61,316 nucleotides of DNA. It comes from Candidatus Hodarchaeota archaeon (GTDB taxonomy: Archaea; Asgardarchaeota; Heimdallarchaeia; Hodarchaeales; Hodarchaeaceae). The position numbers were made by a program, and so were the translations under genes. Under the pieces are notes generated by a model. The model was not told where the DNA came from. It saw nothing but the letters and a program-made list of their open reading frames with translations, and ran no database searches. The stretch covers positions 1 through 61,316 of the forward strand of contig JAEOTQ010000030.1 of NCBI GenBank assembly GCA_016839785.1, in the 5' to 3' direction. Within the stretch, counting starts at the first letter, position 1; each line of letters begins with the position of its first letter. Below are positions 1-61,316 of the stretch, piece by piece.

Positions 1-248
1 TTGCGAGTTATGGACGCGGATATTTACCACCTATGGGTTATGTTATTATCACAATGGTATTTATGCAATTTATTGGTATTTTAGGGCTTGCCTCTTATTT
101 CCCTTGGGCAATTCCAGTTCTCTATAGTGGTGCTGGAGGATCTGAAAACGCATCAGTAGGAATTATGAGCTATGTCATCCTCCTTCTAACTAGTCTTTTT
201 GGAGTAATTGGAACTTATCTATGGTGGCGGTTTGCGGATCAAACATAA
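1..248 (+). CDS. C-terminal end of a polytopic membrane protein (ABC-2-type permease-like); 5' end lies outside the window
   Basis: The frame is open from nt 3 to the TAA at 246-248. It encodes two hydrophobic helices and a WWRFADQT tail. The family call is by resemblance only. Confidence 0.4.
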   Translation, partial: ASYGRGYLPPMGYVIITMVFMQFIGILGLASYFPWAIPVLYSGAGGSENASVGIMSYVILLLTSLFGVIGTYLWWRFADQT

Positions 249-264
249 TAAGTTCAGATTCATA

Positions 265-336
265 GGTATATACTTTTCTAATCTTAACCAGCCTTTTACG
301 GAGTTTGGGAATTAGTAAATCGTGAGTATATACCCG
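265..336 (+). repeat. Dispersed intergenic repeat, copy A (one unit plus the start of a second)
   Basis: Sequence ggtatatacttttctaatcttaaccagccttttacggagtttggg, followed by gagtatataccc. It matches the consensus shared by copies B-I. Confidence 0.8.
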
Positions 337-414
337 GTTTTTTTCCATGCGCAATGGGTGCTGAGGGGGTATGATCCCTACAGATCGTTAGATGATAATA
401 AAAGAGAAGAAAAT

Positions 415-3258
415 TTATGTATTCTTCTGTCTTCTAATAACTACTACAAGACTTAATATAAATATAAGAACAGAGATTATGTTAGGGAAAGAACCTTGTT
501 TTGATGTTGTAGAAGTCGTTGTAGTTGTCTCATCTGGTAGAGAGGTTATAGGGATTGTAGTGCTAGTAGGAATAATATTTTGAACCCCAAAAATCTCATC
601 AGAAATATCTTCAGCCATCAACCCCTCTACACATATAGCTTTTACTTTAATCAAGTAATTAGAGCCATCTGCGACACTAGTAGTATTCCAAGTGAAAGTA
701 AGAGAAGTAAGACTAGTAGCTATTTCAAACCATGTGATACCATTATCAAAGGAAAAATAAATTGAGTATGTGACAATATGATTGAGTGAATCCTCCGCCT
801 CACTCCAATGTATTTGGGTACTTCCTTTAAGAATTTCTCCACCATTGGGAGAGATGATAATTGGATCTGAGAGGCTGTGAGGAACAGTCGTGATACTAAA
901 AACAGCATCGGAAATATCAACTACAGATAAACCATTCGTACAAATTGCTAGGACTTTAAGGAGGTAGCTTGATCCTTCATCTAAAGATATGAGATTCCAA
1001 TTATAATCATTTGATTTCAAGTCTGACTCAATTAAAATCCAATTAGATCCATTATTTGGAGAATAATATAATTTGTAGGTAACTGGATGATTCCACGAAT
1101 CTATTGCAGTGGTCCATTGAACTGAGACCTCCCCAGATACGATCTCTCCACCGTTAGGAAATAAAACTTGAGGGATGGATAATGCATGTCTCAGATTCTC
1201 AATTGAAAATTGGCTATTAGAATAGTCACTTGAAACTAATCCCTCTGAGCAATTCGCAACAACATAAATCAAATATTCCGTTCCTTCTGCAACTGTGTTT
1301 GTGTCCCACTCAAAACTTGTGTTTGTTAGATCAGCTTGAAGCAAGATCCATGTTGTGCCATTGTCTTCTGAGTAGTAAAGAGTATAGCTAACGTTATGAT
1401 CCCACGAATCAATGGAAGATGTCCATTGAATTGTGATTATGTCAGATAAGGTTTCTCCACCGTTGGGATATAATACAAGAGGATCAGTAAGCTTGTGGAC
1501 ATATTGTGAATATGGGACGGTTAATGGATATAGATCTTGATTATTAGCTGGGCCGTCAATAGAGTAAGGCTGATCCACTATTCGATTTAAATCATTATCT
1601 GGGCCTATCCAATCGTTCCAATAATTATTTTCAAAGATATTTTTCAAAGTTGGATTTGTTTGTGAATCATAACTTTGAGATCCCCCTGTTTGTCTATTGA
1701 AATGAAAATCATTTCTAGTCAACAAAGAATGTTCCGAGGAGTAAAGATAGATTGCATACTCACTATTGTTTTCAAAAATATTGTAAGAGAAGGAAATATT
1801 TGTAGATGATAAGATGTAACACCCATAATAATTAATGCGTATATTATTAGAGAGGAATGTGGTATTTGAAGAATATCCAATTGTACAACCAATCATACTA
1901 TTATTCACAATAGAATTTCCAATAAGCGTATTATTTTCTGAATAAGCTAGAACGATTCCTTCGCCATCAGTATTCTGGACATAATTGTCAATAAGAGTGG
2001 AAGAGTTACTATATCGAAGTAAAAAGCCGTTAAAGCTTGAATTAAAAACCTGGTTATTTTGAATCACTGCCTTATTACAGTAATCTAATGCAACTGCAAC
2101 TTCTAGATTAGAAAATTCTTGATTAATGATCGATACATCACTACAATTCACTAAGATGATCTGTCCAGCACCATCAGGAACAGTTCCCCCATTACTATTC
2201 TTCCAATATACAACTGGTTTACCGTTTACAGAATTATTGATTACAGTTGTTTGAAAAAGGTGATTAAGTTGGTTTCCAATAATCCGTAATCCGAAATATG
2301 TGATTTCATTATCTTTAAAGCTATTTTTGGGGGAAGAGTCGATAAACATCCCCCTTCCATTCTGAAGAATCCTATTACTCTCCATGGTATTATTACTGGA
2401 ATTTGTCAGTCGTATGCCAAATTCACCGTTCTGGTCGATTGTATTTCTAACAAAAAGATTGTATTGGCAATTAGAGGAAACATAAATACTATACCCGTGA
2501 TCAATGATAATATTATCAGAAACAGTATTATTATTTGAGGAGGTGAGTATTGTTGCAAATCGACCGTTGCTAGTGATATTATTGGATGAGAGAGTGTTAT
2601 TATTTGAAGATGAAAGTGATATACCTCCATCTCCATTATCTAGCAAATGGTTGGAATGGATAGTAATGTTTCTTGAGTTAGAAAGAGTTATCCCATATTC
2701 ATCATGACTATTAATTGTATTATATAATATTTCATTATTCGAGCAAGAGTTTAAAACAATCCCATCACTTTGTCCAAAAACTCCAAGACTATAACGAATA
2801 GTGTTGTTTTGAATTAATGCATTAGTGACATTTGAGAGAACTAAACCATAACTACCCCCCTCAAAGATACAAAAAGAGAGGTTGAAATAGAGATTAGTAT
2901 TTCGGATCTCTACAAGTGGGAATGCGAAGGAACCTGTACTCTTAGTAATATTAAGTTCAGTAATGATATATGGGGATCCTAAAGATCCGTTCCCCGGCCA
3001 AGATTCATTTTGCGCTAGAGAATGAAAGGCTCCATTACCATCAATGTTTATTGGGTCACGTTCAGTTAATGAAAAATGAGGGTTAATATTGATCACTTCG
3101 CCTCCCTGAGAGAATTCATCTTCAGTTAAATGATAAGATATGAAAATATTAAATAGAGATGCAATCAGAATCGAGCCTACTACTCCAAGTATTAACAGTA
3201 ATGGTGAAATGTTTTTTTTCTGAATGGTATTTAAAAATAAATTTTGTCCTGGTTTCAT
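415..3258 (-). CDS. Cell-surface protein: N-terminal signal anchor, right-handed parallel beta-helix (PbH1/NosD-like) repeats, three tandem ~100-aa Ig-like repeats, Thr-rich stalk, C-terminal TM anchor
   Basis: 947-aa ORF. It has many N-rich ~22-aa beta-helix repeat units (SNNxIxxN-type). The tail reads TTTTTSTTSKQGSFPNIISVLIFILSLVVVIRRQKNT. N-x-S/T sequons are abundant. Confidence 0.85.
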   Translation of the reverse strand: MKPGQNLFLNTIQKKNISPLLLILGVVGSILIASLFNIFISYHLTEDEFSQGGEVININPHFSLTERDPINIDGNGAFHSLAQNESWPGNGSLGSPYIITELNITKSTGSFAFPLVEIRNTNLYFNLSFCIFEGGSYGLVLSNVTNALIQNNTIRYSLGVFGQSDGIVLNSCSNNEILYNTINSHDEYGITLSNSRNITIHSNHLLDNGDGGISLSSSNNNTLSSNNITSNGRFATILTSSNNNTVSDNIIIDHGYSIYVSSNCQYNLFVRNTIDQNGEFGIRLTNSSNNTMESNRILQNGRGMFIDSSPKNSFKDNEITYFGLRIIGNQLNHLFQTTVINNSVNGKPVVYWKNSNGGTVPDGAGQIILVNCSDVSIINQEFSNLEVAVALDYCNKAVIQNNQVFNSSFNGFLLRYSNSSTLIDNYVQNTDGEGIVLAYSENNTLIGNSIVNNSMIGCTIGYSSNTTFLSNNIRINYYGCYILSSTNISFSYNIFENNSEYAIYLYSSEHSLLTRNDFHFNRQTGGSQSYDSQTNPTLKNIFENNYWNDWIGPDNDLNRIVDQPYSIDGPANNQDLYPLTVPYSQYVHKLTDPLVLYPNGGETLSDIITIQWTSSIDSWDHNVSYTLYYSEDNGTTWILLQADLTNTSFEWDTNTVAEGTEYLIYVVANCSEGLVSSDYSNSQFSIENLRHALSIPQVLFPNGGEIVSGEVSVQWTTAIDSWNHPVTYKLYYSPNNGSNWILIESDLKSNDYNWNLISLDEGSSYLLKVLAICTNGLSVVDISDAVFSITTVPHSLSDPIIISPNGGEILKGSTQIHWSEAEDSLNHIVTYSIYFSFDNGITWFEIATSLTSLTFTWNTTSVADGSNYLIKVKAICVEGLMAEDISDEIFGVQNIIPTSTTIPITSLPDETTTTTSTTSKQGSFPNIISVLIFILSLVVVIRRQKNT
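577..1482 (-). repeat. Three in-frame tandem ~300-bp coding repeats inside the surface-protein gene
   Basis: The peptide units start LVLYPNGGETLSDIITIQWTS..., VLFPNGGEIVSGEVSVQWTT... and IISPNGGEILKGSTQIHWSE... Each is about 101 aa. Confidence 0.75.
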
Positions 3259-3733
3259 TTTAATCCCAAAATAAGTTCAAAGAAAGCTTTTAGCAATACT
3301 ATTCATAAAATTTAGATAATAGGAAATTAAAATTTTAAAAGTATATGGTTGTCGACTATCGTTGAAAGTACTTTCAAATATGGCCAAAAATAGCCAATTA
3401 TTTCTTATTTTTACTCTTCTATTCCCCCCCAGTTCGAAAATCTCCCATTATTTAAAATGAAATATAAAACACGTCTATTCGTAAGATTTTACAGAGGAAT
3501 AATGTTTTAACCAACGAACAGAGACATTTAAGCAGAAGAATTCTATGAAAAGTCTTTTTTCCAACGGTAAACGACGATTTTTGCATATTCCAATGAAATA
3601 ACTTAAAATTGTCTTGAAAGCCACCATTGATAGGATAAAAACGAATATAAAGTCAAGCTTAGTTATATGAATTGTTACAGACCTATTTGTGGTTGAAGTT
3701 GTCTGAGATTAAAATGCTAATTTTCAAATTTAC

Positions 3734-3792
3734 GGTATATACCTTTGTAAATACTTTTCCTATCTAAACCGGCCTTAGGTTCGGATTTGGGG
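3734..3792 (+). repeat. Dispersed intergenic repeat, copy B
   Basis: Sequence ggtatatacctttgtaaatacttttcctatctaaaccggccttaggttcggatttgggg. Confidence 0.75.
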
Positions 3793-3868
3793 TCACCAAT
3801 GTCGTTTATCCAACGATTGATACATTCCTGGATAATGATTAGAAAGATAAACAACTATTCTTAATTAT

Positions 3869-4183
3869 TCAAGTATCCAATTTTTCTATTTTAAAACAAA
3901 CAGGTCGTATTCCATCAGGACATGTTGCATATATCGTATTCTGTCCTGTCCAATCTGGATAACCATTACCATTTCGCAACATCCATAATTCTTTAAAAAT
4001 TCCATACCAAGCATGTGGACAGAATCCTTTTGGTACAGACAAGATTTCATCAACTGTGAAAACTTGATTTTCTTCGACAAATCCACATTTCTTAATTGGT
4101 TCTCCTGATTCTCGAATAAAATCTTTTCCAATAACATCTTTTGGCTCAAATACTTTAGCAACAGTAATCCTATAACTTATCAT
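3869..4183 (-). CDS. TIGR04076-family small Cys-containing protein
   Basis: The motifs KKCGF...PKGFCPHAWYGI...ATCPDGIRPVCFKIEK are typical of TIGR04076. I prefer the ATG at 4183 because it follows taggaggagtttcttc (SD-like). The ORF track starts at 4216. Confidence 0.75.
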   Translation of the reverse strand: MISYRITVAKVFEPKDVIGKDFIRESGEPIKKCGFVEENQVFTVDEILSVPKGFCPHAWYGIFKELWMLRNGNGYPDWTGQNTIYATCPDGIRPVCFKIEKLDT

Positions 4184-4278
4184 GAAGAAACTCCTCCTAA
4201 TTGATTCAAAAACCAATTATTCAAGTTGGATTTTCAATCTTTTTTAATTGACAAAATCCTTAATGATGGATCCTTAAA

Positions 4279-4326
4279 GGTATATACCTTGATATATACT
4301 TTTGTTATCTAAACCAGCCTTTTACA
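4279..4326 (+). repeat. Dispersed intergenic repeat, copy C
   Basis: Sequence ggtatataccttgatatatacttttgttatctaaaccagccttttac. Confidence 0.8.
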
Positions 4327-4586
4327 TCACAAAGTGGATTTATTTTATCAAACTAGAGGGGGGATAAGCTAATGCGCGTTTAAAAATACCCTCTTCCTTT
4401 TTCGTTGTAGGTTTACAGTAATTGGCGCTAATGCTTTTAATACCTCAACTGTATTTCCTGCGGAACAATAGAAATCACAAGATTAGTGCCATTATCTTAA
4501 AGTTATTAACAGAAACTAAGTTTTTCTTAATTTGAAACATAAAAATCAGTTGAACTTTCAATAATACATTAACTACTGATTTAAGG

Positions 4587-5507
4587 TTGAATTTCATGTA
4601 TGAATTCCTAAGCTCATTCAAACAAGGGGTAGATCTATGGAGAAAAGCTAGATTTCAGCAAAGTGTGGGAATAATCCTGCTATTATTTACTGTAACCCCA
4701 ATTATCTCGATTATTGGAATTTTGCTCATAATATTGGTATCCAACATGAATATTGATCAATCCAGCCTCAAATCTGTGTTTATTTTGATACTTTCGAATC
4801 CGCTTTTTCTTCTTTTGATCTTTCTTCTACTTTGTGTGGGACTGTTTTTTGTGTTAATTCTAGTCGCTATGGTTCAAAAAATAGCTCACAACCATGCTTG
4901 TGGAAGTTTTTCTCGTTTTAAAGAGATTTTCAATTTAGTTATTTCAAAAAGTCTTCATCTCTCTCTTGTAGGGATGACAACAATATTAATTGCAGTAATT
5001 CCAATGCAATTACTGGTAATGGTATTAGTTCCGATAAAAGCAGCTGCACCCTCAATAATAAGTTCTAGTAGTATAGACTTAAATTTAGTATGGGATTTAT
5101 TTGAAGCTATTGTATTTTCTTTTATTTTTGCTCTGGTTGCGTGTGCAGGTTTTTTATCAATTTCTGCAATTATAATTGATGAAGTTGATCTAACTGCTTT
5201 TATTACTGGTTGGCGCCTCTTTTTAAAAGCTCCAGTATCGGCCTTAGGTTCGATGCTCATAATATGGTTGAGTTACCTTAGCGTTTTTCTATTTGGGAGA
5301 TTTTTGTTGTTAGAAATCTTATCAATTTTCATTTCTGATGAATTAGTGGTCTTTTTTGCTTTTTTGCTTTCAATATTGATTTTATTGTTTTTCGCACTAT
5401 TTGTACTCAGTCCTTTGTTCTTTACAATAATGTATTCAGTTTATTGGAATAAATATCGAAAGAATATCTCCACAACAGGAAAACCCCCCATGGACGACGT
5501 TCGTTAA
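4587..5507 (+). CDS. Polytopic membrane protein, unknown function
   Basis: 306-aa ORF with a TTG start and about 7 hydrophobic helices. I recognise no motif. Confidence 0.6.
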   Translation: MNFMYEFLSSFKQGVDLWRKARFQQSVGIILLLFTVTPIISIIGILLIILVSNMNIDQSSLKSVFILILSNPLFLLLIFLLLCVGLFFVLILVAMVQKIAHNHACGSFSRFKEIFNLVISKSLHLSLVGMTTILIAVIPMQLLVMVLVPIKAAAPSIISSSSIDLNLVWDLFEAIVFSFIFALVACAGFLSISAIIIDEVDLTAFITGWRLFLKAPVSALGSMLIIWLSYLSVFLFGRFLLLEILSIFISDELVVFFAFLLSILILLFFALFVLSPLFFTIMYSVYWNKYRKNISTTGKPPMDDVR

Positions 5508-5668
5508 AGCGTTAATTTTCTCCAGAAGCATTGATTTTCGAAAAAAAATGCTTAATATTTTCCAATTTAGCTTTAAAATGAGTTTTGTGAGTGATACAGA
5601 AATTGTAATCTCGAATACAATCCATGCGAGGAGGAAAGCAGCCAATTTAAACTTTTTCTTCAAACGTT

Positions 5669-7021
5669 TTAATCAGAAAAGCATTTTCGAAAGCGTTCAT
5701 TTAGATTCGGGATATTTAGAAAGAAATAATAATCGTAAAGAAGCTCAATTATCGTAAGCCAATCATTCCAAGAATAATAGTGCAGTATCTCGTATGCCTT
5801 CCGATTTTCTTGAAGTTTTAGCTTTTTGATTAATTCTCTATCTCCATGATATGATGTAAATGCACGAAATTCATGAAAACATTTTTTATCAATTTTAGGA
5901 TGATCTGGGTGGAGAAATTCTAGCATTTTTACTAATGAATCAAGTAACCATTGACGTTGATCTGTTTCCCATTCAGGGTCAAATTCACCAATATAGTTGA
6001 TATTTCTACTTATTGGTCCGTAGAGCTTTTGAGTAGTTATATTTCCTTGAATAACACGGTAACCCATTTCAATAATTAGGTTGGCATCTTTAAGAGCTTT
6101 GGTGTAACGATATATGGTTTTCTCTGTTTTTGGTATTGATGCTGCTTTATTATATTTTTCTGTAAGTTCTTTTATTGTCATAGGTCCATCTTGTAGGACG
6201 TGAAAAAGTGGAATATAGGATGATTTCTCTAAATAGTGATGTCTTGGGTCATTTGGTGATAATCCATACCAAAATTCTGGAAATTGCTTAATCACATTTC
6301 GGTATTTCCCAATTTCCTCTTCCTGTTTTTTTCTATCAATGGTAGGACGATGTTCAGTTTGACTTATTTTAGAGTCGCTAAAACACTTTAAAAATTTCTC
6401 TTGAGCTCCCGCATCCTTTAGAAGAAACGATTCCCAGCCTAGAAAAGCAATAATATCATTAAAACTATATGGTGTCCAGATAGATAATATCTCTAATATA
6501 TCTGTATTTTCTGAACTAATTAATCGCTTTTTATCTTCTTCTATACTTTCTATTAACTGTTTATGCCACTTACTTAGAGCTTGCTCGTCAATCTTTTTAT
6601 TAGGGTAAATCAAGTTTAAAAGATTTATCAATTCTTTGAATATCATCTTTCCACGGTTTTCTTTCCCTCCCTCGTCCACAATGAAATAATTTGCTGTGAG
6701 GGAATAAAGAGTCTTATTGTGTACCTTCCCTTCTACAACTCGCTTTCCAGCTTCTTGAACAATGTTGTTCAATTTTAGCAATGTTATAAAACGATAAATC
6801 GTGGTTTTACTGCTTGCTTTCGCAATTTCCACTAACTTTGTATATTCTTCTGTTAAATCTTTAATTGTCAGTGGACCTTTTTGATACAGAATCTTCAGAA
6901 GGTTTAAGTAACGGGGATTACGGAGGATTTGAATTTGGTCTGGATTCAAAATAGTTTTTACTAGTTCTGGTTCGATAATAATAATATCCTGATATTTTTC
7001 TTTTGAAGAATTGATTTTCAT
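5669..7021 (-). CDS. Transcriptional regulator with two winged-helix (ArsR/TrmB-like) modules
   Basis: There is an internal duplication. LKILYQKGPLTIKDLTEEY...TIYRFITLLKLNNIVQE parallels FHVLQDGPMTIKELTEKY...TIYRYTKALKDANLIIE. Confidence 0.65.
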   Translation of the reverse strand: MKINSSKEKYQDIIIIEPELVKTILNPDQIQILRNPRYLNLLKILYQKGPLTIKDLTEEYTKLVEIAKASSKTTIYRFITLLKLNNIVQEAGKRVVEGKVHNKTLYSLTANYFIVDEGGKENRGKMIFKELINLLNLIYPNKKIDEQALSKWHKQLIESIEEDKKRLISSENTDILEILSIWTPYSFNDIIAFLGWESFLLKDAGAQEKFLKCFSDSKISQTEHRPTIDRKKQEEEIGKYRNVIKQFPEFWYGLSPNDPRHHYLEKSSYIPLFHVLQDGPMTIKELTEKYNKAASIPKTEKTIYRYTKALKDANLIIEMGYRVIQGNITTQKLYGPISRNINYIGEFDPEWETDQRQWLLDSLVKMLEFLHPDHPKIDKKCFHEFRAFTSYHGDRELIKKLKLQENRKAYEILHYYSWNDWLTIIELLYDYYFFLNIPNLNERFRKCFSD

Positions 7022-7303
7022 AGGCTTTTACCTGAATTAAATCTACTATCCTTGTAACCGGTTTGAGACCTCGTACGGTTTAGAAATGAGTTAAATTAGT
7101 TATATTCTCCATTACAGATGGAAATAAATAGATTCCTAACTCCACTATGAGATACAAAGCATTTGTCTTTTAATATCTTCTATAAGAATATTATTTACCT
7201 ATTATCTCATCTATTTCCTTTATTATTACTTATCCACAAATACTTTTTATACTTATATTAATTGGCCTGCCCATTTCATAAGATATATATATTATTCTAT
7301 GAA

Positions 7304-7321
7304 ATGAATTAATTAATTCAT
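7304..7321. promoter_or_regulatory. Perfect 18-bp palindrome ATGAATTAATTAATTCAT in the divergent regulator intergenic region (candidate operator)
   Basis: The sequence is its own reverse complement. It lies 24-41 nt upstream of the 7345 start and is flanked by the repeated ATGAAATGA. Confidence 0.3.
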
Positions 7322-7344
7322 GAAATGAGATAATTAATGAAATT

Positions 7345-7611
7345 GTGAGTTTTTCAATCATGTCTAGTAAAAATTTAGTAGATAAGAAATTGGTAAACAG
7401 TTTAACTCCCTCAGCACAATTGGTGTATAAAACGCTACAATTGAACAAGAAAATGTATGTAGGGGATCTTATATCCAAAACCAGTTATTCGCCACGAACC
7501 ATCCGGAATGCTCTTCGCCAATTGAAGAATGTTCATCTGGTAATTCAAGTTCCTGATATGATGGATCTACGTCGACATCATTATGCTATCAACACGAACA
7601 TCGCATTTTAA
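7345..7611 (+). CDS. Small winged-helix DNA-binding protein
   Basis: 88 aa. LVYKTLQLNKKMYVGDLISKTSYSPRTIRNALRQLKNVHLV reads as an HTH plus wing. The start is GTG 7345 or ATG 7360. Confidence 0.6.
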   Translation: MSFSIMSSKNLVDKKLVNSLTPSAQLVYKTLQLNKKMYVGDLISKTSYSPRTIRNALRQLKNVHLVIQVPDMMDLRRHHYAINTNIAF

Positions 7612-7711
7612 GATAACAGGGACAACAGAAGGCAGAATGAAATGATTAAAATTGTTACAATGAAGAGTATCTCGATCTCAATTATGAACTAAAAAATAGA
7701 GGTGGATTAAA

Positions 7712-8629
7712 ATGGTTTATTTAAAAAAATCAACGTTTATAGAAGCTGAAACAAGACCTTCTATACTTTCTGGACATCCTTGGGTAAGTATTATGGTATT
7801 TGCAGTACTTTTCTTGGGTTCAGCCATCATATCAAAAATATTCTTTCAATGGTTATCATTGATGGGACTAGTAATTAATCCAATAAGTGAAACGATCATT
7901 GGATTTATAATGGGTATTGTCGTTTTTTTTGGAATAGTACCTTATATTCTAGGTTTACCAAAAGGAAAAATGTCTTTACGGAGATTTTCATACACAATTG
8001 GAATTCGTAGACCTAAATCATCAATCAAACTCCTCATAGTCTTCCTACCATGTATTGTTATCCTATTCTCAAGTTGGTTGCTAGCGTCATTTATTCATAA
8101 TTACCTAGTAATTGGATGGGATCTTAATTACTTTCTAATGAGACTATTAGATTTTTCACGCGCCCTTCCTCCTAAAAACTGGGCCATAATAACAGCTATT
8201 GGATCTATATTTGAAGAAGTCGTTTTTCGAGGGATTTTCATCACAATGCTCTTGGAAAAATACTCCGAGCGAAAATCCATTGGAATGTCTGCAGGTGCAT
8301 TCGGAGTAATCCATCTGATGAATTTGTTAAATGGTCCTTTAACGGCCGACTTATTCCTTGAGGTAGTTGTCCAAATTCTTTATGCAACTTCATATGGTCT
8401 ATTTTATGGTTATTTGTTCATCAAAACGGGTAATTTAATTCCAAATATGGTGTTACATTATGTAGGTAATGGTTTTATAAGTTTCTGGTGGTTTACTCCC
8501 GATGGTCCTTACGCTTTTTACCTATTACTGATGCTCATATTTTATATTGGACCATTTCCCACTATTTTGTCAATTATTTGGGTTAGATACTCCACACAAT
8601 GGTATTCAGGAAAAATTGGGGAGATTTGA
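7712..8629 (+). CDS. CPBP-family intramembrane glutamic endopeptidase (CAAX protease / Abi family)
   Basis: All three motifs are present: FEEVVFRG (EExxxR), FGVIHLMN (FxxxH) and LHYVGN (HxxxN). The protein is polytopic. Confidence 0.85.
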   Translation: MVYLKKSTFIEAETRPSILSGHPWVSIMVFAVLFLGSAIISKIFFQWLSLMGLVINPISETIIGFIMGIVVFFGIVPYILGLPKGKMSLRRFSYTIGIRRPKSSIKLLIVFLPCIVILFSSWLLASFIHNYLVIGWDLNYFLMRLLDFSRALPPKNWAIITAIGSIFEEVVFRGIFITMLLEKYSERKSIGMSAGAFGVIHLMNLLNGPLTADLFLEVVVQILYATSYGLFYGYLFIKTGNLIPNMVLHYVGNGFISFWWFTPDGPYAFYLLLMLIFYIGPFPTILSIIWVRYSTQWYSGKIGEI

Positions 8630-9181
8630 GTGAAGGATAGTACAAGCATTAGATCAATAAAAGGGAAATTTAAAACATTGAAAACCATCCTTTTTAGGTG
8701 GGGATGGGGCGTGTTATTTTTAGGTGAATTACTACTAGGAGAATTTTTTGTTAACTACAATAAAAACGAGCTATATTTTGTGTTTGGTTTTTTTTTCTTA
8801 ATAATGGGGATTTTGTTCGTACCTCTACCTTTCATACTTTTTCCTTCAAAAGGTAACGTACCAGAAGGTGGAAGATTTTTCCATACAACGGTAATTGTCG
8901 ATTCAGGTATCTACGGATTGGTTAGACATCCTCATAATCTTGGGTGGGCATTTCTTATATTTTCTTTTGTCCTCATAAGGCAACATTACGTAATCACAGC
9001 TTTAGGAATAATAGCATTAATTTTATTGTATCTTATGACAAAAGAAGAGGAAAGAGATCTCTGTGATAAATTTGGATTGGAGTATAAGCAATATATGAAG
9101 AAAGTACCTAGATGGAATCTCCCACTGGGTATATTCCAATATTTCCTCAGAAAAACTAGGGATTCTACTTCAAATCCCTAA
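8630..9181 (+). CDS. Isoprenylcysteine carboxyl methyltransferase (ICMT/Ste14)-like membrane methyltransferase
   Basis: The motifs GIYGLVRHPHNLGW...EEERDLCDKFGLEYKQYMKKVPRW are present. The GTG start directly follows the CPBP stop. Confidence 0.8.
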   Translation: MKDSTSIRSIKGKFKTLKTILFRWGWGVLFLGELLLGEFFVNYNKNELYFVFGFFFLIMGILFVPLPFILFPSKGNVPEGGRFFHTTVIVDSGIYGLVRHPHNLGWAFLIFSFVLIRQHYVITALGIIALILLYLMTKEEERDLCDKFGLEYKQYMKKVPRWNLPLGIFQYFLRKTRDSTSNP

Positions 9182-9187
9182 AACGCG

Positions 9188-10198
9188 GTGAACTTTATGA
9201 ACTTTAGACGGAAAATCTTAGGATTAATCATATTATATTTAGTAAGCATTCCCTTGACAAGTGTTCTTGGGTGCACGATATTTACAATTACTTCCTCTGA
9301 AAATGTGTATTTTGGAAATAATGAAGATTATATCAATCCGAATACTTATCTAATGATTCGTCCTTCTTTCGACGCTGATGAGTATGGGGGAATATATTTT
9401 GGTTTTGATGACTTATTCATGCAGGGTGGGATCAATACCTACGGTTTATGCTTTGACACAAGTAGTATTCCATCTAAATCCTTAGCCCCTCATCCAGAGC
9501 GTCTGACCCCATTAGAATGGGTTGTTTCTTTAGCGATGAAGAAATGTGTCAATGTCTCGGAAGTTATAGAACTTGTCCAAAGATACGATTGGTATCAGAT
9601 GCATATAGCAATGCGATATCAAGTGCATTTTGCTGATGCCTATGGGGATGCAGTGGTTATTTCCCCTAATATGGAAGGAGAATTAGCTTTTACACGAAAA
9701 ATAGCTGGAAATGGCTATTTACTGTCGACCAATTTTAATTTAGCGACTGGAAATAATACTGATTGCTGGCGTTATAACACAGCAGCTTCAATGTTGGATA
9801 CCGTTGATTCTGAGGATGAATTAAATATCGAATTTTTTAGAGATGTCTTACAATCAGTCCATCAAGAAGGTAGCGGAGTGAATACCCTCTATTCGAATAT
9901 TTTTGATTTAAAAAATAAAATTGTTTATCTTTACTATTTTTCACAATTTGACGATGAAGTAGTGCAACTCAATGTGATTGAAGAACTCGATAAGGGTATA
10001 TCTGCAAACATAGTCCTGAAAAATCTTTTTTCTCAAGAAGTGGTTAGAAAAGCAAAAGTAAAATATGAATTAAATCAATGTATGCCATTTATAGCAGAAT
10101 TATTTTTCCTAGGGACGGTGATACTAGATTTAATCTGTTTTTCTTTTATACTGATTAATCTTCATTCAAAATTCAACAATTATAGAAAAAGAAGGTAG
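9188..10198 (+). CDS. Ntn-hydrolase of the choloylglycine hydrolase / linear amide C-N hydrolase type, with signal peptide and C-terminal TM anchor
   Basis: A signal peptide is followed by GCTIFTI...NNEDY, a nucleophile-Cys signature. The C-terminal helix reads FIAELFFLGTVILDLICFSFILI. Confidence 0.65.
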   Translation: MNFMNFRRKILGLIILYLVSIPLTSVLGCTIFTITSSENVYFGNNEDYINPNTYLMIRPSFDADEYGGIYFGFDDLFMQGGINTYGLCFDTSSIPSKSLAPHPERLTPLEWVVSLAMKKCVNVSEVIELVQRYDWYQMHIAMRYQVHFADAYGDAVVISPNMEGELAFTRKIAGNGYLLSTNFNLATGNNTDCWRYNTAASMLDTVDSEDELNIEFFRDVLQSVHQEGSGVNTLYSNIFDLKNKIVYLYYFSQFDDEVVQLNVIEELDKGISANIVLKNLFSQEVVRKAKVKYELNQCMPFIAELFFLGTVILDLICFSFILINLHSKFNNYRKRR

Positions 10199-10202
10199 CT
10201 AA

Positions 10203-11063
10203 ATGAGTCTACTAAACAAAAAAGATTATCTAACTAGAAATAACAATCCTGGTGTTCTTCTTTTTTTCATATTCACATTAGCTTGGGTATGGACAATCTG
10301 GATGGTACCAGTTTTGGTCACAAATTTCCTACTCCCATACTCAGCTTTACTCTTTCCAGCAGAGATTTATCTGATTATAGGCGCTTTGGCGCCTTCAGTG
10401 ATCGCATTATTGGTAATTAAATTTAAGCAGAAGGAGGAAGTTTTATCGATTTTCAGAAGTTCTTTGCATGTAAGATTTCCAACTAGATGGTGGGTACCTC
10501 TTCTATTGATTTTTCCATTAATCTACGCCTCTTCTTACGTGATTGTTTTTTTTATATTACCCTTTTATGTACCATCTACAATAATGTCTCAAAATACTTC
10601 ATTTCTTGATATGATACTATTTTCAACAATTCTTGCAATCGGCGGAGAATTTGGATGGAGACAATATGCATTAAATCAATTGCAAACAAGATTTGGTTCA
10701 CTTCATTCTAGCATAATAATTGGATGCTTTTGGAGTCTTTTTTACTTCCCACTTTATCTAATTGACGGCATTTTGTACCCATGGTGGTCATTTCCTTTTT
10801 TTCTTTTGCTTATTATTTCAGTTTCTATTTTGTTTACATGGATTTATCGTAACACGAAGTCGAGTCTAATAGCCGTATTTATTCTCAATTTAGAGTTTAA
10901 TATGTTCATTCAACTTCTATACGCCAATAATATTGTCGCATGTAGCTCCATGCCTGTATTTTACATTCCTTTGTGGCTCATTCCTATTGATTTTGGCCTA
11001 ATAATTGTAACATCTCTATCGTTCATTATGGCCATCATTATTATTATTACCCAAAAAACGTGA
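10203..11063 (+). CDS. Second CPBP-family membrane protein, possibly catalytically degenerate
   Basis: GGEFGWRQY matches the Glu/Arg motif. The positions that usually hold His in motifs 2 and 3 read FWSLFYFP and ILNLEFN. Confidence 0.65.
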   Translation: MSLLNKKDYLTRNNNPGVLLFFIFTLAWVWTIWMVPVLVTNFLLPYSALLFPAEIYLIIGALAPSVIALLVIKFKQKEEVLSIFRSSLHVRFPTRWWVPLLLIFPLIYASSYVIVFFILPFYVPSTIMSQNTSFLDMILFSTILAIGGEFGWRQYALNQLQTRFGSLHSSIIIGCFWSLFYFPLYLIDGILYPWWSFPFFLLLIISVSILFTWIYRNTKSSLIAVFILNLEFNMFIQLLYANNIVACSSMPVFYIPLWLIPIDFGLIIVTSLSFIMAIIIIITQKT

Positions 11064-11230
11064 GAGTCTACCATCACTAAATCCACTTTCTTCAAAAATT
11101 GAAAATTTTGTTTCACCATTTTTCACCTCTTGAATTGTACCTACTGAAACTCAGATTCCTGCTTCAGGAATGGGTTCACCTTTATTTGGATTTGACTTCT
11201 CGAATACAAGGAGATCGCCAAATTTTGTTC

Positions 11231-11280
11231 TATATACTCTGGTATATACTTTTTCTATCTAAACCAGCCTTTGACGATAC
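11231..11280 (+). repeat. Dispersed intergenic repeat, copy D
   Basis: Sequence tatatactctggtatatactttttctatctaaaccagcctttgacgatac. Confidence 0.8.
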
Positions 11281-11439
11281 TCCCTCACAAGGATATTGCC
11301 TTAGCTTATTAGATCAACTATTCTAGGTTCGCTATATATCAAGGTTGATATTTTATTAACAATCTCGTTAAAACCTTTTTTTAGTAGGATTTTAGATAAA
11401 TTTTACCATGACATAAACCAGGAAAGAGGAGAAACAGTA

Positions 11440-11829
11440 ATGACTAATATAAAAGATGTCCAATTTGTTAATTTACATCCTGAAACTGGATATACCCATT
11501 GTACATATGTTAAGGCTGGCAATTTCATTTTTACAAGTTATCATGCTGCAACATTAGATGAAGGGGGTAATCCACTTACAGATATCGAATCACAAACGGA
11601 AAATATTTTTAAAAACCTAAAAAAGACCCTTGAAGATGCAAATGCGTCTCTCGATGATATTATTAAAACCACAGTTTTAATAAAGAACAAAGAAGATTTC
11701 AAAAAGATGATCGGTATCTACAGGAACCAATTCAGAACTGATTTTCCAGCACGAACAACAATTATTTCTGATTTCTTGAGTGATCGTATTTTAATCCAAA
11801 TTGATGTTGTTGCCTATGTTAGCGACTAG
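11440..11829 (+). CDS. ridA: RidA/YjgF/L-PSP family protein
   Basis: 129 aa. The length and the motifs ...FPARTTIISDFL...IQIDVVAYV are typical of the family. Confidence 0.75.
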   Translation: MTNIKDVQFVNLHPETGYTHCTYVKAGNFIFTSYHAATLDEGGNPLTDIESQTENIFKNLKKTLEDANASLDDIIKTTVLIKNKEDFKKMIGIYRNQFRTDFPARTTIISDFLSDRILIQIDVVAYVSD

Positions 11830-11872
11830 AAGGATGGAACTATGGTCAAAATTTTTTGAATTTCATTTTTTG

Positions 11873-11933
11873 AATAGTATTTACTCCAGTATTTTTGCTT
11901 GAGATCTAAAACTGCCTTTTAAGGAGTTGAAAA
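11873..11933 (+). repeat. Dispersed intergenic repeat, copy E (degenerate)
   Basis: Sequence aatagtatttactccagtatttttgcttgagatctaaaactgccttttaaggagttg. Confidence 0.55.
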
Positions 11934-11945
11934 TCTTGAGAACTC

Positions 11946-11955
11946 TTTTATATAT
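11946..11955 (+). promoter_or_regulatory. TATA-box-like element (TTTTATATAT) about 25 nt upstream of the vapB ATG; suggests a leaderless transcript
   Basis: Position relative to the ATG at 11976. No SD-like motif lies between them. Confidence 0.4.
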
Positions 11956-11975
11956 GTTTAAACATACACATAAAC

Positions 11976-12194
11976 ATGGTATCGAAAACGATCACCGTTA
12001 AGGAAGCGGCTTATCAAGCATTAAAATCATTACAATTGGAAGGAGAATCTTTTTCAGACACAATATTACGCATTTCTGGCTTATTTGGAAATCTAAGAGA
12101 TTATTGGGGAGTTGGGACTAAATCTAAAAGTGAATATGAAGAAGAACTTGCTGAAATTGAACAGAGACGTCAGAATTTTTTCCAAGGACGATAA
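11976..12194 (+). CDS. vapB: VapB-type antitoxin (archaeal COG1753-like)
   Basis: 72 aa. MVSKTITVKEAAYQALKSL...SFSDTILRI is present. It sits immediately upstream of a PIN gene. Confidence 0.7.
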   Translation: MVSKTITVKEAAYQALKSLQLEGESFSDTILRISGLFGNLRDYWGVGTKSKSEYEEELAEIEQRRQNFFQGR

Positions 12195-12198
12195 AACC

Positions 12199-12594
12199 TT
12201 GAAATTCCTGGATACTTCATTTTTGATAGATGTAATAAGAAAACATGCTCCAGCTAAAATACTTTTAGATGATTTGGACAAAGAAGGTCCTCATATAAGC
12301 AATACAATTGTAGCTCATGAATTCTTAGTGGGAGCTTTTGGAGCAACAAACTCGGAAATGGAATTGAAAGCTCGGAATAACCTTTTAAGTAGGATTATTA
12401 TTCTCGACTTTGATCTAGCTGCTGCAAATCGATCTGCTTTAATAGAAGCAGATTTGAGAGCTAAAGGAGAGATGATAGGGGGAGCTGATATTCTCATTGC
12501 TGGTACAATGATTTCACGAGGAATTTCGACGATAGTAACTAAGAACACTCGTCATTTTGAGAAAATTCCTCACATCAATATCCAAACATGGTGA
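12199..12594 (+). CDS. vapC: VapC PIN-domain toxin
   Basis: It starts KFLDTSFLID (first acidic PIN residue), and later acidic residues are present. I prefer the TTG at 12199, just after the vapB stop. The ORF track begins at 12112, overlapping vapB. Confidence 0.75.
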   Translation: MKFLDTSFLIDVIRKHAPAKILLDDLDKEGPHISNTIVAHEFLVGAFGATNSEMELKARNNLLSRIIILDFDLAAANRSALIEADLRAKGEMIGGADILIAGTMISRGISTIVTKNTRHFEKIPHINIQTW

Positions 12595-12619
12595 TTTTAA
12601 TCCACCTTTCTCTTTCCAA

Positions 12620-12766
12620 GTGTAAATACCCTAGTATTTATTTTTCCTATCTAAACCAACCTTTTACGGAGTTCAGATAACTACTAAGTCATGAATATCT
12701 ACCCGAGTATATACTTGTGTAATCTAAACCAGTCATGGACGACAATCGTGTCAATTCATCGTTTAG
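12620..12766 (+). repeat. Dispersed intergenic repeat, copy F (two tandem units)
   Basis: Unit 1 is gtgtaaataccctagtatttatttttcctatctaaaccaaccttttacggagtt. Unit 2 is gaatatctacccgagtatatacttgtgtaatctaaaccagtcatggacgac... Confidence 0.8.
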
Positions 12767-13047
12767 CAATTTAATATTTTTAAATGGAATAAATCATTTC
12801 TTAAAAATGGTGTACTTGGATATTTTGAAATATAAGAACGGAATATTTATTGTTGAATATATTCTTAAATTTACTTAATGTCTTTTATTGAAATTTCTTT
12901 TTTCTGGTTCTCTTCAGAAAAACCTTGGAATAATCCTGAATTGAATAGTAGTAAACACTGAGGTGGTTCCATTCTTAGTGGAATAATCACAAATCTGAGA
13001 ATTTTGCAATTAGCTGATCTATTCAAACGCGGAATACTTAATTACTA

Positions 13048-13081
13048 TTGTCTTACAAATCAACCGTTTTGTCTTACAAAT
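13048..13081 (+). promoter_or_regulatory. Two direct copies of TTGTCTTACAAAT spaced 21 bp apart, upstream of cbiM (candidate NikR operator overlapping the promoter)
   Basis: Exact 13-mers lie at 13048-13060 and 13069-13081. Each contains a TTGT-n3-ACAA inverted half-site. Confidence 0.4.
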
Positions 13082-13113
13082 AAATATTCTTGTTTAAGAA
13101 AGGCGTAGAAGAA

Positions 13114-13797
13114 ATGCATATTCCTGACGGCTGGGTCGATCCTTTTTTCTTGATAATCACATGGATAGTAACAATTATCATCCTCATGATTAGTATTAGA
13201 AAAATGAAAGATATTGATGAAACTCGATTGACTTACATGGCAGTTCTTGCTGGAACTATTTTTGCTGCTCAAATGTTGAATTTTCCGATTTTTGGCGGCA
13301 CTTCTGGGCATCTTTTAGGAGGTGCTCTTGCTGCGTCAATTGTAGGTTCATGGGGTGGGTGTCTAGTCATCTCGGTGGTTTTAATCATACAGGCATTCCT
13401 TTTCGCTGATGGTGGAATAATTGCCCTTGGCGCCAACATTTTTAATATGGCTATTGTTGGAGTGTTTGTAGCGTATCTAATTTTACGTGTTTTTATGTTC
13501 AATTCTTCTCCTAAAGATCGATATCGATACTATGGAGGAGTATTCTTGGGATCATTTCTCTCTGTAATAATAGCTTCCGTTTTTGCAGCGATAGAAATAG
13601 GAATTCCAGTGATAAATAGTGTTTCACAGATACGTTTTGTAGACTCTTTCTTGATAATTTTATTCTATCACATTCTAATTGGCATTGGAGAGGGGATTAT
13701 CACCCTTATCATTGTAAATTATTTCAATTCTATTCAAATGAATATCTTTCTTGAGATTGATAATCCCTCATCTACTTACAATTTTTCCAAAAGGTAA
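13114..13797 (+). CDS. cbiM: ECF-type Ni/Co transporter substrate-capture component CbiM/NikM
   Basis: It has the canonical MHIPDG N-terminus and is polytopic. The ORF-track start at 13090 adds 8 residues. Confidence 0.85.
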   Translation: MHIPDGWVDPFFLIITWIVTIIILMISIRKMKDIDETRLTYMAVLAGTIFAAQMLNFPIFGGTSGHLLGGALAASIVGSWGGCLVISVVLIIQAFLFADGGIIALGANIFNMAIVGVFVAYLILRVFMFNSSPKDRYRYYGGVFLGSFLSVIIASVFAAIEIGIPVINSVSQIRFVDSFLIILFYHILIGIGEGIITLIIVNYFNSIQMNIFLEIDNPSSTYNFSKR

Positions 13798-13803
13798 TTC
13801 AAA

Positions 13804-14109
13804 ATGGAGAATCGTTCGAAAGTTTTGATTGGATCAATATTTATTGTCATTCTTATTCTTATTTTAAGTCCTTTTGCTGATCCTAATCCTGATGGTTTAG
13901 AAAGTGCTGCTGGTGAGGGACGCTCTGAAGGAAGTGCATTTGATTTAGGCTTCTTAACCGATTATGGATCTGAAGACTCCCTAATTTATCAATTGATCCA
14001 GAATGACATGATAGCAACCATTGTTTCCGGTTTAATTGGAGTAATTGTAGTTGTTTGCTTATTCAGTCTACCTCTTCTATTCTTACGAATAAAAAAGAGT
14101 AATTCTTAA
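13804..14109 (+). CDS. PDGLE-domain small membrane protein (CbiN/NikN-like)
   Basis: It carries the ADPNPDGLESAA motif and two TM helices. It lies between cbiM and cbiQ. Confidence 0.7.
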   Translation: MENRSKVLIGSIFIVILILILSPFADPNPDGLESAAGEGRSEGSAFDLGFLTDYGSEDSLIYQLIQNDMIATIVSGLIGVIVVVCLFSLPLLFLRIKKSNS

Positions 14110-14907
14110 ATGACCGATATACACCATCACTATAGTGCTCTACAGACTCAGAAGCAAGTATTAGATATTAGGAGTAAGCTTATCGGCTTAGTTCTTATTG
14201 TCCTTGGATGTTCCTTCCTTGTTGATTTCTCTCAAGTCTCTTGGTATACAATTCTTCTTCTCCTTCTCGTCCTCATTTTAAAGCCTCGAAAAACAATTTT
14301 AAAACAAATTGTTTTAACACTCCCTTTAATTATTTCACTATCGCTTATTTCATTTTTTTCTTTTGATCCGCCAACATATACCAATTTTTTGTTTGAAGCA
14401 ACACATAATAAAGTTTCATTTGCATTATTTACTGCCTTTCGTAGCATTGTAATAATATCCTACATCTTGGTAATCGTTAATTCTGAAGAGTCATTTTTCG
14501 AAATTATTTACGGATTGGATGATTTAAAACTTCCAGGGTTACTTACAAACTTGTTATTTTTAACCTATCGTTTTTTTAGTCTTATCCAAGAGGAATTTTC
14601 GCGAATTTTAGATGCTCGTTCGAATCGAATGTATAGTGAGAGTTCTATCATGCAATTAAGATCATTAAAACTTATCGGTAACATTTTAGGAGCCTCACTT
14701 GCTCGATCGTTTAAACGCGCTGAATACATTTCAGCTTCGTTGTCTGCAAGAGGTTTTTCAGGCACTAGTAAATTCTCTCATCCCGAAAAACCATGGACAC
14801 GAAGTGGTTTCTTATTTGTTATCTTTACAATAAATATCAGCATTTTTATTGGATTTTATGGGCAGAATTCACCTATTGATTTGCTTTTAGGATTGTTATT
14901 CCGATGA
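14110..14907 (+). CDS. cbiQ: ECF transporter T component CbiQ
   Basis: The protein is polytopic. Its position and 4-nt overlap with cbiO fit the operon, and it has the ARSNR/ARGF motifs. Confidence 0.75.
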   Translation: MTDIHHHYSALQTQKQVLDIRSKLIGLVLIVLGCSFLVDFSQVSWYTILLLLLVLILKPRKTILKQIVLTLPLIISLSLISFFSFDPPTYTNFLFEATHNKVSFALFTAFRSIVIISYILVIVNSEESFFEIIYGLDDLKLPGLLTNLLFLTYRFFSLIQEEFSRILDARSNRMYSESSIMQLRSLKLIGNILGASLARSFKRAEYISASLSARGFSGTSKFSHPEKPWTRSGFLFVIFTINISIFIGFYGQNSPIDLLLGLLFR

Positions 14908-15614
14908 AGTTGGATACTGAATACGCATTGAGTGTTCGCAATTTAAGTTATAAATATATGAAAAACCAGCCTGAGGTTTTGAGGAACATTTCTGTTAATT
15001 TTCCTCTTCATAAAATCACAGCTATTGTCGGGCCTAATGGATCAGGTAAGACTACTCTAATGAAGCATTTTAATGGCCTTTTTTTGGCTCAAAATGGTGA
15101 AATCTTTGTAAACGGCCAAGTTCTAATTAAGAAAACTCGTAAAACCATTCAAAAACAGATTGGTTTAGTTTTTCAGAATCCAGATGAACAGATTTTTTAT
15201 CCAAAAGTCTATGATGATGTATCATTTGGCCCAAGGAATATGAACTTGAGTAAAGCTGAAATCCATGAAAGAGTCGTTCAAGCTGGAAAATCAGCCCAGA
15301 TCTCACATTTAATGGATCGAATCACTTTCAATTTGTCCTTTGGAGAAAAAAAGAAAGTAGCTTTTGCTGGTATCTTAGCTATGCGACCTGATATACTTGT
15401 ATTAGATGAACCCACCATCGGTATAGATCCATGGTCGAAAGATCATTTTATTACTCTCATCAGATCTTTTAGCCCTGAAAAAACAGTGATAGTAATAACC
15501 CATGATTTTGAAATAATGAAATTTGTTGATTACATTATACTTATGAAAGAAGGCGAAGTAAAGGGTAAGTATACTGACTTTAACTCCTTTTTTCAAGAAG
15601 AATTTACTAGTTAA
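14904..15614 (+). CDS. cbiO: ECF transporter ATPase CbiO
   Basis: Walker A GPNGSGKTT, signature LSFGEKKKV and Walker B ILVLDEPT are all present. Confidence 0.9.
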   Translation: MKLDTEYALSVRNLSYKYMKNQPEVLRNISVNFPLHKITAIVGPNGSGKTTLMKHFNGLFLAQNGEIFVNGQVLIKKTRKTIQKQIGLVFQNPDEQIFYPKVYDDVSFGPRNMNLSKAEIHERVVQAGKSAQISHLMDRITFNLSFGEKKKVAFAGILAMRPDILVLDEPTIGIDPWSKDHFITLIRSFSPEKTVIVITHDFEIMKFVDYIILMKEGEVKGKYTDFNSFFQEEFTS

Positions 15615-15623
15615 GGTGATTTA

Positions 15624-16040
15624 ATGACTTTAAAAGAAATTCGTGAGACAGTTACTTTTTCTTGTAATCCACGATTCAAAAAATTACTTTCTACGAAGAA
15701 GACAGAATTCGGATATCAAACAAAATCTCAAATGATTAGGGATGCACTTCAGTTCTTTTTCGATTCAGAAAAGATGTTAGAGAGGGCTTCTGATACTGAT
15801 CTGATCGTGACGTTGATTTCAGTTAGTTACAATCATCATGATTCAACTACACTAGAAGAATATTTGCGTGTACAACATAAATCTAATGTAACCTTTTCTT
15901 CACATTTTCATCTACCCTCTGGTGACTGTATTGAAATTTTAATGATAAATGATCAGGCTAAAAATGTTAAAAAGCTAATTCAAGAGCTACGTAGTATTAA
16001 TGGTTTGAAAAATATATCTTTCAAATTAAACCATGACTAA
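15624..16040 (+). CDS. nikR: NikR-type nickel-responsive ribbon-helix-helix regulator
   Basis: The N-terminal RHH reads VTFSCNP...QMIRDALQFF. The C-terminal His/Cys metal site reads YNHHD...VQHK...HFHLPSGDCIE. Confidence 0.8.
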   Translation: MTLKEIRETVTFSCNPRFKKLLSTKKTEFGYQTKSQMIRDALQFFFDSEKMLERASDTDLIVTLISVSYNHHDSTTLEEYLRVQHKSNVTFSSHFHLPSGDCIEILMINDQAKNVKKLIQELRSINGLKNISFKLNHD

Positions 16041-16064
16041 TTTTGTCAAACAACTAGTTGAAAA

Positions 16065-16499
16065 CTAATTCTGGACAGGATGAGTCACACATCCGCTATC
16101 CGGCAGGTTAGCAACCAGAGACTGGTTGCTTTCCATTGGGACTACTTGGGAACCAGAGTGAAACCGTTGAAGAATATTACGGGCAGCATTGTAGTCGGCA
16201 TTCAGATGAACTCCACACTCCTGACAACAAAAAGAACCACGCGAACGCCGATTCTTCTTCGCTAGATGCCCACACTTACTACATTGCTGGGAGGTATACG
16301 CTTCATTGACTCGGAGTACGGTCATACCAACCAGTTTAGCCTTATATTCAAGCATTTGCACGAATTGGAGAAAGGGTAGCTGGACAAACGCTTGATTGGT
16401 ACGTTTTCCAAGATTACTGCGCTGTTTCCACCCCGTATTATACCCAAGAACGATCGTTTGAATTTTCTGCGTTAAACAATAATTGATAATTCGACGGTT
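16065..16499 (-). pseudogene. tnpB: 5'-truncated tnpB (IS200/IS605-family OrfB): C-terminal RuvC-II/zinc-ribbon/RuvC-III part only
   Basis: The frame is open from 16499 with no start. It reads ...IVLGYNTGWKQRSNLGKRTNQAF...EAYTSQQCSKCGH...CQECGVHLNADYNAARNI. It ends abruptly at the GGTATATACC of repeat copy G. Confidence 0.8.
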
Positions 16500-16557
16500 G
16501 GTATATACCCTAGTATATACTTTTCTAATCTAAACCAGCCTTTTACGACGTTGGGGA
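16500..16557 (+). repeat. Dispersed intergenic repeat, copy G (closest to consensus)
   Basis: Sequence ggtatataccctagtatatacttttctaatctaaaccagccttttacgacgttgggg. Confidence 0.85.
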
Positions 16558-16618
16558 ATCAAAACCTGTTCGGAAATATGCTCATTCACATCTAGATGGC
16601 GCTCTTCTATCGATTGAT

Positions 16619-17410
16619 TTATTTCAGGTTGCGTGCAAGTCCGAAAAAAACTGGGATAAATGAAAATAATTCGGCAGAATTATGTGATTCAAGCATTTGT
16701 TGTAGTTTTGCTAGTTTATGTTTATTTTTCTCTGGAAGGAAGTGCCCAAGCTTCTCCATTTCTAATTCGTATAATTCATTTACAATATCAGGGGAGAGTA
16801 CTGTTGACTGAAGTCCTATTTCAGCTTTCAATCCCACTTGGAAAAAGATACTTCTCAACTTTCGTCCAATGAAGGGGTCATGAGCTGATAAAGATCCTAG
16901 AAGGAGTTCTTCCCACAACTCACTTGCGGGGTAATCGAGGCGTCCTCCATAATCGGGTTCAGCTAAACAGGCTATCCACTTTCCAACACGTGTAACTCGT
17001 TTCATTTCTTTTAGAATAGTAAGAGGTTCTTTTACCCACATTAAAAAATAATGGCACAGAGTGATATCGAAACTATTCGATGGGAAGGGTAAGATCTCTC
17101 CCTTCCCATGAATGATATTTGGATAAAATGATTCTCCTCGAGAATAGTTTAATGCAATTGAATTCCAATCAATGCCCACTAAATTTGCTTTCGGATTTAT
17201 TGTCTGAATTTCCCTTAAAACTGCTCCTGTTCCTGAACCCACCTCAAGGATTTGTTTGGCATGAAATAAATTCATTTTACGATATAGTTGCTTTCTGGTT
17301 GAAACCGTCCATTCCATCTGCTCTTCATAGAGCTCATTGAAATAGCGAGCCTCTTCCTCCGTTTGAATTTGATCTTTCAAGGCTAGTCGTTTGCTTGACT
17401 TTCGGGACAT
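16619..17410 (-). CDS. Class I SAM-dependent methyltransferase
   Basis: ILEVGSGTGAVL is the motif I signature. It overlaps the upstream radical-SAM gene by 28 nt. Confidence 0.8.
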   Translation of the reverse strand: MSRKSSKRLALKDQIQTEEEARYFNELYEEQMEWTVSTRKQLYRKMNLFHAKQILEVGSGTGAVLREIQTINPKANLVGIDWNSIALNYSRGESFYPNIIHGKGEILPFPSNSFDITLCHYFLMWVKEPLTILKEMKRVTRVGKWIACLAEPDYGGRLDYPASELWEELLLGSLSAHDPFIGRKLRSIFFQVGLKAEIGLQSTVLSPDIVNELYELEMEKLGHFLPEKNKHKLAKLQQMLESHNSAELFSFIPVFFGLARNLK

Positions 17411-18708
17411 ATGTATTCCTCACGATAAAAACTCAGAGGACAGCCGCCACCACAAAGATCAAGTTGGTTACAATCCCTGCACTCATCAGGGGCGTTTGCA
17501 TGGGTGCGAAGATCTTTAGATATCGGATTATTCCATATGCTTTCCCAACTATCATGGAGGATATTACCTAATCCCTTGTAGTAGCTCTGACAGGGAATAA
17601 CTGTCCCATTTGGTTCTATTGCCATAGCTAAATGGGATGCAGAACATCGTTTCACACCCAAACCTAGGTTATTCGGATCGAGTTCGCAGTAACGAGTAGG
17701 GGTGTACCAAATGAACTGTAAATCATATGCATCTGCGGTATCTTGTATTGATTCAAGAATGGGGATCAATTCGCTCTCTGTGAATGCGATGTGTGAGACA
17801 TTTTCTCCTTTTCCTGCATATATTATTGAGTTACAGGCGAATTGTTCCACTTCAAGACTAGCTAAGAATTCTATAGTCTCTTCGATCTTGGGGGCATTCA
17901 ATCGTGTTAAAGTGGTATTCGTTAATGTATAAATAGATGTATCTATAGCATTTTTGATACCTGTCACAGTTTCAACCCACGCCTGATCATTTCCTACCAT
18001 CTGGTTGTGAATCCGCTCATCTACACTTTCAAAGGTGATCTGAATATGGTCTAGACCGTTATTTACTAGTCTATCCACATATTTATCATCTTGTAGATTT
18101 CTACCATTTGTTATAAGACCTGTAACAATTCCAATATTCTCTGCATGATCAATCATTTCAGGCAGATCAGAGCGTAACGTGGGTTCCCCACCCGTGAAGG
18201 TTATATGGGGGATGGAAATTTTCCAAAGTTTTTCTAGAATAGATTTCCATTGAGTAATATCTAATTCATTTGCATTTGGTGAATTCGGTTGATTGTAACA
18301 ATGTTCACATTTATTATTACAACGGTAAGTGATTGCTAAATCCATTCGTAAAGGAGCTGTCAAATTTAGCTCTGTTAGATTTGATTCTTCCATCTTTAAG
18401 GAATGGATTGGACAAATATCATCGGTAGTGGATAAGGTGTGAATCATTTCTTTCAGGGAGTGCAGATCTGTTGTAGCTTGCTGCTCATTGACGCGGTAAA
18501 GACTTCTTAGCTCCTTAATGATATCAGCGTCAGTATTACCTTTCAAAATTCTTTCCACAAAAAAAGTGGCTGTAGGATTGAGATTCAATATTCTTGAGGC
18601 ATTGATAATCAGGAGACTACTATCACCTTGTCTACGGAGGTGTAATCGGATTTCTCCATCATTTCCTTCTCGTAAATGTATAAGCTTTGCTTCTTCAGTA
18701 GATTTCAT
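17383..18708 (-). CDS. Radical SAM / SPASM-domain enzyme with PqqD-like (RRE-type) N-terminal domain
   Basis: It has CNNKCEHC (CX3CX2C). The C-terminal CSASH...PCQ and CRDCNQLDLCGGGC (CX2CX5CX3C) form the SPASM motif. The N-terminal ~90 aa read LLIINASRILNLNPTATFFVERILKGNTDADIIKELRSLY. Confidence 0.85.
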   Translation of the reverse strand: MKSTEEAKLIHLREGNDGEIRLHLRRQGDSSLLIINASRILNLNPTATFFVERILKGNTDADIIKELRSLYRVNEQQATTDLHSLKEMIHTLSTTDDICPIHSLKMEESNLTELNLTAPLRMDLAITYRCNNKCEHCYNQPNSPNANELDITQWKSILEKLWKISIPHITFTGGEPTLRSDLPEMIDHAENIGIVTGLITNGRNLQDDKYVDRLVNNGLDHIQITFESVDERIHNQMVGNDQAWVETVTGIKNAIDTSIYTLTNTTLTRLNAPKIEETIEFLASLEVEQFACNSIIYAGKGENVSHIAFTESELIPILESIQDTADAYDLQFIWYTPTRYCELDPNNLGLGVKRCSASHLAMAIEPNGTVIPCQSYYKGLGNILHDSWESIWNNPISKDLRTHANAPDECRDCNQLDLCGGGCPLSFYREEYICPESQAND

Positions 18709-20211
18709 TCATCGTCCACCTCCAGCACAAGCACAGGCACAACCAGCACATGCACAAGCGCAACCTCCGCCACCTCTTGAACCTCCACTACTACTTATGG
18801 GAACTGGATGACTTATTCGTGTCACTCGGTGAGTGAATGATCTCCCATGGGGGATCCAGTGCCATCTATGGTAACCATAATGGTAATACCACGGATAGTA
18901 TGGGTAATACTCCTCTCGCTCTGTTATTTGTACTTCTAACTCTGGGAGGAATTCTTCATCTAAGATTGCCCAAAACCAGGCTTCTTGGGGAATATTTCGT
19001 GGATCAGATTCGGATTTGATTGTTGCAACTGAATCTTGTATTAATTTTTCATAATATTCTACTGTTCTTTCGTATGAATATCCACGGATACGTCGTTGAG
19101 TGTATTTAACTAAGCTGGATACTGCTTTCACCATATCATCTTCATCAATAGAAAAATCTGGTCGTATTGATTGTATGACGATTTTTTGGTATTTACTGAG
19201 ATGCTTCTGTGAAGCACCTTCCATCAGTTCAAGGTGAGGATTATCATGGGATAATTCTCTAAGTCGTCCTTTCTGGATCAATGTGAGAATTATCATTGAG
19301 ATTGTAATATTTACAGGCTTTTCTAAGACAATGGCCACTTCTTCTCGTCGAAGATTTGTTCGCGGCCCTGCTGTCGGGACTGAAACAAAGGGCGGAATAT
19401 AATCCATCAATCGGCGGCGTTTCTTCGTATATATTAAGGTAACAACTACAATTACAACTAGTATTACCCCCACAAAACCCGCAAACAACAAAAGTTCCTC
19501 TATTGTGGGAGGAATACTTGTGTACCAGGTTACTCCTTCTTTCGGGAAAGAAACTCCGTATTGATATTGTACTGAAGGAGAAGCCAGGGGTTCATTCCAT
19601 TCGAATACTTTACGGCCATCAACTGAAGAATATTCTCGTTCAGGTGGATCTGAATAGTGATATTTGGTATATGTTGTTTCATCTACGGTTGTAGGAAATA
19701 TAATTCTAGTTGTTAGATTTGTTGTACCTGTAGTATACGGGGAACTCCACCATGTATTTCCGAATTCTACACTTGCCATATCGTCTTCTTCGGTATCTTC
19801 AAATATCATGTACGGTTGGTTTCCCTTAACATGCAAAATCCCTGTGTCATGGATAGCGTATTGACCAAGATGGATTTCCACACCGATATTGATCACTTCG
19901 GATTCCCGAATGTCTGAGATAGAGTGTCCATCTACATCTGCAGTCACACTTCCTAGTTTGTAATGTTTGTTCGGAAAACCGATGTCTATGATGTCAATAT
20001 CCTGTCCACCAAGCGCTACAGTAAAATTAATCCAATATTCTATGTCAGTAGATCCGTCGATGTTGATACTTACTTCTACTATTTCCTCTGGAACAGAAAA
20101 ATAGTAAGTGTTCGTAGCTTCAGTATTACTTTTGACTCCACTTAATGGCGTGAGTGCCAATAAGAGAATGAACCCAATCAAATAAGAGGAACGGACTTTT
20201 GTTATCTTCAT
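18709..20211 (-). CDS. Membrane protein with DUF2207-like ectodomain, one TM helix, a cytoplasmic domain and a C-terminal Gly/Cys/Ala tail (candidate radical-SAM substrate)
   Basis: It has a signal peptide. The ectodomain reads YYFSVPEEIVEVSINIDGSTDIEYWINF. The TM helix is LLLFAGFVGVILVVIVVVTLIY. The tail is SSSGGSRGGGGCACACAGCACACAGGGR, and its TGA abuts the next ATG. Confidence 0.85.
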   Translation of the reverse strand: MKITKVRSSYLIGFILLLALTPLSGVKSNTEATNTYYFSVPEEIVEVSINIDGSTDIEYWINFTVALGGQDIDIIDIGFPNKHYKLGSVTADVDGHSISDIRESEVINIGVEIHLGQYAIHDTGILHVKGNQPYMIFEDTEEDDMASVEFGNTWWSSPYTTGTTNLTTRIIFPTTVDETTYTKYHYSDPPEREYSSVDGRKVFEWNEPLASPSVQYQYGVSFPKEGVTWYTSIPPTIEELLLFAGFVGVILVVIVVVTLIYTKKRRRLMDYIPPFVSVPTAGPRTNLRREEVAIVLEKPVNITISMIILTLIQKGRLRELSHDNPHLELMEGASQKHLSKYQKIVIQSIRPDFSIDEDDMVKAVSSLVKYTQRRIRGYSYERTVEYYEKLIQDSVATIKSESDPRNIPQEAWFWAILDEEFLPELEVQITEREEYYPYYPWYYHYGYHRWHWIPHGRSFTHRVTRISHPVPISSSGGSRGGGGCACACAGCACACAGGGR

Positions 20212-20348
20212 TAGAATAGCCTGCTTAATTATTTAGTTGCGTTAAAGTTCACCTAATATTAAGAAGGTTTTCGTTCCAGACCTTTTTCAAATCCTGTTCC
20301 TAATCTTCCATCTAATTGCATCATGGACTACAGTAGTAGTAAGACATC

Positions 20349-20400
20349 ATCCAAATTGATGTTGTTGTATATGTTAGTGACTAGAAGGATGGAAACTTGG
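20349..20400 (+). pseudogene. Orphan copy of the last ~11 codons plus stop of the ridA-like gene
   Basis: atccaaattgatgttgttgtatatgttagtgactagaaggatgg aligns with 11794-11840. It encodes IQIDVVVYVSD-stop, against IQIDVVAYVSD-stop in the intact gene. Confidence 0.7.
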
Positions 20401-20426
20401 TGGTTATTAGCTGAATTTCCTTTTCT

Positions 20427-20584
20427 AATAGTATTGACTCTAGTATAGACTTCTCTAATTTGAAGTAGCCAAGGAAGACATTCTTGTCAATTCATGGTTA
20501 TTCAATTTCAAAGTTTAGGGAGTGAGGATTTACGCTTGCGAATACTTTTCCGATCTAAACCAGCCTTTTGTGGAGTTGGGGAAG
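20427..20584 (+). repeat. Dispersed intergenic repeat, copy H (two units)
   Basis: Unit 1 is aatagtattgactctagtatagacttctctaatttgaag...gtcaattcatgg. Unit 2 is gcgaatacttttccgatctaaaccagccttttgtggagttgggg. Confidence 0.75.
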
Positions 20585-20698
20585 AATCACTTTACCCCAG
20601 TATTGGAATTAGAACGTCCAGAATGTTGTAAGAGACGAAGAAAATTATAAAAGGTTTTCTTAGTGTTATGATCTTAATCGATTTCGTAGTGAGTTAAT

Positions 20699-21472
20699 AT
20701 GTCGATAAATTTTCATGATGAAGAGAACCGTTTCGGATATGCAAAGCGACAGGTTGATTCAGGTTGGATTAAAAAAATCCTAGAGATAGTAAATCCGCGA
20801 GAAAAGCATGTAATAGATATAGGATGTGGAGGAGGGATATATACGAGAGCATGGGCTCAACTTGGCGCATCTGAAGTTCTTGGACTTGATTTTTCCGAAA
20901 ATATGATTCAAACTGCGAGAGGAATGTCAATCAATATTCCAAATATTTCTTTCCTTGTTAGAAACGCGATTTCAACCCGTTTAGAAGACAAAATCACGGA
21001 TATTGTTTTCGAACGGGCGCTTATTCATCATATCTCTGATATTTCTGGTTGTTTGAGTGAGGCATTGAGATTATTAAAATCTGGTGGTATATATATTATT
21101 CAAGATCGGACGCCTGAAGATATAACTGTTCCTGCGTCAAAAGAACATATAAGAGGATATTTCTTTGAAAAATTTCCATTTCTCTTAGATATTGAATATA
21201 AACGCCGTCCCAGAACAAATATAATCCAGAAAAAATTGAAAGAGACTGGTTTTATGGAAATCAAGAGCTATTCTTTATGGGAAACCCGGAAAATTTATCA
21301 AAATTTAGCTGATCTGACCATTGATATGCGTGAACGAACAGGGAGATCAATTCTTCATGAACTTAGTAATAAACAACTAGAAGAATTAATTGATTACATT
21401 TCTATTAATATCCAATCAGAAAAAATGATTATTGAGAAAGATCGTTGGACAATTTGGTCCGCAATCCGATGA
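20699..21472 (+). CDS. Class I SAM-dependent methyltransferase
   Basis: VIDIGCGGGIYT is the motif I signature. 257 aa. Confidence 0.8.
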   Translation: MSINFHDEENRFGYAKRQVDSGWIKKILEIVNPREKHVIDIGCGGGIYTRAWAQLGASEVLGLDFSENMIQTARGMSINIPNISFLVRNAISTRLEDKITDIVFERALIHHISDISGCLSEALRLLKSGGIYIIQDRTPEDITVPASKEHIRGYFFEKFPFLLDIEYKRRPRTNIIQKKLKETGFMEIKSYSLWETRKIYQNLADLTIDMRERTGRSILHELSNKQLEELIDYISINIQSEKMIIEKDRWTIWSAIR

Positions 21473-21527
21473 TTTTATATCAGAGTTTAAACATCTTTGA
21501 TTCAATCCAAAAACGCTTTGTCCCACA

Positions 21528-21560
21528 GGTTATACTTTCCCTATCTAAACCATCTATGTG
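21528..21560 (+). repeat. Dispersed intergenic repeat, copy I (partial)
   Basis: Sequence ggttatactttccctatctaaaccatctatgtgg. Confidence 0.55.
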
Positions 21561-21677
21561 GTTTCTCTTTTAATCTCAGGGCTGTATTTTTCGATAAATT
21601 CTGATAAATGCAAGTGTGACAAAAATAAAGGAGCTCATGAAGACCTTATTACGTTCAATTCCGAATATTCTAAGTTC

Positions 21678-22613
21678 TTATTCTTCCAAGAGGTCAGATT
21701 TTATTCTGATTAATTTACCTAAGAGCTCTGTTCTCTTTATTTGTGCCTCATGATTGTGTAATCTAGCAATTCTTGCTATTTCCAAATTTAGGAAATCTAT
21801 CTCTGTTTTTCTTCTATTTTTTAAATCTTGTAATGTAGAAATGAGTTGTCCAGATGAGATTTCACTAATATTCAATATTTGCTGTAATATTTCTTCCTCA
21901 TCTAGAATAATTCCCTCTGCAGCTGCTACTACGTTTGTTTCTTTAATTATTTCAGCTGCTATATGTGTGACCGCTTTATTTCGTAAAAATATCCCATTAT
22001 CTATATTTAGAAGTGGACAGATTGAGTTAAAAACTGAATTTATGATTACTTTCTGCCATATTTTCTCTTGGATCTGATTTTCTAAATAAAAAGGAAAGTT
22101 TGGACAATTAAGCGTGTTCACAATTCCCTGTAGATTCTGTTTATTACCTTTGATAATTCCAATTGGGGATGGTTTTATTGGCCTATACCGTACATAATAT
22201 TCATTGATGGTCTGACTGGTAACAAATAGTATACAACGATATATTTCTGCAAATCCCTTATCAATAAATGGCTTTTCAACACCCAACCCATTTTGCATTA
22301 CAACTAATGGAGAGTTTACCTTCTTATCCCTAAGTTTGGAGGCTATTAATTCATTTGCGTGTGATTTTGCGGTTATCAAAATTGTACCGTTTAATCGCTT
22401 GATTTTACTTAGAGAAACCATGCTTATCGAGGAGGTGCTTATCTGTCCACTGGTAGTCTCCATAGAAATTTGCTTCTTTTCCTCTGAAAAATCGTCTCTA
22501 CTTATTTTAACCAAAATAACTTCATTATTATTGTGTATTAGATTCACAGCAAGTGCTAATCCTATTGCACCTGATCCTAGAATATAAATTGGCATTTGAC
22601 CCTTCATAGTCAT
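21678..22613 (-). CDS. panE: 2-dehydropantoate 2-reductase (ketopantoate reductase, PanE/ApbA family)
   Basis: The N-terminal Rossmann motif is IYILGSGAIGLALA. The C-terminal motif is STLQDLKNRRKTEIDFLN. Confidence 0.8.
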   Translation of the reverse strand: MTMKGQMPIYILGSGAIGLALAVNLIHNNNEVILVKISRDDFSEEKKQISMETTSGQISTSSISMVSLSKIKRLNGTILITAKSHANELIASKLRDKKVNSPLVVMQNGLGVEKPFIDKGFAEIYRCILFVTSQTINEYYVRYRPIKPSPIGIIKGNKQNLQGIVNTLNCPNFPFYLENQIQEKIWQKVIINSVFNSICPLLNIDNGIFLRNKAVTHIAAEIIKETNVVAAAEGIILDEEEILQQILNISEISSGQLISTLQDLKNRRKTEIDFLNLEIARIARLHNHEAQIKRTELLGKLIRIKSDLLEE

Positions 22614-22889
22614 TCCTACTCAACTTGGTTTCGATACCTTTTTCCTTTTTTCTATGCCACGAAGTGAGATAGAAATTCATTAATAAGTGGTTTAGTAATC
22701 ATAAAAATGTATTTGGTATGATTGTCATTCAAAAAATTCTTGTTTCCTTCTCAAATGCTTTTTTCTACTTTGATAGTATTGTAACCATCTCAATAAATTG
22801 TTGGATTTCTGAGGAGGCTGTTGAGTCTAATTGAAATCATAAATAAACGGAGAATTAATTCCTAACATGCTTAAATGGATAGTAGACAC

Positions 22890-22975
22890 TCTAGTATTGC
22901 TAACCTGCCCGATTACGGATGTGTGACTCATCCTATCCAGAATCCTTTTTAAAGAGTTGTCTGAGGAAATTTCTC
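22890..22975 (+). mobile_element. Solo 3'-end remnant of the same tnpB element (last codons plus right-end sequence)
   Basis: ctctagtattgctaacctgcccgattacggatgtgtgactcatcctatccagaatcctttttaaagagttgtctgagg aligns with the reverse complement of about 16041-16120. It would encode ...LPDYGCVTHPIQN. Confidence 0.75.
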
Positions 22976-23539
22976 ATGAGTTACTATCACCAGGAGAAAA
23001 ATATTGAAGAATACATCCAAATGGCCAAAGGATACAACGGGCAGAAATTAATTACTGAATTATTAAAACATTTACCTCAAGATTCAAGGGTTCTTGAAAT
23101 AGGGATGGGTCCTGGAACAGATTTAACTATTTTAGGACAGCATTACAAAGTCACAGGGTCAGATTATTCTGAAATGTTTCTTAATCGCTGTCGGAAAACA
23201 TATTCAAATGCTGATCTACTTGTGTTAGACGCAGTAACATTAGAAACCGATCTAAAATATCAAGGAATTTATTCGAACAAGGTGTTATTGCATTTAACTC
23301 ATGAAGAGTTAAAAAAATCAATAAAGAGACAGGCAGAAGTTTTAGATCCTCTTGGTATTATTTGCCATTCGTTCTGGTGGGGGAATAAAGAGGAAATTTA
23401 TAATGGGCTTAGATTCATTTATTATGCAGAAAATCAATTACGAACACTGTTCATGGATAGTTTTGATATCATAACAATTAGGAAATATCAAGAAATTGAA
23501 CCTGATGATTCACTTTTTATCATTGCAAGAAAGAGATAA
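22976..23539 (+). CDS. Class I SAM-dependent methyltransferase
   Basis: VLEIGMGPGTDL is the motif I signature. I moved the start to the ATG at 22976 because the first 19 codons of the track ORF are IS-remnant sequence. Confidence 0.75.
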   Translation: MSYYHQEKNIEEYIQMAKGYNGQKLITELLKHLPQDSRVLEIGMGPGTDLTILGQHYKVTGSDYSEMFLNRCRKTYSNADLLVLDAVTLETDLKYQGIYSNKVLLHLTHEELKKSIKRQAEVLDPLGIICHSFWWGNKEEIYNGLRFIYYAENQLRTLFMDSFDIITIRKYQEIEPDDSLFIIARKR

Positions 23540-23584
23540 AGAAAATGACACCAACCCGAAATAATAAATGAAAGGTGAATAAAT

Positions 23585-24103
23585 TTGAATGATCATAGAT
23601 TTTCTTTTTCGTTTGTCGAAGAAGAAGTTAGAAAGAAAACATTTGGGGTATTAACTACATTGAATAAAGATGGAACTCCACATACTACAGGCATTCTTTA
23701 TGGAGTGTCCCCACCTTCTTCAAAATTTGCATTATACAGTCTAACATCGAAATCGTATAAGAAAGTTCGAAATATTAAAGGAAATGCAAAGGTTTCTTTT
23801 CTCATCCCGTTTCCACATAATTATATCCGTTTTGCTCCGTCTTCCACCGTTACTTTATATGGAGAAGCGGAATTAATTTCGTTAGATGATACAGAAATCC
23901 ATGAAATATTTTCAAGGAAACGTATACTTAGACTCATTATAAAACAAATACAACAAGGTGAACGAGATAGTATGATTTTCATTAGAATTAAACCGAATCC
24001 AAAGGTTTTATGTCATGGTTTAGGATACAATGTCTTCAAATTGAGAAAAGGTCATGCCAAAGGTGGTTATTCTGTATCAATTCCACAGAAAAGATTATTC
24101 TAA
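23585..24103 (+). CDS. Pyridoxamine 5'-phosphate oxidase-like FMN-binding split-barrel protein
   Basis: FGVLTTLNKDGTPHTTGILYGV is typical of the family. It has a TTG start. Confidence 0.55.
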   Translation: MNDHRFSFSFVEEEVRKKTFGVLTTLNKDGTPHTTGILYGVSPPSSKFALYSLTSKSYKKVRNIKGNAKVSFLIPFPHNYIRFAPSSTVTLYGEAELISLDDTEIHEIFSRKRILRLIIKQIQQGERDSMIFIRIKPNPKVLCHGLGYNVFKLRKGHAKGGYSVSIPQKRLF

Positions 24104-24465
24104 AAGAATGATAAAGGGAGTATATTTTAGGGACAATTTTGTCCTTTTTCTCTGTGAAAAAATCGTTAATAAAAGACCACCGAAGAGTTGAGTAATACCT
24201 TGTTTGGACTATTTCAACATCTTCATTGATGAAAAATATTAGGCAAGAAACGATTCTAATTCGATATAGGCCAGTTCATAAATTTTTCTTGTGTCATTAA
24301 AGCGAATAGTAATGAAATCACTGTTTTTTTATCATGGCAGCCCTCAGAATTTTTTTAAATCAAAAAATTACAAATTTACGGTATTCTTAACTATAGCAAC
24401 TTATAGTGTGATAATTAGTGTATGATTATCTCAAATAATTAACAATAGTTAAGAAGGTAATAAAC

Positions 24466-24810
24466 ATGGAAGATGTAGGAATTGAAATTCCCGTTCTAGA
24501 TTTAGAAAAAGGGATAGAATTTTATGAAACTGTTTTTGGATGGACTTTCGATCGTGAAAGAATGCCTAAACAAGGATGGGCCACAATAAATGGTTCAATT
24601 GGAATAAGTATTTTTCAAACAGAGAAAATCAGGCCAAAAGGCCTTAATATTGGATTTCGAGTTGATAATATTGATGAAACTTTGAAGAAAGTGACTTCAA
24701 ATAAAGGCAAAGTCATCAAAGAGAAATTTTATTATGAAAATTTTGGTTCTGTCGCAGTTATTCAAGATTGCTTTGGAACTGAACTCAGCCTTACTTCGGA
24801 ATCAGCTTAG
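24466..24810 (+). CDS. VOC/glyoxalase-fold small protein
   Basis: 114 aa. IPVLDLEKGIEFYETVFGW and the later beta-alpha-beta-beta-beta pattern fit the fold. Confidence 0.6.
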   Translation: MEDVGIEIPVLDLEKGIEFYETVFGWTFDRERMPKQGWATINGSIGISIFQTEKIRPKGLNIGFRVDNIDETLKKVTSNKGKVIKEKFYYENFGSVAVIQDCFGTELSLTSESA

Positions 24811-24915
24811 ATAACTTATCTAAGTTATTTTTTTTTCCAATTAGGCTTGAATTGGTAGTATCATCACCATTTGGATAAATAATGCTGGTATTTCACGTAA
24901 GATATCTATTTGTCT
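24799..24915 (+). repeat. Direct repeat DR1 (pairs with 25870-26015)
   Basis: gaatcagcttagataacttatctaagttattttt...aggcttgaattggtag...accatttggataaataatgctggtatttcacgtaa aligns with DR2. Confidence 0.7.
24806..24836 (+). terminator. Hairpin (CTTAGATAA-C-TTATCTAAG) followed by a T9 run
   Basis: A perfect 9-bp inverted repeat overlaps the stop codon. The oligo-T tract is the usual archaeal termination signal. Confidence 0.6.
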
Positions 24916-24961
24916 GTACTTTCCTTTGGAAATCTGTAAGGAGCTTTTGAATATTTTCTTA

Positions 24962-25702
24962 TTATTCTCCTGTATCAGCTTTTTCAAGAATCTCTTTTGC
25001 TCCATTAAGGTGAGAGGCAATCATTGCTTCGTCATACGAAGGAGTCGGTGATGCTAACATTTGCAATGTTCCTGTGATACGGTAATCATTTTTACGTAAT
25101 GCTCTCACTAGCTCACGGTCAAAAGCTGAGCACAAGAAGGAGAAATGGATTATTTTCTCAAAAGATAAAACATATCTTTTCCATAAATCTGTCTTTTTCA
25201 GTGTTTTTATTGTTCTTTGCCTTAAATTCTGCCAGTTTTTCTGAATTTCCTCTTTCACACACTCTATTAGATCATTTAGTTGGTGTTCCTCATTTATAAT
25301 AGTTAGAAATGATGAAATTACCGCCATTGGATAGTACGGAACATTTTTACTAAAGGAATAATATTCTTGAATTGTTTTTTTCCCCCATTGAAGTGGTATT
25401 AATATGTAAAGCCCTTTTATCATTACAACTATTTCATTCGTCCTTTTATCCTCAGCCCAAATTGTAAAGATTCTAGCACTTCTTCGATCAATATCTGGGA
25501 TTTCTTCAGCCCAGGGTTGAACATTGGAGTAATGTAGTACAGTAGGCCCAAGTTCTTCAACTACGGTCTCAGTGTTTACGTCTTGGCCCGAATAAAACCG
25601 ATTTGTTAATGATCTCTCTTCGAATTTGGTCATTCGGATTTTATCAATGAAATGTGTCAAACCATTATAGAATCTTAACTGATCTATATCGAAGTGACTC
25701 AT
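24962..25702 (-). CDS. Hypothetical protein (no recognisable motif)
   Basis: 246-aa ORF and the only gene between DR1 and DR2. Confidence 0.6.
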   Translation of the reverse strand: MSHFDIDQLRFYNGLTHFIDKIRMTKFEERSLTNRFYSGQDVNTETVVEELGPTVLHYSNVQPWAEEIPDIDRRSARIFTIWAEDKRTNEIVVMIKGLYILIPLQWGKKTIQEYYSFSKNVPYYPMAVISSFLTIINEEHQLNDLIECVKEEIQKNWQNLRQRTIKTLKKTDLWKRYVLSFEKIIHFSFLCSAFDRELVRALRKNDYRITGTLQMLASPTPSYDEAMIASHLNGAKEILEKADTGE

Positions 25703-25869
25703 TTTACTCCTCCCCTCAATGGAAATTGAGAATTCATAAATTGAATTTGTTTCCCTTCATTTTTAAATCTTAAGATCTTGATAATCAGAACTTTGATTAT
25801 CTGGATAATTAAATATCATTATCTTTTTTTTTCATATTTCTGAAAAATGTACTAAGGAGTACAAACTAA

Positions 25870-26015
25870 GAATCAGCTTAGATAAATTGTCTAAGTTATT
25901 TTTTATTTTTTTCACCTTACTAGGCTTAAATCGTTAGTTCAAGACCATTTAGATGAATTAAGCTGGTGTTTTACACTAAATCCTTTTCTTATCGAACTAA
26001 CTTGTAGATATCTGT
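25870..26015 (+). repeat. Direct repeat DR2 (copy of the VOC-gene 3' end/terminator region)
   Basis: Sequence gaatcagcttagataaattgtctaagttattttttattttttt...taggcttaaatcgttag...accatttagatgaattaagctggtgttttacac. Confidence 0.7.
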
Positions 26016-26231
26016 ATATTCATTTCTTCTGGACAATGTAATTGTCTTCACCTTCACATCTCTTGGAGCTGAAGAAATATTTAAGATAATAAAAAAAATA
26101 GTTAAACAATACTGAAAATGTCTTAAGGGAACAGGAAAAGTCAAAAGTGACTTTGGAGGCATAGAAAAACGACTGAATCACTTTCTCAAGTATCTAATCA
26201 TAAATTTTCAAAATTTACTCAGATTAAAAAA

Positions 26232-28079
26232 TTGTTTGATGCTCAAAGCAGGAAAATTCCTTCTTTGGTAAAATTAAATGTATTGGCCATATTGGTGGGG
26301 ATAGTAGGTGGAGTAGGTTCATGGATTTTTCGGTTCGCGATTGATTTCATCTATGAATGTTTTTTCATAATTCCAATGGAATTCTTCAATAATATCGGTT
26401 TATCAATTATTGCTTGGAGTCCTTTTTTACTCTCACCAGTATTAGGTGGGGTGATAGTAGGCTATCTTACCTCTCGGGTGTCAAAAGAGACAAAAGGGCA
26501 TGGAGTTCCTGAGGTTTTAGAATCAGTTGCACTAAAAAATGGTAGAATGAATTTACGGGTCCCATTTATTAAAATAATTGCATCTGCAACCACCATTGGC
26601 TCGGGAGGTTCAGCTGGTAGGGAAGGACCTATCGCACAGATAGGCGCAGGTTTTGCATCTTTTTTGGGGCAAAAAATGAATCTTAGTCCCAAAGAATTAC
26701 GGACATTAGTTGTTTCTGGAGTTGCTGCAGGAATTGCTGCCACATTTAATGCACCTATTGGTGGAGCCTTATTTGCGCTTGAAATTTTGATGGGAGCGGG
26801 GGGAACAACAAGTTTGTTTATTCCAATACTTGTGGCTGGTGTTGTTGGAGTAATTACAGGCCAAATTTTATTAGGATCTGATCCTGCATTCATTGGTTTT
26901 CCTCCTTTAGAGTACCATGATCCTTTTTTAATCCCTCTCTTTATCATATTAGGTTTAATTTGCGGAATTGGATCTGCTCTATGGATCAAATTTTTCTATA
27001 AAGTTGAAGATATAATGGATGAGGTCAATAACAGGTTTAACATTCCTCAAATGTTGTCACCTGCACTGGGAGGATTATTGGTTGGGGTAATATTGGCCGT
27101 TACATTCTTCTTTACAGGTGAGCAATGGGAGACGTATACTGTTATGGGAAGGACCTATCTTCCTATGGATGTTATTTTTCAAGGTACGTTATTCCAGAAT
27201 TCAATTATTCAGATTTTAAGTGTTTTAATCTTATTATTTGTCCTTAAAGCGGTTGCTACAGTTTTTACGGTGGGTTCTGGAGGATCAGGTGGCGTATTTG
27301 CTCCAACTCTTTTTTTAGGTGTCATGTTAGGGGCAATATTCGCAATGCTCGTCGATTATGTTATCATCATCGCCGAGGTTCCTATCGCGCTCTTAGCATT
27401 ATTGGGAATGGCTGCTTTCTTTGCAGGAACAGGTCGTGCCCCTTTAACAGCTATTATCATGACCGCAGAAATGACTGAAGATTATTTTTTGACAATTCCT
27501 TTAATGGTGGTTGTTTCTATCAGTTGGATAGTATCTATTCTTCTCGAGAAAGAAAATATTTATACTTTGAAGCTGATTCGCAGGGGTGTTATTTTACAGG
27601 AGTCTCGTATGGATATTCTTGAGGGAATCAGCGTTGCGGAAGCAATGACACCGCTTGAACAAATGACATTTGTTGACACCAAAACACGATTAGAAACAAT
27701 ATTGGATCTTGTTAGGACAGAAGGTCATGAAGGATATCCAGTTGTTGAACAAGGCAAGTTAATTGGCGTAATCACATTAAGTGATGTTCAAAAGGCTCTT
27801 TATAGTTCTCCTAAAGATTGGAATGTGTTTGATGTGTTAATAAAAAAGACTAAGCCTCTCATTTGTATAGATAAGCAATCTACTTTAATGCATGCAATTC
27901 ATATTATGGAACAAAAAGAGGTTTCACGATTACCAGTGATAGAAAAAGCTGTGTCTCAACCCAATGAATTTCCAATACTTATTGGGTGGTTAACCAATCA
28001 TGATATTACTCGAATGTACGTCCGAGCTAAGGCTGATGTCTCCTTACAGAGATCAGAAAATCATATTCTCTCCTATTAG
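26232..28079 (+). CDS. ClC-family chloride channel/transporter with C-terminal CBS pair
   Basis: GSGGSAGREGP and GSGGSGGVFAP selectivity motifs are present. There are about 10 or more TM helices and two CBS-like modules at the C-terminus. Confidence 0.9.
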   Translation: MFDAQSRKIPSLVKLNVLAILVGIVGGVGSWIFRFAIDFIYECFFIIPMEFFNNIGLSIIAWSPFLLSPVLGGVIVGYLTSRVSKETKGHGVPEVLESVALKNGRMNLRVPFIKIIASATTIGSGGSAGREGPIAQIGAGFASFLGQKMNLSPKELRTLVVSGVAAGIAATFNAPIGGALFALEILMGAGGTTSLFIPILVAGVVGVITGQILLGSDPAFIGFPPLEYHDPFLIPLFIILGLICGIGSALWIKFFYKVEDIMDEVNNRFNIPQMLSPALGGLLVGVILAVTFFFTGEQWETYTVMGRTYLPMDVIFQGTLFQNSIIQILSVLILLFVLKAVATVFTVGSGGSGGVFAPTLFLGVMLGAIFAMLVDYVIIIAEVPIALLALLGMAAFFAGTGRAPLTAIIMTAEMTEDYFLTIPLMVVVSISWIVSILLEKENIYTLKLIRRGVILQESRMDILEGISVAEAMTPLEQMTFVDTKTRLETILDLVRTEGHEGYPVVEQGKLIGVITLSDVQKALYSSPKDWNVFDVLIKKTKPLICIDKQSTLMHAIHIMEQKEVSRLPVIEKAVSQPNEFPILIGWLTNHDITRMYVRAKADVSLQRSENHILSY

Positions 28080-28380
28080 GAGTCATTGGTTATGATTTGA
28101 TTCATTCCCTTTGATTCTGATATAAACCTTTCAAAGGATAGATACTGTTTGAAAATTAGTAATTCATTTTCAACTTCTATTTTGTGTCGTCTAATAAATT
28201 ACTCATTTGCCTCTCTTTCCGTTTGGCAAAGAAAATTCCTAAATAAAACGTAATAAAGGGAAAAATTACATTAAGAAATCCAGCTATACCTAAAATGAGA
28301 ATCGGGAAAAGAAAACCTCCTTCTCCTAAGAAGAGGCCTTTACCAATGACTTCAAACAGTGAAATTAAAGTTGCATCTTC

Positions 28381-29238
28381 TCACATTTTTCGTATTTTTT
28401 TAATTAATTCTCCCGCTTCTTCAGATCTCTCTAAGATTAAATCAGTAGCTACATTTACTTCTTTTGATTCAGAGTATGCCTTAATAGTAGAGCCTGCACC
28501 CATAATGATTTGTAGTATATTACCTATCTTGTGTGAATAATCATCTGTTAAGAGATTTTTCTTTTTAAGAAAGATTCCTTGTTCTAAATGTAAGAAGACC
28601 ATTAAACCAAGTAAGGTTACCATTGCCACTGATGCATAATATGCTATTATTGCTATAATATCAGTACTCATATATAACCCGTAAGTATAGTCCGATACAC
28701 TGGTAATAATATAAACGTTAACTATAACGTAACTTGTCAGGAATATCATTAAGAGAACAATCAGTCCATAACTGTATTGCAGAATATTTTTAATTTCTTT
28801 TCGATTAGAATATACAATAGTAAGAAAAATCAATATTATGAGAAACTGAAAGAAAACAGAGATATTGATTGCGATTAAAACATCAAGGAGAATGAACACG
28901 AAAATAGGTATGATTATAATTATTATTAACATACCTACAACAATATTTCTTGGATATGTTATGAAGTACATTGAAAGTCCTGTAATTAATAGAAATAGTC
29001 CAATATTAAGGCTTACTACATTTGTGATCAGAAAAAGATTCGAAATAAAAAGATCTTGAGTTAGAGTTGTACCAAAAGGTGAAATTGCAGAATTTAATAG
29101 AAAAATCCATCCTAGGAGTTGTAGAAAATGTCGGCGTTCCTTTGATTTGGAAAACATGTCAAGAGTTACAATTGCTCCTATAAAACGAGAAATAAAATTA
29201 AATATCAATCCGAATATAACTAGAATATGCATTTCCAA
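28381..29238 (-). CDS. 7-TM membrane protein with a C-terminal HisKA-like helix (no ATPase domain)
   Basis: It has a polytopic N-terminus. The tail YSHKIGNILQIIMG resembles a phospho-acceptor H-box. It is followed by an in-frame TGA and a further open frame (see findings). Confidence 0.6.
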   Translation of the reverse strand: MEMHILVIFGLIFNFISRFIGAIVTLDMFSKSKERRHFLQLLGWIFLLNSAISPFGTTLTQDLFISNLFLITNVVSLNIGLFLLITGLSMYFITYPRNIVVGMLIIIIIIPIFVFILLDVLIAINISVFFQFLIILIFLTIVYSNRKEIKNILQYSYGLIVLLMIFLTSYVIVNVYIITSVSDYTYGLYMSTDIIAIIAYYASVAMVTLLGLMVFLHLEQGIFLKKKNLLTDDYSHKIGNILQIIMGAGSTIKAYSESKEVNVATDLILERSEEAGELIKKIRKM

Positions 29239-29722
29239 GTCGGATTTCGATCCTGACTAGTGATTTTAATAGTGAGTTTTTTTATAAGTCTCTTCTGTTT
29301 ATGAATATTGTCAAATTCATCTGAATTTTGGATATAAATTACATAATATTCAATTCTGAAAATAATAAATGCTAATGCAACAAGTTCGTATGGATTTAAC
29401 TTCAGATATTGAATCACGTGGACGATTTATGTAGGTAAAAGAAAGCTGAGGATATGCGGTAGAACCTCACATAGTCATTACCATTGATAGTTTAGGGATT
29501 GTGAGACGAGAGGATAAATTTTCGTTACGTAACGCTCGTTTTTTGTATATCAGAGAAGATATGGATATTGATGATATTTCTGATTGGAATGATGTTTACC
29601 AATACTATATGAAAGCAAACTCATAGCCTTTTTTGGTTAAAGAAAGAAAAGAAATATTTTTTCGTCTTATAAATAGAAAAAAGAGAGGAAGAGATGGTTA
29701 TCCAGAGATAATCTCTTGTGAT

Positions 29723-29881
29723 TTAGTACCTTTTAGGTCTACGTTTTCTAAAACATTCTTGGCAATAGACTGGTCTAGTTCCATCAGGTTTGAAGGGAAC
29801 CTCAGTTTCTATTCCACATTCAGCACAGGTTACTTTGTGCATTTCTCGTGGGCCGCGATTGTATGAATTTCCAAAACTCAT
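29723..29881 (-). CDS. Small CxxC-x17-CxxC zinc-ribbon protein (52 aa; below the ORF-track cutoff)
   Basis: My own translation is MSFGNSYNRGPREMHKVTCAECGIETEVPFKPDGTRPVYCQECFRKRRPKRY-stop. This is the widespread CxxC_CxxC small-protein pattern. Confidence 0.7.
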   Translation of the reverse strand: MSFGNSYNRGPREMHKVTCAECGIETEVPFKPDGTRPVYCQECFRKRRPKRY

Positions 29882-30146
29882 TGTGTTCACTTTGATTTAT
29901 TGTCTAGCTTTCACGCCGAAGAACTAGAAATATGTGCTTTCGCTCTCAATATTAAAATTTCAACATTTAAACTGAATAAAAATCAATGATAAAAGTAAAA
30001 ATTATACAATTGTAAAACTAACGCATAGAATCGAATTCTAAATTAATGAAAACCATGTTGACCAACAATGGGAGGCGGTTATAAAGGTATAGGTGAAATT
30101 AACAAAAATTCGGCCTCTGCTATTGGAATTTCTCTGTAAACAAAAT

Positions 30147-31616
30147 CTACTCAATATACACATTACATCCTCGTTCTTTTAGAGTTTGAAGCGAAGTTTT
30201 CACAGGTTCACTTAATGATGACAAGGGGTTATTACGTATACTAATTGTAGATAAGCGTTCAAGCTTCTCAAGACCTTCAGGAAGTATATCAATATTGTTG
30301 TCATTGAAAAAGAGCCCTGTGATATGCTCTCCATCTTGTATAAGATTTGGAGGAAGTTCAGTAATGCTGTTCTCTTTGAATTCAAGTTGAACAAATTTTT
30401 TGACATGCAGGAGACTTGGAGGAACAGTTTTAATTTTATTTTTATAGACATTAAGAGTGGTTAATTTTTGTAATGAATCAAAAATATCTGGAAGATTTTC
30501 GAGCTGATTATTTTCTAAATCAAGTCGTACAAGATTTTTTAAACCTTTCAAATTCTCAGGAAGAATTTGGAACTGATTTGAAGAGATTCTAAGCCATTCA
30601 AGTGATTTAAGATTACCAATTGTGTCAGGTAGACGAGATAGCTTCCCTCCGTTAAGACCTAGGAATTTTAAATTCTTTAGCTGACCAATAGAATCTGGTA
30701 AAGCCACCAATCCTTTATTAATTCGTAATTCTATCTCCTTCAGGTTTTGTAACTCCCCAATACTCTCTGGGAGAGTAGTTAATAGGTTGTTTCCTAGATC
30801 AAGATATTCTAGTAATTCAAAGTTTTTAATACTTTCGGGAAGAACAGCGATTTTTAATTCTGATAAGTCTAATCTGACAAATTTTGTACCATTGTATTTT
30901 ACCGTTCGATCAAAGTGTGTTCCATCGCTTTCAATGATTGCTTCAAATTTATCTTCGAGATTCAGTTCCTCGAGCATCATTTTGAGATGATCACGGTCTG
31001 TAACAACACCTGGAGAAGCTACCTGAACCGCTGGTTTAAGCCATTTCATTGTTCCCTGTAAAAGGAGAGATATTTCTTCAGAATTAAGTTGGAAAGGAAA
31101 TTCTATGAAAGATTTTTTCTTGCGGTCATATTGTAGGCTTATCTTGCAGGTAAGAAGTTGATTAAGGGGGATCACATCATGATCATAGTCTACACATTCA
31201 AAGATAGTAACATTACCTTCATCTGCAGGGACAAAAAAAGGAAAACTGGGTTCTAAACCAACTATTGAAGTGTCTTCTTCATCAGTTCCTTCTTCGTGAA
31301 TCATTTCCACTCGTCTAGAAATATCGATTCTCTTTTCACTGGTAAGCGATTTGAAGGATACAGTTATATCAGTTATCATCCCAGCTTTTGACCCTTCATT
31401 ATACGTAAGTATTGGAAAATAAAATTTAAACGCTTCTGTTTTTTCTTCATCACGAATCAGACCATAATTCACGGACTGATTTAATTTGATTACTGCTCCT
31501 CGTCGCATTTGATACCAATTATACAAAGATAACAAAACTGCTCCGATACCCGGTAAATATGCTGCATATGTGATAAGGTCACTAGTAAGAATATCTTGAA
31601 TGGACATAAATTTCAC
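30147..31616 (-). CDS. Leucine-rich-repeat protein with N-terminal TM anchor
   Basis: There are about 10 consecutive 23-aa units of the form LxxLxLxxNxLxxLPxxIGxLxxL (for example LEYLDLGNNLLTTLPESIGELQNL). The N-terminal ~260 aa are of unknown fold. Confidence 0.85.
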   Translation of the reverse strand: MKFMSIQDILTSDLITYAAYLPGIGAVLLSLYNWYQMRRGAVIKLNQSVNYGLIRDEEKTEAFKFYFPILTYNEGSKAGMITDITVSFKSLTSEKRIDISRRVEMIHEEGTDEEDTSIVGLEPSFPFFVPADEGNVTIFECVDYDHDVIPLNQLLTCKISLQYDRKKKSFIEFPFQLNSEEISLLLQGTMKWLKPAVQVASPGVVTDRDHLKMMLEELNLEDKFEAIIESDGTHFDRTVKYNGTKFVRLDLSELKIAVLPESIKNFELLEYLDLGNNLLTTLPESIGELQNLKEIELRINKGLVALPDSIGQLKNLKFLGLNGGKLSRLPDTIGNLKSLEWLRISSNQFQILPENLKGLKNLVRLDLENNQLENLPDIFDSLQKLTTLNVYKNKIKTVPPSLLHVKKFVQLEFKENSITELPPNLIQDGEHITGLFFNDNNIDILPEGLEKLERLSTISIRNNPLSSLSEPVKTSLQTLKERGCNVYIE

Positions 31617-31968
31617 CCTATTGAAAACGAATTAGACTCTTACAGTCAGAACAAAATTAGTTTTTTTAAACCTATGGAATCTTCATCCCTATATTATGAT
31701 GTAATTGTATTGTATCAGTAGTGCGAAGAGTTTATTCACCTAATTTCCCTCTATAGATTGTGTTAAATTCCACAATTTGGATTAAGATACCGTTGTAGGA
31801 GAATTAAGAAAGAAATATCATAGTTTTAAACACTTTGATAGTATTTCTCAATACCAAATGAAAGGGTATAGAAAGAAAGCTTATATAGGAATTCTTACTA
31901 ATATAAACAAGATTTCTTTATAGAATCCTATATGAAATAAGTGAATCCTTCTCGATGAAACTATCTCG

Positions 31969-32550
31969 ATGGAAGCATTAGAAATGCCTGTTTGTCGTTC
32001 GTGTCATAATTATGTTTTGAAAATTGATAAACATAATCCCTGTCCTCATTGTGGGAATGAAGAACCACTTGTGAAAAATCGAAAGGTGAAATCTGTAATT
32101 CCTGATGATTTACAACATAATTTCAGCGAAAATGTTTCTGATCTGGCAAATCGAACAGCTTCACTGTCTTTTGATACATTATATGGAGACCTTGCATCTC
32201 ACCCAAAAATCTCCCAACTCATTGGGGATTATCCTAGACCAAAGGGTTCCCATTCTAAACCTCTCTCCCAAAATCTCCCCCTCGAGTTCCTATTTCCTCA
32301 TCTTGAAAATACCACTCTTGACCCTGCATCCTTAAAGGTATACTTCCAGCTAGCAGTAGAATACCAACTTATTGTGAAAAAAGCTCCATCTTTTCAGGAG
32401 GGTATGTATCATTGGAGCTTACTTCTTCCTGACCGTCTTCAGGAATATGGGTTGACACTTGATGCTTGGGAGAAAATTAGTAGTATTGGGGATAATGATC
32501 CGATTATCCAAGGGGAATTGCAGAAAATAATGAATGCGATCTCGAAATGA
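31969..32550 (+). CDS. Hypothetical protein with N-terminal zinc ribbon
   Basis: CRSCHNYV...CPHCG is present. The rest is unrecognised. Confidence 0.5.
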   Translation: MEALEMPVCRSCHNYVLKIDKHNPCPHCGNEEPLVKNRKVKSVIPDDLQHNFSENVSDLANRTASLSFDTLYGDLASHPKISQLIGDYPRPKGSHSKPLSQNLPLEFLFPHLENTTLDPASLKVYFQLAVEYQLIVKKAPSFQEGMYHWSLLLPDRLQEYGLTLDAWEKISSIGDNDPIIQGELQKIMNAISK

Positions 32551-32643
32551 TTGATTTTACTTAATCTATACCTTCTTCTCAAACAGTAATTAATTGAGAA
32601 TAAATGATGGAAAAAAGAAAGAGACGTAAGGAATCTCCAGCTC

Positions 32644-33141
32644 CTATGGAATGTTCTTATACTTTTCATCAACTGGTGTATTAAGAATTCGTATTCTCTC
32701 TGCCTCAAATTGTTCTTCAGTAAGAATACCTCTCTCCTTTAGACTAGCTAGTCTTTCTAACTGAGTAAGGCGGTCCTTTGAACGAAAATTCCTATCAATT
32801 GCTGAGGAAATTTCCTTATCAACAATGATTGCTCCTTTTCCCAGTGAGTAGGTGAGAAGTAACAAGAGAAACCCAACTCCAACCAGGATAAGCCCAATTA
32901 CGATCAACAACGGAGTAAGTAATTCTGGATTATCTATCAGGAATTGCGCTCCTGTTCCTTCAATCGTTCCATATTCTACTATTTCAGGATATACAGCGGG
33001 AACCCAAGACAATGCTAGAATCACTCCACCTGAAAAAGCTAATGCTCCTCCAGTCACTCCAAGCGTAAAAAGAAATAATCCTACAAAGAATCCAGCAATT
33101 CCTCTATAACCAAGTTTTATTAAACTCGCACTATCACTCAT
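32644..33141 (-). CDS. Membrane protein with C-terminal SHOCT domain
   Basis: It has three or four TM helices. RLTQLERLASLKERGILTEEQFEAERIRIL follows. Confidence 0.7.
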   Translation of the reverse strand: MSDSASLIKLGYRGIAGFFVGLFLFTLGVTGGALAFSGGVILALSWVPAVYPEIVEYGTIEGTGAQFLIDNPELLTPLLIVIGLILVGVGFLLLLLTYSLGKGAIIVDKEISSAIDRNFRSKDRLTQLERLASLKERGILTEEQFEAERIRILNTPVDEKYKNIP

Positions 33142-33446
33142 ATTGTACCACTTTCCAGTTTTTTTGTTGTTTGGAATAACTAATAATAACTTGAAATATT
33201 GATATTCTTATAATATGCTTTTGGGGCATAGATATTCCACTCTATTACTGCTATTCACTTAATTAGAGGTTTTCTATAGGTGATGTAAGAGATAAATATT
33301 GTGATTATTATTTCTTGTCGAGAGAAAAACGAAGCAGGATGATCAACCAAAATCAACAAGTTTCTTTATTCTTTTTATTGAGGAACCCTCAAATAGAATT
33401 ATTAGTCCTGATAATGTAGAGTCGACAAAAATATCGAATTCCTAGG

Positions 33447-36400
33447 TTGGATAAATTGTCATTGACTAATATGCCAAAACAAGCTAGATATATGCTCCTT
33501 TTTCTCTTAGTTTTATTTCTAGTTCTCACATCTTTTAGTTTAAATGAATTTACTAATTTTGATGATCCTAATCGCGAATCTATTTTATTACCAACATTAT
33601 CTGACCAAACAAATAATATGTCACAATATTATGAACCCAGAAATCCAGGCTATTCTATTCAACCCTTTCAGACCCCCAATATTCTATTTATTGTTGACAG
33701 TCCTTCTTCTCCAAATGTGGATAAAGATGTTCCGTTTTTTGATTTCATGACTATTGTTCTAAACTACAGCGTTACTTATCATGAAGCAAAAGATTCGTAT
33801 TCCTATGAAAATTTTGATGCCATTGTAATTTCTAGCTCTGTGGGAGAAGCTGGAACCGTTGATTCTTTGTCTGATGCTCCCATTCCTATTCTTACAATGC
33901 AGGCTGGACATTATGATGAATTTCAGCTCGGTGATGATTATAGCATAAAAGATACTAAAAGATACTGGATTTATAATAGCGATCATTACGTTTCGCAAAA
34001 TCTCCTTAATGATTCCACTTTGGAGGTATACTTTGATAATGATCCCGTTGGTTACATTACTGATTATGATTATGTACCAGAGGGAGCCGAGATTACTCTC
34101 ATTGCTGTAAGAGCTGACAAGAATTTTTATTATCCCTCCCAAGCAACTTGGTTAATTTTAGACAAGGGCGATAATAACTGGAATCTATTTCCGTCTCCTG
34201 AAAGGAGGGCCTTTTGGGGAGCTAGTTGGGGTCCAAGTTTAAATCCAACTGGATGGGATAGTTGGAATAGAACGTTAAGCTGGATCCTGTACGATGATGT
34301 GCCTGGAAATGCTACTCTACAAGTTGATGTCACGGACTTAGATAATAAAGCCGTTTATAATGCTCAAGTAACTCTAATGGGCTCTAGGAATCAATCAAGA
34401 ATTTGGATTCAGAATACTACAAGTTCAGGTATTTCAACTTTCACTAATATCCCCTATGGAATTTATAATATTACTGTGGAATATGAGGATACTATTAATA
34501 ACGATTTACAATTTATTGAAATCGCTGGAGAACGAACTTACTCCATTGAGACGTTTTTACAATATTTTGTTCAAGTAAATGAGTACAGTGATAATGATGT
34601 TCCTCTGATTACTAATATTCAATTTCATGCCTCAAATGATACATTTACAGCTGATATTTATGATGAAAGCACTTTAATTAATGTTAATCTCAGTTTAACC
34701 GCCAGATATTCGTCTAATGATACCATTGTGAGAAATTCTGTTTATAATATGGTTTCTATTGATGGAATTCATTATTACAATGATACTGCACTGCAAGGAT
34801 TACCCGATTCTGGTATTAACATTGTTTACAACGTTTCCGCTATTGATATTGCTTCAAATACAGAAGTATCAGATAATCAGGGCTTTACCCTAGGAGAGTT
34901 TAATGCTCCAATAATCCATTATTATAATGTTACTGATAATGAAGACGGATCATTAGTATTTTACGCTAATATCACGGATGAAGAAAGTCTCGTTCAAGAA
35001 GTAGTGTTGAGAATTAACAATACATATGAGAATATGTATCTGAATTCATCTGGTTTGTGGATTTTCGAAACTTTTGCTTATTATGGCGTTCTTTTGAACT
35101 ATTCTATTCATTCAGCAATCGATAGTGTTGGGAATGAAAATAATGACACTTTTTCTCCAAAATTTGGTCTAGTTACTCCACAAGACTCTTTTAGCCCTAT
35201 TATTTATGATTTGAGTTATAATCTTAGTGCTCATGAGGAAGGATTTGTTGTATTTAAAGCTAGAGTAGAAGAATTAAATGATGAATTTCAGAGTGGGGTC
35301 AATACAAGCAGTGTTTCAATAATGATTTCGATAAACAATGGAAGTTGGGTGAATTTCACACTTCCTATGTATGCTATTGGTGAAATCACATATGAATTTG
35401 AATATACATTCGATTTTAATGATACCGTATTCTATCAAATTATCGCTGCTGATTTGGCGGGAAATATTAATTGGGGTTATGAACACAACACTACCGTTGA
35501 TGATAATTCTATTCCCCAAATAGTCTTTAACGCCAAAGAATTTGGTAATGGTATTGTTGAATTTAATTCGACAGTGATTGACTGGCCTAATAATTCAACT
35601 TCGGCCATACTTTATTATACTCAGAACTATTTTGGTTCTTGGTCCAATATTTCTATGACTATAATTGATCAGAATCTATTCATTCAGCAAGTTCCTAATT
35701 TTGATTTTAGACTTCAGGATGTTTGGTATTATGCTACTGCTATTGACTCAGCCTTAAACGTATACGAACCGACTCCTGATCAATATCAAAAAATTACTCT
35801 AAGCGATTTAGTTGCTCCTGAAGTCTTCGTTGTAATAGAAAACTCTACTATAGTCGATGGCAAAATATCCATTACTACATGGGCAAATGATCTTTATGGG
35901 GATGTTTGGGATATCAACAACACCTTTTACATAAATTTCACGGAACAAGGCAGCACTACTCAATATGAAATGAATTATGATTCATTTTATTTCCATACTT
36001 TTGAACAAACGTTTAATTTTGGAGACGTAATCACTATTGAAGTTTGGACAACTGATAGTGAAGGTAATATAGGAGTAAAAAGCCGTACCATAATCATAGG
36101 AGACTTCTCTGCTCCTAAAATACTAGAAACTGGAATTGATGAATATCAAAATGGTACTGTGACTTTCTGGGCTGAAGTAATCGAATATTCTACTGGAAGT
36201 GGTCTTCCCACTGACCATTCTTCAATATCACTGGAATATGTATTCGTTTCAATGTTTAAGGAATCTTTGTCTTGGAATGGAACAGGAAACATTTATAGCT
36301 ATACAGTTTCAGGATTTATTCCAGGAAATGCCTTTAATTATCGAATAAGTGCTTACGATAATAATAATAACACTGTAATTACTCTCTGGAATATGGAAAC

Positions 36401-37835
36401 AATTCCAGACGAAACTCCTCCAATCTGTAATGATTTTGGTTACTCTGAAACCTTAATTAATCATTCTTTTTCTCGTCTCGATTTCTGGGTAAATTCAATT
36501 GATCTATTTGGCTCAATAAGTGGGGTTGACATTACTTTTTATTCTTTTAATGGTACAGGATTGACATCAACGACTGGAAAAATGACTGGTAATGGGCCCG
36601 ACTATTCTTATTCAATCCTGTTACCTTGTAATCATTCCTTCAATTATTCTATTCAGATTTATGATGGTGAACCAAATATTATCCAAGTTGGTAATACAAG
36701 TGTAAGAACATACTGGGGTCCAGTAATCATAGATGCAAACGTTATACAAATGACGGATGACACGGTGATAATCTGGGCAGATATATCAGACTGGGGATCA
36801 GGGGTAGGAGAAGTTGTTCTAGAATATGAATTTACACACATAGGAGGACAAGCTGCTCATGTGCAAGTTGAGACGGTTCCCATGGAGTTTAATGGAAGTT
36901 TATATTTGGCTAGTCTGACTTTTTCAGAGAGCGGTTCGTTAACATGGACTATTATTGCCAAAGATGATTCAAATACACTAATTGCTACTAGCCTGGCTAC
37001 ACAACCATTTATTATAAATATTCTTGGAGATAGTGTTGTTTGGGACGACATAGTACCTATAATCCTTGCAATCAGTGCCATTCCTTTAATTCTAGTGTTT
37101 GTAGTAGCTCGTGTTCGTAGAAGACGTCATAAAATTGCTTCTGTTAAAAAACAAAAAGAAAAAGATGTAACACAACGATTTACTGATGTTTTAAGTATCC
37201 GATCTATTATATGCCGGAATAACTTTGGAATGCCCTTTTATACTGAAAATTTTTTAGCAGAATCGCAAGATTTAGATTTAACAGCTGGATTAACATCAGC
37301 TGTATCTAGTTTAGTAACAGAAGTTTCGCAAAGAGCAATGAAGAAAGGAGAGTTCAATCTCTTAGAGAGAGAAGGATTTAGCATCTTGTCTCATCACGGA
37401 GAGAACTCAACAATCAGTTTGGTTTCAGAGGGAAGACTGAGTAGCTTCATGAAAGGAAAAATTGCTGAACTTCATGAAGCTATTGAGTCACGTTTCAGTC
37501 AACAAGAGTTGGAGGATACATCTTTAGGAGATTATCCTGAAGAAATTCGAGGAATGGTTTATAAACATTTGAACGTAGGTTTACTTAGTAAATTAACAGT
37601 AAATTTTGCACGATTTGACGAACAGGTGAAGAAATTTACAGAAAGTGAACGAAAACAGCTAAATTTTCTTAGAGAGCTCCCACGTATGAATGACGGACAC
37701 ATCCATTTGTACGTACCCACTTTTACCTCCTCTATTACTCATCATGGGGTCTCTCTTGTGAAAGCATACGCTCTATTGGAAAAGTGTTTCCGATTACGTA
37801 TTATCTATCCAATAAGTCTTGAACCAAGAGTTTGA
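33447..37835 (+). CDS. Giant type-I membrane protein: N-glycan-rich ectodomain with ~7 degenerate Ig-like repeats, one TM helix, and a cytoplasmic longin/roadblock-like domain
   Basis: 1462 aa with a signal anchor. The repeats begin P(I/E/K)I... The TM helix is IVPIILAISAIPLILVFVVARVRRRRHK. The cytoplasmic part reads LSIRSIICRNNFGMPFYTENF...LTAGLTSAVSSLVTEV... Confidence 0.85.
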   Translation: MDKLSLTNMPKQARYMLLFLLVLFLVLTSFSLNEFTNFDDPNRESILLPTLSDQTNNMSQYYEPRNPGYSIQPFQTPNILFIVDSPSSPNVDKDVPFFDFMTIVLNYSVTYHEAKDSYSYENFDAIVISSSVGEAGTVDSLSDAPIPILTMQAGHYDEFQLGDDYSIKDTKRYWIYNSDHYVSQNLLNDSTLEVYFDNDPVGYITDYDYVPEGAEITLIAVRADKNFYYPSQATWLILDKGDNNWNLFPSPERRAFWGASWGPSLNPTGWDSWNRTLSWILYDDVPGNATLQVDVTDLDNKAVYNAQVTLMGSRNQSRIWIQNTTSSGISTFTNIPYGIYNITVEYEDTINNDLQFIEIAGERTYSIETFLQYFVQVNEYSDNDVPLITNIQFHASNDTFTADIYDESTLINVNLSLTARYSSNDTIVRNSVYNMVSIDGIHYYNDTALQGLPDSGINIVYNVSAIDIASNTEVSDNQGFTLGEFNAPIIHYYNVTDNEDGSLVFYANITDEESLVQEVVLRINNTYENMYLNSSGLWIFETFAYYGVLLNYSIHSAIDSVGNENNDTFSPKFGLVTPQDSFSPIIYDLSYNLSAHEEGFVVFKARVEELNDEFQSGVNTSSVSIMISINNGSWVNFTLPMYAIGEITYEFEYTFDFNDTVFYQIIAADLAGNINWGYEHNTTVDDNSIPQIVFNAKEFGNGIVEFNSTVIDWPNNSTSAILYYTQNYFGSWSNISMTIIDQNLFIQQVPNFDFRLQDVWYYATAIDSALNVYEPTPDQYQKITLSDLVAPEVFVVIENSTIVDGKISITTWANDLYGDVWDINNTFYINFTEQGSTTQYEMNYDSFYFHTFEQTFNFGDVITIEVWTTDSEGNIGVKSRTIIIGDFSAPKILETGIDEYQNGTVTFWAEVIEYSTGSGLPTDHSSISLEYVFVSMFKESLSWNGTGNIYSYTVSGFIPGNAFNYRISAYDNNNNTVITLWNMETIPDETPPICNDFGYSETLINHSFSRLDFWVNSIDLFGSISGVDITFYSFNGTGLTSTTGKMTGNGPDYSYSILLPCNHSFNYSIQIYDGEPNIIQVGNTSVRTYWGPVIIDANVIQMTDDTVIIWADISDWGSGVGEVVLEYEFTHIGGQAAHVQVETVPMEFNGSLYLASLTFSESGSLTWTIIAKDDSNTLIATSLATQPFIINILGDSVVWDDIVPIILAISAIPLILVFVVARVRRRRHKIASVKKQKEKDVTQRFTDVLSIRSIICRNNFGMPFYTENFLAESQDLDLTAGLTSAVSSLVTEVSQRAMKKGEFNLLEREGFSILSHHGENSTISLVSEGRLSSFMKGKIAELHEAIESRFSQQELEDTSLGDYPEEIRGMVYKHLNVGLLSKLTVNFARFDEQVKKFTESERKQLNFLRELPRMNDGHIHLYVPTFTSSITHHGVSLVKAYALLEKCFRLRIIYPISLEPRV

Positions 37836-37890
37836 GGTATGAGAAGGATAAAATTACCTAAGATTCATGATAGAAACACAAGTTATTGTT

Positions 37891-38163
37891 TCAACGCCAT
37901 CGTTTGAGAGTTGGGAGGAGAAATTCGAGATAATTTCTTGCTTCTTCCATTGTCATACCACGAGATTTTGAAGTTGATGGAACAGTCTGTTCAATCATTT
38001 CCTTAAGAGTAATCTCAGGTTCAGTAAATTTCCCACTTTCATAACAATCACCACAATAATCGTTACTTAACGTCCCGTCTACCTCTGTACCTTTATCCTT
38101 ATGATTTTTAAGGGAAAACGCGCAACTTTGACATAGTGGTTCTGTAGGTTTTTTAAAACTCAT
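37891..38163 (-). CDS. Putative zinc-ribbon domain protein (Zn_ribbon_2-like)
   Basis: CQSCAFSL...GTEVDGTLSNDYCGDCYESGKFTEPEITLKEMI is present. Confidence 0.7.
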   Translation of the reverse strand: MSFKKPTEPLCQSCAFSLKNHKDKGTEVDGTLSNDYCGDCYESGKFTEPEITLKEMIEQTVPSTSKSRGMTMEEARNYLEFLLPTLKRWR

Positions 38164-38295
38164 TTTCGATCTCTCTCAACTCTACATGTTGAAGATTTAA
38201 AGGTAATTATCTTGGTAATAGTCCTATAATATTTTCTAGTCAAGTTTCGAGAACTTTCACAGCGTTCAAAGTAATTTGCATCTTTATCTACAATT

Positions 38296-38754
38296 TTATC
38301 CCATTTTATAGCGCAAATACAGAGTTTGTAATCTCAAAGCTTGACCTATATGAGTAATTGAATGCATCACATTAAGGGCGATCCAATCGAGTAGTACTAT
38401 GTTGGAAGCGGGGTTTAACGGATTGATAACCTTTTGTTTTAATTCCTCATTAGTAAATTTTTGCTCAATTTCCTTGAGAATTAGAAGAGTTCTTTTATAT
38501 AAATCAATATACTGTTCTAAGACTGACAACTTCTGATCGAATTCAATTATATGCCTTGATTCTTCGAAGTCTGGATTTAGAAGTTTGGAACAATATTTGT
38601 AAAGGGTTTTTACTCCATGTAAGTAAACATCAGCAGCGGATTGTTCCCCCTCGAATAAGGAATTTTCAAATGATTCTTGGAAAGCTTGTCTACGATTATG
38701 AAATACGTTCGCAATATATGAGAATTGTCTTTCTACAACTAAGAGGATATCCAT
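38296..38754 (-). CDS. DinB-superfamily-like four-helix-bundle protein
   Basis: The length and the C-terminal H-x3-H-x-GQ-like element (MHSITHIGQALRL) fit. This is a weak call. Confidence 0.4.
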   Translation of the reverse strand: MDILLVVERQFSYIANVFHNRRQAFQESFENSLFEGEQSAADVYLHGVKTLYKYCSKLLNPDFEESRHIIEFDQKLSVLEQYIDLYKRTLLILKEIEQKFTNEELKQKVINPLNPASNIVLLDWIALNVMHSITHIGQALRLQTLYLRYKMG

Positions 38755-38772
38755 CTATTAACCTTCTATGTT

Positions 38773-39471
38773 CTAATTAACGATCTTTACAAGTAAGCTA
38801 TGCAAAGCGGTCATATTTTTGCAATGATTTGTACACTCGTTTATAATTTCTGGTTTAGTGAATTTCACCGGTTCAATAGGGGGAGAAACAGCATATAGCC
38901 CGTTGTACAAGAGTAAATTGGCACGTGAATGTGATTTATCAAATCCATGTGGAATTCGCTTATAATGCTCCCCACCCACTTTGTATTTCTGCTTTTGGAG
39001 AGAAGTGATGATTTGTTCAATTTCAATACCCAGATCTGACACTACTGCTTCTCTGTATCTTTCTAATGTGGGTTTATCAAAACGGTGTAAACCTCCATAG
39101 ATATTTCCTCCAGAGGCATCAAATCCGATAAAAAAACCAGGATGTTTCATCTTTTTCCCTGTACCTTCCCAGAATAGAGTACGAAGCCTAGTATTATAAG
39201 GAGTCTTGTCTTTTTTGAATCGAATATCTCTATAGATTCGCATTATAGAGCCAGATCCATTTAAGCTGAGATCATACTTGATATCCTCTGAAATATGTTT
39301 TTGGAGACTTTCCCCGAGTGAAACAACAAAAGACTTCGCTGGTTCAATGATATAGTCGTGATATTCTTGTTTATGATTGTTAAACCATTCTCTGTTATTG
39401 TTGAGCTTTAAATTGATTAGAAAATCTATGGTTTCTTGGGGAAATCCAGGAAATTTATTCAGATCTTTCAT
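38773..39471 (-). CDS. DUF2461 / TIGR02453-family protein
   Basis: FPGFPQETIDFLINLKLNNNREWFNNHKQEY...IYRDIRFKKDKTPY is present. Confidence 0.8.
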   Translation of the reverse strand: MKDLNKFPGFPQETIDFLINLKLNNNREWFNNHKQEYHDYIIEPAKSFVVSLGESLQKHISEDIKYDLSLNGSGSIMRIYRDIRFKKDKTPYNTRLRTLFWEGTGKKMKHPGFFIGFDASGGNIYGGLHRFDKPTLERYREAVVSDLGIEIEQIITSLQKQKYKVGGEHYKRIPHGFDKSHSRANLLLYNGLYAVSPPIEPVKFTKPEIINECTNHCKNMTALHSLLVKIVN

Positions 39472-39477
39472 TGCAAT

Positions 39478-39639
39478 TCAAAAATAATCGTCGATATTTT
39501 TCTTTCCATGTAGCAACTGAGGAAGACATGAGAAACATGTCCATGTACGTTGTTGTTTGTAGGATATTGCAATTAAGGGTATCTCGTTCTCAGTAACCGC
39601 ACAGACAACACAATTATTAGTTTGATATTGATTTGACAT
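39478..39639 (-). CDS. Possible small zinc-ribbon protein (53 aa; below the ORF-track cutoff)
   Basis: My own translation is MSNQYQTNNCVVCAVTENEIPLIAISYKQQRTWTCFSCLPQLLHGKKNIDDYF-stop. It lies between two same-strand genes, and its stop is 6 nt before the next start. Confidence 0.4.
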   Translation of the reverse strand: MSNQYQTNNCVVCAVTENEIPLIAISYKQQRTWTCFSCLPQLLHGKKNIDDYF

Positions 39640-39654
39640 TTTCTTCACTCATAA

Positions 39655-40089
39655 TCAGGATTTCATTTCTTTTGGTTCGGTAAAATTTATTTGCCATCCA
39701 ATTCCAAATTTATCTTCAAATCGCGCATAAAATGCTCCCCAAAATGTTTTCTGAAGCTCCATCTTTATTTTTAGATCGAATTCTTGTACTCTTGAATATA
39801 TAGAGTCAATATTCTCTTTGGAATCAAGGTCTAGGACAATTTCTACATTTCCAGTTTGTTCCTGAGGAGGATCAGTGTTATCAGACAAATAAAAACTAGC
39901 TTCTTCTATTTTTAATTCTGCATGCATAGTAGAATTATCATAATCAAAATCCTCTGGAAAACCAAATTCTTTCCCTATTTCTTTTGAAAAAGGTTGATGT
40001 TCTATGAGTTCGGCTTCAAATAATGCTTTATAGTGCTCAATTGCTTCTTTGCCATTCGCAATTTGCAAATATGGAAGTATTTTAACCAT
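39655..40089 (-). CDS. PhnB-like VOC-family protein (3-demethylubiquinone-9 3-methyltransferase-domain family)
   Basis: ILPYLQIANGKEAIEHYKALF...TFWGAFYARFEDKFGIGWQIN is present. Confidence 0.8.
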   Translation of the reverse strand: MVKILPYLQIANGKEAIEHYKALFEAELIEHQPFSKEIGKEFGFPEDFDYDNSTMHAELKIEEASFYLSDNTDPPQEQTGNVEIVLDLDSKENIDSIYSRVQEFDLKIKMELQKTFWGAFYARFEDKFGIGWQINFTEPKEMKS

Positions 40090-40443
40090 TTTGTTTACCT
40101 CGAGACTCCTTGCTCTCTGGTGGGACGATTTTTCTCAAATCTTTAATTACTTTGAAAGTGGAGTCGGAGATATCTGTTTATAAAATCAAATGTTCTTTCA
40201 GAAATAATCCCCTCTAGATTTTACTTCAACGGATTTGAACACGAAACTCTACTCTTACATTTGAATAATGTACTAAACTTATGATAAGATGGATATAAGT
40301 AGAATAATAAAGGATATGCATCACTCATTCTTGGAATGTTCTGGAAATGTCATGAGTATCTATAATGTAATTTCCATATATAATAAAACGATCGTTCCGT
40401 GGTAATAAATGATTTATTTTTCTTTTGGATGTGAATTGCACCT

Positions 40444-41634
40444 TTGTTCAGCAAACAAAAACAGGTTGTAGAGGATATTTTATCCTTTTTTTTTAATGAT
40501 CCAAATTTCTTCTTCAGTTATCTTAGATTTCTTATGATATCGGTTGGAATCACTATTATTTTGTTCATTACTGCCAATTTAATACCCTCTGAGATATCTC
40601 AAGCTGACTTAGGTATTAATTTGTTTTTAATTCTTTCTTTAAGTTCAGATATAGGTATGATTATCTTATTCAGACTACTTTATGGTAATAGTGTCTATTA
40701 CAAAATTTCTTTCAACATAGCTATTGTAGTAGCAATATCGATTAATTGTACTCTTTTAATTTTATCCCTAGGAGGTACACTTTACTATACTTTGCCTATT
40801 TACGGCTTTGGTTCAATATTTAGCCTGTTCTTGATCATTTATACCGTTAGATCTGTAAAACAACCCCTGACCGAGATTACTGAAGATACCAAGAAGCTAG
40901 CAAAGGGAGAGCTTTATCACGAGTTGACCCCCATTCACCAATACGGAAGGGAATATGCAGAATTACAAAAGGCATATAGTACATTGATTGACTATTTAAT
41001 GAGTATCGTTTCCTCGATTAAAAAGAGTGCAGAAGATTTAGTTGAAGACTCAGAAGGCTTGGCAACGACATCTGAGGAAGTAAATGCTCTGAGTGAAGAA
41101 ATTGCAGCCACAATCCAGCAAATCAGTCGGGGGGCCTCGGTTCAGTCTGAAATGTCAATAAAAGCCATCAATGGAATTCAAAAGATGACAGAGGATTTCG
41201 ATCAAACACTGGGAGATGTTGAGACAACTCTCAAAGTCATTGACGATGTAGCAAGTCAGACGAATATACTTGCACTAAATGCAGCCATTGAAGCAGCTCG
41301 TGCGGGAGAATATGGCCGTGGGTTTGCTGTTGTAGCTGATAATGTCCGACGTCTTGCCGAAGAAACATCTTCCTATTCAGGTGATATTGCCAAGCTAAAC
41401 GAAAATCTAGTAACTAATATTGGTGGAAATGTTATTAAACTTCAGGAAATATTACAAAGGTTCGCTGCCAACTCAGAAGAGTATAGTGCATCAAGTGAAC
41501 AAGTATCTGCTGCAGCAGAAGAACAATCAGCTTCCATGCACCAAATTACTGTAACTGCAAAAGCATTAGCAGAACTCGCAGACAATCTTTCAGAGAAAAT
41601 TGCAGTTTTTAAACTAGACAAGTTAAAACAGTGA
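40444..41634 (+). CDS. Methyl-accepting chemotaxis protein (membrane, HAMP, MA domain)
   Basis: It carries the highly conserved signalling hairpin [40 protein letters not shown]. It has a TTG start. Confidence 0.85.
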
Positions 41635-41709
41635 GGAACCTCATTTTTTTTGTCAAGTAAACAAGTGGCTGCTAGTGGGTTGCCTAGATTTGATAGAGTC
41701 AGATCTGTA

Positions 41710-41910
41710 TTAGCGTCTGATATTGAAATAAAAATCATCATAAAAGTTCTTTAATATGATGAAACGATCAAGTTTATCTTCGTAAAGTTGTTTTTCCGAT
41801 TTATTCTGATTTTTGGTAGATGTCCTCTCTTCTTTCGATTTTTTTTCCAACATCTGATTGTAAACTTTCAATCGATTATCCAAATTTTTCCAGAAGTCTG
41901 GATTAAACAT
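41710..41910 (-). CDS. Small charged hypothetical protein
   Basis: 66 aa. The ATG is preceded by aaggagatttatt (SD-like). Confidence 0.45.
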   Translation of the reverse strand: MFNPDFWKNLDNRLKVYNQMLEKKSKEERTSTKNQNKSEKQLYEDKLDRFIILKNFYDDFYFNIRR

Positions 41911-42207
41911 AATAAATCTCCTTTTCTCAATTCATCAGGTGATATATTTGTATACACCTTAATAAACTAGATTGAAATAATCCTCCGCAAAGCATTATTC
42001 TCTGATGAATTATCTAGAGAAAAGAAAAAGTAAAAGGGTTTTATTTCAATATAGGTGTTGAAATTAATTTCAAAATTAGATGAAAATCCTCAACAATCCG
42101 ATTAAACTATGTAAAGTTTTTTTAGGTTGAAATCACATTAGATAGGCATTCTTTTTTTTACTATAGTTAAGAAATTTATAGGATCAAATTACGGAGTTAA
42201 TAAGAGA

Positions 42208-45200
42208 TTGAACCTGCCATATCCAAATGCCGCTCTAAAAAAGGTATTTTTCCTGATGATTATACTTAGTATTAGCACTAACCATGCTACTGGAGCACTA
42301 TCAAGTAATCTTAGCACTCCTACAATTAATCCTGGGATTATTGCATATTATGATCCATCTGATTCAATTGTTCAGCAGATAGTTACAGAATTTGACAAAA
42401 TTATTCAGCCTTCTTATTCATCCATAAAGCTACAGCCAATACATTCCATTATGGAATTACTCTACCAAACAAAGAAACAAGGTTACATCAATCTATACTT
42501 TTTTCACGGTACTGAAAAAGGAATGTCTATTGCTGATGTAATTGTACCTTGGTCAGATATTTCGATCGTGATCAATGAATCTCCAGTTAATGAGCATATA
42601 ATCTTGTCTTGTTATTCAAATATTCTTGAGCCACTTTTAAAACAGACAAAAGGAGTAATGACTACTGAAGGGGAGAAAGATGCAAAAGTTCTTCTCGTTG
42701 ATGCCCTCCTGTCCGTTGTCTCAATACTTCAGGAAAGCAATAGCACTGTGAAAAGGGAGGCCGCAGAAAGAGTCCTCTCAAGTACATTTGACTTTATTCA
42801 AGCAAATATTGCAGATTTAATAGTTCGGAGTCTATTTCCGATTGAACCAATGAGTGCAACTGCAATTACTTTACCAGAGTATTCAGGTTATGCAGGGCCT
42901 GTTGGTCTGATTATAGATGCTATTTTGGGTGCATTTCAAGGACAAACATTAACTGTCGGAGGGGAATATGAAAGTAGTGTTGAAGATTCGGGGTACGGAA
43001 CGGCAGAGGGTGGTGTATCTGCTGCATTTGGACTTGAATGGAGTTTTTCTCTTTCAGTATTATCTGAGGATACAGTAGCTGGCAATGTATTCATTGCGTT
43101 TTCAACACAGCAATCAGGATTAACTGGAACACTATTAGAAGCATTGGCAGGAGTAGAAATAGCTGTGGAGGGTGAAGGAGATTTTACTTTGAGAATCATT
43201 ACCGACCCAGTTTCCCGTGTAGAAGTGATTGAATGGCATCTCAGAATTAGAATTACTTTGAGTCGAACCATTGGTTTGTATGATCTTATTGAGAAAGTCT
43301 GGCCCTCTGCGAAAAAAACTGTAGATAAACTGCCGAAAAAAATTCGAGGAAAAGTTAAGCGTGCTCTTAACCGGGTCAAAATTACACCTTATTTAGGTGG
43401 AGAGTTTGAAATCTTTTCAAATGCTGATGGAAACGATGAATATGTCATTGCAGTATTTTTTGGTGTATCAATGAATGTAGATATCCCAGTTGTTGATGTT
43501 GGGGGTGGAATAGAAGTTGAATTAGCATTTCATTTTACGAGTCAGGGTAATTTCTTTGTACTGACACTCGAATACGGATTTGAAATTGATGTCCCGTGGC
43601 CTTTCAAAGATAAGCGAAATAAATGGACCCGCTCATGGCAGATTGGACCAGAATCCTCAAATGGTAAACAGATGAATACTGATTCAGATGAGGATGGCTT
43701 GACGGACAGCTTTGAGGTTGAAATTGGGACTGATCCTAATAAATTAGACAGTGATAATGATAGCTTACCTGATGGCGTGGAATTAACAGAATATCAAACT
43801 ATTCCAACAAATCCTGATTCCGATAATGATGGGCTCCTTGATGGTGAAGAGGTGAGTTATTTTGAAGGTAAACATGTAGATCCACTTGGAGATTATGATA
43901 TAGATGGTTTTCCCCATGTTTTAGATCCAGATAGTGATAATGATGGTCTCTTAGATGGCGAAGAGGTCAAAGGACAAAATCAGTATGGATTCATCTCCAA
44001 TCCGCTTAAAATCGATACAGATGGAGATGGACTAACGGATAAGGAGGAAGTAGATGATTCGCTTGAAATTATTGTTGATGGAAGTGTACGTTCTGTGCAC
44101 TCAAATCCTATGGATTATGATAGTGATGGTGACTTTCTACACGATTTAGAAGAAGTAATGATGAATTCAGACCCAATTATGCCAGATACAGATACAGATG
44201 GCATCAACGATTTTGAAGAAGCGCGATTATTTTCATTATACTGGAATCAAACAGATACTGACGGGGATGGCCTTTCCGATGGTGAAGAAATCTTGGGTAC
44301 TCCTGTTAATCTGTATGATCATAATACTGCCTCATATCAAGATGTAATCCTCACTTCTAACCCACATTTGCCAGATTCCGATGGAGATGGTCTTTCTGAT
44401 TTTGAAGAAACATCGACTGGAAGTGAAATTGTGTGGCAAGGTACTTCATTAACAGTTTTCAGTAATCCTCGACAAATAGATACAGACGCTGATGGACTTA
44501 GTGATTACGAAGAAGTTGTTATCGGTACAGATTTACGACAAACAAAACCAGATGTGAATGATTCAGATAATGATGGTCTTAAAGATAGTGAATATTTAAT
44601 ATTTGGAACAGATCCTATAGATGATGATTCAGATAATGATACGATTTCGGATGGATTAGAAGTCCTTTATTGGCATAGTAAACCATTAAAAAATGATAGT
44701 GATGCTGATCGGTTACTCGATGGAGACGAAATTGCGAATTTTACCTTTTTTGATCCTTCTTTTAGTCCATTAAGTAATTATGACGGTGATGCAGACACAG
44801 GATTGTTGGACTTCGATTCTGACGGAGGCGGTGTAAGTGATGGAGCAGAAGTCTTGGCAAATAACGCAACTTACACCTTTAACTTAACTGATCCTGCTGA
44901 TGATAAATGGGCTGATAGTGATCATGATGGAATGCCTAATCAGTGGGAAGAAAAATATGATCTACTCCCATTTGATCCAATTGACAATACAACTGATGAC
45001 GATTATGATCTTCCTGATAGTCTATCCAACGTAGAAGAATACCAATATGGGACATCACCACGTGCTTCAGACACGGATAAGGACTTTCTGAATGATGGAG
45101 AAGAGGTTCTTTATTGGAAGAGTGATCCGTTAAAAAAAGATAGCGATGGAGATGGATTAACCGATGGTGATGAAATCCCTTACATGTTATCAATACTACC

Positions 45201-47553
45201 ATCGATTTTCGTTCCTTCAAGTAATTTTGATGGTGATACTCTTACTGGGATAATGGATAATGATTCAGATAATGATGGGTTACTAGATGGAACTGAAGAA
45301 AGACTTAGTGCCTCGGGGAAATACGGTGGTAGACTCGTGAATGCCACAGACTCAGATACCGATGGCGATGGCCTTAATGATGGAACCGAAGTACAACTTT
45401 ATCAAACTGATCCTACACTCGTCGATACTGATTCTGACATATTGACTGATTTTGAAGAGATAATGGGACAAAATATACTATGGCAAGGTAGTCCAGTTAG
45501 TGTCTATCCAAATCCGAATGATCCTGATAGTGATAATGATGGGTTAACTGACCATGAAGAAGTTATCTTCTGGAATAGCTTCCCTACTGATCCAGATAGT
45601 GATGATGATCAAATCTTCGATGGAGATGAAGTAGTTTATTTCATGACATATGGTGGATTAACACCAGTGGATGATTTTGATTTTGATGGAATAGCAGGTA
45701 TACAAGATGATGACTCTGATAACGACCAGCTATTGGATGGAGAAGAATTATCGCTGGGAACCAACCCCACGTTATCTGATACAGATAATGATATAATGAC
45801 TGATTATGAAGAAGTTCGTGGTTACGGGTTTAATTATATCGATCCTTTTACTGGATCACCAGAACAGCTCCTCTATTTTACCGATCCATTAAATAATGAT
45901 ACTGATGCAGACGGATTATTTGATGGAATTGAAGTAAATGGAATTCCTTATTATTCAGGAGTTGTATATACCGATCCAACAAATATCGATACTGATGGTG
46001 ATGGGCTGATTGATGGATTTGAGGTTAGTGGAATTGATATAATCGTCATGAATAATAATCTAACTGTAATTACAAATCCCATGCACCCAGATACTGACTT
46101 CGATGGGATTAGCGACTTTGAAGAAATCTATAGTTGGAACTGGTATTCTAAACGCACTTATGAGGCGAAAGAGCGTACGGGAGTCATTACTATCGGGAAT
46201 GCAGAAGGGCCTCCTTTACAAGTCCAGGTGACTCGTGCTACCCAATATAGTAGCATCGCAGCACTCAGGGGTGGATATATTACTGATCCGACTGACAATG
46301 ATACTGATGATGATGGTTTAATAGAAGGTACTGAGAAGTATGGAGTAACAAACTATACTTATATTAAATATCCTACTCACGACTATGAAGCTATCTCTAC
46401 TCCTGTGATTACTAACCCTACAAATAATGATACCGATGGTGATGGATTATCTGATGGTTTTGAAGTTAATACTACCAATCCCCATGTTAGCGATACTGAT
46501 CAAGATGGGTTGAGTGATTATGAAGAAATCAATACGTTTCATACCAATCCTAATTCCTATGATACAGATAATGATCTTTTGAACGACAAATATGAGCTTA
46601 TTATCCAATATTATAACTCAACACTTGCCGTCAATAAAACAGATCCTCGAAATTCTGATACTGATAATGACGGTTTACCTGATGGATTTGAAAAATCCAT
46701 TTTACACACTCATCCGCTGAATAACGATTCTGATTTCGATCTTTTAACAGATGGGGACGAAGTAAATAGTTATCAAACAAATCCATTTTTAAACGATACT
46801 GATAATGATGGACTTATTGATTCCCTAGAAGTGAATAGCTATTTTACTGAGCCAACTGAGCCTGATACTGACGCTGATGGAATTTATGATGGAGTAGAAG
46901 TCATCTATTATTCAACTGATCCATTAATTGCTGATGAAAATAGTGATGGGATATTGGATGGGTGGGACTATGATTTTGATAATGATGGTTTATCGGATTA
47001 TGAGGAAACAGTTGTCTATGACACTTTATATTATGAAAGTGATACTGATGACGATGGTTTGATGGATGGGGAAGAACAGAATTACTTTGAACAATGGGGT
47101 GAAGATCCTGCAGGAGATCCAGATAAAGATGGGTTTTCGAGTCTTCATGATAATGATTCTGATGCTGATGGAATTTATGATGCAGATGAATTCGATTTTG
47201 GTACCAATCCCGCTAAAACAGACTCTGATTTCGATGAATTGAGTGATTATGAAGAAATTTTCGTTTTTCTAACTGATCCACTGAAAGCAGATACAGATAA
47301 TGATGGATTGTCTGATTCTGAGGAATTAACAATTGGAACTGATCCTCTGGACTCTGATTCTGATAATGATGGGTGGATAGATGGTGAGGATTCGGAACCG
47401 TTAAATTTCGCTATTCCCAATCTGCTTATTGGACTTGTTGGAATTCCAAGTGTAAGCCTTCTCGCGCTCGCTGTTTTTTTCAGGAAAAGAATCTTCTTCA
47501 AGTCTCAAGATCTATGGAAGAAATTCCGATCGAAAAATGGTTCTGATGCCTGA
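42208..47553 (+). CDS. Giant secreted/anchored protein: N-terminal ~480-aa region (possible caspase/CHAT-like module), then dozens of thrombospondin type-3-like Ca-binding repeats, then a C-terminal TM anchor
   Basis: 1781 aa with a signal peptide. The motif D-x-D-x-DG-(L/I)-x-D-x-x-E recurs from about aa 490 to 1730. The tail reads LLIGLVGIPSVSLLALAVFFRKR. Confidence 0.9.
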   Translation: MNLPYPNAALKKVFFLMIILSISTNHATGALSSNLSTPTINPGIIAYYDPSDSIVQQIVTEFDKIIQPSYSSIKLQPIHSIMELLYQTKKQGYINLYFFHGTEKGMSIADVIVPWSDISIVINESPVNEHIILSCYSNILEPLLKQTKGVMTTEGEKDAKVLLVDALLSVVSILQESNSTVKREAAERVLSSTFDFIQANIADLIVRSLFPIEPMSATAITLPEYSGYAGPVGLIIDAILGAFQGQTLTVGGEYESSVEDSGYGTAEGGVSAAFGLEWSFSLSVLSEDTVAGNVFIAFSTQQSGLTGTLLEALAGVEIAVEGEGDFTLRIITDPVSRVEVIEWHLRIRITLSRTIGLYDLIEKVWPSAKKTVDKLPKKIRGKVKRALNRVKITPYLGGEFEIFSNADGNDEYVIAVFFGVSMNVDIPVVDVGGGIEVELAFHFTSQGNFFVLTLEYGFEIDVPWPFKDKRNKWTRSWQIGPESSNGKQMNTDSDEDGLTDSFEVEIGTDPNKLDSDNDSLPDGVELTEYQTIPTNPDSDNDGLLDGEEVSYFEGKHVDPLGDYDIDGFPHVLDPDSDNDGLLDGEEVKGQNQYGFISNPLKIDTDGDGLTDKEEVDDSLEIIVDGSVRSVHSNPMDYDSDGDFLHDLEEVMMNSDPIMPDTDTDGINDFEEARLFSLYWNQTDTDGDGLSDGEEILGTPVNLYDHNTASYQDVILTSNPHLPDSDGDGLSDFEETSTGSEIVWQGTSLTVFSNPRQIDTDADGLSDYEEVVIGTDLRQTKPDVNDSDNDGLKDSEYLIFGTDPIDDDSDNDTISDGLEVLYWHSKPLKNDSDADRLLDGDEIANFTFFDPSFSPLSNYDGDADTGLLDFDSDGGGVSDGAEVLANNATYTFNLTDPADDKWADSDHDGMPNQWEEKYDLLPFDPIDNTTDDDYDLPDSLSNVEEYQYGTSPRASDTDKDFLNDGEEVLYWKSDPLKKDSDGDGLTDGDEIPYMLSILPSIFVPSSNFDGDTLTGIMDNDSDNDGLLDGTEERLSASGKYGGRLVNATDSDTDGDGLNDGTEVQLYQTDPTLVDTDSDILTDFEEIMGQNILWQGSPVSVYPNPNDPDSDNDGLTDHEEVIFWNSFPTDPDSDDDQIFDGDEVVYFMTYGGLTPVDDFDFDGIAGIQDDDSDNDQLLDGEELSLGTNPTLSDTDNDIMTDYEEVRGYGFNYIDPFTGSPEQLLYFTDPLNNDTDADGLFDGIEVNGIPYYSGVVYTDPTNIDTDGDGLIDGFEVSGIDIIVMNNNLTVITNPMHPDTDFDGISDFEEIYSWNWYSKRTYEAKERTGVITIGNAEGPPLQVQVTRATQYSSIAALRGGYITDPTDNDTDDDGLIEGTEKYGVTNYTYIKYPTHDYEAISTPVITNPTNNDTDGDGLSDGFEVNTTNPHVSDTDQDGLSDYEEINTFHTNPNSYDTDNDLLNDKYELIIQYYNSTLAVNKTDPRNSDTDNDGLPDGFEKSILHTHPLNNDSDFDLLTDGDEVNSYQTNPFLNDTDNDGLIDSLEVNSYFTEPTEPDTDADGIYDGVEVIYYSTDPLIADENSDGILDGWDYDFDNDGLSDYEETVVYDTLYYESDTDDDGLMDGEEQNYFEQWGEDPAGDPDKDGFSSLHDNDSDADGIYDADEFDFGTNPAKTDSDFDELSDYEEIFVFLTDPLKADTDNDGLSDSEELTIGTDPLDSDSDNDGWIDGEDSEPLNFAIPNLLIGLVGIPSVSLLALAVFFRKRIFFKSQDLWKKFRSKNGSDA

Positions 47554-47696
47554 AAAAGTTTTATTAACTTGTTTATGAAGCTGGACATATGATGTATTTA
47601 CATCCCCCCTCTTTGATCAAATTAAGGAAGGATCTAGTTGAATTTATTGGAACGATGCTCCCTTCTGGTTCAGATTAATAACAGTGGAATGTACCT

Positions 47697-48056
47697 TTAT
47701 TTTATTTGTTTCATGGTAAAATAGACTTTTAAGATATTATCGAGAGAATTTCTAAATTCCGAAAAAATACTAGGTTCGATTAAACCTTCTTGGAGATAAC
47801 CTGCATATTCTTCAAAGAATTGAGTTAAAATCACTTTCATAAGGAGATTCAATTTTCGTTTTGTTGCTCGTTGTGGAGTTATAACAATTGCTACAAGGAT
47901 AGGGCGGATAATCTTATAGATTATTAGGTGTTGATCAAGTACTATCTCTTGAATTGCTTCCCCCATGATCCTTTCAGCAAAATTCGCCATTGCAATAAGA
48001 AATCCACTTATCATGTTTGGTTCTGATTCCCCTGAATAGTAGTGATTCGATACCAA
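47697..48056 (-). CDS. Longin/roadblock-like small regulatory-fold protein (probably extends upstream to about 48148)
   Basis: It is paralogous to the cytoplasmic domain of 33447-37835: NMISGFLIAMANFAERI parallels LTAGLTSAVSSLVTEV. The frame stays open 26 codons upstream of the TTG and encodes the missing first strands IRDIYVIHESGLCL. Confidence 0.65.
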   Translation of the reverse strand: MVSNHYYSGESEPNMISGFLIAMANFAERIMGEAIQEIVLDQHLIIYKIIRPILVAIVITPQRATKRKLNLLMKVILTQFFEEYAGYLQEGLIEPSIFSEFRNSLDNILKVYFTMKQIK

Positions 48057-48346
48057 ACATAATCCTGATTCATGAATTACATAGATATCTCGAATCGGAA
48101 GTTTCTTACTGGATTTTTTAGCAGGGATAGGGTGTCAACTCCGACCAATTTTGAGACAATTCCTCCTCAAATGAAGGGGGTCACTCTCAAGTACTACCCA
48201 TATCCTTCTAGTTTATAACGTACCCAGCTATCCAAACGAGACAGCTTTCAGTGATTCACGTCATATAACCTAAGCTCATTACTAAGGCTAATTTCAGCGG
48301 TTTCCTCTTAAAAAAAAAGGGGGTGGAAAAAATCACAATATTTGAT

Positions 48347-48811
48347 TTAAGAAGGAGCTTGTAGATGTATTATATATTCTGTTATTTCTTTGGCAAGTGC
48401 TTCCTTTTTTGAGCGTCTATTGGAAAAGGATGACAAGTACTTTCCATTTCGTGAAATTATTGCATTTTTGACCCGATTTAGTGTTGCTGCTGGGAAAAAA
48501 AGATAGGTTGCGAACCCAATAAATCGTTTTTGGTGCAGATCTTTAGGTAATCCCGTATCAAGCATTTTTCTCACGGCATCTGCTGGTTTCTGCCCAAATA
48601 ATATATAACCGTGTACAGGGGTCCCGATCAATACCAAATCAGCGTCGTGTAGATGTTCTTCCGTTGTTGTAAGAGCATTCTTGACTGTTACAGAATATTT
48701 CTTAAGTTCAAGCTCTTTTTGAAGCATATTAACTACTTTTTTAGTGTTTCCCGACTCAGATGTAAAAACAATTAGTATTTCCAAGTTTTGATCCTCTGGG
48801 ATGACGCTCAT
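48347..48811 (-). CDS. Flavodoxin-like fold protein
   Basis: ILIVFTSESGNTKKV is an FMN-loop-like N-terminus. It overlaps the upstream gene by 4 nt. Confidence 0.55.
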   Translation of the reverse strand: MSVIPEDQNLEILIVFTSESGNTKKVVNMLQKELELKKYSVTVKNALTTTEEHLHDADLVLIGTPVHGYILFGQKPADAVRKMLDTGLPKDLHQKRFIGFATYLFFPAATLNRVKNAIISRNGKYLSSFSNRRSKKEALAKEITEYIIHLQAPS

Positions 48812-49299
48812 TCACACTGTTTTGGAATACGGTTCATACCACCGACTTTAGAGTGGAAATAATGCATATTTATAAATCGTTTTAGTCCTGGAATTTGTCT
48901 GTGCCCCATCATACAGGATGAACCGTAGCTCATTCCATTTTCTTCACAAATTGCTATGCTTTCTTTGGATATCGTTCCTGGCATGAACCAAATTGCAGGT
49001 TTTGGCTCTAAACTTGCAGCTTCTTTCACAACTTCAGTGGTAAGTTCTTTCTTGTGAACTACGATGACGACGTCAACTGGTTCTGGAAGATCCTTTAACG
49101 TAGGGAAAGCAGGTTCTCCTTCTACTGATTCTTTATCCTTAACGACAGGATAGACCTTATTCACACAATACCAAGATTCATCAGACCCTGATTTAAAAAG
49201 GCGCATTCCTTTACTTGATAATCCTCCAGTGAATGTCCCAACAATAGCATATTTCATATCTGTATTAAATCCGTGATCTATTTCGACCATAATATTCAA
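48808..49299 (-). CDS. CoA-binding-domain protein (YccU-like)
   Basis: YAIVGTFTGG...FPTLKDLPEPVDVVIVVHKKE...FMPG is present. Confidence 0.55.
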   Translation of the reverse strand: MNIMVEIDHGFNTDMKYAIVGTFTGGLSSKGMRLFKSGSDESWYCVNKVYPVVKDKESVEGEPAFPTLKDLPEPVDVVIVVHKKELTTEVVKEAASLEPKPAIWFMPGTISKESIAICEENGMSYGSSCMMGHRQIPGLKRFINMHYFHSKVGGMNRIPKQCE

Positions 49300-49627
49300 C
49301 TCGTATTTAAAACTACGAATAATGCAAATTACTGAATGCTTTATATTGTTACAGAAGGTGGAGATTTATATGACACAATTTCTGAATAAATTCAGATTTT
49401 CAAACGTAAATTTGTAGGTTACAATTTATAACAGCATATATTAACTAGAAATTATTTCAATCAGCTCTCTAAAAGGTATCTTCAGAAGTATAAGTATCCC
49501 AATATTTGTTTGAGTTTTAACAATAATAAAAGTTGATAATCAACTTTCTATTCAAGTAGATCGTTTTTTATGGATTTCCGAAATCCCCAAGAGTAGATAT
49601 ATGTACATCCCACTGTTCGTTATTCCT

Positions 49628-50263
49628 ATGAAAAAGATAAGTATAATCGGAATTGGGAATGTGGGACGAGGATTAGGAGAGATCTGGTTGGAAAAAGGCC
49701 ATGAAATACGCTATGATTTACGTAATGAACAGAATCCTGCGTTTCTAAAGTTAAAAGAGAAATACCCTTTTAAAGTCCATGGAAGGCCAGTCAACGAAGT
49801 AAGTGATTATTCAGACATCCTTGTATTAGCCGTTCCGTATTCTAGTATTGAGGAAATAATTCCTCAACTTGGAGACCTTTCGAATAAGATAATTATAGAT
49901 TGTGCTAATCCTGTTCAACCAAAATTGGCAGGGTTGTCAGTAGGTCTTTCCACTTCTGCTGCTGAGGAAATTGCTCGATTAGCTCCCAAAGCTCATGTCG
50001 TCAAAGCGTTTAATAGCGTTGGTATGGGTAATTTGAACAATTTGATCTTCAATGGAATCACTGCTGATGCATTTCTTTGTGGAGATGATGAGCGCTCAAA
50101 AAGTGTTGTTGGAGAGTTAGCTAAGGACCTTGGTTTCAATGTCGTGGATGTTGGACCATTAACTCAAGCACGGTATCTAGAACCATTAGCAATGTTATGG
50201 ATTTCTATGGCTTATCAACAAGGATACGGTCAAGAAATTGCGTTCAAGCTCCTGACTAAATAA
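49628..50263 (+). CDS. NADP oxidoreductase, coenzyme F420-dependent family (NpdG/P5CR-like)
   Basis: MKKISIIGIGNVGRGLG is the Rossmann start and ...ILVLAVPYSS...IIDCANP follows. The ORF track starts 9 codons earlier, at 49601. Confidence 0.7.
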   Translation: MKKISIIGIGNVGRGLGEIWLEKGHEIRYDLRNEQNPAFLKLKEKYPFKVHGRPVNEVSDYSDILVLAVPYSSIEEIIPQLGDLSNKIIIDCANPVQPKLAGLSVGLSTSAAEEIARLAPKAHVVKAFNSVGMGNLNNLIFNGITADAFLCGDDERSKSVVGELAKDLGFNVVDVGPLTQARYLEPLAMLWISMAYQQGYGQEIAFKLLTK

Positions 50264-50319
50264 GATCTAATTGTTGACTTTTACTCCATATTTTTCTCTC
50301 TATGTACTATATTTGAAAT

Positions 50320-51006
50320 TCAAGTGTTGGAAGTAATTTTCAATGCTCCATACCCCTGGATAGAGAATACAATAGCCATGATATAAACGATTAATTTCTG
50401 TCCAACTACTTGAATGAATAATCCTCCAGATGTCTCTGCGGATGGTCCAAAAAATAAAAATACGATATATATTAAGGAAACTCCTGTAAATGCGAGTATC
50501 GTATATAAATAGACACGTGGATAATTTGTTTGCTTATATAAGACTATAGAATATATAACTGACGCGAGGAATATGGCTATAAAACCAATTCTAACGGAGA
50601 GAATATGAAGGTCTAATAACAAATCTGCTGGGGTAAAACCGACTCCAATGAACCCGAGGGCACCAAGAATCCCGAAAAGGGAGCCGATTTGAGATAGTCG
50701 ATAAGTTGAATCATTATCTTTGAATAAATTAATCCATGCTGCATAGAATAAGATCATAGCAATTCCTATCGTAATAATAGACAACGTAAATAGAAACCAC
50801 GAGATTGTATTCGGATCACCTGAATGTGCCACAGTTCGCCCTAAATCACTAAAAAAATTATTTAAAAATGAATAACCTGCGACATCAGGATTATTGTATG
50901 TACCTCCCGCATACATGAGCATAGCTACTAATGTTAGAATGATATATGTACCTGCTCCAATAAATACAAGCATAAATGAGCTACGCCGCCAATTTTGTAT
51001 ATTCAT
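50320..51006 (-). CDS. Polytopic membrane protein (DUF998-like)
   Basis: 228 aa with about 6 TM helices. Confidence 0.55.
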   Translation of the reverse strand: MNIQNWRRSSFMLVFIGAGTYIILTLVAMLMYAGGTYNNPDVAGYSFLNNFFSDLGRTVAHSGDPNTISWFLFTLSIITIGIAMILFYAAWINLFKDNDSTYRLSQIGSLFGILGALGFIGVGFTPADLLLDLHILSVRIGFIAIFLASVIYSIVLYKQTNYPRVYLYTILAFTGVSLIYIVFLFFGPSAETSGGLFIQVVGQKLIVYIMAIVFSIQGYGALKITSNT

Positions 51007-51106
51007 ATTATCTCACCTAGTATTTATACTACAAAATCAAAAATCGATGAATAAATCGGGAGAGCTCACTCCTAAGATAAAAAGCTTTCGATCTTGCTAG
51101 GTCAAT

Positions 51107-51664
51107 CTATTCATCTATACATTCTTCACGCGCAAAAACAAAAGTCTTCTCAATCAATGTATAAAATACAACAATTATAACGGTTATATCAAATAGAATC
51201 AATGCTGGTTCTAATAAATGAAAAATTATGACCAACATTATCACGTAGACATGATCATGTGAGACGGGTTGAACCTCCTCAAATAACCAGCTAGAATAAA
51301 TGGAGATAACAGAAAGGAACCCAAGGAATCCAAGTGCAACAGCTATTAGAAACCAGACGTCAAAACCAAATAATTCTGACTTAGTTGAAGTTATGTTGAA
51401 GCCTATAGCCATCCAAAAGAATATCCCTTTTCCTCCCTCGAGAAAGAAATCTAACCATTCACCTGTTTTACTGCAGACTCCTCTTTTCCGAGCAAGTTGT
51501 CCATCTACACAATCCATAATTGCAGAAATCCAATAGATAATGCTAGCCAGAATCAACCAACCCATATCATTACCTGCCACGGCTAAAATTACCCCGCTTA
51601 AAACGGCAAGAAGAAACCCCAACCAAGTTACTCTGTTGGGAGTAATGAACGAAAAACTATCCAA
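51107..51664 (-). CDS. CDP-alcohol phosphatidyltransferase-family membrane enzyme (5' end uncertain)
   Basis: It carries the DCVDGQLARKRG...G..LD signature. The track uses a TTG start, but the frame stays open 76 codons further upstream (see findings). Confidence 0.75.
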   Translation of the reverse strand: MDSFSFITPNRVTWLGFLLAVLSGVILAVAGNDMGWLILASIIYWISAIMDCVDGQLARKRGVCSKTGEWLDFFLEGGKGIFFWMAIGFNITSTKSELFGFDVWFLIAVALGFLGFLSVISIYSSWLFEEVQPVSHDHVYVIMLVIIFHLLEPALILFDITVIIVVFYTLIEKTFVFAREECIDE

Positions 51665-52169
51665 AACATTGACGATTTGTATGGAAATATTACGATGTAT
51701 TCGAAGAGTAAAACCTTCTTTTTTGAAGGCGTAACGCCCACCTTTTTCTTCATTAGGTTTTCCTCGAATTAATTTAGAAGTTAGGTTTCTAAGACTATAA
51801 TCTGTCCTTTTTTCCCCATAGTATTTTCCTTCACTAATGCTGATATGAAGAACTAATATCGTTATTGATACTGATGAACCGATGAGTTTTTTTCACTTAT
51901 TCAAAGGATAATCAAATCTACTAATTTTATGCAGACATTATTAAGACTAAAGATAACATTTTCCGTTTTCTGATATGATTTAGGTATATTCGGCTTCATG
52001 AAACAGAAGAAATTCCCTTTTAAAAGGTCACACCTTGTGTCAATTAATGAAATCAAGTAAATTTACATAGCCTTCAATTAAACTTTACAGTAATTACATA
52101 TATTGAGAAAGATCCATCTCTAGATTTGTGCTTCTTCATTCTTAACTACAATTATAATTTGTTTTCAGA

Positions 52170-52757
52170 TCATAATTTTTTTGCTTTCAAAAAATACCAG
52201 AACTGATTATTGATTTCGATCTCTACTGTAAATCCTAATTTTGCTAAAAGAGTAGAAACTTGATCTACTGTGCGATCTTCAGTGACACGTCGTTTACCGT
52301 ATGCTGTTCCAATTTCTTCGCCACCAGGAGTAATAACTCGTAGGGGAATAATGAACGGACCCACATCATAGGAAATCACAGCATCCCAGATCCAGAGTTC
52401 CCCATTGTTCTGTATTATTCGGTAACTCTCCTGAAAAACACTTTCTAATACCTTTCCAGTCATATACATTCCGCTAAAGAAAGCAGTGGCATTATTAAAG
52501 TGTGAATCTGAAAATTCGAGGTTCGACGCATCCGCTAGGATCCACGTTGCTTCTGGAGCATGGGGTTTCGCTTCATCAATTTCTGATTGCAATTTATCAA
52601 TCGCGGTAACATTCATTCTCCCAATTTGGGCTATTATTCCTTCACCACCTCCACCAATATCCACGATAGATCCAGTAGGAATAGCCTGTATATTAATAGT
52701 CTGTCTAGGATATTTAAAGAATTCTTCAAGATTATTAGCAATCTTCATGATGAGCAA
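52170..52757 (-). CDS. Class I SAM-dependent methyltransferase
   Basis: IVDIGGGGEGII is the motif I signature. Confidence 0.65.
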   Translation of the reverse strand: MLIMKIANNLEEFFKYPRQTINIQAIPTGSIVDIGGGGEGIIAQIGRMNVTAIDKLQSEIDEAKPHAPEATWILADASNLEFSDSHFNNATAFFSGMYMTGKVLESVFQESYRIIQNNGELWIWDAVISYDVGPFIIPLRVITPGGEEIGTAYGKRRVTEDRTVDQVSTLLAKLGFTVEIEINNQFWYFLKAKKL

Positions 52758-52906
52758 GGAGACATACTGGCCACGATATTTATTTTTCCTTCTCAGAAAA
52801 TGCTAATACTCAACAATGAAATGCATTTGTTAGAATCATGAATAATCAGTGAAAAATAAAAAAAAAAGAGATAAGAGGACAAGATATCAAGTAGCGTCCA
52901 AAAAAT

Positions 52907-53110
52907 TTATTTTGTGGCTGCTAGTATAACATCTGACTCTTTTACGGTTTTTCGTCCATTGTGACGTGCAATTTCAACTGAGTATTTGGCTAAATTCATA
53001 CCATATTCAGTTAAAATCTCATTCAATCGGTTAATTGCACCCGCGGAAACACGGAAGGCACCGGCGGTACGAATGAGTTTTTCTACACGTGCTCGTGCAA
53101 ATCCAGTCAT
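52907..53110 (-). CDS. Archaeal histone (HMf family)
   Basis: The sequence is MTGFARARVEKLIRTAGAFRVSAGAINRLNEILTEYGMNLAKYSVEIARHNGRKTVKESDVILAA. I prefer the ATG at 53110 because AGGTGA lies 6 nt upstream. The track starts at GTG 53119. Confidence 0.9.
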   Translation of the reverse strand: MTGFARARVEKLIRTAGAFRVSAGAINRLNEILTEYGMNLAKYSVEIARHNGRKTVKESDVILAATK

Positions 53111-53455
53111 ATTTTTCACCTTTTCTCGATATTAAGTTCTACTGAGCCATTTGATGGACTCAGTGATTACGATAATCCTCTATATGTTTATAAGTTTTAT
53201 TCTACAACAATGCACGTTCTAGATATATCGATGTTACATTTTGCATTCAGATTGATATTGCTAGCTATGAAAAATACATTTTCACAATCTTCAAGCTAAA
53301 CTAGATTATGTATTATGTAATCATTGAAGATAGATACTCTATTCAAATATGAATTGAAAAAGACGATTACTTTACCTAATGCTTCTATTCTCCATGAGAA
53401 ATAGATCAGAAAATATTTACGGGTCACTTAGAAAAAGAGGGGGAAGAGAGAGTTT

Positions 53456-53905
53456 TCATGCTCTCTTTCTTCTCGAGATAATAGGGATTGAGATAATTAC
53501 TCCCAAGATGTTGATAAACTCCCATCCAGGTGAGAGACTTGGAATGGTGGTATCATCAGGCTTTTCTTCTGTGATTGACTCTATAAGCTCAAACTTGAAT
53601 ATCGATATCTCAGAACCTTCCGGAGAAATAGATCCAGAAATTAATTCAAGCTGTTCAAGTACACCTGTTTGTTTGTTCCACAGAAATTCGAGAACTCCGT
53701 CATCAGAAATACCATCTTCGGTATAATTCCAGGATAGTCGATAATAATCACTTTCTTCAAATAAATAGGTATTCTCAAACATTTTGAAGTCTGTTAAATT
53801 CCCATGAATAGGTAGAAAAATGAAATTATTGATCCCATTTCCTATATATTCGTCGGTATTTTTGTGTACTTCAACTTCTATACCCCATTCAACAAAATCA
53901 ATCAC
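53456..53905 (-). CDS. Hypothetical protein with C-terminal TM anchor and basic tail
   Basis: The tail reads SLSPGWEFINILGVIISIPIISRRKRA. It has a GTG start and no clear signal peptide. Confidence 0.45.
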   Translation of the reverse strand: MIDFVEWGIEVEVHKNTDEYIGNGINNFIFLPIHGNLTDFKMFENTYLFEESDYYRLSWNYTEDGISDDGVLEFLWNKQTGVLEQLELISGSISPEGSEISIFKFELIESITEEKPDDTTIPSLSPGWEFINILGVIISIPIISRRKRA

Positions 53906-54102
53906 TTTCAGTTTTAGCTGATCTCCCCGAGCTAAAAAGAGTGGTAAATTTTCTTCTATATCTGTTCTGAAAATTATATGATTATTGAACCCAGTTCATA
54001 AAAAAGTACCTAGTGAAATTAATCGTCTGTAATGTAGTCTTGTGATTGAAAACTGGAATCAGTTCGAAAGATAGTTGAGACACTTAGAATGAAGAAGAAA
54101 AT

Positions 54103-54744
54103 ATGCATATATATTTGATACGCCATGGAGAAAGCACTGCTAACAGAGAGAAAGCTTTTCAGGGATGGAACAATGTTCATTTAAGCGAACAGGGGAAAAT
54201 TCAAGCTAAAAAGTTATCTTACTATTTTTTAGAAGAAAAAATTAAATTTTGGAATATTATTTCTAGTCCTCTCGCTCGGGCGATGGAAACTGCGGAACCA
54301 TTAGCGGTTTGTGCCACCAATCGCGACATAAATATAGTAGATGGATTTAAATCTATTAATGTCGGTGATTGGGGAGGATGGGTAATATCTAGGGTAAGGG
54401 AAGAATTTTCAGAAGAATACAACGTTTGGAGAACCCGTCCAGAAGATTTCCAATTTCCGAAAGGAGAATCCCTTACGGATGTTCAGAGTCGTTCTCGTAC
54501 CTCTCTTCTGCGAATATTAGATAACCTTGATGATTTTGATATGAATATCGTGATAGTTTCACACATGATGACTATCAAAGTTTTAGCGTTATCAATGCTC
54601 GGAAAAGATCTATCACATGTTTGGGATAAAGAATATACTGTACCAAATACTGGAATTATGGTATTTGATGTTGAGAGGGATGTTTCAAATGATAATTTTA
54701 TGTTTCAACATATTGTGATGGAAAATCCCATACCACATCTATGA
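54103..54744 (+). CDS. Histidine phosphatase (phosphoglycerate mutase-like) family protein
   Basis: LIRHGESTAN is the RHG motif. A later SHMMTIK contributes the His. Confidence 0.85.
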   Translation: MHIYLIRHGESTANREKAFQGWNNVHLSEQGKIQAKKLSYYFLEEKIKFWNIISSPLARAMETAEPLAVCATNRDINIVDGFKSINVGDWGGWVISRVREEFSEEYNVWRTRPEDFQFPKGESLTDVQSRSRTSLLRILDNLDDFDMNIVIVSHMMTIKVLALSMLGKDLSHVWDKEYTVPNTGIMVFDVERDVSNDNFMFQHIVMENPIPHL

Positions 54745-54751
54745 TTTGTAT

Positions 54752-55294
54752 CTAGGATGGAAGAAACTTCTTCCCACAATGGGTACAGAAGATACTTCCT
54801 TTCTCTAACTGATTTCCACAAGATGAGCATTGCGTTCCGCTTTTTAGACCAGAAACTCTCTTTTTATTTACTTCCTTAGTAACATCTTCGGGAGGATAAT
54901 ATCTTTCCTTGACTTTACCTATTGGTCTTTCTTCAATTAACGTACTCATAGTTCCAGCAATCAGAAAAAATCCATAAGCAATCACAATAATGTATCCAAA
55001 CGATAAAACAGGCCAAAAAATTCCAATTAAAACAGTAAAAGCCCCAATACCACCAATTAGTGTTATAACTGCCTCTTTCTGAGATTTACTCAGAGTAAGT
55101 CGACCAGGTTCACTCGATGTTTCGACAAATAAACCATTAAGGACCCCAGCTACTAGAAAGAAAGGGAAAGCTATCACAATAGACAATCCAAAATCTATAT
55201 GCCCAGAAAAAATCGATAATAATATAGGAACAACTCCAATTCCACCTATAAATGTGGTAAGAGCATCTTTGTAATTCTTCTTCAATCTTGACAC
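54752..55294 (-). CDS. Membrane protein (internally duplicated 2-TM module) with C-terminal zinc ribbon
   Basis: TFIGGIGVVPILLSIF... is duplicated as TLIGGIGAFTVLIGIF... The C-terminus reads CSSCGNQLEKGSIFCTHCG. Confidence 0.65.
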   Translation of the reverse strand: MSRLKKNYKDALTTFIGGIGVVPILLSIFSGHIDFGLSIVIAFPFFLVAGVLNGLFVETSSEPGRLTLSKSQKEAVITLIGGIGAFTVLIGIFWPVLSFGYIIVIAYGFFLIAGTMSTLIEERPIGKVKERYYPPEDVTKEVNKKRVSGLKSGTQCSSCGNQLEKGSIFCTHCGKKFLPS

Positions 55295-55434
55295 CTATTC
55301 ATAATGGACTAGAATATCTTAGATTTGTCGACTTATGTTTATATGAATATGAATAGGGGTATACATTCTCCCCAGACTAGTCTCTAGAAAGAGTGTAAGA
55401 ATAAGTAACTACTAATTATATCCTTCTAGTGTAT

Positions 55435-56091
55435 CTACTCTGGTTTTTTCTCTTTTATCTTCGTTTGTGGAGTTTTAGTTTTGATTATAGTTGGGGGAAT
55501 TGATTTTGATTGCTTTGGTAATTTTTTAATATTAGATTTGGGTGGGGTCTTGTTAGTAATGGTTTTTTTAGGAATTGTTTTTGATGTGAGTGTAATTGGA
55601 GTTGAACTCGATTTCCTCTTTGGACTTTTATCTTGAATGGCTTGTGGTGGTTTTGCGTTAATTATTCGATCTGGCTTCTTTTTCGATATACCTCTTCTTG
55701 TTGGAGGCGTACTTTTCCGATCTTCTACCTCAGGTAATCGTCTTGGAATTTTTCGATTTACTGGATCCTTTTTACGCTGTGATTTAGGTAAACTTCCTTT
55801 GGTGGATGGAATTGTTGATTTTTTCTTATTCTTGGACTGAGTTACAGGAGGAAGATAGTTTTTATTGGTTTTTTGTTCTTCTTCCCTCTTTTTTATTCCA
55901 TGATTGGTAGGATAAGTAACGGATTCTTTTTTTAAGATGAATTTTTCAATATTTCGTGAGGGAGGTAGTTTAAATTGCTTTTCCGAGTCATCAGGAGTTT
56001 TCCCTGTGATGGAGGGAATTATTTTTTGTGCTGGAATCTTCTCCCTAATGGTGTCCTTCGGTTTTTTTGATCGAATGTTTAATCGAACCAC
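55435..56091 (-). CDS. Lys/Pro/Thr/Ser-rich, strongly basic low-complexity protein
   Basis: 218 aa dominated by K, P, T and S (for example KKKPDRIINAKPPQAIQDKSPKRKSS). No hydrophobic core is evident. Confidence 0.55.
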   Translation of the reverse strand: MVRLNIRSKKPKDTIREKIPAQKIIPSITGKTPDDSEKQFKLPPSRNIEKFILKKESVTYPTNHGIKKREEEQKTNKNYLPPVTQSKNKKKSTIPSTKGSLPKSQRKKDPVNRKIPRRLPEVEDRKSTPPTRRGISKKKPDRIINAKPPQAIQDKSPKRKSSSTPITLTSKTIPKKTITNKTPPKSNIKKLPKQSKSIPPTIIKTKTPQTKIKEKKPE

Positions 56092-56184
56092 TTTTTACTA
56101 ACAATCCTATAAAATATCTAAATCAGAGCGCTTTGCTTAAATGTACTATAATCATTTTTTAACAATTTGGAAATTAATCTAAGA

Positions 56185-56769
56185 TTATTTTCCCAGAATA
56201 AATCCAATTCCAGAGAATATAAAGAATAGTCCATATAATATTCCAAGGAGATCAGATGCAAATGCTCCAGCAATTAGGAAGAGGAGACCAAAGATAAAAA
56301 AAGTAAATATTGCAGTCCATTCGGCAGAAGGCCCCCTCTCAGACTGTGATGTAATCCGAATGAACTGATAGCGAGTGAAACTTCGGATTAACAAAGCTGA
56401 TGAAACTACTAGATAAGGAAATGCGAGAAGTGAGGGTACTGTAATATATAGGTCAAGAAATTCATTTGCAGGTAACACATTCACCTCGAAAGCTAATAAT
56501 ACCTCTTCAAATATAGGGAAAAGAGGACTAACAACAATAATTATCAGTGGAATAATATTTGCAAGAGATAAGAAGTAAATTTCGTTTAAAGTGGCGTGGT
56601 GATCGACGTAGTAAAAGATCCTTAGGAAGTACAATATAGTAATCGCGGTATAAATAGATAAGAAAAGAATATTTAAGGCTAAAGCGTCTTCATTCTGAAT
56701 AAAAAAGAAAATAGTAGCTGATACGCCAATAAGCATAATAAACCAAGCGATGGAATGTCGTATAGCCAT
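56185..56769 (-). CDS. Polytopic membrane protein, last gene of the ubiquitin-like operon
   Basis: 194 aa with about 6 TM helices. Its start lies 18 nt after the RING-gene stop. Confidence 0.6.
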   Translation of the reverse strand: MAIRHSIAWFIMLIGVSATIFFFIQNEDALALNILFLSIYTAITILYFLRIFYYVDHHATLNEIYFLSLANIIPLIIIVVSPLFPIFEEVLLAFEVNVLPANEFLDLYITVPSLLAFPYLVVSSALLIRSFTRYQFIRITSQSERGPSAEWTAIFTFFIFGLLFLIAGAFASDLLGILYGLFFIFSGIGFILGK

Positions 56770-56787
56770 AAGTATTCTGAAATCTCC

Positions 56788-57900
56788 TTAATTTTTGTAT
56801 TTCTTTTGGAACATTTGTATAATTTTCTGATAACTAGGACCTGATATGCGAATCATCTTGACATTGTTCACGGGTTTATTACAACGACTACAAATATTGG
56901 CTACTTGAAGCCACTTTTGAAATTCATTCGCATGACTAGGATGTTTGCAATGAGGACAAATTACTACTTGTTTGTCTGATTCTGTAGGAAATTCATAGCA
57001 GTAAATACACCGAAAATCATCTTTAGAAATGTTCTGGCCTGCTGGGGTCAAGCTGGCTATGAGAGCAGGTGTTAATTTCCTTTTAGTTCTCCTGGGCATT
57101 TGTATGGGAGGAGATACTTGAACCGTTGATCTTTGGGGAGTCCTCCTCGCACTAATTTGATCCCTGGTAACACGTGTTGGCTGGGAAATTGTACTACTAT
57201 TTGCCCTGGAAGCTTGTGAAGGGCTTATCCGAGTCCTACGACGTTGAACTCCTCTTATGGAAGGTCTAGAGCTACGTCTAAAAGGAATAATCATAAATTT
57301 CATCATATAATTCTGAATGAATGTCAAAATGGTAAATAACAAGAAAAATAAGGATGAAAGTTCTATTGTTCTTTGATCAAACCAGAAAATAGTCAAAATT
57401 ACTAGAAAACCAGTATTAAATACAATTAATGATTCAGAAGGGAAGCGACGTCGAAATATAAAGATATTCGGATAGCTTCCAGAATAATATCTCCTAACTA
57501 GGATCCCAAGAATAATGAAGAAGGGTAAACATATAATTAGACTAAATAAGTTGAGATACAGATAAAATGAATCTAGCTGTATTAATTCCAAACTGAGATC
57601 TAATTCAAGAAACATAGTCTGTATAACATTCTGCGAGTCACCTAAAGTAGCAGTAAATGCCAATAGACTCCCCCCAAGTGCAATCAATGAGGGAATGGTA
57701 ATAAAAATAGCTGAAGCTAGTGGTGCATTATATGAACGATAATAACGCCATTCATCTATTAGCTTGATAAGTAAGACACTTACGATAGTAAGATAAATGA
57801 GTGTTAACGAGGCGGTACTCTGCGGGTTTACGATTTGGCTTAAAAAAGCAAAGACCAATCCAGTGATAAAGACAGAGATATAGACATTTCTTCCGACCAA
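56788..57900 (-). CDS. Polytopic membrane protein with C-terminal RING-H2-like zinc finger (E3-like)
   Basis: It has about 7 TM helices and a basic linker. The finger reads CIYCYEFPTESDKQVVICPHCKHPSHANEFQKWLQVANICSRC (C-x2-C-x13-C-x-H-x2-H-x2-H-x13-C-x2-C). Confidence 0.75.
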   Translation of the reverse strand: MVGRNVYISVFITGLVFAFLSQIVNPQSTASLTLIYLTIVSVLLIKLIDEWRYYRSYNAPLASAIFITIPSLIALGGSLLAFTATLGDSQNVIQTMFLELDLSLELIQLDSFYLYLNLFSLIICLPFFIILGILVRRYYSGSYPNIFIFRRRFPSESLIVFNTGFLVILTIFWFDQRTIELSSLFFLLFTILTFIQNYMMKFMIIPFRRSSRPSIRGVQRRRTRISPSQASRANSSTISQPTRVTRDQISARRTPQRSTVQVSPPIQMPRRTKRKLTPALIASLTPAGQNISKDDFRCIYCYEFPTESDKQVVICPHCKHPSHANEFQKWLQVANICSRCNKPVNNVKMIRISGPSYQKIIQMFQKKYKN

Positions 57901-57923
57901 ATAGAATTCACGACCTCATCTTC

Positions 57924-58736
57924 TCAATCATAATCATATTCTAAGAACATCGTTTTTCCTTCTGCTAAGGGCAGAAGTGTACTGATTAATTCTGGAAGAC
58001 TTTCTAAAGGACAGTTTAAAACTTCATAACGGGGTTCTTCCCATTTCTTCAAATCTTTTTTCAACCTGAAGATTTTAAAACCATAGTATCTTCGGGATAT
58101 TTTAGTTGGATCAATGACCAGTGCTATTGGTGCTGATAGTTGAGAACCTTTAGTGCCAAGTCGTTGATACCGAACTTGCGTTTTATAATCAGTTTTACTC
58201 ATGAATGCTCCATAAGAAGGATGCGAATGATACCATCCAAGTATCATTTCTTTTTTCTTTCTACTCTCGTTATAAACTCGTACCATGCTTTGAGGATCCT
58301 CAATTTGGGCGTTGACATTTGTCCCATGCCCAACTGGGAATGCATCTGTAATAACTAGACATGCAAGTGGTGTGTCTTTATTTTCAATATGACCAGTTAA
58401 GAGGCCTATGACTTCAACCCACTCTGACTTGGAAATGGTAGAGTTTGCATATTTTAATGCATGAAGACTTAGTCTGATATAGGCTTTTAACTGCAGTTTT
58501 ACTCTTAATGGATCAATTTCAGGATCCAAATCATCTAAGTCTTCTATTTCCTCTTTTCTTTTTGAAATTCCTTTTTTTAAGGTGAGAGTCTCTTCTGTAT
58601 GAGGTTCCTCTTCAGCTTCAGACGGCGTCGGAAATTTCAATGTAAGAGTTGAATTTTCGGGATTATAATTCATAGCTGTATCCCTTAGAAGAAGTTCGAA
58701 TAAATTTCGTGATTGCGAATCCTTTTTCTCTGGCAT
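57924..58736 (-). CDS. JAB1/MPN/Mov34 (JAMM) metalloprotease, Rpn11/CSN5-like
   Basis: An upstream Glu (WVEVIGLLTGH) is present. The JAMM motif HSHPSYGAFMSKTD (HxHx7Sx2D) is intact. Confidence 0.9.
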   Translation of the reverse strand: MPEKKDSQSRNLFELLLRDTAMNYNPENSTLTLKFPTPSEAEEEPHTEETLTLKKGISKRKEEIEDLDDLDPEIDPLRVKLQLKAYIRLSLHALKYANSTISKSEWVEVIGLLTGHIENKDTPLACLVITDAFPVGHGTNVNAQIEDPQSMVRVYNESRKKKEMILGWYHSHPSYGAFMSKTDYKTQVRYQRLGTKGSQLSAPIALVIDPTKISRRYYGFKIFRLKKDLKKWEEPRYEVLNCPLESLPELISTLLPLAEGKTMFLEYDYD

Positions 58737-58781
58737 TAGCTATACCCCTTTGGTTGGCTCATTACGAGTCTCATTTAATCA

Positions 58782-59309
58782 TTACCACTTCTTTTTTGCA
58801 TATTTTTTCGTAATTTTTCGAGCCTTTTCTTTGAATTTACTCTTATCTTTCAAATATTCCATTGCTGCTTTTTTATTAAATACATCATGAGGGTTAGTAT
58901 AAGCCTCATCGATGTTAAACATCGCTAAAATCGAGTAAACTACCGTTGTAATATTCTTTGAAGGAGACCACCCTTGTGGTTTTCCTACTAAGTCGGGGTC
59001 GACAAGTCCAAGACAAATATTCCGTTTTCCCAAATATTCATCTGGCTTTGGCCAAAAGTTTGGGTGCCAAATAGGTGTATGCAATCGAACAAAAGGAGGA
59101 GAGTAAGGATAGTTTGGACCAAACTTGATCTCAAGCATAAATTTTCCCTCTTGATATGGGGTGCCTTTTGGACCTTCAAGAAGCACAGCTAAGTGTTCTA
59201 CGCTTTTTTTCTCTCCAGGGAAAGCTTTCAGCTGTTTAATTGTTTTCTGCTTATATAAAGTTTTTAATTGATTATAATCTTCTGCAATACGTTTAATGCG
59301 AATTGACAT
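58782..59309 (-). CDS. E2 ubiquitin-conjugating enzyme (UBC fold)
   Basis: It has the HPN triad (TPIWHPNFW) and a catalytic Cys context (RNICLGLV). 175 aa. Confidence 0.85.
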   Translation of the reverse strand: MSIRIKRIAEDYNQLKTLYKQKTIKQLKAFPGEKKSVEHLAVLLEGPKGTPYQEGKFMLEIKFGPNYPYSPPFVRLHTPIWHPNFWPKPDEYLGKRNICLGLVDPDLVGKPQGWSPSKNITTVVYSILAMFNIDEAYTNPHDVFNKKAAMEYLKDKSKFKEKARKITKKYAKKKW

Positions 59310-59315
59310 GATAAA

Positions 59316-60554
59316 TTAACCTTCCAGTTTTAATGTAAGATATATTTGGGATCCATCGTCAAAACCTGTCACAAGAACTGTCTCACAATCCTTTATTCCA
59401 GCTTCAGAAATAGTCTGGTCCAAAAATATTTCTCCAAGTTCCGAAGAATCTATTCTAAAGATCATAGGTGGAAATTCAGTATCTATTGGATATTTTTTAT
59501 CTTGAGAAAATCTTTCTATTAATTGTGACAAACGAAATTTTCGTTTTACTTTAATACGAAATAATGGAGTTCTATCTTTTCCACACATCTCGCATTTAGG
59601 ATTTCGAGGCTTCTCTATTTCATAGAATTTTCCAGTTAATCCATTATAAATCAGATAATTTAATTGAATATTTCCTAATCTATTTTTATGCATGGGAGTA
59701 TGGAGATGATGTAATATCTTGACGGCTTCTTGTGATTGTAGGGAGGCCATCACACAGTTAATCGTTATAACCGTGGGTTCGTGATTATCAATTATCTGTA
59801 TAACTTGATTAACAGAAAACGATTTTTCTTGTGGGAAGTGTTCCTTCAGAAGTTTATTTGCGTAAGAGACTACATCCTGAACTTCATTCGAATGTAATAT
59901 GTTCGCTGGTCTTCCATGTTTTTGCTCGAAGCGTAGTTGTCCTTTTAAAATGCAATGAGCCGGTCTACGAGGTTTACCAACTAGTGTACAGGCACCAAGT
60001 TGATCTTGTGCGCGTTCGGTTAATGGATCACATTCCAAGCATGCATTAGTGAATGGAGAAACTACGTATGCATGTCCGTTGTAAACTGCAGTCCCTGCAT
60101 CTATAAGAAATTTTTTGTTATGTACTGCTCGTCTATTTAACTCTGATCTAGCTTCGATAGAATCCAAGCCAGCGATATACATATCTACATCGTTGTAAAT
60201 CCGAGGGGGGACATCTTGTAATGGGCAATCAAAGGCATCAATTCTAATAAACGGGTTCATTTCCCTTAATTTTTTTGCCGCAATTTTCGCTTTGGAAGCC
60301 CCTTCGGGAGCCCCGATAAACAATATTTGGCGATTTAAATTAGAATATTCAATCGTATCAAGATCCACAAGTATTAGATGCCCAACTCCGACCATAGCTA
60401 GGTTTTTGGCAATTTCAACACCTAGACCTCCGATACCTGCAATGAGGACAGAGCTCTGTTTCAATATTTCCTGATTCCATCCAGGAAGTCGAAATTGACG
60501 ATCAAAACGCCTTTTTTCTTCCTTTGTAAGCGTTTTACTTGTGAAATTTGTCAT
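59316..60554 (-). CDS. E1-like activating enzyme (ThiF/MoeB/UBA fold) with C-terminal beta-grasp (UFD-like) extension
   Basis: It carries GIGGLGVEIAKNLAMVGVGHLILVDLDTIEYSNLNRQ. CxxC pairs CLEC and CEMC are present. An SD-like GAGGAG lies upstream. Confidence 0.9.
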   Translation of the reverse strand: MTNFTSKTLTKEEKRRFDRQFRLPGWNQEILKQSSVLIAGIGGLGVEIAKNLAMVGVGHLILVDLDTIEYSNLNRQILFIGAPEGASKAKIAAKKLREMNPFIRIDAFDCPLQDVPPRIYNDVDMYIAGLDSIEARSELNRRAVHNKKFLIDAGTAVYNGHAYVVSPFTNACLECDPLTERAQDQLGACTLVGKPRRPAHCILKGQLRFEQKHGRPANILHSNEVQDVVSYANKLLKEHFPQEKSFSVNQVIQIIDNHEPTVITINCVMASLQSQEAVKILHHLHTPMHKNRLGNIQLNYLIYNGLTGKFYEIEKPRNPKCEMCGKDRTPLFRIKVKRKFRLSQLIERFSQDKKYPIDTEFPPMIFRIDSSELGEIFLDQTISEAGIKDCETVLVTGFDDGSQIYLTLKLEG

Positions 60555-60579
60555 ACTAATTACTCCTCTGGTAATGGGA

Positions 60580-61077
60580 TTACCCTGCAGTACTCACCGG
60601 AATGATAAGAACTTCTAGTCCGTCTTCGAGATCATAGTTTGATAATACATCATCCGAGTCCAACGTTCGTCCACTAATCGAAAGGTGAAAATCCTGCGGA
60701 TCCAATGCAAAGATTTCCCCAATTGTTTGTGCTAATTCCCGAACAGACATCTCAGGATCAACCGTTAGTTTTTCTTGTTTTTCGCCAGGACCAATTGTTG
60801 AGCGGAAAAACAAAGTTAGTCGTTCTCCACTTGGTACCTTGGAACGTGGAACTTTAGATTGTATTGATGGATCATCCTGTTCCTCCTCCCCTTCTTCTTC
60901 AAATTCAATAAACTCTTCATTTTCCGACATAATTACATCTTCCCTAGTATTCTCTGCAATAAATACTGGAGAAAATTCATCCTTCGATAAGAAAGGTGTT
61001 CCAGTTTTTAAAACATGTAAAGAGAATACAATCAGTTTCATAGTAATCAATCCATAAATATCTATCTGAATTTTCAA
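60580..61077 (-). CDS. Ubiquitin-like beta-grasp protein with acidic N-terminal extension, ending ...IIPVSTAG-stop
   Basis: The C-terminal ~80 aa read RLTLFFRS...LTVDPEMSVRELAQTIGEIFALDPQDFHLSISGRTLDSDDVLSNYDLEDGLEVLIIPVSTAG. The real start may be the ATG at 60930 (MSENEEF...). Confidence 0.75.
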   Translation of the reverse strand: MKIQIDIYGLITMKLIVFSLHVLKTGTPFLSKDEFSPVFIAENTREDVIMSENEEFIEFEEEGEEEQDDPSIQSKVPRSKVPSGERLTLFFRSTIGPGEKQEKLTVDPEMSVRELAQTIGEIFALDPQDFHLSISGRTLDSDDVLSNYDLEDGLEVLIIPVSTAG

Positions 61078-61179
61078 TTAAATGCTGGTTTATTAGAACT
61101 GGAGAGTTTATGTCTAGTATTATTTGTAAGTGCTATTTTGTTTTAGGAAAAATTGAGAAAATGGGAATTAATCCTCTGA

Positions 61180-61316
61180 TTAATTCCAGCCTGCGGTTGA
61201 ATGAGGAATTAAGAGGATTTCATCACCATTTTCGATTCCATAATCTCCAATTGGAGCACTTTCATCAAGAGTACGGCCTGCATGAGATAAGTGGAAATCA
61301 TCTGGATCTAATCCAA
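61180..61316 (-). CDS. Second ubiquitin-like gene (3' part only; 5' end outside window), ending ...LIPHSTAGWN-stop
   Basis: My own translation is ...GLDPDDFHLSHAGRTLDESAPIGDYGIENGDEILLIPHSTAGWN-stop. It is clearly paralogous to 60580-61077. Confidence 0.7.
   Translation of the reverse strand, partial: GLDPDDFHLSHAGRTLDESAPIGDYGIENGDEILLIPHSTAGWN

Follow-up and report, generated by a model that had tools for sequence, protein, structure and literature searches.

A strictly co-oriented intergenic repeat bounds shuffled gene cassettes in a Hodarchaeales genus and may be a polar recombination site

The 61,316-nt stretch of DNA analysed here (the window) is an entire contig of a Hodarchaeales MAG, and a unit of about 52 nt recurs in it in 11 copies, all on the + strand and none beyond 21.6 kb. 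What could have placed so many copies of one short sequence in a single orientation? To delimit the family, a sequence-only covariance model (R1) was run over the whole window with filters off, and 11 matches were obtained with E values from 1.8e-18 to 1.2e-07; the next-best match in the whole window reached 10.9 bits (E 0.023), and none to the unit fell in the remaining 39 kb. A PWM of the 40-nt core, used with a threshold of 18 bits (real copies score 18-60 bits), gave a maximum of 0.5 bits on both strands of this 39-kb control (22-61 kb), and a repeat search of the window also recovered the family (as D4), while Rfam and ARAGORN gave no match anywhere in the window. The nine loci of one orientation described in the initial annotation were confirmed, two of them being double units. 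Its further remarks that the copies are intergenic and not periodic were borne out as well: every copy is situated between long ORFs, and successive copies start between 74 and about 6950 nt apart, which leaves no CRISPR-like period. A 75-aa TTG ORF overlapping copy 4 is probably spurious.

Positions within the unit are numbered relative to T0, the T of TCTAAACC. The strongly conserved part, GTATATAC-TTTT-SYA-ATCTAAACCAGCC-(TTTT)-ACGRMGTT, extends from -16 to +23. It begins with box 2 (GTATATAC, -16 to -9), a conserved palindrome, which is followed by TTTT, three variable bases, the invariant block ATCTAAACCAGCC (-1 to +11), four semi-variable bases (TTTT, TTTG or ATGG) and finally ACGRMGTT. 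Separated from box 2 by a 3-4-nt spacer lies box 1 (GGTATATACC, -28 to -20), the palindrome with which the unit had been said to open; it does exist, but it is half conserved, with 0.3-0.8 bits per position. Across 132 unique copies from many species a few free positions interrupt the invariant blocks, and this conservation pattern points to a putative protein recognition site; no consensus fold was found by RNAalifold on either strand of these copies. The variable bases differ between neighbouring units in the window.

The units of the window alternate with blocks of unrelated content, hereafter cassettes, whose genes were assigned with Pfam. Copy 1 (~256..313, 48.9 bits, E 2.5e-14, T0 of its TCTAAACC equivalent at 282) is a core without box 1, and an orphan box 1 (GTATATACC, 326..334, + strand), read directly in the sequence 44 nt past that T0, is followed by non-core DNA, a J1-type junction. 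The cassette at 314..3734 (- strand) encodes a 947-aa right-handed beta-helix protein (Beta_helix/NosD). Copies 2 (3735..3791, T0 3763, 45.1 bits) and 3 (4280..4329, T0 4308, 46.2 bits) come before a large multi-gene cassette (4330..11230) with two CAAX/Rce1-like proteases, an ICMT-like methyltransferase, an AAT-family acyltransferase and two proteins without confident Pfam match. Copy 4 (11231..11282, T0 11258, 51.3 bits) is followed by a RidA/L-PSP cassette (11283..11876, + strand), the 3′ end of which is duplicated at 20349-20424, immediately 5′ of copy 9 (D8). Copy 5 (~11877..11933, T0 11905, 37.7 bits) is degenerate, as are copies 9 and 11, and its GGAG may be the Shine-Dalgarno sequence of the VapB gene downstream. 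This antitoxin and a PIN toxin make up the next cassette (11934..12621, + strand), which is 89% identical to a cassette of locus L045 that has different neighbours and there comes after a well-preserved core.

Copies 6 (12622..12681, T0 12650, 52.3 bits) and 7 (12696..12754, T0 12723, 46.1 bits, ATGG variant at +12..+15) form a tandem pair with a 74-nt interval without a gene (an 'empty cassette'), and the same arrangement was seen in contigs C123 (twice) and C20 and in locus L043. Copy 7 aligns with the core that precedes the same Cbi cassette in locus L039. In the window this cassette (12755..16500, + strand) carries a CbiM-PDGLE-CbiQ-CbiO-NikR operon and a tnpB fragment, and over 3.2 kb it is 89% identical to positions 3763-6984 of L039, where the block is flanked by cores at 3716 and 7130 and the neighbours differ. 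The C-terminal TnpB fragment (145 aa, 16065..16499, - strand) abuts with its truncated 5′ end box 1 of copy 8 (16501..16560, T0 16529), which is the copy nearest to consensus (62 bits, E 1.8e-18). A TNB domain occupies residues 44-109 of the TnpB-homologous frame, a typical TnpB-like stretch precedes it, and the frame is open up to nt 16499, the palindrome beginning at 16500. The initial annotation was right that tnpB ends exactly at a copy. The L039 cassette has no tnpB ORF, yet the same ~13-15 nt adjoin box 1 there. We read the fragment as a probable decayed passenger in the cassette tail and not as evidence that the IS family mobilises the repeat.

The following cassette (16561..20430, - strand), of higher GC (0.40), encodes a methyltransferase, an rSAM/SPASM enzyme and a 500-aa protein. 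It is succeeded by a second tandem pair, copies 9 (~20431..20491, 37.2 bits) and 10 (~20527..20585, T0 20554, 47.6 bits), by a SAM methyltransferase cassette (20586..21522, + strand) and by copy 11 (21523..21574, 27.8 bits, E 1.2e-07), the last recognisable unit. A ketopantoate reductase block on the - strand (21575..22700) is probably a further cassette; no recognisable unit comes after it, but in metagenome contig L070 a block of 83% identity lies directly 3′ of a well-preserved core. Of 21 genomes of the genus, only 2 carry this gene.

The genome and its relatives were scanned, as the initial annotation had proposed, and the copies proved to be clustered, co-oriented and, among the genomes sampled, confined to one genus. 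About 26 copies (E<1e-3) are present in this genome, mostly in co-oriented arrays on three contigs, namely the window with 11 (all +), C123 with 6-7 (all +) and C20 with 7-8 (all -), besides a few solo copies; solo copies also occur at several loci of better-assembled genomes. Among 145 copies from this genome and the fetched loci, 73 neighbouring pairs were co-oriented and one was opposed. The unit was detected in 18 of 19 sampled genomes of the GTDB genus (1-24 copies each) and in none of 12 from other genera; exact-pattern matches in GTDB genomes numbered 26, every one an Asgard MAG, and the unit was found neither in IMG/VR nor, as a published description, in the literature. Many unrelated segments are bordered by units, so that the family cannot be put down to the duplication of a single segment.

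The polarity of the units is not that of the genes. The downstream ORF lay on the same strand as the unit in 34 cases and on the opposite strand in 33 (upstream ORF, 33 and 34), and of all ORFs 107 were co-oriented with the units and 94 opposed. Since flanking genes run in both directions, the unit serves them neither as promoter nor as terminator; the initial annotation, too, had held that it is not a simple terminator. The median distance was 140-175 nt to gene 5′ ends and ~70 nt to 3′ ends. The blocks between units are widely variable and rich in toxin-antitoxin pairs, which occupy contig C20 almost throughout. About 200 ORFs of at least 70 aa were called in the array loci and 140 were singletons; 128 array proteins matched 124 Pfam families, with PIN (9), HepT/MNT and MazE at the top. 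Some cassettes recur with differing neighbourhoods, among them Cbi-NikR (window and L039), VapBC (window and L045) and a DinB cassette (C20, L048, L053 and L060). Homologous cassettes are only 72-95% identical to one another, whereas the unit is conserved across species.

The ends of the shared blocks map to the unit itself. Two strains (loci L034 and L072) are 99.6% identical over 2.5 kb and diverge fully directly past CCAGCCTTT of a unit, and the homology breaks in general fall mostly at ATCTAAACCAGCC|TTT. Pairs with only the left flank in common share core markers up to ~+14, and pairs with only the right flank in common show core differences as far as +1 or +10. The mapping rests on eight informative flank-sharing pairs, two of which need a second junction; six of the eight fit a single exchange window at +11..+14 and two break at -19. 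Marker linkage inside the unit was weak throughout, and short Logan contigs gave neither clean excision junctions nor circle junctions.

Our best reading, at roughly even chances, makes the unit a recombination site that is polar, works as double-stranded DNA and delimits the mobile gene cassettes of a hypervariable chromosomal array in this Hodarchaeales genus. Recombination between two direct units would excise the intervening DNA as a circle with one unit, and the circle could re-insert in a Campbell-type manner at any chromosomal unit, so that all copies would keep the same orientation regardless of the direction of the cargo genes. The main exchange point would be GCC|TTT (+11..+14); what lies to its left in a unit would move with the cassette upstream, and what lies to its right with the cassette downstream. 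A minority of junctions would arise at about -19, between the two boxes. Site-specific recombination had been suggested before as a source of the co-orientation, and it fits units that bound shuffled blocks and contain the breakpoints. The enzyme could be the host XerA-type tyrosine recombinase, an undescribed protein or one supplied by an unbinned extrachromosomal element.

A search for recombinases found no dedicated one linked to the arrays. The only recombinase present in nearly all genomes of the genus was of XerA type, and in the repeat-rich genomes its orthologue was the sole tyrosine recombinase; none of the tyrosine-recombinase matches in the seven genomes searched lay on an array-carrying contig. 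No integron integrase exceeded the cut-off in 21 genomes (best scores far under 265 bits), and serine recombinases were absent from this genome and present in 7 of the 21. Pfam Y1_Tnp was missing from this genome and from 19 of the 21, the repeat-rich ones included; all genomes are MAGs, in which a missing gene is weak evidence.

That no dedicated recombinase was found would suit shuffling of the arrays without a special enzyme, by ordinary homologous recombination or gene conversion acting on short intergenic repeats that are conserved for another role such as chromatin, insulator or regulatory protein binding; we hold this explanation to be unlikely. The paired palindromes GTATATAC-N4-GTATATAC resemble the operator of a DNA-binding protein that acts as a dimer, excised circles integrating by Campbell-type homologous recombination would give direct repeats too, the two junction classes coincide with the edges of the conserved block, marker linkage within the unit is weak, and of only eight informative pairs two need a second junction. 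For homologous recombination, however, identity of the partners is all that counts, which leaves unexplained why invariant and free positions alternate across species, or why the unit is conserved across species when cassettes have diverged. Forty base pairs is a short substrate, and not one junction fell in the 12 nt from -16 to -5, though there are markers at -4..-2. The two junction sites, ~30 nt apart, bracket the best-conserved segment as the ends of a duplicated repeat would, and the arrays resemble CRISPR arrays with gene-sized 'spacers'. On these grounds the unit could be what a cut-and-paste or cut-and-copy enzyme, instead of a conservative recombinase, targets or duplicates; that enzyme would be either a casposase/Cas1-like integrase duplicating a ~30-nt 'repeat' per insertion or a homing-type endonuclease with cassette-copying repair. 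This is distinctly improbable: under duplication, right-flank-sharing pairs should have the whole unit in common, but three differ within it, as do neighbouring window units in their variable bases; the inserts are without terminal inverted repeats, and neither an endonuclease nor Cas1 is among the most frequent Pfam families of the 128 array proteins.

Box 2 resembles an archaeal TATA box, and the unit might be a promoter or regulatory module of archaeal type that was carried along with the genes under its control, composed of this box, a conserved initially transcribed region and GGAG as ribosome-binding site. A few gene starts do lie at the right distance, the VapB start comes after the GGAG of copy 5, and the ATG of the DinB cassette, which lies on the opposite strand, is ~25 nt away from the middle of box 1. 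We regard this as very improbable, because flanking orientation is random with gene starts typically far off, 4 of the 9 window loci face the 3′ end of a convergent gene, and co-orientation across genes on both strands would remain unexplained. Moreover, the conserved stretch is the one that separates the TATA-like box from the predicted start site and not the transcript, and the sparse contigs of a single metatranscriptome run span the unit rather than begin in it. The initial annotation had named single-strand mobilisation first, and strict orientation, a 9-bp hairpin that boxes 1 and 2 could form and the tnpB fragment abutting copy 8 would all agree with ends or relics of an HUH/Y1 element (IS200/IS605, PATE or REP/RAYT-like) or a MITE. 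That origin is largely refuted and we give it hardly any credence: the Y1 transposase is missing as described above, there are no terminal inverted repeats or target duplications, the copies are clustered and not dispersed, neither consensus fold nor covariation was found, copy 8 folds no better than shuffled sequence (z -0.26), and the tnpB fragment is on the other strand without ends of its own.

As a polar recombination site, the unit can be set beside known systems. Archaeal integrons (Ghaly et al., 2022; PMC9668308) were compared alongside sedentary chromosomal integrons and CALINs (attC arrays). In common with these, the loci are long arrays of short co-oriented sites between variable, mostly accessory cassettes; toxin-antitoxin cassettes are frequent, some cassettes are 'empty' of genes, and a given cassette has differing neighbours from genome to genome. 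In both, the exchange point is close to the 3′ edge of the site, so that each site is a chimera of two cassettes, and AAC...GTT, the sole symmetric element around the exchange point of the unit, recalls the R''/R' boxes. The AAC and GTT are merely ~15 nt apart, however, the unit is conserved by sequence and not, like attC, by single-strand fold, and the cassettes are often multi-gene and face either direction. By analogy, the array may be a functional counterpart of an integron cassette array built on a different site; it is not an integron, as neither IntI nor an attC-like fold was found in these genomes.

Elements that exploit Xer (IMEX at dif, Acinetobacter plasmid pdif) are likewise modules without their own recombinase, bounded by a short host-type site, and the likeness extends to the host XerA-type gene, the one tyrosine recombinase that nearly all these genomes share, and to at least one unit copy kept in nearly every genome of the genus. 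An 11-6-11 dyad like that of Xer/dif sites is missing from the unit; all it shares with the P. abyssi dif (PMC2958812) is the 7-mer ATCTAAA, in one arm of that site, and pdif modules have inverted flanking sites where these units are direct. Serial insertion of tandem integrative elements (archaeal SSV-type and pNOB8-type integrases, att sites at tRNA or gene ends) also leaves co-oriented direct repeats, but here the repeat is not within a tRNA or gene, many inserts are one- or two-gene blocks or empty, and no integrase is among the most frequent Pfam families of the 128 array proteins. Neisseria intergenic mosaic elements and minimal mobile elements also have short conserved intergenic repeats that mark sites of gene-block exchange; they depend on transformation together with homologous recombination in flanking genes or on dRS3 repeats, and are not known to show strict polarity across tens of kilobases. 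For two of the MAGs, Ghaly et al. reported attC contigs (NJBF01000090 and JAEOTM010000022; PMC9668308), and the unit arrays of the same MAGs lie on different contigs (NJBF01000094 and 035; JAEOTM010000005, 052 and 112).

The window was searched in full, filters off, with R1, a sequence-only covariance model of the ~52-nt intergenic unit, and 11 matches were obtained, all on the + strand and with E-values from 1.8e-18 to 1.2e-07. Numbered along the window, copies 1-6 lie at 257-313, 3735-3791, 4280-4329, 11231-11282, 11877-11932 and 12622-12681, and copies 7-11 at 12696-12754, 16501-16560, 20431-20490, 20527-20584 and 21523-21574. A repeat search of the window grouped ten copies as family D4. 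The best non-unit match of R1 in the window scored 10.9 bits, and a position weight matrix of the 40-nt core gave at most 0.5 bits on either strand of the other 39 kb, against 18-60 bits for true copies. The coordinates, single orientation and restriction to the first 21.6 kb described in the initial annotation were thus borne out by both the R1 matches and the matrix control. It was also right that a CRISPR-like period is absent: the units are spaced by 74 to ~6950 nt with genes in the intervals, and a CRISPR array, with its regular period and spacers of 25-50 nt, was rejected on these grounds.

For the information profile, 78 copies were aligned on TCTAAACC, whose T was taken as position 0. 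Conservation climbed steeply at -16 and remained high through +11, covering GTATATAC-TTTT-SYA-ATCTAAACCAGCC, was lower from +12 to +23, reading (TTTT, TTTG or ATGG)-ACG-RM-GTT, and fell to background past +23. Three bases at -4 to -2 and four at +12 to +15 vary freely, set amid otherwise invariant blocks. Two palindromes were recognized, box 2 (GTATATAC) being the better conserved, and box 1 (GGTATATACC, -28 to -20) having 0.3-0.8 bits per position. The unit had been said to open with a perfect palindrome; that palindrome exists as box 1, but only about half of the copies carry it. Sub-families with an altered invariant block (TTAATATAACCAACGTT; ATCCATACCAGYC) were observed at 2256-2308 of C118 and 25478-25521 of C188, two contigs of the own genome, and in L099, L105 and L060 (182 and ~838), which are loci returned by the searches. 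Such sequence variants suggest that site specificities may be diverging within the genus.

The window is the entire contig C163 (61,316 bp) of a MAG of 4.04 Mb in 248 contigs with 84.5% completeness; all genomes studied were MAGs, and the analysis covered the window plus those loci that the searches retrieved. In the own genome, R1 found ~26 copies at E<1e-3, most of them clustered on three contigs, namely C163 (11 copies, all +), C123 (12.6 kb; 6-7 copies, all +) and C20 (7.0 kb; 7-8 copies, all -), with solo copies on C142 and C67 and variant ones on C118 and C188. Comparison of the ends of C123 and C20 with the start of the window revealed no end overlap joining the array contigs. An exact pattern with 20 specified bases from the unit was then used for GTDB and IMG/VR searches. 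It matched 26 loci in GTDB genomes, all of them Asgard MAGs that bear the labels Heimdall-, Hod-, Thor- or Hermodarchaeota; two with odd labels, the Thor- and Hermodarchaeota ones, correspond to genomes of the GTDB genus to which the own MAG belongs. No match was obtained in IMG/VR viral contigs, and 20 sediment metagenome contigs carry the pattern. The unit was present in 18 of 19 sampled genus genomes at 1-24 copies each, the lone exception being a 1.4-Mb partial genome. It was absent from all 12 genomes examined of other genera within that order or class. Among 145 copies in readable loci, neighbouring units were co-oriented in 73 pairs and opposed in 1. A complete 4.9-Mb genus genome has three good copies only, in mixed orientation, indicating that array size differs greatly among species. 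No conserved "anchor" gene adjoins the solo copies or array ends, every context being different.

The intervals of the window contain a 947-aa beta-helix protein; a 115-aa ORF; a 7-kb multi-gene block with CAAX proteases, an ICMT-like methyltransferase and an AAT-family acyltransferase; RidA; VapBC; CbiM-PDGLE-CbiQ-CbiO-NikR with a tnpB fragment; a methyltransferase, an rSAM/SPASM enzyme and a 500-aa protein; and a further methyltransferase. Two intervals are gene-less (74 and 96 nt, start to start). The methyltransferase/rSAM-SPASM/500-aa cassette (window 16001-20000) has a GC content of 0.40, compared with 0.32-0.35 in its neighbours, which fits a foreign origin. Two direct GTCTTACAAAT boxes stand upstream of cbiM (window ~13040-13085), are kept in L039, a locus with a homologous cassette (~4000-4045), and may be the operator of the NikR encoded at the operon's end. 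Across the array loci, 140 of the ~200 ORFs called were singletons, and 128 array proteins matched 124 Pfam families, with PIN at the top (9), followed by e.g. HepT/MNT and MazE-type antitoxins. C20 is made up almost entirely of toxin-antitoxin cassettes, with four PIN pairs, a DUF3368/UPF0175 pair and a single DinB gene. Members of one family of large TPR proteins (613-834 aa), without any recombinase domain, recur in or beside the arrays of several genomes (C123:5035-6876, L031:4241-6139, L045:1343-3847, L053:6993-7982). The sole back-to-back pair of units seen, in L066 at 5042(-) and 7121(+), brackets an ORF (5274-6587) whose 437-aa product starts with a wHTH (DUF7347/ArsR), continues with ~360 residues that match no Pfam family, and has no recombinase domain. 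L066 also encodes an Hcp (T6SS_HCP) homologue at 8167-8790.

Blocks between units were found again in other surroundings. The Cbi-NikR block (window 12816-16033) was 89% identical to L039 3763-6984, where it is bounded by units at 3716 and 7130 and both neighbours differ from those in the window. The VapBC block shared 89% identity with a block in L045 that has other neighbours, the DinB block occurred in C20, L048, L053, L060 and L068 in differing contexts, and the ORF between copies 2 and 3 was met again in L103, from another genome, where it follows a unit. Just past copy 11 lies a ketopantoate reductase region that comes after a well-preserved unit in the metagenome contig L070, which makes it probable that the array extends beyond the last recognisable unit; only 2 of the 21 genus genomes have this gene. 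Two strains, represented by L034 and L072, were 99.6% identical over 2.5 kb and then unrelated right after ...CCAGCCTTT of a unit. In the window, the final 36 nt of the RidA gene with the following 40 nt (11794-11869) were duplicated with 82% identity at 20349-20424, just upstream of the degenerate copy 9. This second copy is read as a relic of a second RidA cassette end, and the duplication shows that the first part of a unit can move along with its left flank.

The tnpB remnant noticed in the initial annotation does end at a unit. The frame 16065-16499 (-) is open throughout and translates to the C-terminal third of TnpB, in which residues 44-109 form the TNB domain and a TnpB-typical stretch (...RRIINYCLTQKIQTIVLGYN...) lies upstream of it, and the frame adjoins box 1 of copy 8 at 16500. 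The N-terminal two thirds and the element ends are missing. In the homologous cassette of L039 there is no such tnpB ORF, yet ~13-15 nt beside box 1 are identical, and we read the fragment as decayed cargo in the cassette tail. Its abutment on box 1 does show that unrelated DNA can join directly to the outer edge of this palindrome. In four sediment metagenomes the summed contig depth over window 16009-16675 was 35-93x compared with 2-10x elsewhere, showing that these communities hold many copies of the tnpB family along with the unit.

To map the point of exchange inside the unit, all unit pairs sharing the left flank only (8) or the right flank only (5, one of which turned out to share both) were compared. 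In the left-flank pairs L034/L072, L048/L053 and L053/L054, variable markers, including rare ones, were kept to about +14 and then diverged. In the right-flank pairs L070/L076, L067/L074 and L048/L060, identity extended from the right and differences inside the unit reached up to -2, +1 or +10. These six pairs are compatible with a single putative exchange window at +11 to +14 (GCC|TTT), the 3′ edge of the invariant block ATCTAAACCAGCC. The pairs L060/L061 and L032/L040 break instead at -19, between box 1 and box 2, and copy 1 of the window, where an orphan box 1 at 326-334 is followed by unrelated DNA, has a junction like the -19 type. In this small sample of flank-sharing pairs no junction fell within -16 to -5. 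Haplotype linkage inside the unit was weak except between directly adjacent groups, and since the sample is also small, the breakpoint map is considered suggestive. Logan contigs from four DNA runs, short and shallow (3-8x), showed no excision products; the few core-to-core joints in them had no more than 21-28 nt on one side and were untrustworthy.

The arrays were compared with integrons. An integron has an IntI integrase (TIGR02249), normally beside an array of co-oriented attC sites, and its cassettes are promoterless, mostly single ORFs co-oriented with the sites; attC consists of imperfect inverted repeats (R''-L''...L'-R'), acts as a single-strand hairpin and is conserved in structure rather than in sequence. 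The best TIGR02249 match in the own genome was the XerA-like gene on C174 at 87.5 bits, far from the cut-off of 265, and none of the 21 genus genomes had a match above the cut-off. The genus genome G003 alone has an IntI-like gene, scoring 186 bits, and no units lie on its contig; this is the MAG in which IntI was reported in the archaeal integron survey, whose attC contigs for two of these MAGs differ from the unit-array contigs (Ghaly et al., 2022; PMC9668308). The complement of TCTAAAC was detectable in the unit only as GTT at +21 (3.3/7 matches; background 2.0). A strict integron was rejected, as there is no IntI above the cut-off, no attC fold and no co-orientation of ORFs with sites: whereas integron ORFs follow their sites, here 107 ORFs were co-oriented and 94 opposed, and cassettes with several genes are common. 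In function the arrays come nearest to the sedentary chromosomal integron or CALIN, with which they have toxin-antitoxin load, empty cassettes, chimeric sites and co-oriented sites (73 pairs to 1) in common. Xer/dif has a 28-30-bp site of two ~11-bp inverted arms around a 6-bp centre. Xer-exploiting modules likewise lack a private recombinase, but differ from the unit in site form and arrangement. By inspection against the dif of P. abyssi (PMC2958812), no 11-6-11 dyad was found in the unit, which shares only ATCTAAA with one arm of that dif. A published description of the unit was not found in the searchable literature; in the circularised Heimdallarchaeum genomes, repeats were counted only if at least 100 bp long (Wu et al., 2022). 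As to class, the unit arrays are placed as a new example of site-bounded cassette arrays.

Several other identities of the unit were weighed. The ORF downstream of the unit was on the same strand in 34 cases and on the opposite strand in 33, and the upstream ORF in 33 and 34, respectively; the median distance to the unit was 140-175 nt for gene starts and ~70 nt for gene ends. Such random orientation and distances rule out a promoter or terminator of the neighbouring genes as a general explanation, and agree with the earlier view that the unit is not a simple terminator. An archaeal BRE/TATA promoter would be fixed in orientation and stand ~25 nt from the transcription start of the gene downstream, and a promoter module appears very unlikely. 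A few genes may still use a palindrome as their TATA box, such as that of the DinB cassette, whose ATG is ~25 nt away from the middle of box 1, on the opposite strand. No transcription starts were seen in one metatranscriptome of short, shallow Logan contigs. The unit had been taken as non-coding, and a coding reading was rejected here too: the ATGG variant opens short ORFs (MDD[NV]RVN...), but most copies have TTTT or TTTG at that place, and the continuations are unrelated. Rfam at gathering thresholds and ARAGORN found nothing in the window. Single-sequence folds of six copies or strands gave z from -0.1 to -2.5, and no stem recurred in them other than that of box 1 with box 2; for 132 unique copies RNAalifold returned no consensus structure on either strand, and mutual information in these copies was confined to adjacent positions, without long-range covariation. 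A structured RNA or a folded single-strand site was rejected, as single folds match shuffles apart from that stem and RNAalifold was empty. Mobilisation by a HUH/Y1 enzyme, proposed initially, did not hold, as Y1_Tnp (PF01797) is missing in the own genome and in 19 of the 21 genomes of the genus, and neither of the two that have it is repeat-rich. Elements of the IS200/IS605, PATE or REP/RAYT kind were rejected because the own genome has no Y1 gene, the sole hairpin is box 1 with box 2, and most copies are clustered rather than dispersed; a MITE, which would have terminal inverted repeats, a target-site duplication and dispersed copies of one length, was rejected because no terminal inverted repeats were seen, conservation stops sharply at -16 and fades after +23, and flanks are unrelated. 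That the units are HUH or MITE relics is scarcely credible.

The remaining explanations concern how the blocks are exchanged. We see about an even chance that the unit is a site of sequence-specific recombination that bounds mobile cassettes. Circles carrying one unit would insert in Campbell fashion and leave co-oriented direct repeats around unrelated blocks, and recombination between two direct units would excise the block between them. Homologous recombination between repeats conserved for another reason is an unlikely rival, though the strongest of them; a sequence-specific protein is favoured over it because conservation is position-specific across species and because breakpoints cluster at the edge of the invariant block. 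A repeat-duplicating integrase or homing-type nuclease seems improbable. No recurrent recombinase family was found across the array proteins. Genus-wide searches for integron integrase, Y1 HUH transposase and serine recombinase found none that tracks the unit, serine recombinases being absent from the own genome and patchy across the genus, and none of the general tyrosine recombinases in the own genome and six repeat-rich genus genomes tracks it either. The own genome has XerA (C174:22774-23541), one other integrase (C143) and a pseudogene (C113), none on array contigs. A XerA-like gene occurs in 19 of 21 genus genomes, single except in G003, and in the repeat-rich G005, G007 and G015 the XerA orthologue is the only tyrosine recombinase. 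Since these searches gave no enzyme tied to the arrays, three candidates are named for the proposed site-specific recombination: XerA working on an unusual site, a protein so far undescribed, or the product of an extrachromosomal element missed by binning. The fuller proposal is put forward tentatively: Hodarchaeales would have a gene-cassette capture system of their own, integron-like in its logic, with a double-stranded site recognised by its sequence and, as recombinase, the housekeeping XerA or one not yet described. That the arrays are an independent capture system with a new enzyme has an appreciable, though less than even, chance.

Hodarchaeales are the archaea currently placed closest to eukaryotes, and Asgard genomes, those of the Heimdall/Hod group above all, have large accessory gene sets with many imported genes; to our knowledge, the routes of this import are poorly known. 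The hypervariable region marked by the unit covers at least 40 kb in the own MAG alone, and among the blocks exchanged between species of the genus are toxin-antitoxin pairs, an operon for a nickel/cobalt transporter, a set for radical-SAM maturation and methyltransferases. If the capture system is real, it would build arrays of exchangeable accessory genes tens of kb long and could be a main route of gene import in the Hodarchaeales lineage. A specific enzyme acting on the 52-bp site would represent a second, independent invention of the integron principle, in archaea, and a candidate tool for site-specific insertion in organisms without genetics. The motif can also serve as a flag for accessory DNA in Hodarchaeales MAGs, whose assemblies break at arrays because of the repeated motif, as seen in the three array contigs of the own MAG, which start or stop inside arrays.

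Elsewhere in the window, two copies of a hairpin followed by a T-run (GAATCAGCTTAGATAA.TT.TCTAAGTTATTTTTTT; 24799-24836 and 25870-25907, 92% identity) look like terminators and bear no relation to the cassette unit. A 1781-aa ORF (42208-47553) consists mostly of DxDxDG-type (thrombospondin type 3-like) calcium-binding repeats, and the repeat families D1-D7 were attributed to it.

Follow-up and report, generated by a model that had tools for sequence, protein, structure and literature searches.

Can an enzyme built like a peptide maturase act on the C-terminus of a large membrane protein? The question is raised by three minus-strand genes within a 61,316-nucleotide stretch of Candidatus Hodarchaeota DNA, here called the window, which encode a 500-aa membrane protein (the carrier) ending in Cys-Ala repeats, a radical SAM/SPASM enzyme with an RRE domain and a SAM-dependent methyltransferase (Table 1). 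The original prediction was that the two enzymes act on the tail of the carrier, and the comparative tests agree with it, with the tail as presumed substrate. On this evidence, the three genes probably form one functional unit for the post-translational maturation of a membrane protein. To our knowledge, RRE-dependent radical SAM enzymes are known almost only for small secreted peptides or peptide-derived cofactors. In the present unit that logic seems to operate on the C-terminus of a large, conserved membrane protein, which suggests that a whole protein, and not a small secreted peptide, undergoes a modification so far undescribed.

Translational coupling of the three genes, as initially proposed, was borne out by ORF calls and by direct reading of the sequence. 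The carrier/radical SAM junction reads GGA CGA TGA ATG AAA on the minus strand, with the TGA at 18711-18709 and the ATG at 18708-18706. The radical SAM and methyltransferase genes overlap by 28 nt, the methyltransferase ATG lying at 17410-17408 and the radical SAM TAG at 17385-17383. Both this overlap and the three-gene order are kept in two Asgard relatives (L202 and L204), in which the three genes form a self-contained unit despite different flanks.

Table 1. Position of the three genes and of their main features in the window.
Feature	Position	Strand	Basis or remark
Carrier protein gene, 500 aa	18709..20211	-	ORF; AF2 model; >4000 homologues
TM helix, aa 237-268, then KKRRR	19408..19503	-	AF2 secondary structure
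Pre-core motif F459-x3-V463-T-x2-[ST]-[NH]-P469-x-P471	18799..18837	-	Candidate RRE recognition sequence
Tail GGGG-CACACA-G-CACACA-GGGR, aa 480-500	18712..18774	-	Proposed substrate core; invariant residues in alignment A1
Cys/Ala core, aa 484-496	18724-18762	-	Part of tail
Radical SAM/SPASM enzyme gene, 441 aa, N-terminal RRE (PqqD-like)	17383..18708	-	Pfam; invariant residues in alignment A2; AF2; Foldseek; phmmer
RRE domain, aa 22-94	18427..18645	-	PF05402; AF2 topology; invariant residues in A2
CX3CX2C cluster motif, C130, C134, C137	18298..18321	-	Invariant in A2
SPASM domain, auxiliary-cluster C355, C373, C410, C413, C419, C423	17440..17646	-	PF13186
Class I SAM-dependent methyltransferase gene, 263 aa	16619..17410	-	Methyltransf_11, 59.8 bits

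The carrier protein and its Cys/Ala tail

In the AF2 model of the carrier (pLDDT 81), residues 3-20 form an N-terminal signal or anchor helix, 38-223 a beta-sandwich, 237-268 a TM helix and 289-467 a helical region placed in the cytoplasm, while the tail (472-500) is disordered. The C-terminal 232 aa are probably cytoplasmic, since the TM helix is followed by a KKRRR run (positive-inside rule). With the orientation taken from this run, the model fits the signal peptide, ectodomain, single TM helix and ~240-aa cytoplasmic region that had been predicted. More than 4000 homologues were found, a query without the tail returned 530 representative clusters, and the carrier is conserved along its whole length, including the extracellular domain and the TM helix (alignment A1 and AF2).

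A search against NCBIfam matched 0 families to the carrier. Its earlier label of "DUF2207-like" is at most faintly supported: the carrier itself gave no match to Pfam DUF2207 (PF09972/PF20990) at E<=1, and DUF2207_C was matched faintly in 8 of 32 homologues (best E 0.01). The best Foldseek match of the carrier was a 560-580-residue OST subunit chain (8b6l_O, 8pn9_E, 6s7o_E), which we take to be ribophorin I, at E about 1e-9 and TM-scores of only 0.25-0.30; the predicted fold thus appears to resemble ribophorin I. The likeness to DUF2207 proteins and ribophorin I extends to the signal peptide, beta-rich ectodomain, TM helix, cytoplasmic helical part and Gly-rich end. However, the carrier has both a Cys/Ala tail and a radical SAM partner, neither of which is known for DUF2207 proteins or ribophorin I.

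The carrier ends in GGGGCACACAGCACACAGGGR (exactly SSSGGSRGGGGCACACAGCACACAGGGR), precisely the extreme (Cys-Ala)n C-terminus first described. The last 17 residues, comprising the Cys-Ala repeats and the GGGR end, are almost invariant among hundreds of homologues that are only ~30% identical elsewhere; C486 to R500 are invariant in A1, with Ala, Gly and the terminal Arg as invariant as Cys. Tails follow an alternating CxCxC pattern with 5-10 Cys each, and 117 of the 120 best-matching homologues, whose identity elsewhere is ~30-36%, end in CACAC(AC)AGCACACAGGGR. A variant tail (..CVSCACACA-GGGAR/HGGAR) is confined to a single cluster of radical SAM enzymes. The DNA behind this peptide is far from uniform, with 161 distinct versions among 164 tails and every synonymous codon in use. 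Because the same peptide is written in so many ways, the tail is under selection at the protein level and not a product of chance, and this free synonymous variation rules out a DNA microsatellite or translated repeat. The tail is predicted to be disordered (AF2, pLDDT 30-40), and as such could be an accessible substrate for an enzyme.

Upstream of the Cys/Ala core, beyond a variable Gly/Ser/Arg linker, lies a motif in which F459, V463, P469 and P471 are invariant or near-invariant in A1. Its [TS][NH]P element was found in 172 of 228 tail-bearing proteins. Its conservation and position make this motif a candidate for what the RRE recognises.

The radical SAM enzyme and the methyltransferase

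The second gene product scores well above the Pfam gathering thresholds of both Radical_SAM (PF04055, 88.6 bits vs 29.5) and SPASM (PF13186, 43.0 bits vs 21.5), which places it in the radical SAM superfamily and the SPASM subfamily, while a match to PqqD (PF05402) over residues 34-85 (28.4 bits, cut-off 23.4) identifies an RRE domain. The latter has an AF2 topology of three strands (22-27, 30-35, 39-43) followed by three helices (45-55, 60-70, 75-94), with strongly conserved residues R21-x-H23-L24-R25, N36-A37 and N44-x-T46-A47 in the enzyme alignment (A2). The motifs C130-x3-C134-x2-C137 and C410-x2-C413-x5-C419-x3-C423 are invariant in A2, as are the further SPASM cysteines C355 and C373. 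The predicted CX3CX2C motif, SPASM CX2CX5CX3C motif and PqqD-like N-terminus are therefore all present.

The enzyme belongs to none of the curated radical SAM/SPASM families among its best NCBIfam matches: 81 families were matched, and the best-scoring 25 all fell below their cut-offs, with a top score of 134.7 bits. That score was for PqqE (TIGR02109), an identity rejected against its equivalog cut-off of 381, and the sactisynthases SkfB (TIGR04403, 92.7 bits vs 300), AlbA (NF012164, 82.0 bits vs 850) and StsB (NF045574, 82.1 bits vs 625) were rejected likewise. Other curated systems below cut-off include GeoRSP, SynChlorMet ScmE, mycofactocin MftC, WgkB, HxsC, NirJ, AhbC/D and ACGX; the "ACGX-repeat" system is archaeal. 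By structure, the best Foldseek matches of the enzyme model were SuiB, SkfB and PqqE, and the best over the full length were SuiB and SkfB, both RiPP crosslinking enzymes. SkfB (6efn) was also the best sequence match among solved structures (phmmer against PDB, E 2.5e-21).

The third gene was correctly read as a methyltransferase. It matches Methyltransf_11 (PF08241) at 59.8 bits against 21.2, as expected of a class I enzyme, and no specific NCBIfam family scored above cut-off. It is co-located in L001, L202 and L204, but in only 27 of 38 evaluable bacterial and archaeal loci.

Several characterised systems share parts of this architecture. SuiB/StrB, which crosslinks Lys to Trp in streptide, likewise combines an RRE, a radical SAM barrel and a SPASM domain with an adjacent substrate gene, and SuiB headed the full-length Foldseek matches (5v1s/5v1q, E 3e-14, about 453 aligned columns), albeit at only 17-18% identity. 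However, SuiA, its peptide substrate, is short, has a core of Lys and Trp and yields an exported product, whereas the putative core here terminates a 500-aa membrane protein and is made up of Cys, Ala, Gly and Arg alone. SkfB and AlbA, which form thioethers from Cys sulfur to alpha-carbons, resemble the present enzyme in their Cys-rich substrates (putative here), auxiliary clusters and peptide-binding N-domain. Sactipeptide precursors, in contrast to the 500-aa carrier with its putative thioethers, are about 40-60 aa and are encoded in clusters with proteases and transporters. Ranthipeptide systems (SCIFF/CteB, PapB; Cys sulfur to beta- or gamma-carbon) have in common with the present one a Cys-rich core near the C-terminus, a single RRE-radical SAM/SPASM maturase and a wide distribution in anaerobes. 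SCIFF precursors differ in being about 45 aa with Cys-x3-Asp/Glu-type motifs, whereas the tail here is without Asp, Glu or Asn acceptors, and the SCIFF maturase family is absent from the best 25 of the 81 NCBIfam matches. PqqE/PqqD shares the PqqD-type RRE and radical SAM/SPASM enzyme, but neither a PqqA-like Glu/Tyr peptide nor pqqBCF genes accompany them here.

A precedent for a modified Cys that stays in the mature protein, as proposed for the tail, comes from two SPASM-type radical SAM enzymes, QhpD, which acts on QhpC (the gamma subunit of quinohemoprotein amine dehydrogenase), and anSME, which acts on sulfatases. The QhpC subunit is small and soluble and is crosslinked to Asp/Glu; anSME, which has no RRE, oxidises a single Cys within a C/S-x-P-x-R motif. 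Motifs of either type are absent from the carrier tail.

Linkage of tail and enzyme across lineages

Tail-bearing homologues occur in Hodarchaeales/Heimdall Asgard archaea, in Anaerolineae and in at least eight other bacterial lineages. The system is mainly bacterial (Anaerolineae) and no archaeal speciality. Horizontal transfer of the module is plausible.

The association of tail and enzyme was examined from both sides. A carrier-agnostic DNA pattern for the tail, run against contigs from one genome per species, returned at least 120 loci and, among those listed, the same carrier family every time; since the pattern was written for the canonical tail, any other carriers whose tails diverge would escape it. 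Among the 97 evaluable loci listed, the radical SAM gene lay immediately downstream in 84, a Cys-less paralogue (pseudo-radical SAM) in seven and neither in six (about 6% without an adjacent radical SAM gene), giving 84-91 of 97 linked. Conversely, of the 75 metagenome loci found with a profile of the enzyme that could be evaluated, 60 have a tail gene upstream: 50 with the canonical tail directly before the enzyme gene, six with a variant tail, and four with a tail 1-2 kb away, where a gene or IS was inserted in between. About 17% of the radical SAM genes have no nearby tail; these are interspersed with tail-linked ones, and a separate clade for them was rejected. The co-occurrence expected from the original prediction is therefore strong but not absolute, and genes inherited together in one operon can give the impression of an enzyme and substrate that have co-evolved. 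Carrier orthologues without the tail, which would have spoken against the prediction, were also sought. A query without the tail and without a word index gave 118 tail-bearing proteins among 150 representatives, the rest being mostly fragments; full-length orthologues almost always keep the tail.

Bacterial cassettes have an extra small zinc-ribbon protein, and those of Anaerolineae also the pseudo-radical SAM, which offers a naturally occurring example of an RRE-bearing paralogue that is presumably catalytically dead. The zinc-ribbon protein (ending EEPKW) was considered as the true substrate; it is missing from the window and from Asgard cassettes, and therefore cannot be the common one. No conserved protease or exporter was found in the cassette of any lineage examined. 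As first supposed, the combination appears to be undescribed: no Pfam or NCBIfam family covers the carrier-radical SAM pair, and no publication on it was found in the literature searched, including genome-mining surveys. The system is real, widespread and apparently uncharacterised.

Proposed maturation and alternative readings

In the mechanism we propose, the carrier would insert with its beta-sandwich on the outer side, leaving the C-terminal ~230 residues in the cytoplasm. The RRE would bind the conserved F-x3-VT-x2-T-N/H-P-x-P motif that shortly precedes the tail, in the way that such domains bind leader peptides. The radical SAM/SPASM core would then act some 15 residues downstream, on the flexible (Cys-Ala)3-Gly-(Cys-Ala)3-GGGR sequence. 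The likeliest reaction would be the formation of sulfur-to-carbon thioether crosslinks from Cys thiols to Ala/Gly carbons, a guess made because related enzymes do so with Cys-rich substrates. The methyltransferase would then add at least one methyl group, to a leftover thiol, the C-terminal carboxylate or Arg. The product would remain attached, forming a rigid cytoplasmic end-piece of unusual chemistry, with no peptide released. Both the tail's part as enzyme substrate and the role of the mature tail are inferred.

More broadly, and more tentatively, an RRE-radical SAM/SPASM enzyme and a methyltransferase, with pseudo-radical SAM and zinc-ribbon partners in bacteria, may across phyla install a crosslinked, methylated (Cys-Ala)n end-piece or protein-derived cofactor on the cytoplasmic tail of a single-pass membrane protein resembling ribophorin I, the modified tail being the functional part of a transmembrane device that is conserved among anaerobes, the Asgard relatives of eukaryotes among them; we rate this wider reading at a little under an even chance. 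If true, it would give a function to a family of >500 representative clusters without a Pfam or NCBIfam model. The core sequence is held constant in Asgard archaea, Chloroflexota, Acidobacteriota, Planctomycetota and a number of candidate phyla, and its restriction to Cys, Ala and Gly would tightly constrain the possible chemistry. Its modification might follow a crosslink pattern not seen before, such as lanthionine-like or sactionine ladders formed by a radical route. The proposal is directly testable, as the genes for the presumed substrate, the enzyme and the methyltransferase are adjacent and two carriers, Ornatilinea apprima P3M-1 and Leptolinea sp. HRD-7, are in culture.

An unlikely alternative, though the best of the rivals, is that the tail serves unmodified as a metallothionein-like metal-thiolate or iron-sulfur site, the two enzymes either assembling or inserting a cofactor there or acting on a different substrate, with the membrane protein as scaffold. 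It draws on the alternating CxCxC runs of 5-10 Cys, which are classic metal-thiolate ligands, and on the anaerobic lifestyle of all carriers. However, the radical SAM enzyme has a peptide-binding RRE and matches RiPP crosslinkers best, and metal sites rarely need the Ala, Gly and terminal Arg that are invariant here. An ECF-type Ni/Co transporter and NikR adjoin the module in the window; these neighbours are not conserved in L202 and L204, and were discarded as a metal-binding clue.

Rather improbable is a classical RiPP with a very long leader, in which the tail would be crosslinked, cut off and released and the 480-aa remainder would be a mere carrier. The order of leader-like motif, linker and C-terminal core, together with an enzyme of RiPP maturase architecture, is as such a system would have it. 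Against it stand the missing protease and exporter, the full-length conservation of a 500-aa membrane protein where a short precursor would be expected, and a core that is invariant across phyla, whereas those of antimicrobial RiPPs are hypervariable. Least credible, and already disfavoured, is a meaningless adjacency of a low-complexity end or translated repeat with enzymes of unrelated metabolism: Gly-rich tails are common in membrane proteins and NCBIfam scores for the cofactor biosynthesis enzymes PqqE, NirJ and AhbD about equal those for peptide maturases, but the constancy of the peptide through codon variation, the two-way linkage across Asgard archaea and many bacterial phyla, and the conserved translational coupling all argue against it.

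The surroundings of the module in the window contain a general intergenic family of 56-nt repeats, with 10 copies, all between 256 and 20583. Because of this spread, the flanking copies do not mark the module specifically, and the claim that repeat copies G and H delimit it was not upheld. They were also rejected as the borders of a mobile island, as relatives carry the module in other contexts. A truncated TnpB-like ORF adjoins the module, and the GC content of the latter is slightly raised (0.39-0.40 vs about 0.33).

Organisation of the module and its carrier protein

The module couples a membrane protein with a C-terminal Cys/Ala tail (the carrier) to a radical SAM/SPASM enzyme (rSAM) and a methyltransferase. 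Every detail of these three coupled genes that could be read from the sequence was borne out, namely the ORFs, the motifs, the carrier TGA (18711-18709) directly abutting the rSAM ATG (18708-18706), and the 28-nt overlap between the rSAM and methyltransferase ORFs. The 263-aa product matches Methyltransf_11 (Pfam) at 59.8 bits, above the gathering score.

Features of the module, its repeats, accessory genes in a bacterial relative, and the modelled carrier
Feature	Position	Strand	Remarks
Carrier gene	18709-20211	-	ORF, 500 aa, ends SSSGGSRGGGGCACACAGCACACAGGGR
rSAM gene	17383-18708	-	ORF, 441 aa
Methyltransferase gene	16619-17410	-	ORF, 263 aa
56-nt repeat, copies 1-5	256-311, 3737-3792, 4282-4337, 11232-11287, 11879-11934		
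56-nt repeat, copies 6-10	12624-12679, 12697-12752, 16503-16558, 20433-20488, 20528-20583		
76-nt repeat, two copies	11794-11869, 20349-20424		
EEPKW zinc-ribbon protein gene	L045 6437-6811	-	Ornatilinea apprima
Pseudo-rSAM gene	L045 2118-3278	-	Ornatilinea apprima
Carrier N-terminal helix	aa 3-20		AlphaFold model
Carrier beta-sandwich	aa 38-223		AlphaFold model
Carrier long TM helix, then KKRRR	aa 237-268		AlphaFold model
Carrier helical region with small winged-helix-like element	aa 289-467		AlphaFold model
Carrier disordered end	aa 472-500		AlphaFold model, pLDDT 30-40

The carrier has no match in Pfam or NCBIfam, and its closest database homologue (97% identical) is labelled Candidatus Hodarchaeales, which assigns the window to an Asgard archaeon. 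Its description as DUF2207-like holds as a faint resemblance but not as membership, since DUF2207_C matches were weak and confined to 8 of 32 homologues (best E 0.01). When the AlphaFold model (32 homologues as input, pLDDT 81) was compared with the PDB using Foldseek, the best matches were to a 560-580-residue chain of human oligosaccharyltransferase (8b6l_O, 8pn9_E, 6s7o_E; E ~1e-9, with a low TM-score of 0.25-0.30), followed by the N-terminal domain of M1 aminopeptidases. The oligosaccharyltransferase chain is presumably ribophorin I, with which the modelled carrier appears to share its layout of a beta domain (lumenal in ribophorin I), a single TM helix and, on the cytosolic side, a helical domain. 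In Hodarchaeales-type carriers, aa 436-453 (18853-18906, minus strand) form a stretch rich in aromatic residues and His, YYPYYPWYYHYGYHRWHW; bacterial homologues have at this site an unrelated segment some 50 residues longer (columns 510-585 of the carrier alignment, A1).

Conservation of the tail and its linkage to the enzyme

No other part of the carrier family is as well conserved in sequence as the tail. Among the 120 best homologues, which are both archaeal and bacterial and whose identity over the rest of the protein goes down to 30-36%, 117 terminate in CACAC(AC)AGCACACAGGGR; the C-terminal end is missing from the other three, apparently through truncation. Columns C486 to R500 of A1 are invariant, and the C-terminal tryptic peptide of the carrier, which belongs to its predicted cytoplasmic region (aa 269-500), is GGGGCACACAGCACACAGGGR. 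Because this word-indexed search could favour shared CACAC words, it was repeated with no word index and a tail-less query (aa 1-478, E<=1e-3), giving 530 representative clusters. The best 150 of these included 111 with the canonical end, six CxCxC variants and one short version. Most of the remaining 32 are shorter than 490 aa, break off within a domain and are thus probably fragments, while a few homologues among the best 150 are near full length and have no tail (e.g., P0249 and P0336). Across 228 tail-bearing proteins the core holds 5-10 Cys (mode 7), the window-type core (3+3 Cys) is the second commonest (33 proteins) and the GGGR ending is nearly universal. A DNA repeat is ruled out as an account of the tail: 164 tails include 161 distinct DNA sequences and all synonymous codons are in use, so selection acts on the peptide. 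The motif F459-x3-V463-T-x2-[ST]-[NH]-P469-x-P471 is conserved 12-25 residues ahead of the Cys core and is joined to it by a variable Gly/Ser/Arg linker, so that a large protein ends in a leader-linker-core arrangement.

Linkage was counted from both sides. A tail-only degenerate DNA pattern, which required the canonical tail, was scanned over one genome per species and found at least 120 loci, most of them in Anaerolineae and other Chloroflexota. The other loci listed belong to Acidobacteriota/Aminicenantes, Planctomycetota, Zixibacteria, Coatesbacteria, Edwardsbacteria, Sabulitectum/Hyd24-12, Clostridia/Syntrophothermus, one deltaproteobacterium and Hodarchaeota/Heimdall/Promethearchaeota; cultured strains among those listed are Ornatilinea apprima P3M-1 and Leptolinea sp. 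HRD-7. The same carrier family was present at every listed locus with upstream sequence. Downstream sequence of 1.5 kb or more was available for 97 listed loci. This rSAM, with CxxxCxxC, immediately follows the tail in 84 of them, a Cys-less paralogue comes first in seven (two with a true rSAM nearby) and six have neither; in one of these six the carrier gene is the second of two in its genome, and the enzyme accompanies the other. Where 5 kb or more could be read downstream (38 listed loci), 27 have a methyltransferase of the same type. Many loci are 8-kb blocks of fixed size or short contigs, so absences of partner genes are in part technical. Some genomes encode two tail-bearing carriers, in tandem at loci L075 and L088, and one Planctomycetota MAG has carriers on two contigs (L022 and L059) with an adjacent rSAM at L059 only; one enzyme may serve several carriers.

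From the enzyme side, an rSAM profile search of metagenomes yielded 529 confirmed stretches, the best 80 of which (45-53% identity to the window enzyme) included 75 with enough upstream sequence. The canonical tail ends just upstream of the enzyme at 50 of these 75, six others have variant tails (CVCACAxCACACACVSCACACAHGGAR or ...CACACVGGGR), and at four an inserted gene or IS separates the enzyme from a tail 1-2 kb upstream; two loci were indeterminate and no tail was found in the fetched upstream stretch at 13. When the enzymes were clustered, the VS-type variant tail (those six and others already scored as tails) mapped to a single cluster, and enzymes with no tail nearby were scattered among the tail-linked ones, as would fit genes that are unlinked and not a clade of their own.

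The extent of the cassette varies between lineages. At two Asgard loci on long contigs (L202 and L204), whose flanks are unrelated to each other, it consists of exactly the carrier, rSAM and methyltransferase, with the 28-nt overlap kept. At 73 of 80 evaluable bacterial loci, the gene immediately before that of the carrier encodes a membrane protein of 120-150 aa that has TM helices at its N-terminus, a CxxC...CPYC zinc ribbon at its C-terminus and a conserved ...EEPKW ending; neither the window nor the Asgard cassettes have it. Most Anaerolineae loci have a pseudo-rSAM of ~385 aa between the active rSAM and the methyltransferase, which has kept the RRE-like N-terminus (YRLHLRLE..ILIVNASIVLHLN.TA) and lost CX3CX2C. 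This paralogue directly follows the carrier gene at seven loci and is absent from the window.

A candidate tail-modifying enzyme

The CX3CX2C motif, the SPASM CX2CX5CX3C motif and the PqqD-like N-terminus ascribed to the rSAM in the original prediction were confirmed: Pfam matches were above the gathering score for Radical_SAM (88.6 bits), SPASM (43.0) and PqqD (28.4, residues 34-85), and every one of 17 aligned homologues (A2) keeps C130-x3-C134-x2-C137 and C410-x2-C413-x5-C419-x3-C423. The enzyme reaches the cut-off of no NCBIfam family; its best score is to PqqE (134.7 bits against a cut-off of 381), followed by a haloarchaeal pseudo-SAM family, NirJ2, GeoRSP, AhbD, WgkB, ScmE, MftC, SkfB and AlbA. 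Of the proteins with solved structures, SkfB (E 2.5e-21), PqqE and SuiB match it best in sequence, and Foldseek ranks SuiB first (~453 columns), then SkfB and PqqE. In the AlphaFold model (pLDDT 72), residues 22-94 form three strands and three helices, the topology of an RRE. The N-terminal residues R21, H23, L24, R25, N36, A37, N44, T46 and A47 are invariant in A2, a pattern that would fit a domain binding a conserved partner.

We infer, with good confidence, that the carrier tail is probably the substrate of the rSAM. The RRE would dock onto the pre-core motif, and the radical SAM/SPASM core would then take hydrogen from Ala or Gly carbons and link these carbons to Cys thiols. Such thioether chemistry, for which sactisynthases, ranthipeptide synthases and QhpD serve as models, is a more tentative suggestion, with the odds slightly against it. 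The methyltransferase might subsequently cap a thiol, the C-terminal carboxylate or Arg, and the modified product would remain attached to the carrier.

The main alternative, that the tail is a metal-thiolate site, is unlikely: the rSAM carries an RRE, and tail positions other than Cys are also invariant. Release of the tail as a RiPP peptide is less probable again, as the whole carrier is conserved and no conserved protease or transporter was found in the cassette in any lineage examined. Chance adjacency of carrier and enzymes is excluded for practical purposes.

The combination of tail, rSAM and methyltransferase had not been recognised as a known system, and we found no Pfam model, NCBIfam model or paper for it in searches that included the tail string in full-text literature. 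Such loci may already figure in automated genome-mining surveys as generic "ranthipeptide" or "RRE-containing" clusters, with the substrate unnoticed. While the logic of an RRE-containing rSAM/SPASM enzyme with an adjacent substrate is already known, the kind of substrate, a core that hardly varies, the additional pseudo-rSAM and zinc-ribbon proteins, and the occurrence in both domains are new.

Genomic setting of the module

When 16001-20000 was compared with its flanks, the three module genes had a GC content of 0.39-0.40 and GC3 of 0.31-0.33, against 0.31-0.35 and 0.25-0.28 in neighbouring genes. This difference and the predominance of bacteria among the genomes with the module hint that it may have been acquired horizontally. 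Repeat copies (G and H) do flank the module, as originally noted, but they are not specific to it, as further copies occur at many places between 256 and 12752. The 56-nt family comprises ten copies in the window, all within 256-20583, with none reported past 20583.

Directly adjoining the module, a 98-aa ORF (16065-16361, minus strand) matches only the TNB (zinc-ribbon) C-terminal domain of TnpB/Cas12f-like proteins (83 bits) and is a truncated remnant of a transposon-associated nuclease. An ECF-type Ni/Co uptake set (PDGLE/CbiN-like, CbiQ and ABC ATPase) followed by a NikR-like regulator (13804-16040, plus strand) also adjoins the module; this neighbourhood is not kept at the Asgard loci L202 and L204. 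Elsewhere in the window, a 44-60-nt unit recurs at least 26 times over positions 43681-47393 and encodes D-x-D-x-D-G-x-x-D-x-x-E-like thrombospondin-type-3/calcium-binding repeats, presumably part of a very large surface protein.

Follow-up and report, generated by a model that had tools for sequence, protein, structure and literature searches.

The window, by which we mean the whole 61,316-nt stretch of DNA that was analysed, carries near its end a ubiquitin-type tagging operon of a Hodarchaeales (Asgard) archaeon, a kind of system that is already known. An earlier reading made from the sequence alone had claimed seven co-directional genes, and all seven were found on the minus strand (Table 1): two ubiquitin-like modifiers (Ubl1 and Ubl2), an E1, an E2, a JAMM protease, a membrane RING-like ligase (TM-RING, here E3) and a further membrane protein (TM194). 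Its view of a eukaryote-like operon of the Caldiarchaeum/Asgard type is backed for each part by sequence, profile, and fold evidence, and the intergenic gaps were also as it had given them (Ubl2-E1, 25 nt; E1-E2, 6 nt; E2-JAMM, 45 nt; JAMM-RING, 23 nt; RING-TM194, 18 nt). The exception is the spacer between the two modifier genes, put at about 100 nt before; Ubl2 starts at a conserved ATG at 60930 (MSENEE...), and the spacer therefore measures about 249 nt. The operon does run past the window edge, as had been suggested, to the extent that the 5' part of Ubl1 lies there, but nothing meaningful follows beyond it on contig L083 (97.6% identical), where the gene upstream of Ubl1 is on the opposite strand. 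At the other end, the co-directional run extends downstream of TM194 by two open reading frames. The product of the first is disordered, Lys/Pro-rich (22% Lys), and enriched in K[TIVS]P motifs, and holds the equivalent position in 14 Hodarchaeales loci; the second, the final co-directional gene, encodes a membrane protein whose C terminus carries a zinc ribbon (Pfam Zn_ribbon_3, 1.3e-7) and was found only in the four closest loci.

Table 1. Features of the operon, in the direction of the minus strand, with the evidence for each
Feature	Position	Strand	Size or extent	Evidence
Ubl1, 3' part	61180..61316 (window end cuts gene, >61316)	-	45 codons + stop	Translation
Hairpin + T-run	61164..61187	-	10-bp stem over Ubl1 stop codon	
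Ubl2	60580..60930	-	116 aa	Pfam ubiquitin, conserved start, family profile
E1	59316..60554	-	412 aa	ThiF match, motifs, profile comparison
E2	58782..59309	-	175 aa	UQ_con match, Ubc13 alignment
JAMM/MPN+ metalloprotease	57924..58736	-	270 aa	Pfam JAB, 6fju match
TM-RING (E3), whole gene	56788..57900	-	370 aa	
E3 membrane domain	57277..57900	-	residues 1-208	Hydropathy, loop charges, AF2 model
E3 basic disordered linker	57028..57276	-	residues 209-291	Low pLDDT, K+R count
E3 RING-like finger + C-terminal helix	56788..57027	-	residues 292-370	RNF24 match, invariance, Foldseek
TM194	56185..56769	-	194 aa	AF2 model, hhalign, controls
Possible further member, Lys/Pro-rich	55435..56091	-	218 aa	Position conserved in 14 Hodarchaeales loci; motif enrichment
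Possible further member, membrane protein	54752..55294	-	180 aa	Pfam Zn_ribbon_3

The proposed beta-grasp relation of the modifiers to ubiquitin is borne out at the level of the family. Ubl2 on its own falls just under the Pfam ubiquitin cut-off (8.8e-5, 22.6 bits; cut-off 25.4), and the Ubl family profile matches ubiquitin structures in the PDB (about 17 bits per repeat, with mono- and di-ubiquitin entries at 1e-4 to 1e-11) as well as human ubiquitin by hhalign (92% probability, E 5.8e-7). The same profile matches the partial Ubl1 open reading frame at 1.1e-19, and a full-length Ubl1 orthologue of 117 aa is present in the closely related loci L083 and L001. Ubl2 consists of an acidic disordered N-terminal tail with two SKVP motifs, followed by a ubiquitin-type beta-grasp domain that ends in ...IIPVSTAG with no tail. 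The translation of Ubl1 ends in ...LLIPHSTAGWN, with Trp-Asn as a two-residue tail beyond Ala-Gly, so that Ubl1 is a precursor. A C terminus other than Gly-Gly had been noticed before, and S-[T/I/V]-A-G in fact occurs in all Ubl open reading frames listed from 82 related loci, with the terminal Gly required for adenylation retained. Since 1 to 8 residues trail the invariant Ala-Gly in about one-third of the Ubls, processing is needed. In the spacer between the two genes, a 10-bp hairpin is followed by CATTTTCTCA, and other Hodarchaeales loci have a hairpin and T-run of different sequence at the equivalent site; by its sequence the element appears terminator- or attenuator-like.

The activating enzyme (Pfam ThiF, 2.8e-50, 171 bits; cut-off 28.1) carries the adenylation motifs that had been pointed out, GIGGLG at residue 40 and DLDTIEYSNLNRQ at 64, together with structural CxxC pairs at 172/175 and 321/324. 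Its Cys189, within GACTLVG, is invariant among 28 homologues and aligns with the catalytic Cys632 of human UBA1 (PICTLKNFP). A placement of E1 among MoeB and ThiF, named by the sequence-only reading as the result that would speak against it, did not emerge: profile scores favour UBA1 (9.7e-48), UBA3 (9.4e-47), and SAE2, all above MoeB (2.6e-38, limited to residues 11-178) and ThiF (1.8e-28). The last 85 or so residues of E1 form a C-terminal domain that may possibly be a ubiquitin-fold domain (UFD), the part of a canonical E1 that recruits E2; its one supporting match is to Rad60-SLD (Pfam, E 0.075), and an hhalign comparison of this domain with the Ubl profile found nothing.

The E2 and JAMM proteins likewise contain the motifs ascribed to them. 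In the E2 these are HPN at 82-84 and Cys99, which aligns with the catalytic Cys of Ubc13 (2.3e-16); the protein matches Pfam UQ_con (5.5e-27, 94.5 bits; cut-off 27) and has the UBC fold, with small insertions flanking Cys99 on either side. The HxHx7Sx2D motif of the JAMM protein is intact (HSHPSYGAFMSKTD at 170-183, plus E108), and this protein, which has an N-terminal extension of about 80 residues, matches Pfam JAB (6.8e-16, 58.6 bits; cut-off 22.5). Among solved structures it is closest to the Caldiarchaeum Rpn11-like protein 6fju (5.5e-12), with CSN5 and RPN11 next.

The sole putative ligase of the operon is a membrane protein. In agreement with the membrane-embedded E3 that had been proposed, hydropathy and the AF2 model predict six TM helices, the third and fourth of which are separated by a beta-hairpin. 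The predicted topology is N-in, C-in; the loops follow the positive-inside rule, and the basic tail (33 K+R in residues 197-370) lies on the cytoplasmic side. The pLDDT is mostly 80-95 in the membrane part and below 50 in residues 210-273, and a Foldseek search of the PDB with the full-length model gave no membrane-domain match among the top 50 matches listed. The extra polytopic partner of the earlier reading is present as a 6-TM protein, TM194, whose AF2 model (pLDDT 81.6, pTM 0.77) has the helix and hairpin order of the E3 membrane domain and the same predicted topology. The two align in hhalign over 134 colinear columns (E 2.6e-5, score 38.2; the reversed alignment scored 15.5, and 30 block shuffles gave 14.7 ± 2.5), and an iterated HMM seeded with the RING protein recruited TM194 proteins. 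The family has only 23 representatives in 1.84 billion proteins, and the best match of the model to solved structures has an E-value of 0.94. Judged by these profiles and models, TM194 is a RING-less paralogue of E3's own membrane domain, and its paralogy and adjacency suggest that the two proteins probably pair in the membrane.

The cytoplasmic finger of E3 reads C298-x2-C301-x13-C315-x2-C318-x4-H323-x2-E326-x10-C337-x2-C340, with W330. Its earlier description as RING-H2-like with eight ligands fits this one sequence, in which eight Cys/His can be counted, but the finger is not a plain RING-H2 across orthologues: H320 is replaced by Tyr or Phe in 44 of 63, and the set that is invariant in all of them (C298, C301, C315, C318, H323, E326, C337, and C340) comprises seven Cys/His and, at ligand position 6, one Glu. 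This makes it a variant RING. A Glu as sixth ligand could leave one of the zinc sites weak or missing, and the finger need not be active as a ligase. In Foldseek against the PDB, its top matches at probability ~1.0 are nearly all RING or U-box domains (Rad18, TRIM37, Rbx1, E4B, TRAF6, RNF4, and EL5), with TM-scores normalised to target of 0.5-0.8 and E-values of 0.04-0.5. The best sequence match is the RING-H2 domain of RNF24 (phmmer, 5.2e-6), whose H-x2-C-x3-W aligns with H323-x2-E326-x3-W330. One may ask whether a finger short of one zinc ligand, the sixth Cys having become Glu in 63 of 63 orthologues, is a ligase at all or whether the protein is instead a pseudo-E3, serving E2~Ubl or Ubl-tagged proteins only as a receptor or scaffold in the membrane, with conjugation being E3-independent or served by a ligase elsewhere. 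The finger goes unscored by Pfam RING models (0-1 of 40 family members reach threshold), and the Foldseek E-values are just those given above. We nevertheless consider this reading unlikely: the invariant Glu stands at the exact ligand position and is able to coordinate zinc, U-boxes function without any zinc, the invariant W330 is the Trp by which RING-H2 and RING-CH domains bind E2, and the TM-RING gene is the most constant neighbour of E2 and JAMM in all lineages.

Of 82 related loci, which come from Hodarchaeales, other Heimdallarchaeia, and Loki-type MAGs, about 70 preserve the core gene order Ubl-E1-E2-JAMM-TM-RING, with E1 identity ranging from 88% down to 43%. Because taxon labels are inconsistent on several MAG records, we state the breadth over Asgard classes from record titles and E1 identity tiers; the divergence tiers of the loci broadly track the labels, and local synteny is common to the window and its close relatives L001 and L083. 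The features that had been singled out as notable, i.e., the duplicated modifier, the non-GG end, the membrane E3, and the polytopic partner, are all present but are lineage-wide, and none is unique to the window. All Asgard groups sampled have the Ala-Gly terminus and the membrane RING, tandem Ubls are general in Hodarchaeales and also appear at a few loci of other Heimdallarchaeia, and TM194 is confined to Heimdallarchaeia. A sole ligase in the membrane, a ligase-less twin, and Ala-Gly tags were not found in the searchable literature.

The analysis shows how the genes are ordered and how widely that order is conserved, that the catalytic motifs align with those of solved enzymes, that the finger has a RING or U-box fold, what topology the membrane proteins are predicted to have, and that TM194 is a paralogue of the E3 membrane domain; the chemical steps, the dimer states, the contact between E3 and TM194, the substrates, and the fate of tagged proteins are inferred. 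We think it probable that the operon encodes an E1-E2-RING cascade at the cytoplasmic membrane face, with JAMM both maturing and removing the tag. Two paralogous ubiquitin-family modifiers would be made, Ubl1 with its two-residue tail and Ubl2 ending at Ala-Gly, and JAMM would trim the tail of Ubl1 to expose the C-terminal Gly and would later strip the tag off targets. E1, probably as a UBA3-like homodimer, would adenylate the modifier Gly, load the modifier on Cys189, and hand it to Cys99 of E2. The RING-like finger, kept at the membrane surface by its long basic linker, would then recruit E2~Ubl, and in Heimdallarchaeia a co-expressed TM194 would probably be paired with E3 in the membrane. 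The tag would go onto lysines of membrane or membrane-proximal proteins.

A lipid might be the target instead, with the polytopic E3 presenting a head-group amine to E2~Ubl; Atg8 is conjugated to PE, and ubiquitin is conjugated to PE by the yeast membrane RING ligase Tul1. Such a target would suit an operon whose only E3 is polytopic and has a paralogous membrane partner, and a modifier whose terminus, like those of Atg8 and UFM1, is not Gly-Gly. It is very unlikely, however, as E1 belongs with UBA1/UBA3 and E2 with the UBC enzymes, not with Atg7 and Atg3 (ATG7 2.3e-13 versus UBA1 1e-47), the Ubl profile matches ubiquitin, and amine head-group lipids of these organisms are undocumented in the material examined. 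We find it highly improbable that the genes serve defence against viruses, as the bacterial Bil and CBASS-Cap2/Cap3 modules do, and not housekeeping, although the gene set (Ubl, E1, E2, and JAB) is similar to that of Bil operons and PADLOC matched E1 to Cap2-type 'E1-E2' (best 5.5e-18) and BilD (1.2e-6) and JAMM to JAB. These matches are limited to the shared adenylation and JAB cores (63 bits versus 166 for eukaryotic E1s), the PADLOC defence models gave no match for Ubl, E2, TM-RING, or TM194, and the order kept in nearly every related locus, the synteny with L001 and L083, and the divergence tiers broadly tracking taxon labels are unlike defence islands; membership in the Bil or Cap2-Cap3 systems was rejected, the E1 and JAB matches being at superfamily level only. 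A MoeB/ThiF-type sulfur-carrier pathway with the Ubl as thiocarboxylate donor is scarcely credible. In its favour, the top NCBIfam models for the N-terminal 170 residues of E1 are MoeB and ThiF (6.8e-36), but all score far under curated cut-offs. Against it, colinearity of E1 with UBA3 extends over 330 residues (31-361) and takes in a Cys domain absent from MoeB, the E1 gene is co-transcribed with those of a canonical E2, a RING-like E3, and JAMM, and neither a rhodanese domain nor cofactor-biosynthesis genes were found near the operon.

The membrane-associated tagging cascade that we favour shares features with several known systems. UFM1, whose last residues are Val-Gly, is produced with a two-residue tail, and L-[LI]-I-P-x-S-T-A-G (+WN) resembles human R-I-I-P-R-D-R-V-G-SC in register, both without Gly-Gly. 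Membership in the UFM1 system was nevertheless rejected: the Ubl profile points to ubiquitin as above and gives UFM1 2% (E 0.024), E1 is far nearer UBA1/UBA3 than UBA5 (6e-22), and HPN, a motif that UFC1 is known to lack, is present in the E2. The E3 also differs in being RING-like rather than UFL1-like. With polytopic RING ligases of the Hrd1/gp78, Tul1, and RNF121 types, the E3 shares an N-terminal TM bundle, a cytosolic C-terminal finger, and H-x2-[ligand]-x3-W, human RNF24 being the best match of the finger at the sequence level. Where the eukaryotic RING-H2 ligases have His as ligand 4 and Cys as ligand 6, this finger has Cys and Glu, and the membrane domain has no detectable homology to the Hrd1/Doa10-type ERAD ligase complexes or any other solved structure among the top matches listed.

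Among archaea, an E1/E2/RING E3 cascade tied to ESCRT has been described in Helarchaeia (bioRxiv 10.1101/2023.07.25.550441). It is likewise an operon-encoded Asgard cascade with a pro-modifier whose short C-terminal tail must come off; its modifier, however, is a Gly-Gly ubiquitin, its RING E3 was purified and assayed in solution and binds UEV-Vps23 through an N-terminal loop, whereas the E3 described here is predicted to be membrane-integral, and its operon lies inside an ESCRT gene cluster, whereas here there are no ESCRT neighbours within 10 kb. The operon of Caldiarchaeum subterraneum (Ub, E1-like, E2-like, small RING finger protein, and Rpn11-like JAMM) has been reconstituted in vitro, and its Rpn11-like system was demonstrated to process and deconjugate archaeal ubiquitin (PMC5654768). 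As here, five functional classes lie in a single operon and some modifiers need C-terminal trimming, and the likeness extends to JAMM, for which 6fju is the nearest solved structure, and to the Ubl structures 6fnn, 6fj7, and 2mqj, which the Ubl profile matches at ~1e-5. The Caldiarchaeum ubiquitin ends in Gly-Gly, whereas the modifiers here end in Ala-Gly and have an N-terminal tail of 35-45 residues; Caldiarchaeum has as its E3 a small RING finger protein for which the paper mentions no transmembrane segments, whereas the E3 here has 370 aa, six TM helices, and a Glu in place of the sixth ligand, and a RING-less membrane paralogue is added to the system.

The row of co-directional minus-strand genes between 54.7 and 61.3 kb consists of two tandem ubiquitin-like modifiers (Ubl1 and Ubl2), the enzymes E1, E2 and JAMM, a six-TM protein with a C-terminal RING-like finger (E3, or TM-RING), its six-TM partner TM194 and two further genes, and it ends at a convergent histidine-phosphatase gene. 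From Ubl2 to TM194 the intergenic gaps are 25, 6, 45, 23 and 18 nt, in agreement with the short gaps claimed from the sequence alone (25 nt from Ubl to E1 and 6-45 nt from E1 to the terminal membrane protein). This reading had based its Ubl1-Ubl2 gap of about 100 nt on an ORF with a TTG start; the gap becomes about 249 nt with the conserved ATG at 60930, which we take as the Ubl2 start because conservation in the orthologue alignment begins at MSENE[ED]F.

Features of the operon and its surroundings, in window positions
Feature	Position	Strand	Description
Ubl1	>61316..61180	minus	truncated by window end; C-terminus ...LLIPHSTAGWN
Hairpin	61164-61187	minus	10 bp; overlaps Ubl1 stop codon
Ubl1-Ubl2 spacer			about 249 nt
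Ubl2	60930..60580	minus	116 aa; C-terminus ...IIPVSTAG
Ubl2 N-tail	60826-60930		disordered
E1	60554..59316	minus	412 aa
E2	59309..58782	minus	175 aa
JAMM	58736..57924	minus	270 aa
E3	57900..56788	minus	370 aa; membrane protein with C-terminal finger
E3 finger	56866-57027		region of the finger profile
TM194	56769..56185	minus	194 aa; membrane protein
Lys/Pro-rich protein	55435-56091	minus	218 aa; disordered; co-directional, directly downstream of TM194
Zinc-ribbon protein	54752-55294	minus	180 aa; membrane protein with C-terminal zinc ribbon; last co-directional gene
Histone-fold protein	52907-53119	minus	70 aa; archaeal type
Very large ORF	42208-47553
Very large ORF	33447-37835
Radical-SAM/SPASM enzyme	17383-18708		with PqqD-like domain
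G+C-rich segment	16000-20300		G+C 0.40

In a JGI metagenome contig that is 97.6% identical to the window over 7.3 kb, and in the close relative B3_Heim, Ubl1 has 117 aa and the next gene upstream lies on the opposite strand, so the operon starts at Ubl1 with only about 70 codons outside the window. The proposal that it continues beyond the window edge therefore stands for the 5' part of Ubl1 and falls for further components. The proteins closest to the window E1 share 86-93% identity with it, the named ones being labelled Hodarchaeales or Heimdallarchaeota B3_Heim, and the window belongs to a Hodarchaeales (Heimdallarchaeia, Asgard) genome. An exact-sequence lookup of the window E1 matched no contig, and the near-identical contigs were located by way of homologues. 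A T-rich run follows the hairpin that overlaps the Ubl1 stop codon; hairpins with T-runs occur at the equivalent position in other Hodarchaeales loci (L002-L020), their structure kept and their sequences unrelated, which points to a terminator or attenuator by which expression of Ubl1 could be uncoupled from that of the enzymes or raised above it. A sigma-70 promoter scan gave fewer matches than shuffled sequence, the model being uninformative for an archaeon, and Rfam and tRNA scans of the window gave no matches.

Within an operon family that is widespread in Asgard archaea, the window operon is an ordinary member. We fetched 80 genome loci with an E1 profile, labelled their ORFs with HMMs and sorted them by E1 identity rather than by taxon name, since some record labels are inconsistent. 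Hodarchaeales loci (68-88% identity) carry the order Ubl1-Ubl2-E1-E2-JAMM-TM-RING-TM194-Lys-rich protein. At about 50% identity, in other Heimdallarchaeia including AB_125, the order is mostly E2-JAMM-TM-RING-TM194 ... Ubl-E1, with two Ubls in a few loci. At 43-47% (labelled Promethearchaeota/Lokiarchaeia and others) it is Ubl-E1-E2-JAMM-TM-RING without TM194, and TM-RING is the last co-directional gene.

E3 has six hydrophobic helices, its loops follow the positive-inside rule, and its C-terminal tail is strongly basic (33 K+R). Its AF2 model, built with 40 homologues (mean pLDDT 77), starts with three helices and a beta-hairpin, continues with a single helix, a short loop and a pair of helices, and ends, after a disordered linker (210-273), in a compact C-terminal domain. 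This domain matches the RING-H2 of human RNF24 (phmmer, 5.2e-6), and the Foldseek matches of the model are almost all RING and U-box ligase domains, with probability of about 1, target-normalised TM-scores of 0.5-0.8 and E values of 0.04-0.5 that are modest because full-length E3 was the query. Ten residues are invariant in 63 orthologues (C298, C301, C315, C318, H323, C337, C340, P321, E326 and W330), giving the pattern C-x2-C-x13-C-x2-C-x4-H-x2-E-x10-C-x2-C; in the RNF24 alignment, E326 falls at the position of ligand 6 and W330 at that of the E2-contacting Trp. Judged by these features, the finger is a variant RING. The RING-type assignment of the sequence-only reading is upheld for a variant finger rather than a plain RING-H2; its eight ligands probably included H320, a Tyr or Phe in 44 of the 63 orthologues. 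Pfam left the finger unrecognised in at least 39 of 40 TM-RING orthologues, and E3 and TM194 are hypothetical proteins without a Pfam domain in the database records examined, so domain-based counts of Asgard E3s would miss them. The finger profile also shows a sub-threshold similarity (E about 0.6; motif CPHC-x-FPA...E...C-P-x-C) to the C-terminal zinc domain of the intraflagellar transport protein IFT144/WDR19, which may be chance. That E3 is a pseudo-E3 scaffold we regard as improbable, as we do the conjugation of Ubl to lipid, there being specific evidence against each.

In its AF2 model (pLDDT 81.6, pTM 0.77), TM194 repeats the element order of the E3 membrane domain. In profile-profile comparison, TM194 residues 1-136 align to E3 residues 1-144 (E 2.6e-5, 75% probability); against the membrane domain alone the score is 38.2, versus 15.5 for a reversed alignment and 14.7 ± 2.5 (maximum 20.3) for 30 block-shuffled alignments, and an iterated HMM seeded with E3 also recruited TM194 proteins. 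On these profiles and models, TM194 is a RING-less paralogue of the E3 membrane domain. The link is visible only at this level: HMMER with the TM194 profile retrieved 23 proteins of about the same length from 1.84 billion representatives, a small family, but no TM-RING protein and nothing larger. Neither model matched the membrane part of any solved structure, among the top 50 PDB matches listed for E3 and with a best E value of 0.94 for TM194, and structure comparison gave no support for a Derlin, rhomboid or Hrd1-like fold.

A single Ubl sequence falls slightly under the Pfam ubiquitin cut-off. The profile built from 27 diverse operon Ubls hits ubiquitin structures as well as the Caldiarchaeum Ubl, and in hhalign it favours human ubiquitin (92%) over human UFM1 (2%), which bears out the proposed ubiquitin-type modifiers. 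A UFM1-type modifier had come into question through tail similarity and through a 2026 paper that reported Asgard Ufm1 homologues (PMC12962969), and was rejected on the profile comparison and the type of E1 and E2. All Ubl ORFs listed for 82 related loci have S-[T/I/V]-A-G at the C-terminal end, with 1-8 extra residues after it in roughly a third. The non-Gly-Gly end singled out from the sequence is therefore real, yet it is an invariant trait of the whole family rather than special to the window, and part of the family would require a processing protease. By orthology the tandem Ubls of Hodarchaeales fall into two groups, ...IPHSTAG and ...IPVSTAG. In nearly all operon Ubls (L001-L082) an otherwise variable, disordered N-tail of 35-45 residues has an acidic stretch and then one or two SK[TV]P motifs, an arrangement that recalls the acceptor lysine in the tail of SUMO-2/3; a minority paralogue type lacks it (e.g. 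L022 9588-9959, L029 1604-1924). Upstream of E1, at about 1.5-6 kb, many Loki-type loci (L054-L079) carry a second Ubl with the S-[T/I/V]-A-G end; the Ubl profile likewise matches a protein of about 264 aa that adjoins it on the opposite strand.

The enzyme motifs named in the sequence-only reading were all recovered: GIGGLG and DLDTIEYSNLNRQ in E1 (Pfam ThiF 2.8e-50), HPN (82-84) and a Cys99 aligned with the Ubc13 active site in E2 (UQ_con 5.5e-27), and an intact HSHPSYGAFMSKTD together with E108 in JAMM, whose closest solved structure is the Caldiarchaeum Rpn11-like enzyme (5.5e-12), followed by CSN5 and RPN11. An E1 family profile of 28 homologues matches UBA1 (9.7e-48) and, colinearly across residues 31-361, UBA3 (9.4e-47), ahead of SAE2 (6.6e-43), MoeB (2.6e-38, residues 11-178 only), ThiF (1.8e-28) and UBA5 (6e-22). 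Cys189 (GACTLVG) is invariant within the family and aligns with the catalytic Cys of human UBA1, and two invariant CxxC pairs (172/175 and 321/324) match what we take to be the structural zinc site common in the E1 superfamily. The C-terminal 85 residues may form a ubiquitin-fold domain; the Ubl profile gave no signal there. That the operon is a defence module has little weight, as its PADLOC matches are at superfamily level only. Least of all do we favour a sulfur-carrier role for Ubl; the MoeB and ThiF models that rank first for E1 in NCBIfam score far under their cut-offs and cover the shared core only.

In 14 Hodarchaeales loci TM194 is directly followed by the conserved Lys/Pro-rich protein (22% Lys, 13% Pro), which could be a dedicated substrate or adaptor; its 6-9 K[TIVS]P motifs, against about 2 expected from shuffles (three- to five-fold enrichment), are reminiscent of SK[TV]P in the Ubl tails. 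Because it occurs only in the four closest loci, the zinc-ribbon protein, which has three or four TM helices, probably lies outside the operon core. Downstream of the operon, at a distance of about 2 kb, is a histone-fold gene, a neighbourhood kept in B3_Heim and L083, the JGI contig. Elsewhere in the window, the two very large ORFs encode probable surface proteins, one of 1781 aa with many bacterial TSP3 repeats and the other of 1462 aa with only a weak alpha-2-macroglobulin MG3 match. A segment of higher G+C (about 0.33 elsewhere) that holds a radical-SAM/SPASM enzyme adjoining a 500-aa ORF without a Pfam match may be a peptide-modification cluster.

From the observed anatomy, conservation and homology of the operon, and partly by analogy with the reconstituted Caldiarchaeum and Helarchaeia cascades (PMC5654768; bioRxiv 10.1101/2023.07.25.550441), we infer chemical steps, oligomeric states and substrates as follows. 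JAMM would trim tailed Ubl precursors, E1 would adenylate the terminal Gly and carry Ubl as a thioester on Cys189 before handing it to Cys99 of E2, and the membrane-anchored finger of E3, probably paired with TM194 in Heimdallarchaeia, would recruit the charged E2 so that membrane-proximal lysines receive the tag, which JAMM could later remove. It is tempting, although as a whole unlikely, to see in the Asgard-wide operon a prokaryotic forerunner of eukaryotic membrane-embedded ubiquitin ligase machines, in which a six-TM E3 and pseudo-E3, joined as a heteromer, would pick out membrane proteins, or possibly lipids, for tagging with an Ala-Gly-terminated ubiquitin paralogue, SK[TV]P, common to the Ubl N-tail and the adjacent Lys-rich protein, would be the acceptor consensus for chains such as those built through the SUMO-2/3 tail, and tagged proteins would be extracted by Cdc48-proteasome or sorted by ESCRT.

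Asgard ubiquitin systems are a main line of evidence that eukaryotic protein tagging is older than eukaryotes. A membrane protein as the operon's sole ligase would put ubiquitin-type tagging at the membrane before eukaryotes, and how ERAD-like quality control and ubiquitin-directed sorting at membranes arose could then be tested with five or six defined proteins. Aigarchaeota and Asgard archaea are known to have operons that combine Ubl, E1, E2, RING and JAMM (PMC5654768; bioRxiv 10.1101/2023.07.25.550441), and Asgard ubiquitin-system genes have been surveyed repeatedly. The papers searched make no mention, for Asgard operons, of a polytopic E3, TM194, the Glu ligand or the Ala-Gly (S-T-A-G) end; an earlier mention may stand in Spang 2015, Zaremba-Niedzwiedzka 2017 or Liu 2021 or their supplements, which lie outside this scope. 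Both reconstituted archaeal cascades, from Caldiarchaeum (PMC5654768) and Helarchaeia (bioRxiv 10.1101/2023.07.25.550441), used small RING proteins assayed in solution and Gly-Gly ubiquitins. In contrast, the only ligase encoded here is a membrane protein whose Glu at a zinc-ligand position offers an experimental handle on RING chemistry, and the Ubl ends in an invariant Ala-Gly that offers one on E1 specificity.

Follow-up and report, generated by a model that had tools for sequence, protein, structure and literature searches.

The conserved ubiquitin operon of a Heimdall-group Asgard archaeon raises the question of whether an archaeal ubiquitin ligase can be a membrane protein. The operon lies in a stretch of DNA of 61,316 nucleotides, analysed here at its full length and called the window, and its fifth gene, TM-RING, had been read in a preliminary description as a RING finger fused to a domain of about seven TM helices, that is, as an ERAD/Hrd1- or MARCH-style membrane E3.

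The gene and its operon

The TTG start of TM-RING is preceded by a GAGGT box 12 nt 5' of it, and is matched by the N-terminus MVxRNVY of the 61 full-length homologues found in a set of 5.8 billion proteins. The gene is separated by 23 nt from the JAMM gene before it and by 18 nt from the next gene, the intergenic gaps of the operon being 6-45 nt. The finger cysteines, H323, E326 and W330 are invariant in phylum-wide alignments, and conservation far above chance confirms, at the level of sequence, that the ORF is real.

Table 1. Features of the ubiquitin operon and of TM-RING, in window coordinates
Feature	Position	Strand	Details and evidence
Ubl gene, operon head	60580..61077	(-)	Pfam ubiquitin 1.9e-4 over residues 100-156
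E1 gene (ThiF family)	59316..60554	(-)	Pfam ThiF 2.8e-50
E2 gene (UQ_con)	58782..59309	(-)	HPN motif and C99; Pfam UQ_con 5.5e-27
JAMM/MPN metalloprotease gene	57924..58736	(-)	Directly upstream of TM-RING; Pfam JAB 6.8e-16
TM-RING gene	56788..57900	(-)	370 aa, TTG start, stop codon 56788-56790; ORF list and sequence
Membrane domain, residues 1-208	57277..57900	(-)	Six TM helices, predicted N-in/C-in; hydropathy, AlphaFold2, K+R counts, phylum-wide collinearity
TM1 (approximate)	57829-57885	(-)	
TM2 (approximate)	57757-57813	(-)	
TM3 (approximate)	57649-57717	(-)	
TM4 (approximate)	57496-57564	(-)	
TM5 (approximate)	57376-57432	(-)	
TM6 (approximate)	57286-57357	(-)	
Disordered Arg/Ser/Thr/Pro-rich, lysine-poor tether, residues 209-285	57046..57276	(-)	pLDDT, composition
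RING-type finger core, residues 298-340	56881..57009	(-)	Alignments, HMM match to RNF24, fold matches
C-terminal helix after finger, residues 354-369	56794..56841	(-)	AlphaFold2, conserved G354 and Y357
Downstream polytopic membrane protein, 194 aa	56185..56769	(-)	hhalign, synteny

The TM domain stood in a Ubl-E1-E2-JAMM-RING operon in every locus inspected, with the order E2-JAMM-TM-RING in 30 of 30 close loci, the order Ubl-E1-E2-JAMM-TM-RING in 16 loci from other families, and the JAMM gene adjoining TM-RING in all 46. The Ubl gene, the true start of which is probably downstream of the listed TTG, keeps its place upstream of E1 in distant loci. The family alignment of the E2 shows H82-P83-N84, C99, P68 and W114 to be invariant, while the counterpart of the E2 loop-4 aromatic differs between families; other RING proteins encoded in the same genome are potential partners of the same E2. 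In two metatranscriptome libraries, contigs of at least 99% identity span portions of the Ubl, E1 and E2 genes. None from these libraries falls on TM-RING, and since the libraries may also hold DNA they are uninformative on its expression, either way.

Membrane domain and tether

Kyte-Doolittle hydropathy and the AlphaFold2 model agree on an N-terminal domain of 208 polytopic residues, close to the approximately 215 first proposed, with helices at residues 2-24, 30-57, 65-80, 118-139, 156-176 and 181-208 (pLDDT 75-95). The fusion of a RING-type finger to a membrane domain is thus upheld while the count of about seven helices is corrected to six, and the acidic segment 85-112, a beta-hairpin in the AlphaFold2 model, may have been the source of a seventh. 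K+R counts were 8.7 for the inside loops versus 1.3 for the outside loops, and under the positive-inside rule a cytoplasmic finger was favoured in 29 of 29 homologues. Both termini are predicted to be inside, with the finger in the cytoplasm rather than outside the cell.

The TM domain is collinear across the phylum in alignment, but only F66 and P70 are invariant phylum-wide, with P126 nearly so, which leaves the domain without a conserved polar intramembrane network; its highest conservation is in the cytoplasmic juxtamembrane loops. Pfam models gave zero matches to the domain in the window protein and 29 members of the family, and a search of the ESM Atlas with the membrane domain alone gave no usable match.

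Residues 209-285 have the basic Arg/Ser/Thr/Pro-rich composition that had been claimed for the linker: 17 Arg, 13 Ser, 9 Pro, 9 Thr and 2 Lys in about 80 residues, with an AlphaFold2 pLDDT below 50 over residues 208-273. The skew toward arginine (binomial p 2e-5 against the window R/(K+R) of 0.42) is accompanied by a like composition in all 29 homologues, the tethers of which hold 1-7 Lys versus 10-27 Arg.

The finger and its E2

The finger had been described as CIYC-x13-CPH-CK-H-PS-H-x13-CSRC, and this is exact (C298-I-Y-C301, x13, C315-P-H317-C318-K-H320-P-S-H323, x13, C337-S-R-C340). The ligand set that is invariant phylum-wide is C298, C301, C315, C318, H323, E326, C337 and C340, which gives the spacing C-x2-C-x13-C-x2-C-x4-H-x2-E-x10-C-x2-C with Glu at metal position 6, where it is found in 66 of 67 cluster representatives. 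This fits the general RING spacing C-x2-C-x(9-39)-C-x(1-3)-H/C-x(2-5)-C/H-x2-C-x(4-48)-C-x2-C with Glu in the sixth position, and the putative metal sites of this cross-brace finger are likely to be C298/C301/H323/E326 and C315/C318/C337/C340, although the Glu at ligand position 6 leaves room for doubt about zinc occupancy of the first. A canonical RING-H2 (C3H2C3) set using H317 and H320 was rejected, since homologues carry R, Y, N, K, S or L in place of the former and Y, R or F in place of the latter, whereas C315, C318 and E326 never change.

Both AlphaFold2 models, that of the full protein and that of the finger only (pLDDT 88.6), end in a C-terminal helix, at residues 354-369 and 70-85, respectively, in which Y357 is invariant phylum-wide. 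When either model was compared with the PDB by Foldseek the top 50 matches were all RING or U-box E3 domains (probabilities about 1.0, TM-scores 0.5-0.7), and VIA-align of the finger gave Z scores of 8.6 to 3lrq and 7.7 to RING1B, the best fold matches being RINGs and U-boxes with flanking helices. The finger thus models as a RING/U-box fold and not as a non-RING treble clef.

Sequence profiles point the same way. Among PDB sequences the phylum-wide finger profile matched RNF24 (2.1e-5) and RNF4 (1.2e-4), followed by ARK2C, RNF165, EL5, Arkadia and RNF38, while the RINGs of synoviolin and AMFR were matched weakly (E 0.63 and 0.81). Human RNF24 (a RING-H2 protein; PDB 2ep4), the top match of the finger among solved structures, aligns collinearly over C1, C2, the C-K-H segment, H5, Trp, C7 and C8, with H323 on ligand 5, E326 on ligand 6 and W330 on the RING-H2 tryptophan; it differs in having Cys at position 6 and the spacing C3-x-H4, and the likeness extends over about 50 residues only. 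For no RING model was the Pfam gathering score reached by the window protein or by any of 29 members: the window protein scored 13.1 bits for zf-RING_16 (cut-off 27.4) and 11.8 for zf-RING_2 (cut-off 27.3), and the best RING E-value among the 29 members was 0.0057. Individual members also gave weak Pfam matches to zinc-ribbon and IFT121 zinc-finger models.

Of the two E2-contact positions, 299 holds I, M or L, and 330 holds Trp throughout the phylum. The linchpin residue of RING E3s usually lies directly after the last Cys; the phylum-wide alignment has no conserved basic residue right after C340, R339 being invariant in the finger. The residue following C7 is Ser in the clade of the window protein, versus the usual Pro.

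Modelling of the finger with the operon's E2, as first proposed, gave a complex of E2, finger and 2 Zn that scored above the controls, though with weak support (ipSAE 0.37 versus 0.00 for the best control), and because RING-E2 is a textbook pair the pass may reflect likeness to solved complexes. In calibration 58 of 80 solved complexes passed the mark, as did 2 of 110 mismatched pairs; passes at 0.60 or below comprised 7 of the 80 solved complexes together with both mismatches. Contact agreement between runs was at least 97%, with partner pLDDT of at least 82.

Relatives and function

A survey of RING partners in Asgard operons found both soluble and membrane-bound forms. The TM domain is present in 186 of 400 Asgard genomes, nearly always with the finger fused to it (67 of 69 full-length TM-domain representatives carry the finger), and a search with its profile among 1.84 billion representatives found only 96 clusters, almost all of the same architecture. 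Asgard families that lack the TM domain instead have a soluble RING of 86-108 aa beside the E2, with a maximal 19-residue hydropathy below 0.9 in three loci. In the ESM Atlas the whole protein matched one Asgard cluster, its own (score 0.93); two Chloroflexota clusters (score 0.79), with Prok-RING_1 in 13-24% of their members, are a lead only.

The gene downstream of TM-RING, as had been noted, encodes another polytopic membrane protein, and it is kept directly downstream in loci of the window's own class. Alignment of its family with the TM-RING family by hhalign (probability 64%, E 6.5e-5, 118 collinear columns) suggests a probable paralogue of the TM domain that lacks the RING; this paralogue is missing from most families carrying the TM-RING ligase.

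Closest in setting is srfp of Candidatus Caldiarchaeum subterraneum, likewise a RING-type protein, whose gene shares an operon with those of Ubl, E1 and E2 (PMC5654768). Both srfp and the soluble Asgard RINGs share with the window finger the signature C-x2-C ... C-P-x-C-x-x-P-(A/S)-H ... W ... C-x2-C, a further pair of Cys at C3/C4, and hydrophobic and Trp residues at the E2-contact positions; residue 299 and W330 correspond to I30 and W58 of srfp, which are needed for its activity (PMC5654768). Proteins of the srfp type are small and soluble (~90-110 aa), whereas in the window protein a six-helix domain of 208 aa and a tether of ~80 aa come before the finger, and metal position 6 is occupied by His in the soluble Asgard RINGs (three loci) but by Glu in the membrane family. 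A soluble Helarchaeial RING E3, encoded in a cluster with ESCRT and UEV-Vps23, functions in vitro together with Asgard E1 and E2; it is soluble when purified and has an N-terminal substrate-binding loop, whereas the window protein is integral to the membrane and belongs to a stand-alone Ubl-E1-E2-JAMM operon (bioRxiv 10.1101/2023.07.25.550441).

Of the eukaryotic comparison that had been drawn, the Hrd1-like architecture stands, and no evidence of homology to Hrd1 or MARCH was found. Hrd1/synoviolin and gp78/AMFR have the same domain order, with a cytosolic RING after the polytopic membrane domain, and presumably share with TM-RING a role in membrane ubiquitylation, but Pfam and profile searches detected no homology between the membrane domains, the window protein has six helices and a long tether before its finger, and its family has the ligand set C4-H-E-C2 against C3H2C3. 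MARCH proteins are also small membrane-embedded RING ligases with a ligand series that starts, as here, with four Cys and one His, but their RING-CH (C4HC3) finger is N-terminal to the TM helices, in the opposite order to that of the window protein, with C3-x-C4 spacing and Cys at position 6; none of 29 members matched the Pfam RINGv model, even at E values as high as 1.

With a six-helix membrane protein that bears a cytoplasmic RING-type finger, the likely ubiquitin ligase of the cascade sits in the cell membrane, and it is likely, in our judgement, that TM-RING is a membrane-anchored RING-type E3 for the operon's own Ubl-E1-E2 cascade. The finger would dock the charged E2 through I299 and W330 and promote direct transfer of Ubl to lysines, with the invariant R339, or K342, possibly serving as linchpin. 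The ligase would act on proteins that lie in the membrane or close to it, and the membrane domain would supply location and perhaps substrate choice, a role that the RING-less paralogue next door may share in the window's own class. The JAMM protease of the operon would process or remove the modifier, while the lysine-poor tether would limit self-modification.

There is a small chance that TM-RING is instead a non-catalytic membrane receptor or scaffold, its finger binding E2, Ubl or JAMM so as to tether the cascade, or that it is the main substrate. The Glu at a metal position, the want of a basic residue directly after the last Cys, the Pfam RING scores under threshold and the weak docking result would all suit a scaffold, as would the conserved cytoplasmic juxtamembrane loops, which are possible docking sites. 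On the other hand, I299, W330 and the RING fold, the needs of an active RING, are strictly kept, a lysine-poor tether suits a self-sparing enzyme better than a substrate, and catalysis in vitro depends on the homologous small RING in the case of Caldiarchaeum (PMC5654768).

The chance is slim that the operon position is incidental and that the finger has a task unrelated to ubiquitin, such as binding nucleic acid or lipid by means of the Arg-rich linker and a zinc-ribbon-like fold. The strongly basic linker and the weak zinc-ribbon and IFT121 matches of individual members would be in keeping with such a task, but the gene stays in order with E1, E2 and JAMM in at least 10 Asgard families, the top structure matches are without exception RING or U-box domains of E3s, and RING-H2 ligases come first in the profile search.

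It is very improbable that TM-RING is a true homologue or forerunner of Hrd1, its membrane domain and the RING-less paralogue forming a retrotranslocation channel like Hrd1-Der1: the shared architecture, the paralogous partner in the adjoining gene and the top structure match of the membrane domain, chain 9uav_B of the human HRD1 complex (Z 8.0, rmsd 3.8 A, 115 residues), speak for it, but this Z lies within the stated noise range of helical bundles and, being tied with unrelated soluble bundles, is not counted as evidence, TM1-4 are paired with the last HRD1 helices and hence stand in a different register relative to the RING, and the six helices, the want of any Pfam match or polar intramembrane network, the confinement of the profile to 96 clusters and the absence of the paralogue from most families with the ligase argue against it.

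Our literature searches turned up no report of an Asgard ubiquitin operon that encodes a membrane-embedded RING, nor any account of the membrane domain, and to our knowledge archaeal ubiquitin cascades have been reconstituted solely with small soluble RING proteins. Beyond the membrane-anchored E3 that we favour, a wider proposal, unlikely to hold in full, would be that the canonical stand-alone ubiquitin operon found in much of the Asgard archaea finishes with an E3 integral to the membrane and bearing an undescribed Glu-containing RING variant, that in the Heimdall-group class this E3 forms a two-subunit membrane ligase with the RING-less paralogue, and that it marks membrane proteins to be sorted by ESCRT or to be extracted and degraded by the proteasome, which would make it, in function, a prokaryotic forerunner of the quality control of membrane proteins in eukaryotes. 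The location of the E3 likewise led the preliminary description to suggest that membrane-protein ubiquitylation or extraction may be older than eukaryotes.

The invariant Glu at a zinc-ligand position poses a separate structural question, that of how far RING metal sites may vary. With one each of Ubl, E1, E2, JAMM protease and membrane E3, the operon offers a compact and testable system, and the lineages concerned include the Heimdall group. A membrane E3 of this kind would bear on how ubiquitin-dependent ESCRT sorting and the quality control of membrane proteins arose.

Gene, operon and distribution

The TM-RING open reading frame encodes 370 residues from a TTG start that a GAGGT box precedes by 12 nt, and is gene five of a tightly packed minus-strand operon with intergenic gaps of 6-45 nt. 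A C-terminal UBL domain has been described for archaeal E1-like enzymes, and a weak Rad60-SLD/ubiquitin-like match (E 0.075) in the C-terminal part of the operon E1, at residues about 332-391, is consistent with such a domain.

Operon genes, neighbouring frames of the window, and soluble RINGs of three other Asgard loci (L050-L052)
Feature	Position	Strand	Remark
Ubiquitin-like gene	60580-61077	-	operon gene 1
E1, ThiF-type	59316-60554	-	operon gene 2
E2, UQ_con	58782-59309	-	operon gene 3
JAB/MPN protease	57924-58736	-	operon gene 4
TM-RING	56788-57900	-	operon gene 5
194-aa membrane protein	56185-56769	-	directly after TM-RING
218-aa low-complexity ORF	55435-56091	-	Lys/Pro-rich; 93 nt beyond operon
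180-aa protein	54752-55294	-	hydrophobic segments; C-terminal zinc ribbon (Pfam Zn_ribbon_3, 1.3e-7)
Soluble RING	L050 1546-1803	-	beside shorter E2; His at metal position 6
Soluble RING	L051 1345-1668	+	beside shorter E2; His at metal position 6
Soluble RING	L052 1474-1731	-	beside shorter E2; His at metal position 6

TM-RING is a genuine gene and is strongly conserved. Its full-length homologues in a set of 5.8 billion proteins number 61 (337-433 aa), all of them unnamed and all belonging to Asgard bins under the names Heimdall-, Hod-, Prometh-, Thor-, Hermod- or Odinarchaeota, and a profile of the membrane domain only retrieved just 96 clusters from 1.84 billion representatives. The finger motif is present in 67 of the 69 membrane-domain representatives of at least 320 aa, with Glu at the sixth metal-ligand position (position 6) in 66 of the 67 and Trp in every one; the two finger-less representatives look truncated or frameshifted. 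Of 400 Asgard species genomes, 186 contain the membrane domain, which spans 13 families, usually in single copy (115/135 genomes of the largest family, 19/21 in the window's genus), and is absent from the remaining families sampled. The assembly that contains the window has a completeness of 84.5%. The order E2-JAMM-TM-RING is invariant in 30 loci of the window's own class, where the 194-aa membrane gene comes next wherever the locus reaches far enough. Ubl-E1-E2-JAMM-TM-RING is kept in 16 loci of other families, from which the extra membrane gene is absent. In one same-genus locus (L019, G059:C1:54928-56025) the homologue matches in two separate pieces (profile 2-188 and 250-380), which may reflect disruption of the gene or an assembly error.

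The finger and its E2

The spacing read in the preliminary description is exact: C298-I-Y-C301, 13 residues, C315-P-H-C318-K-H320-P-S-H323, 13 residues, C337-S-R-C340. In two alignments, one of 29 sequences and one of 17 across several Asgard families, H317 is replaced by R, Y, N, K, S or L and H320 by Y, R or F; the invariant residues are C298, C301, C315, C318, P321, H323, E326, W330, C337, R339, C340 and Y357. A finger profile matched solved RING-H2 domains, led by RNF24 (E 2.1e-5) and RNF4 (1.2e-4) and followed by ARK2C/RNF165, EL5, Arkadia and RNF38, and the full-length profile found RNF24 at E 8.8e-4; Pfam RING models gave sub-threshold matches only. Aligned with RNF24, C318 corresponds to C3 of RING-H2, H323 to H5, E326 to C6, W330 to the RING-H2 tryptophan, and C337 and C340 to C7 and C8. 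Because C315 is invariant and H320 is not, the metal sites are likely C298/C301/H323/E326 and C315/C318/C337/C340, an assignment that gives the family motif C-x2-C-x(13-16)-C-x2-C-x4-H-x2-E-x10-C-x2-C.

The predicted structure agrees with the sequence on the RING identity of the finger. The finger-only model has a pLDDT of 88.6, and for both models each of the best 50 Foldseek matches in the PDB is a RING or a U-box E3 domain, among them TRIM-type 3lrq, Rad18, RING1B/BMI1, CHIP, E4B, RNF4, RNF8 and TRAF6 (probabilities about 1.0, E 1e-3 to 4e-2, TM-scores 0.5-0.7); VIA-align places the finger at Z 8.6 to 3lrq. A conserved helix (354-369) follows the finger, and helices flank the finger in many dimeric RINGs and U-boxes.

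The operon E2 retains the HPN motif, catalytic C99, P68 in loop 4 and W114-S-P in loop 7. A complex model of E2, finger and two Zn reached an ipSAE of 0.37 (runs 0.37, 0.25 and 0.40; best control 0.00), with at least 97% of contacts shared between runs and partner pLDDT of at least 82. The benchmark mark is reached by 58/80 solved complexes and 2/110 mismatched pairs, passes at 0.60 or under comprising only 7 of the 80 together with both mismatches. RING-E2 is a textbook pair, so the score may reflect likeness to solved complexes, and the docking lends the pairing weak support, a minor point here.

Membrane domain, linker and probable downstream paralogue

The preliminary description had the RING fused to a domain of about seven transmembrane helices. 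Fusion to a polytopic domain stands; the number of helices is six, both by hydropathy and in an AlphaFold2 model built on 29 homologues (2-24, 30-57, 65-80, 118-139, 156-176 and 181-208; pLDDT mostly 80-95). The higher count probably stems from residues 85-112, which hold five acidic residues and form a beta-hairpin in the model. Across the 29 homologues, Lys+Arg in the N-terminus and loops 2-3 and 4-5 together average 8.7 (minimum 7), against 1.3 (maximum 3) in loops 1-2, 3-4 and 5-6, the inequality holding in all 29, and the linker that follows TM6 has about 18 basic residues. The positive-inside rule predicts that both termini lie in the cytoplasm, and the finger with them, as a membrane E3 of the kind first proposed would require. 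Conservation within the membrane domain is highest in the two cytoplasmic loops, E-E-W-R-Y-Y-R-S-Y-N-A-P after TM2 and R-R-Y-Y-S-G-R-Y-P-x-I-F-I-F-R-K-R after TM4.

The linker (209-285), predicted to be disordered (pLDDT <50), is basic and Arg/Ser/Thr/Pro-rich as first described, with 17 Arg, 13 Ser, 9 Pro, 9 Thr and only 2 Lys (binomial p 2e-5 against R/(K+R) of 0.42 in long ORFs of the window). The Arg bias recurs in 29/29 homologues (1-7 Lys, 10-27 Arg). Such a composition may make the linker a tether whose scarcity of lysine would keep an attached ligase from modifying itself much; alternatively, the linker may be basic and lipid-facing, or plain low-complexity. The nearby 218-aa ORF, a possible substrate found at the same position in most same-genus loci (29-53% identity, tblastn), is Lys-rich in contrast to this Lys-poor tether. 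The 180-aa product is a second membrane protein near the operon with a cytoplasmic zinc finger.

The gene after TM-RING, correctly described at the outset as polytopic, encodes a probable RING-less paralogue of the ligase membrane domain. In an alignment of 17 sequences of the 194-aa protein, Y-Y-x-x-H-K-A-T-F-N-E-I-x-F ... P pairs with Y-Y-R-S-Y-N-A-P-x-A-S-A-I-F ... P of the ligase, and L-L-x-R-S-F-x-R-Y-x-F-I-R with L-I-R-R-Y-Y-S-G-R-Y-P-x-I-F; hhalign gives a probability of 64% (E 6.5e-5, 118 collinear columns). The resemblance suggests that the two proteins may form a two-subunit membrane complex.

Soluble relatives and eukaryotic likenesses

Both soluble and membrane-bound RING partners, a distinction raised in the preliminary description, occur among Asgard operons. 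In four of five genomes surveyed from families without the membrane domain, a RING match lies within 1.2 kb of a more distant E2 gene; the three that were read (86-108 aa) have no hydrophobic segment, and their stretch C-P-x-C-x-x-P-A-H-x-x-H puts His at position 6. Asgard operon RINGs are therefore of two kinds, soluble and srfp-like or membrane-fused with Glu at position 6. In two of the three soluble loci an ORF of 77-83 aa between RING and E2 could be a modifier.

The nearest characterised relative of TM-RING is srfp, the small RING finger E3 of the Candidatus Caldiarchaeum subterraneum operon, which is catalytically required in vitro and has an extra Cys, named C3B, and an out-of-register C3/H4 akin to the TM-RING finger (PMC5654768). 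A soluble Helarchaeial RING E3 likewise acts with Asgard E1 and E2 (bioRxiv 10.1101/2023.07.25.550441).

The analysis gave no evidence that the proposed ERAD/Hrd1- or MARCH-style relation extends to homology: the membrane domain has no match among sequence models, and in MARCH the domains come in reverse order. A single structural match to HRD1, with 9uav_B over 115 residues (Z 8.0, rmsd 3.8 A), falls inside helical-bundle noise and is out of register with the RING. Kinship of TM-RING with Hrd1 or MARCH is therefore not demonstrated, and what it shares with Hrd1, gp78 and MARCH is only architecture and presumed location.

Elsewhere in the genome, two further RING-H2 proteins exceed the Pfam zf-RING_2 cut-off (C3:6887-7018 and C198:51313-51447, in frames of 189 and 969 aa), with four weaker matches and other E2-like genes on C114 and C116, so the operon RING is not the sole candidate E3. 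Contig C137, separate from that of the operon, holds an ESCRT-II/ESCRT-III cluster (2351-4481), in which an EAP30 (Vps22/36-like) gene (2.3e-22) precedes a pair of Snf7/ESCRT-III genes (5.5e-16 and 1.5e-10); candidate readers of a membrane ubiquitin mark thus exist.

A literature search found no paper describing the membrane domain of an Asgard operon RING. We consider it probable that TM-RING is an E3 of the RING type, anchored in the membrane, that serves the ubiquitin-like cascade of the operon; it would be a new form of a known type of protein, set apart by being archaeal and polytopic and by the Glu at metal position 6.
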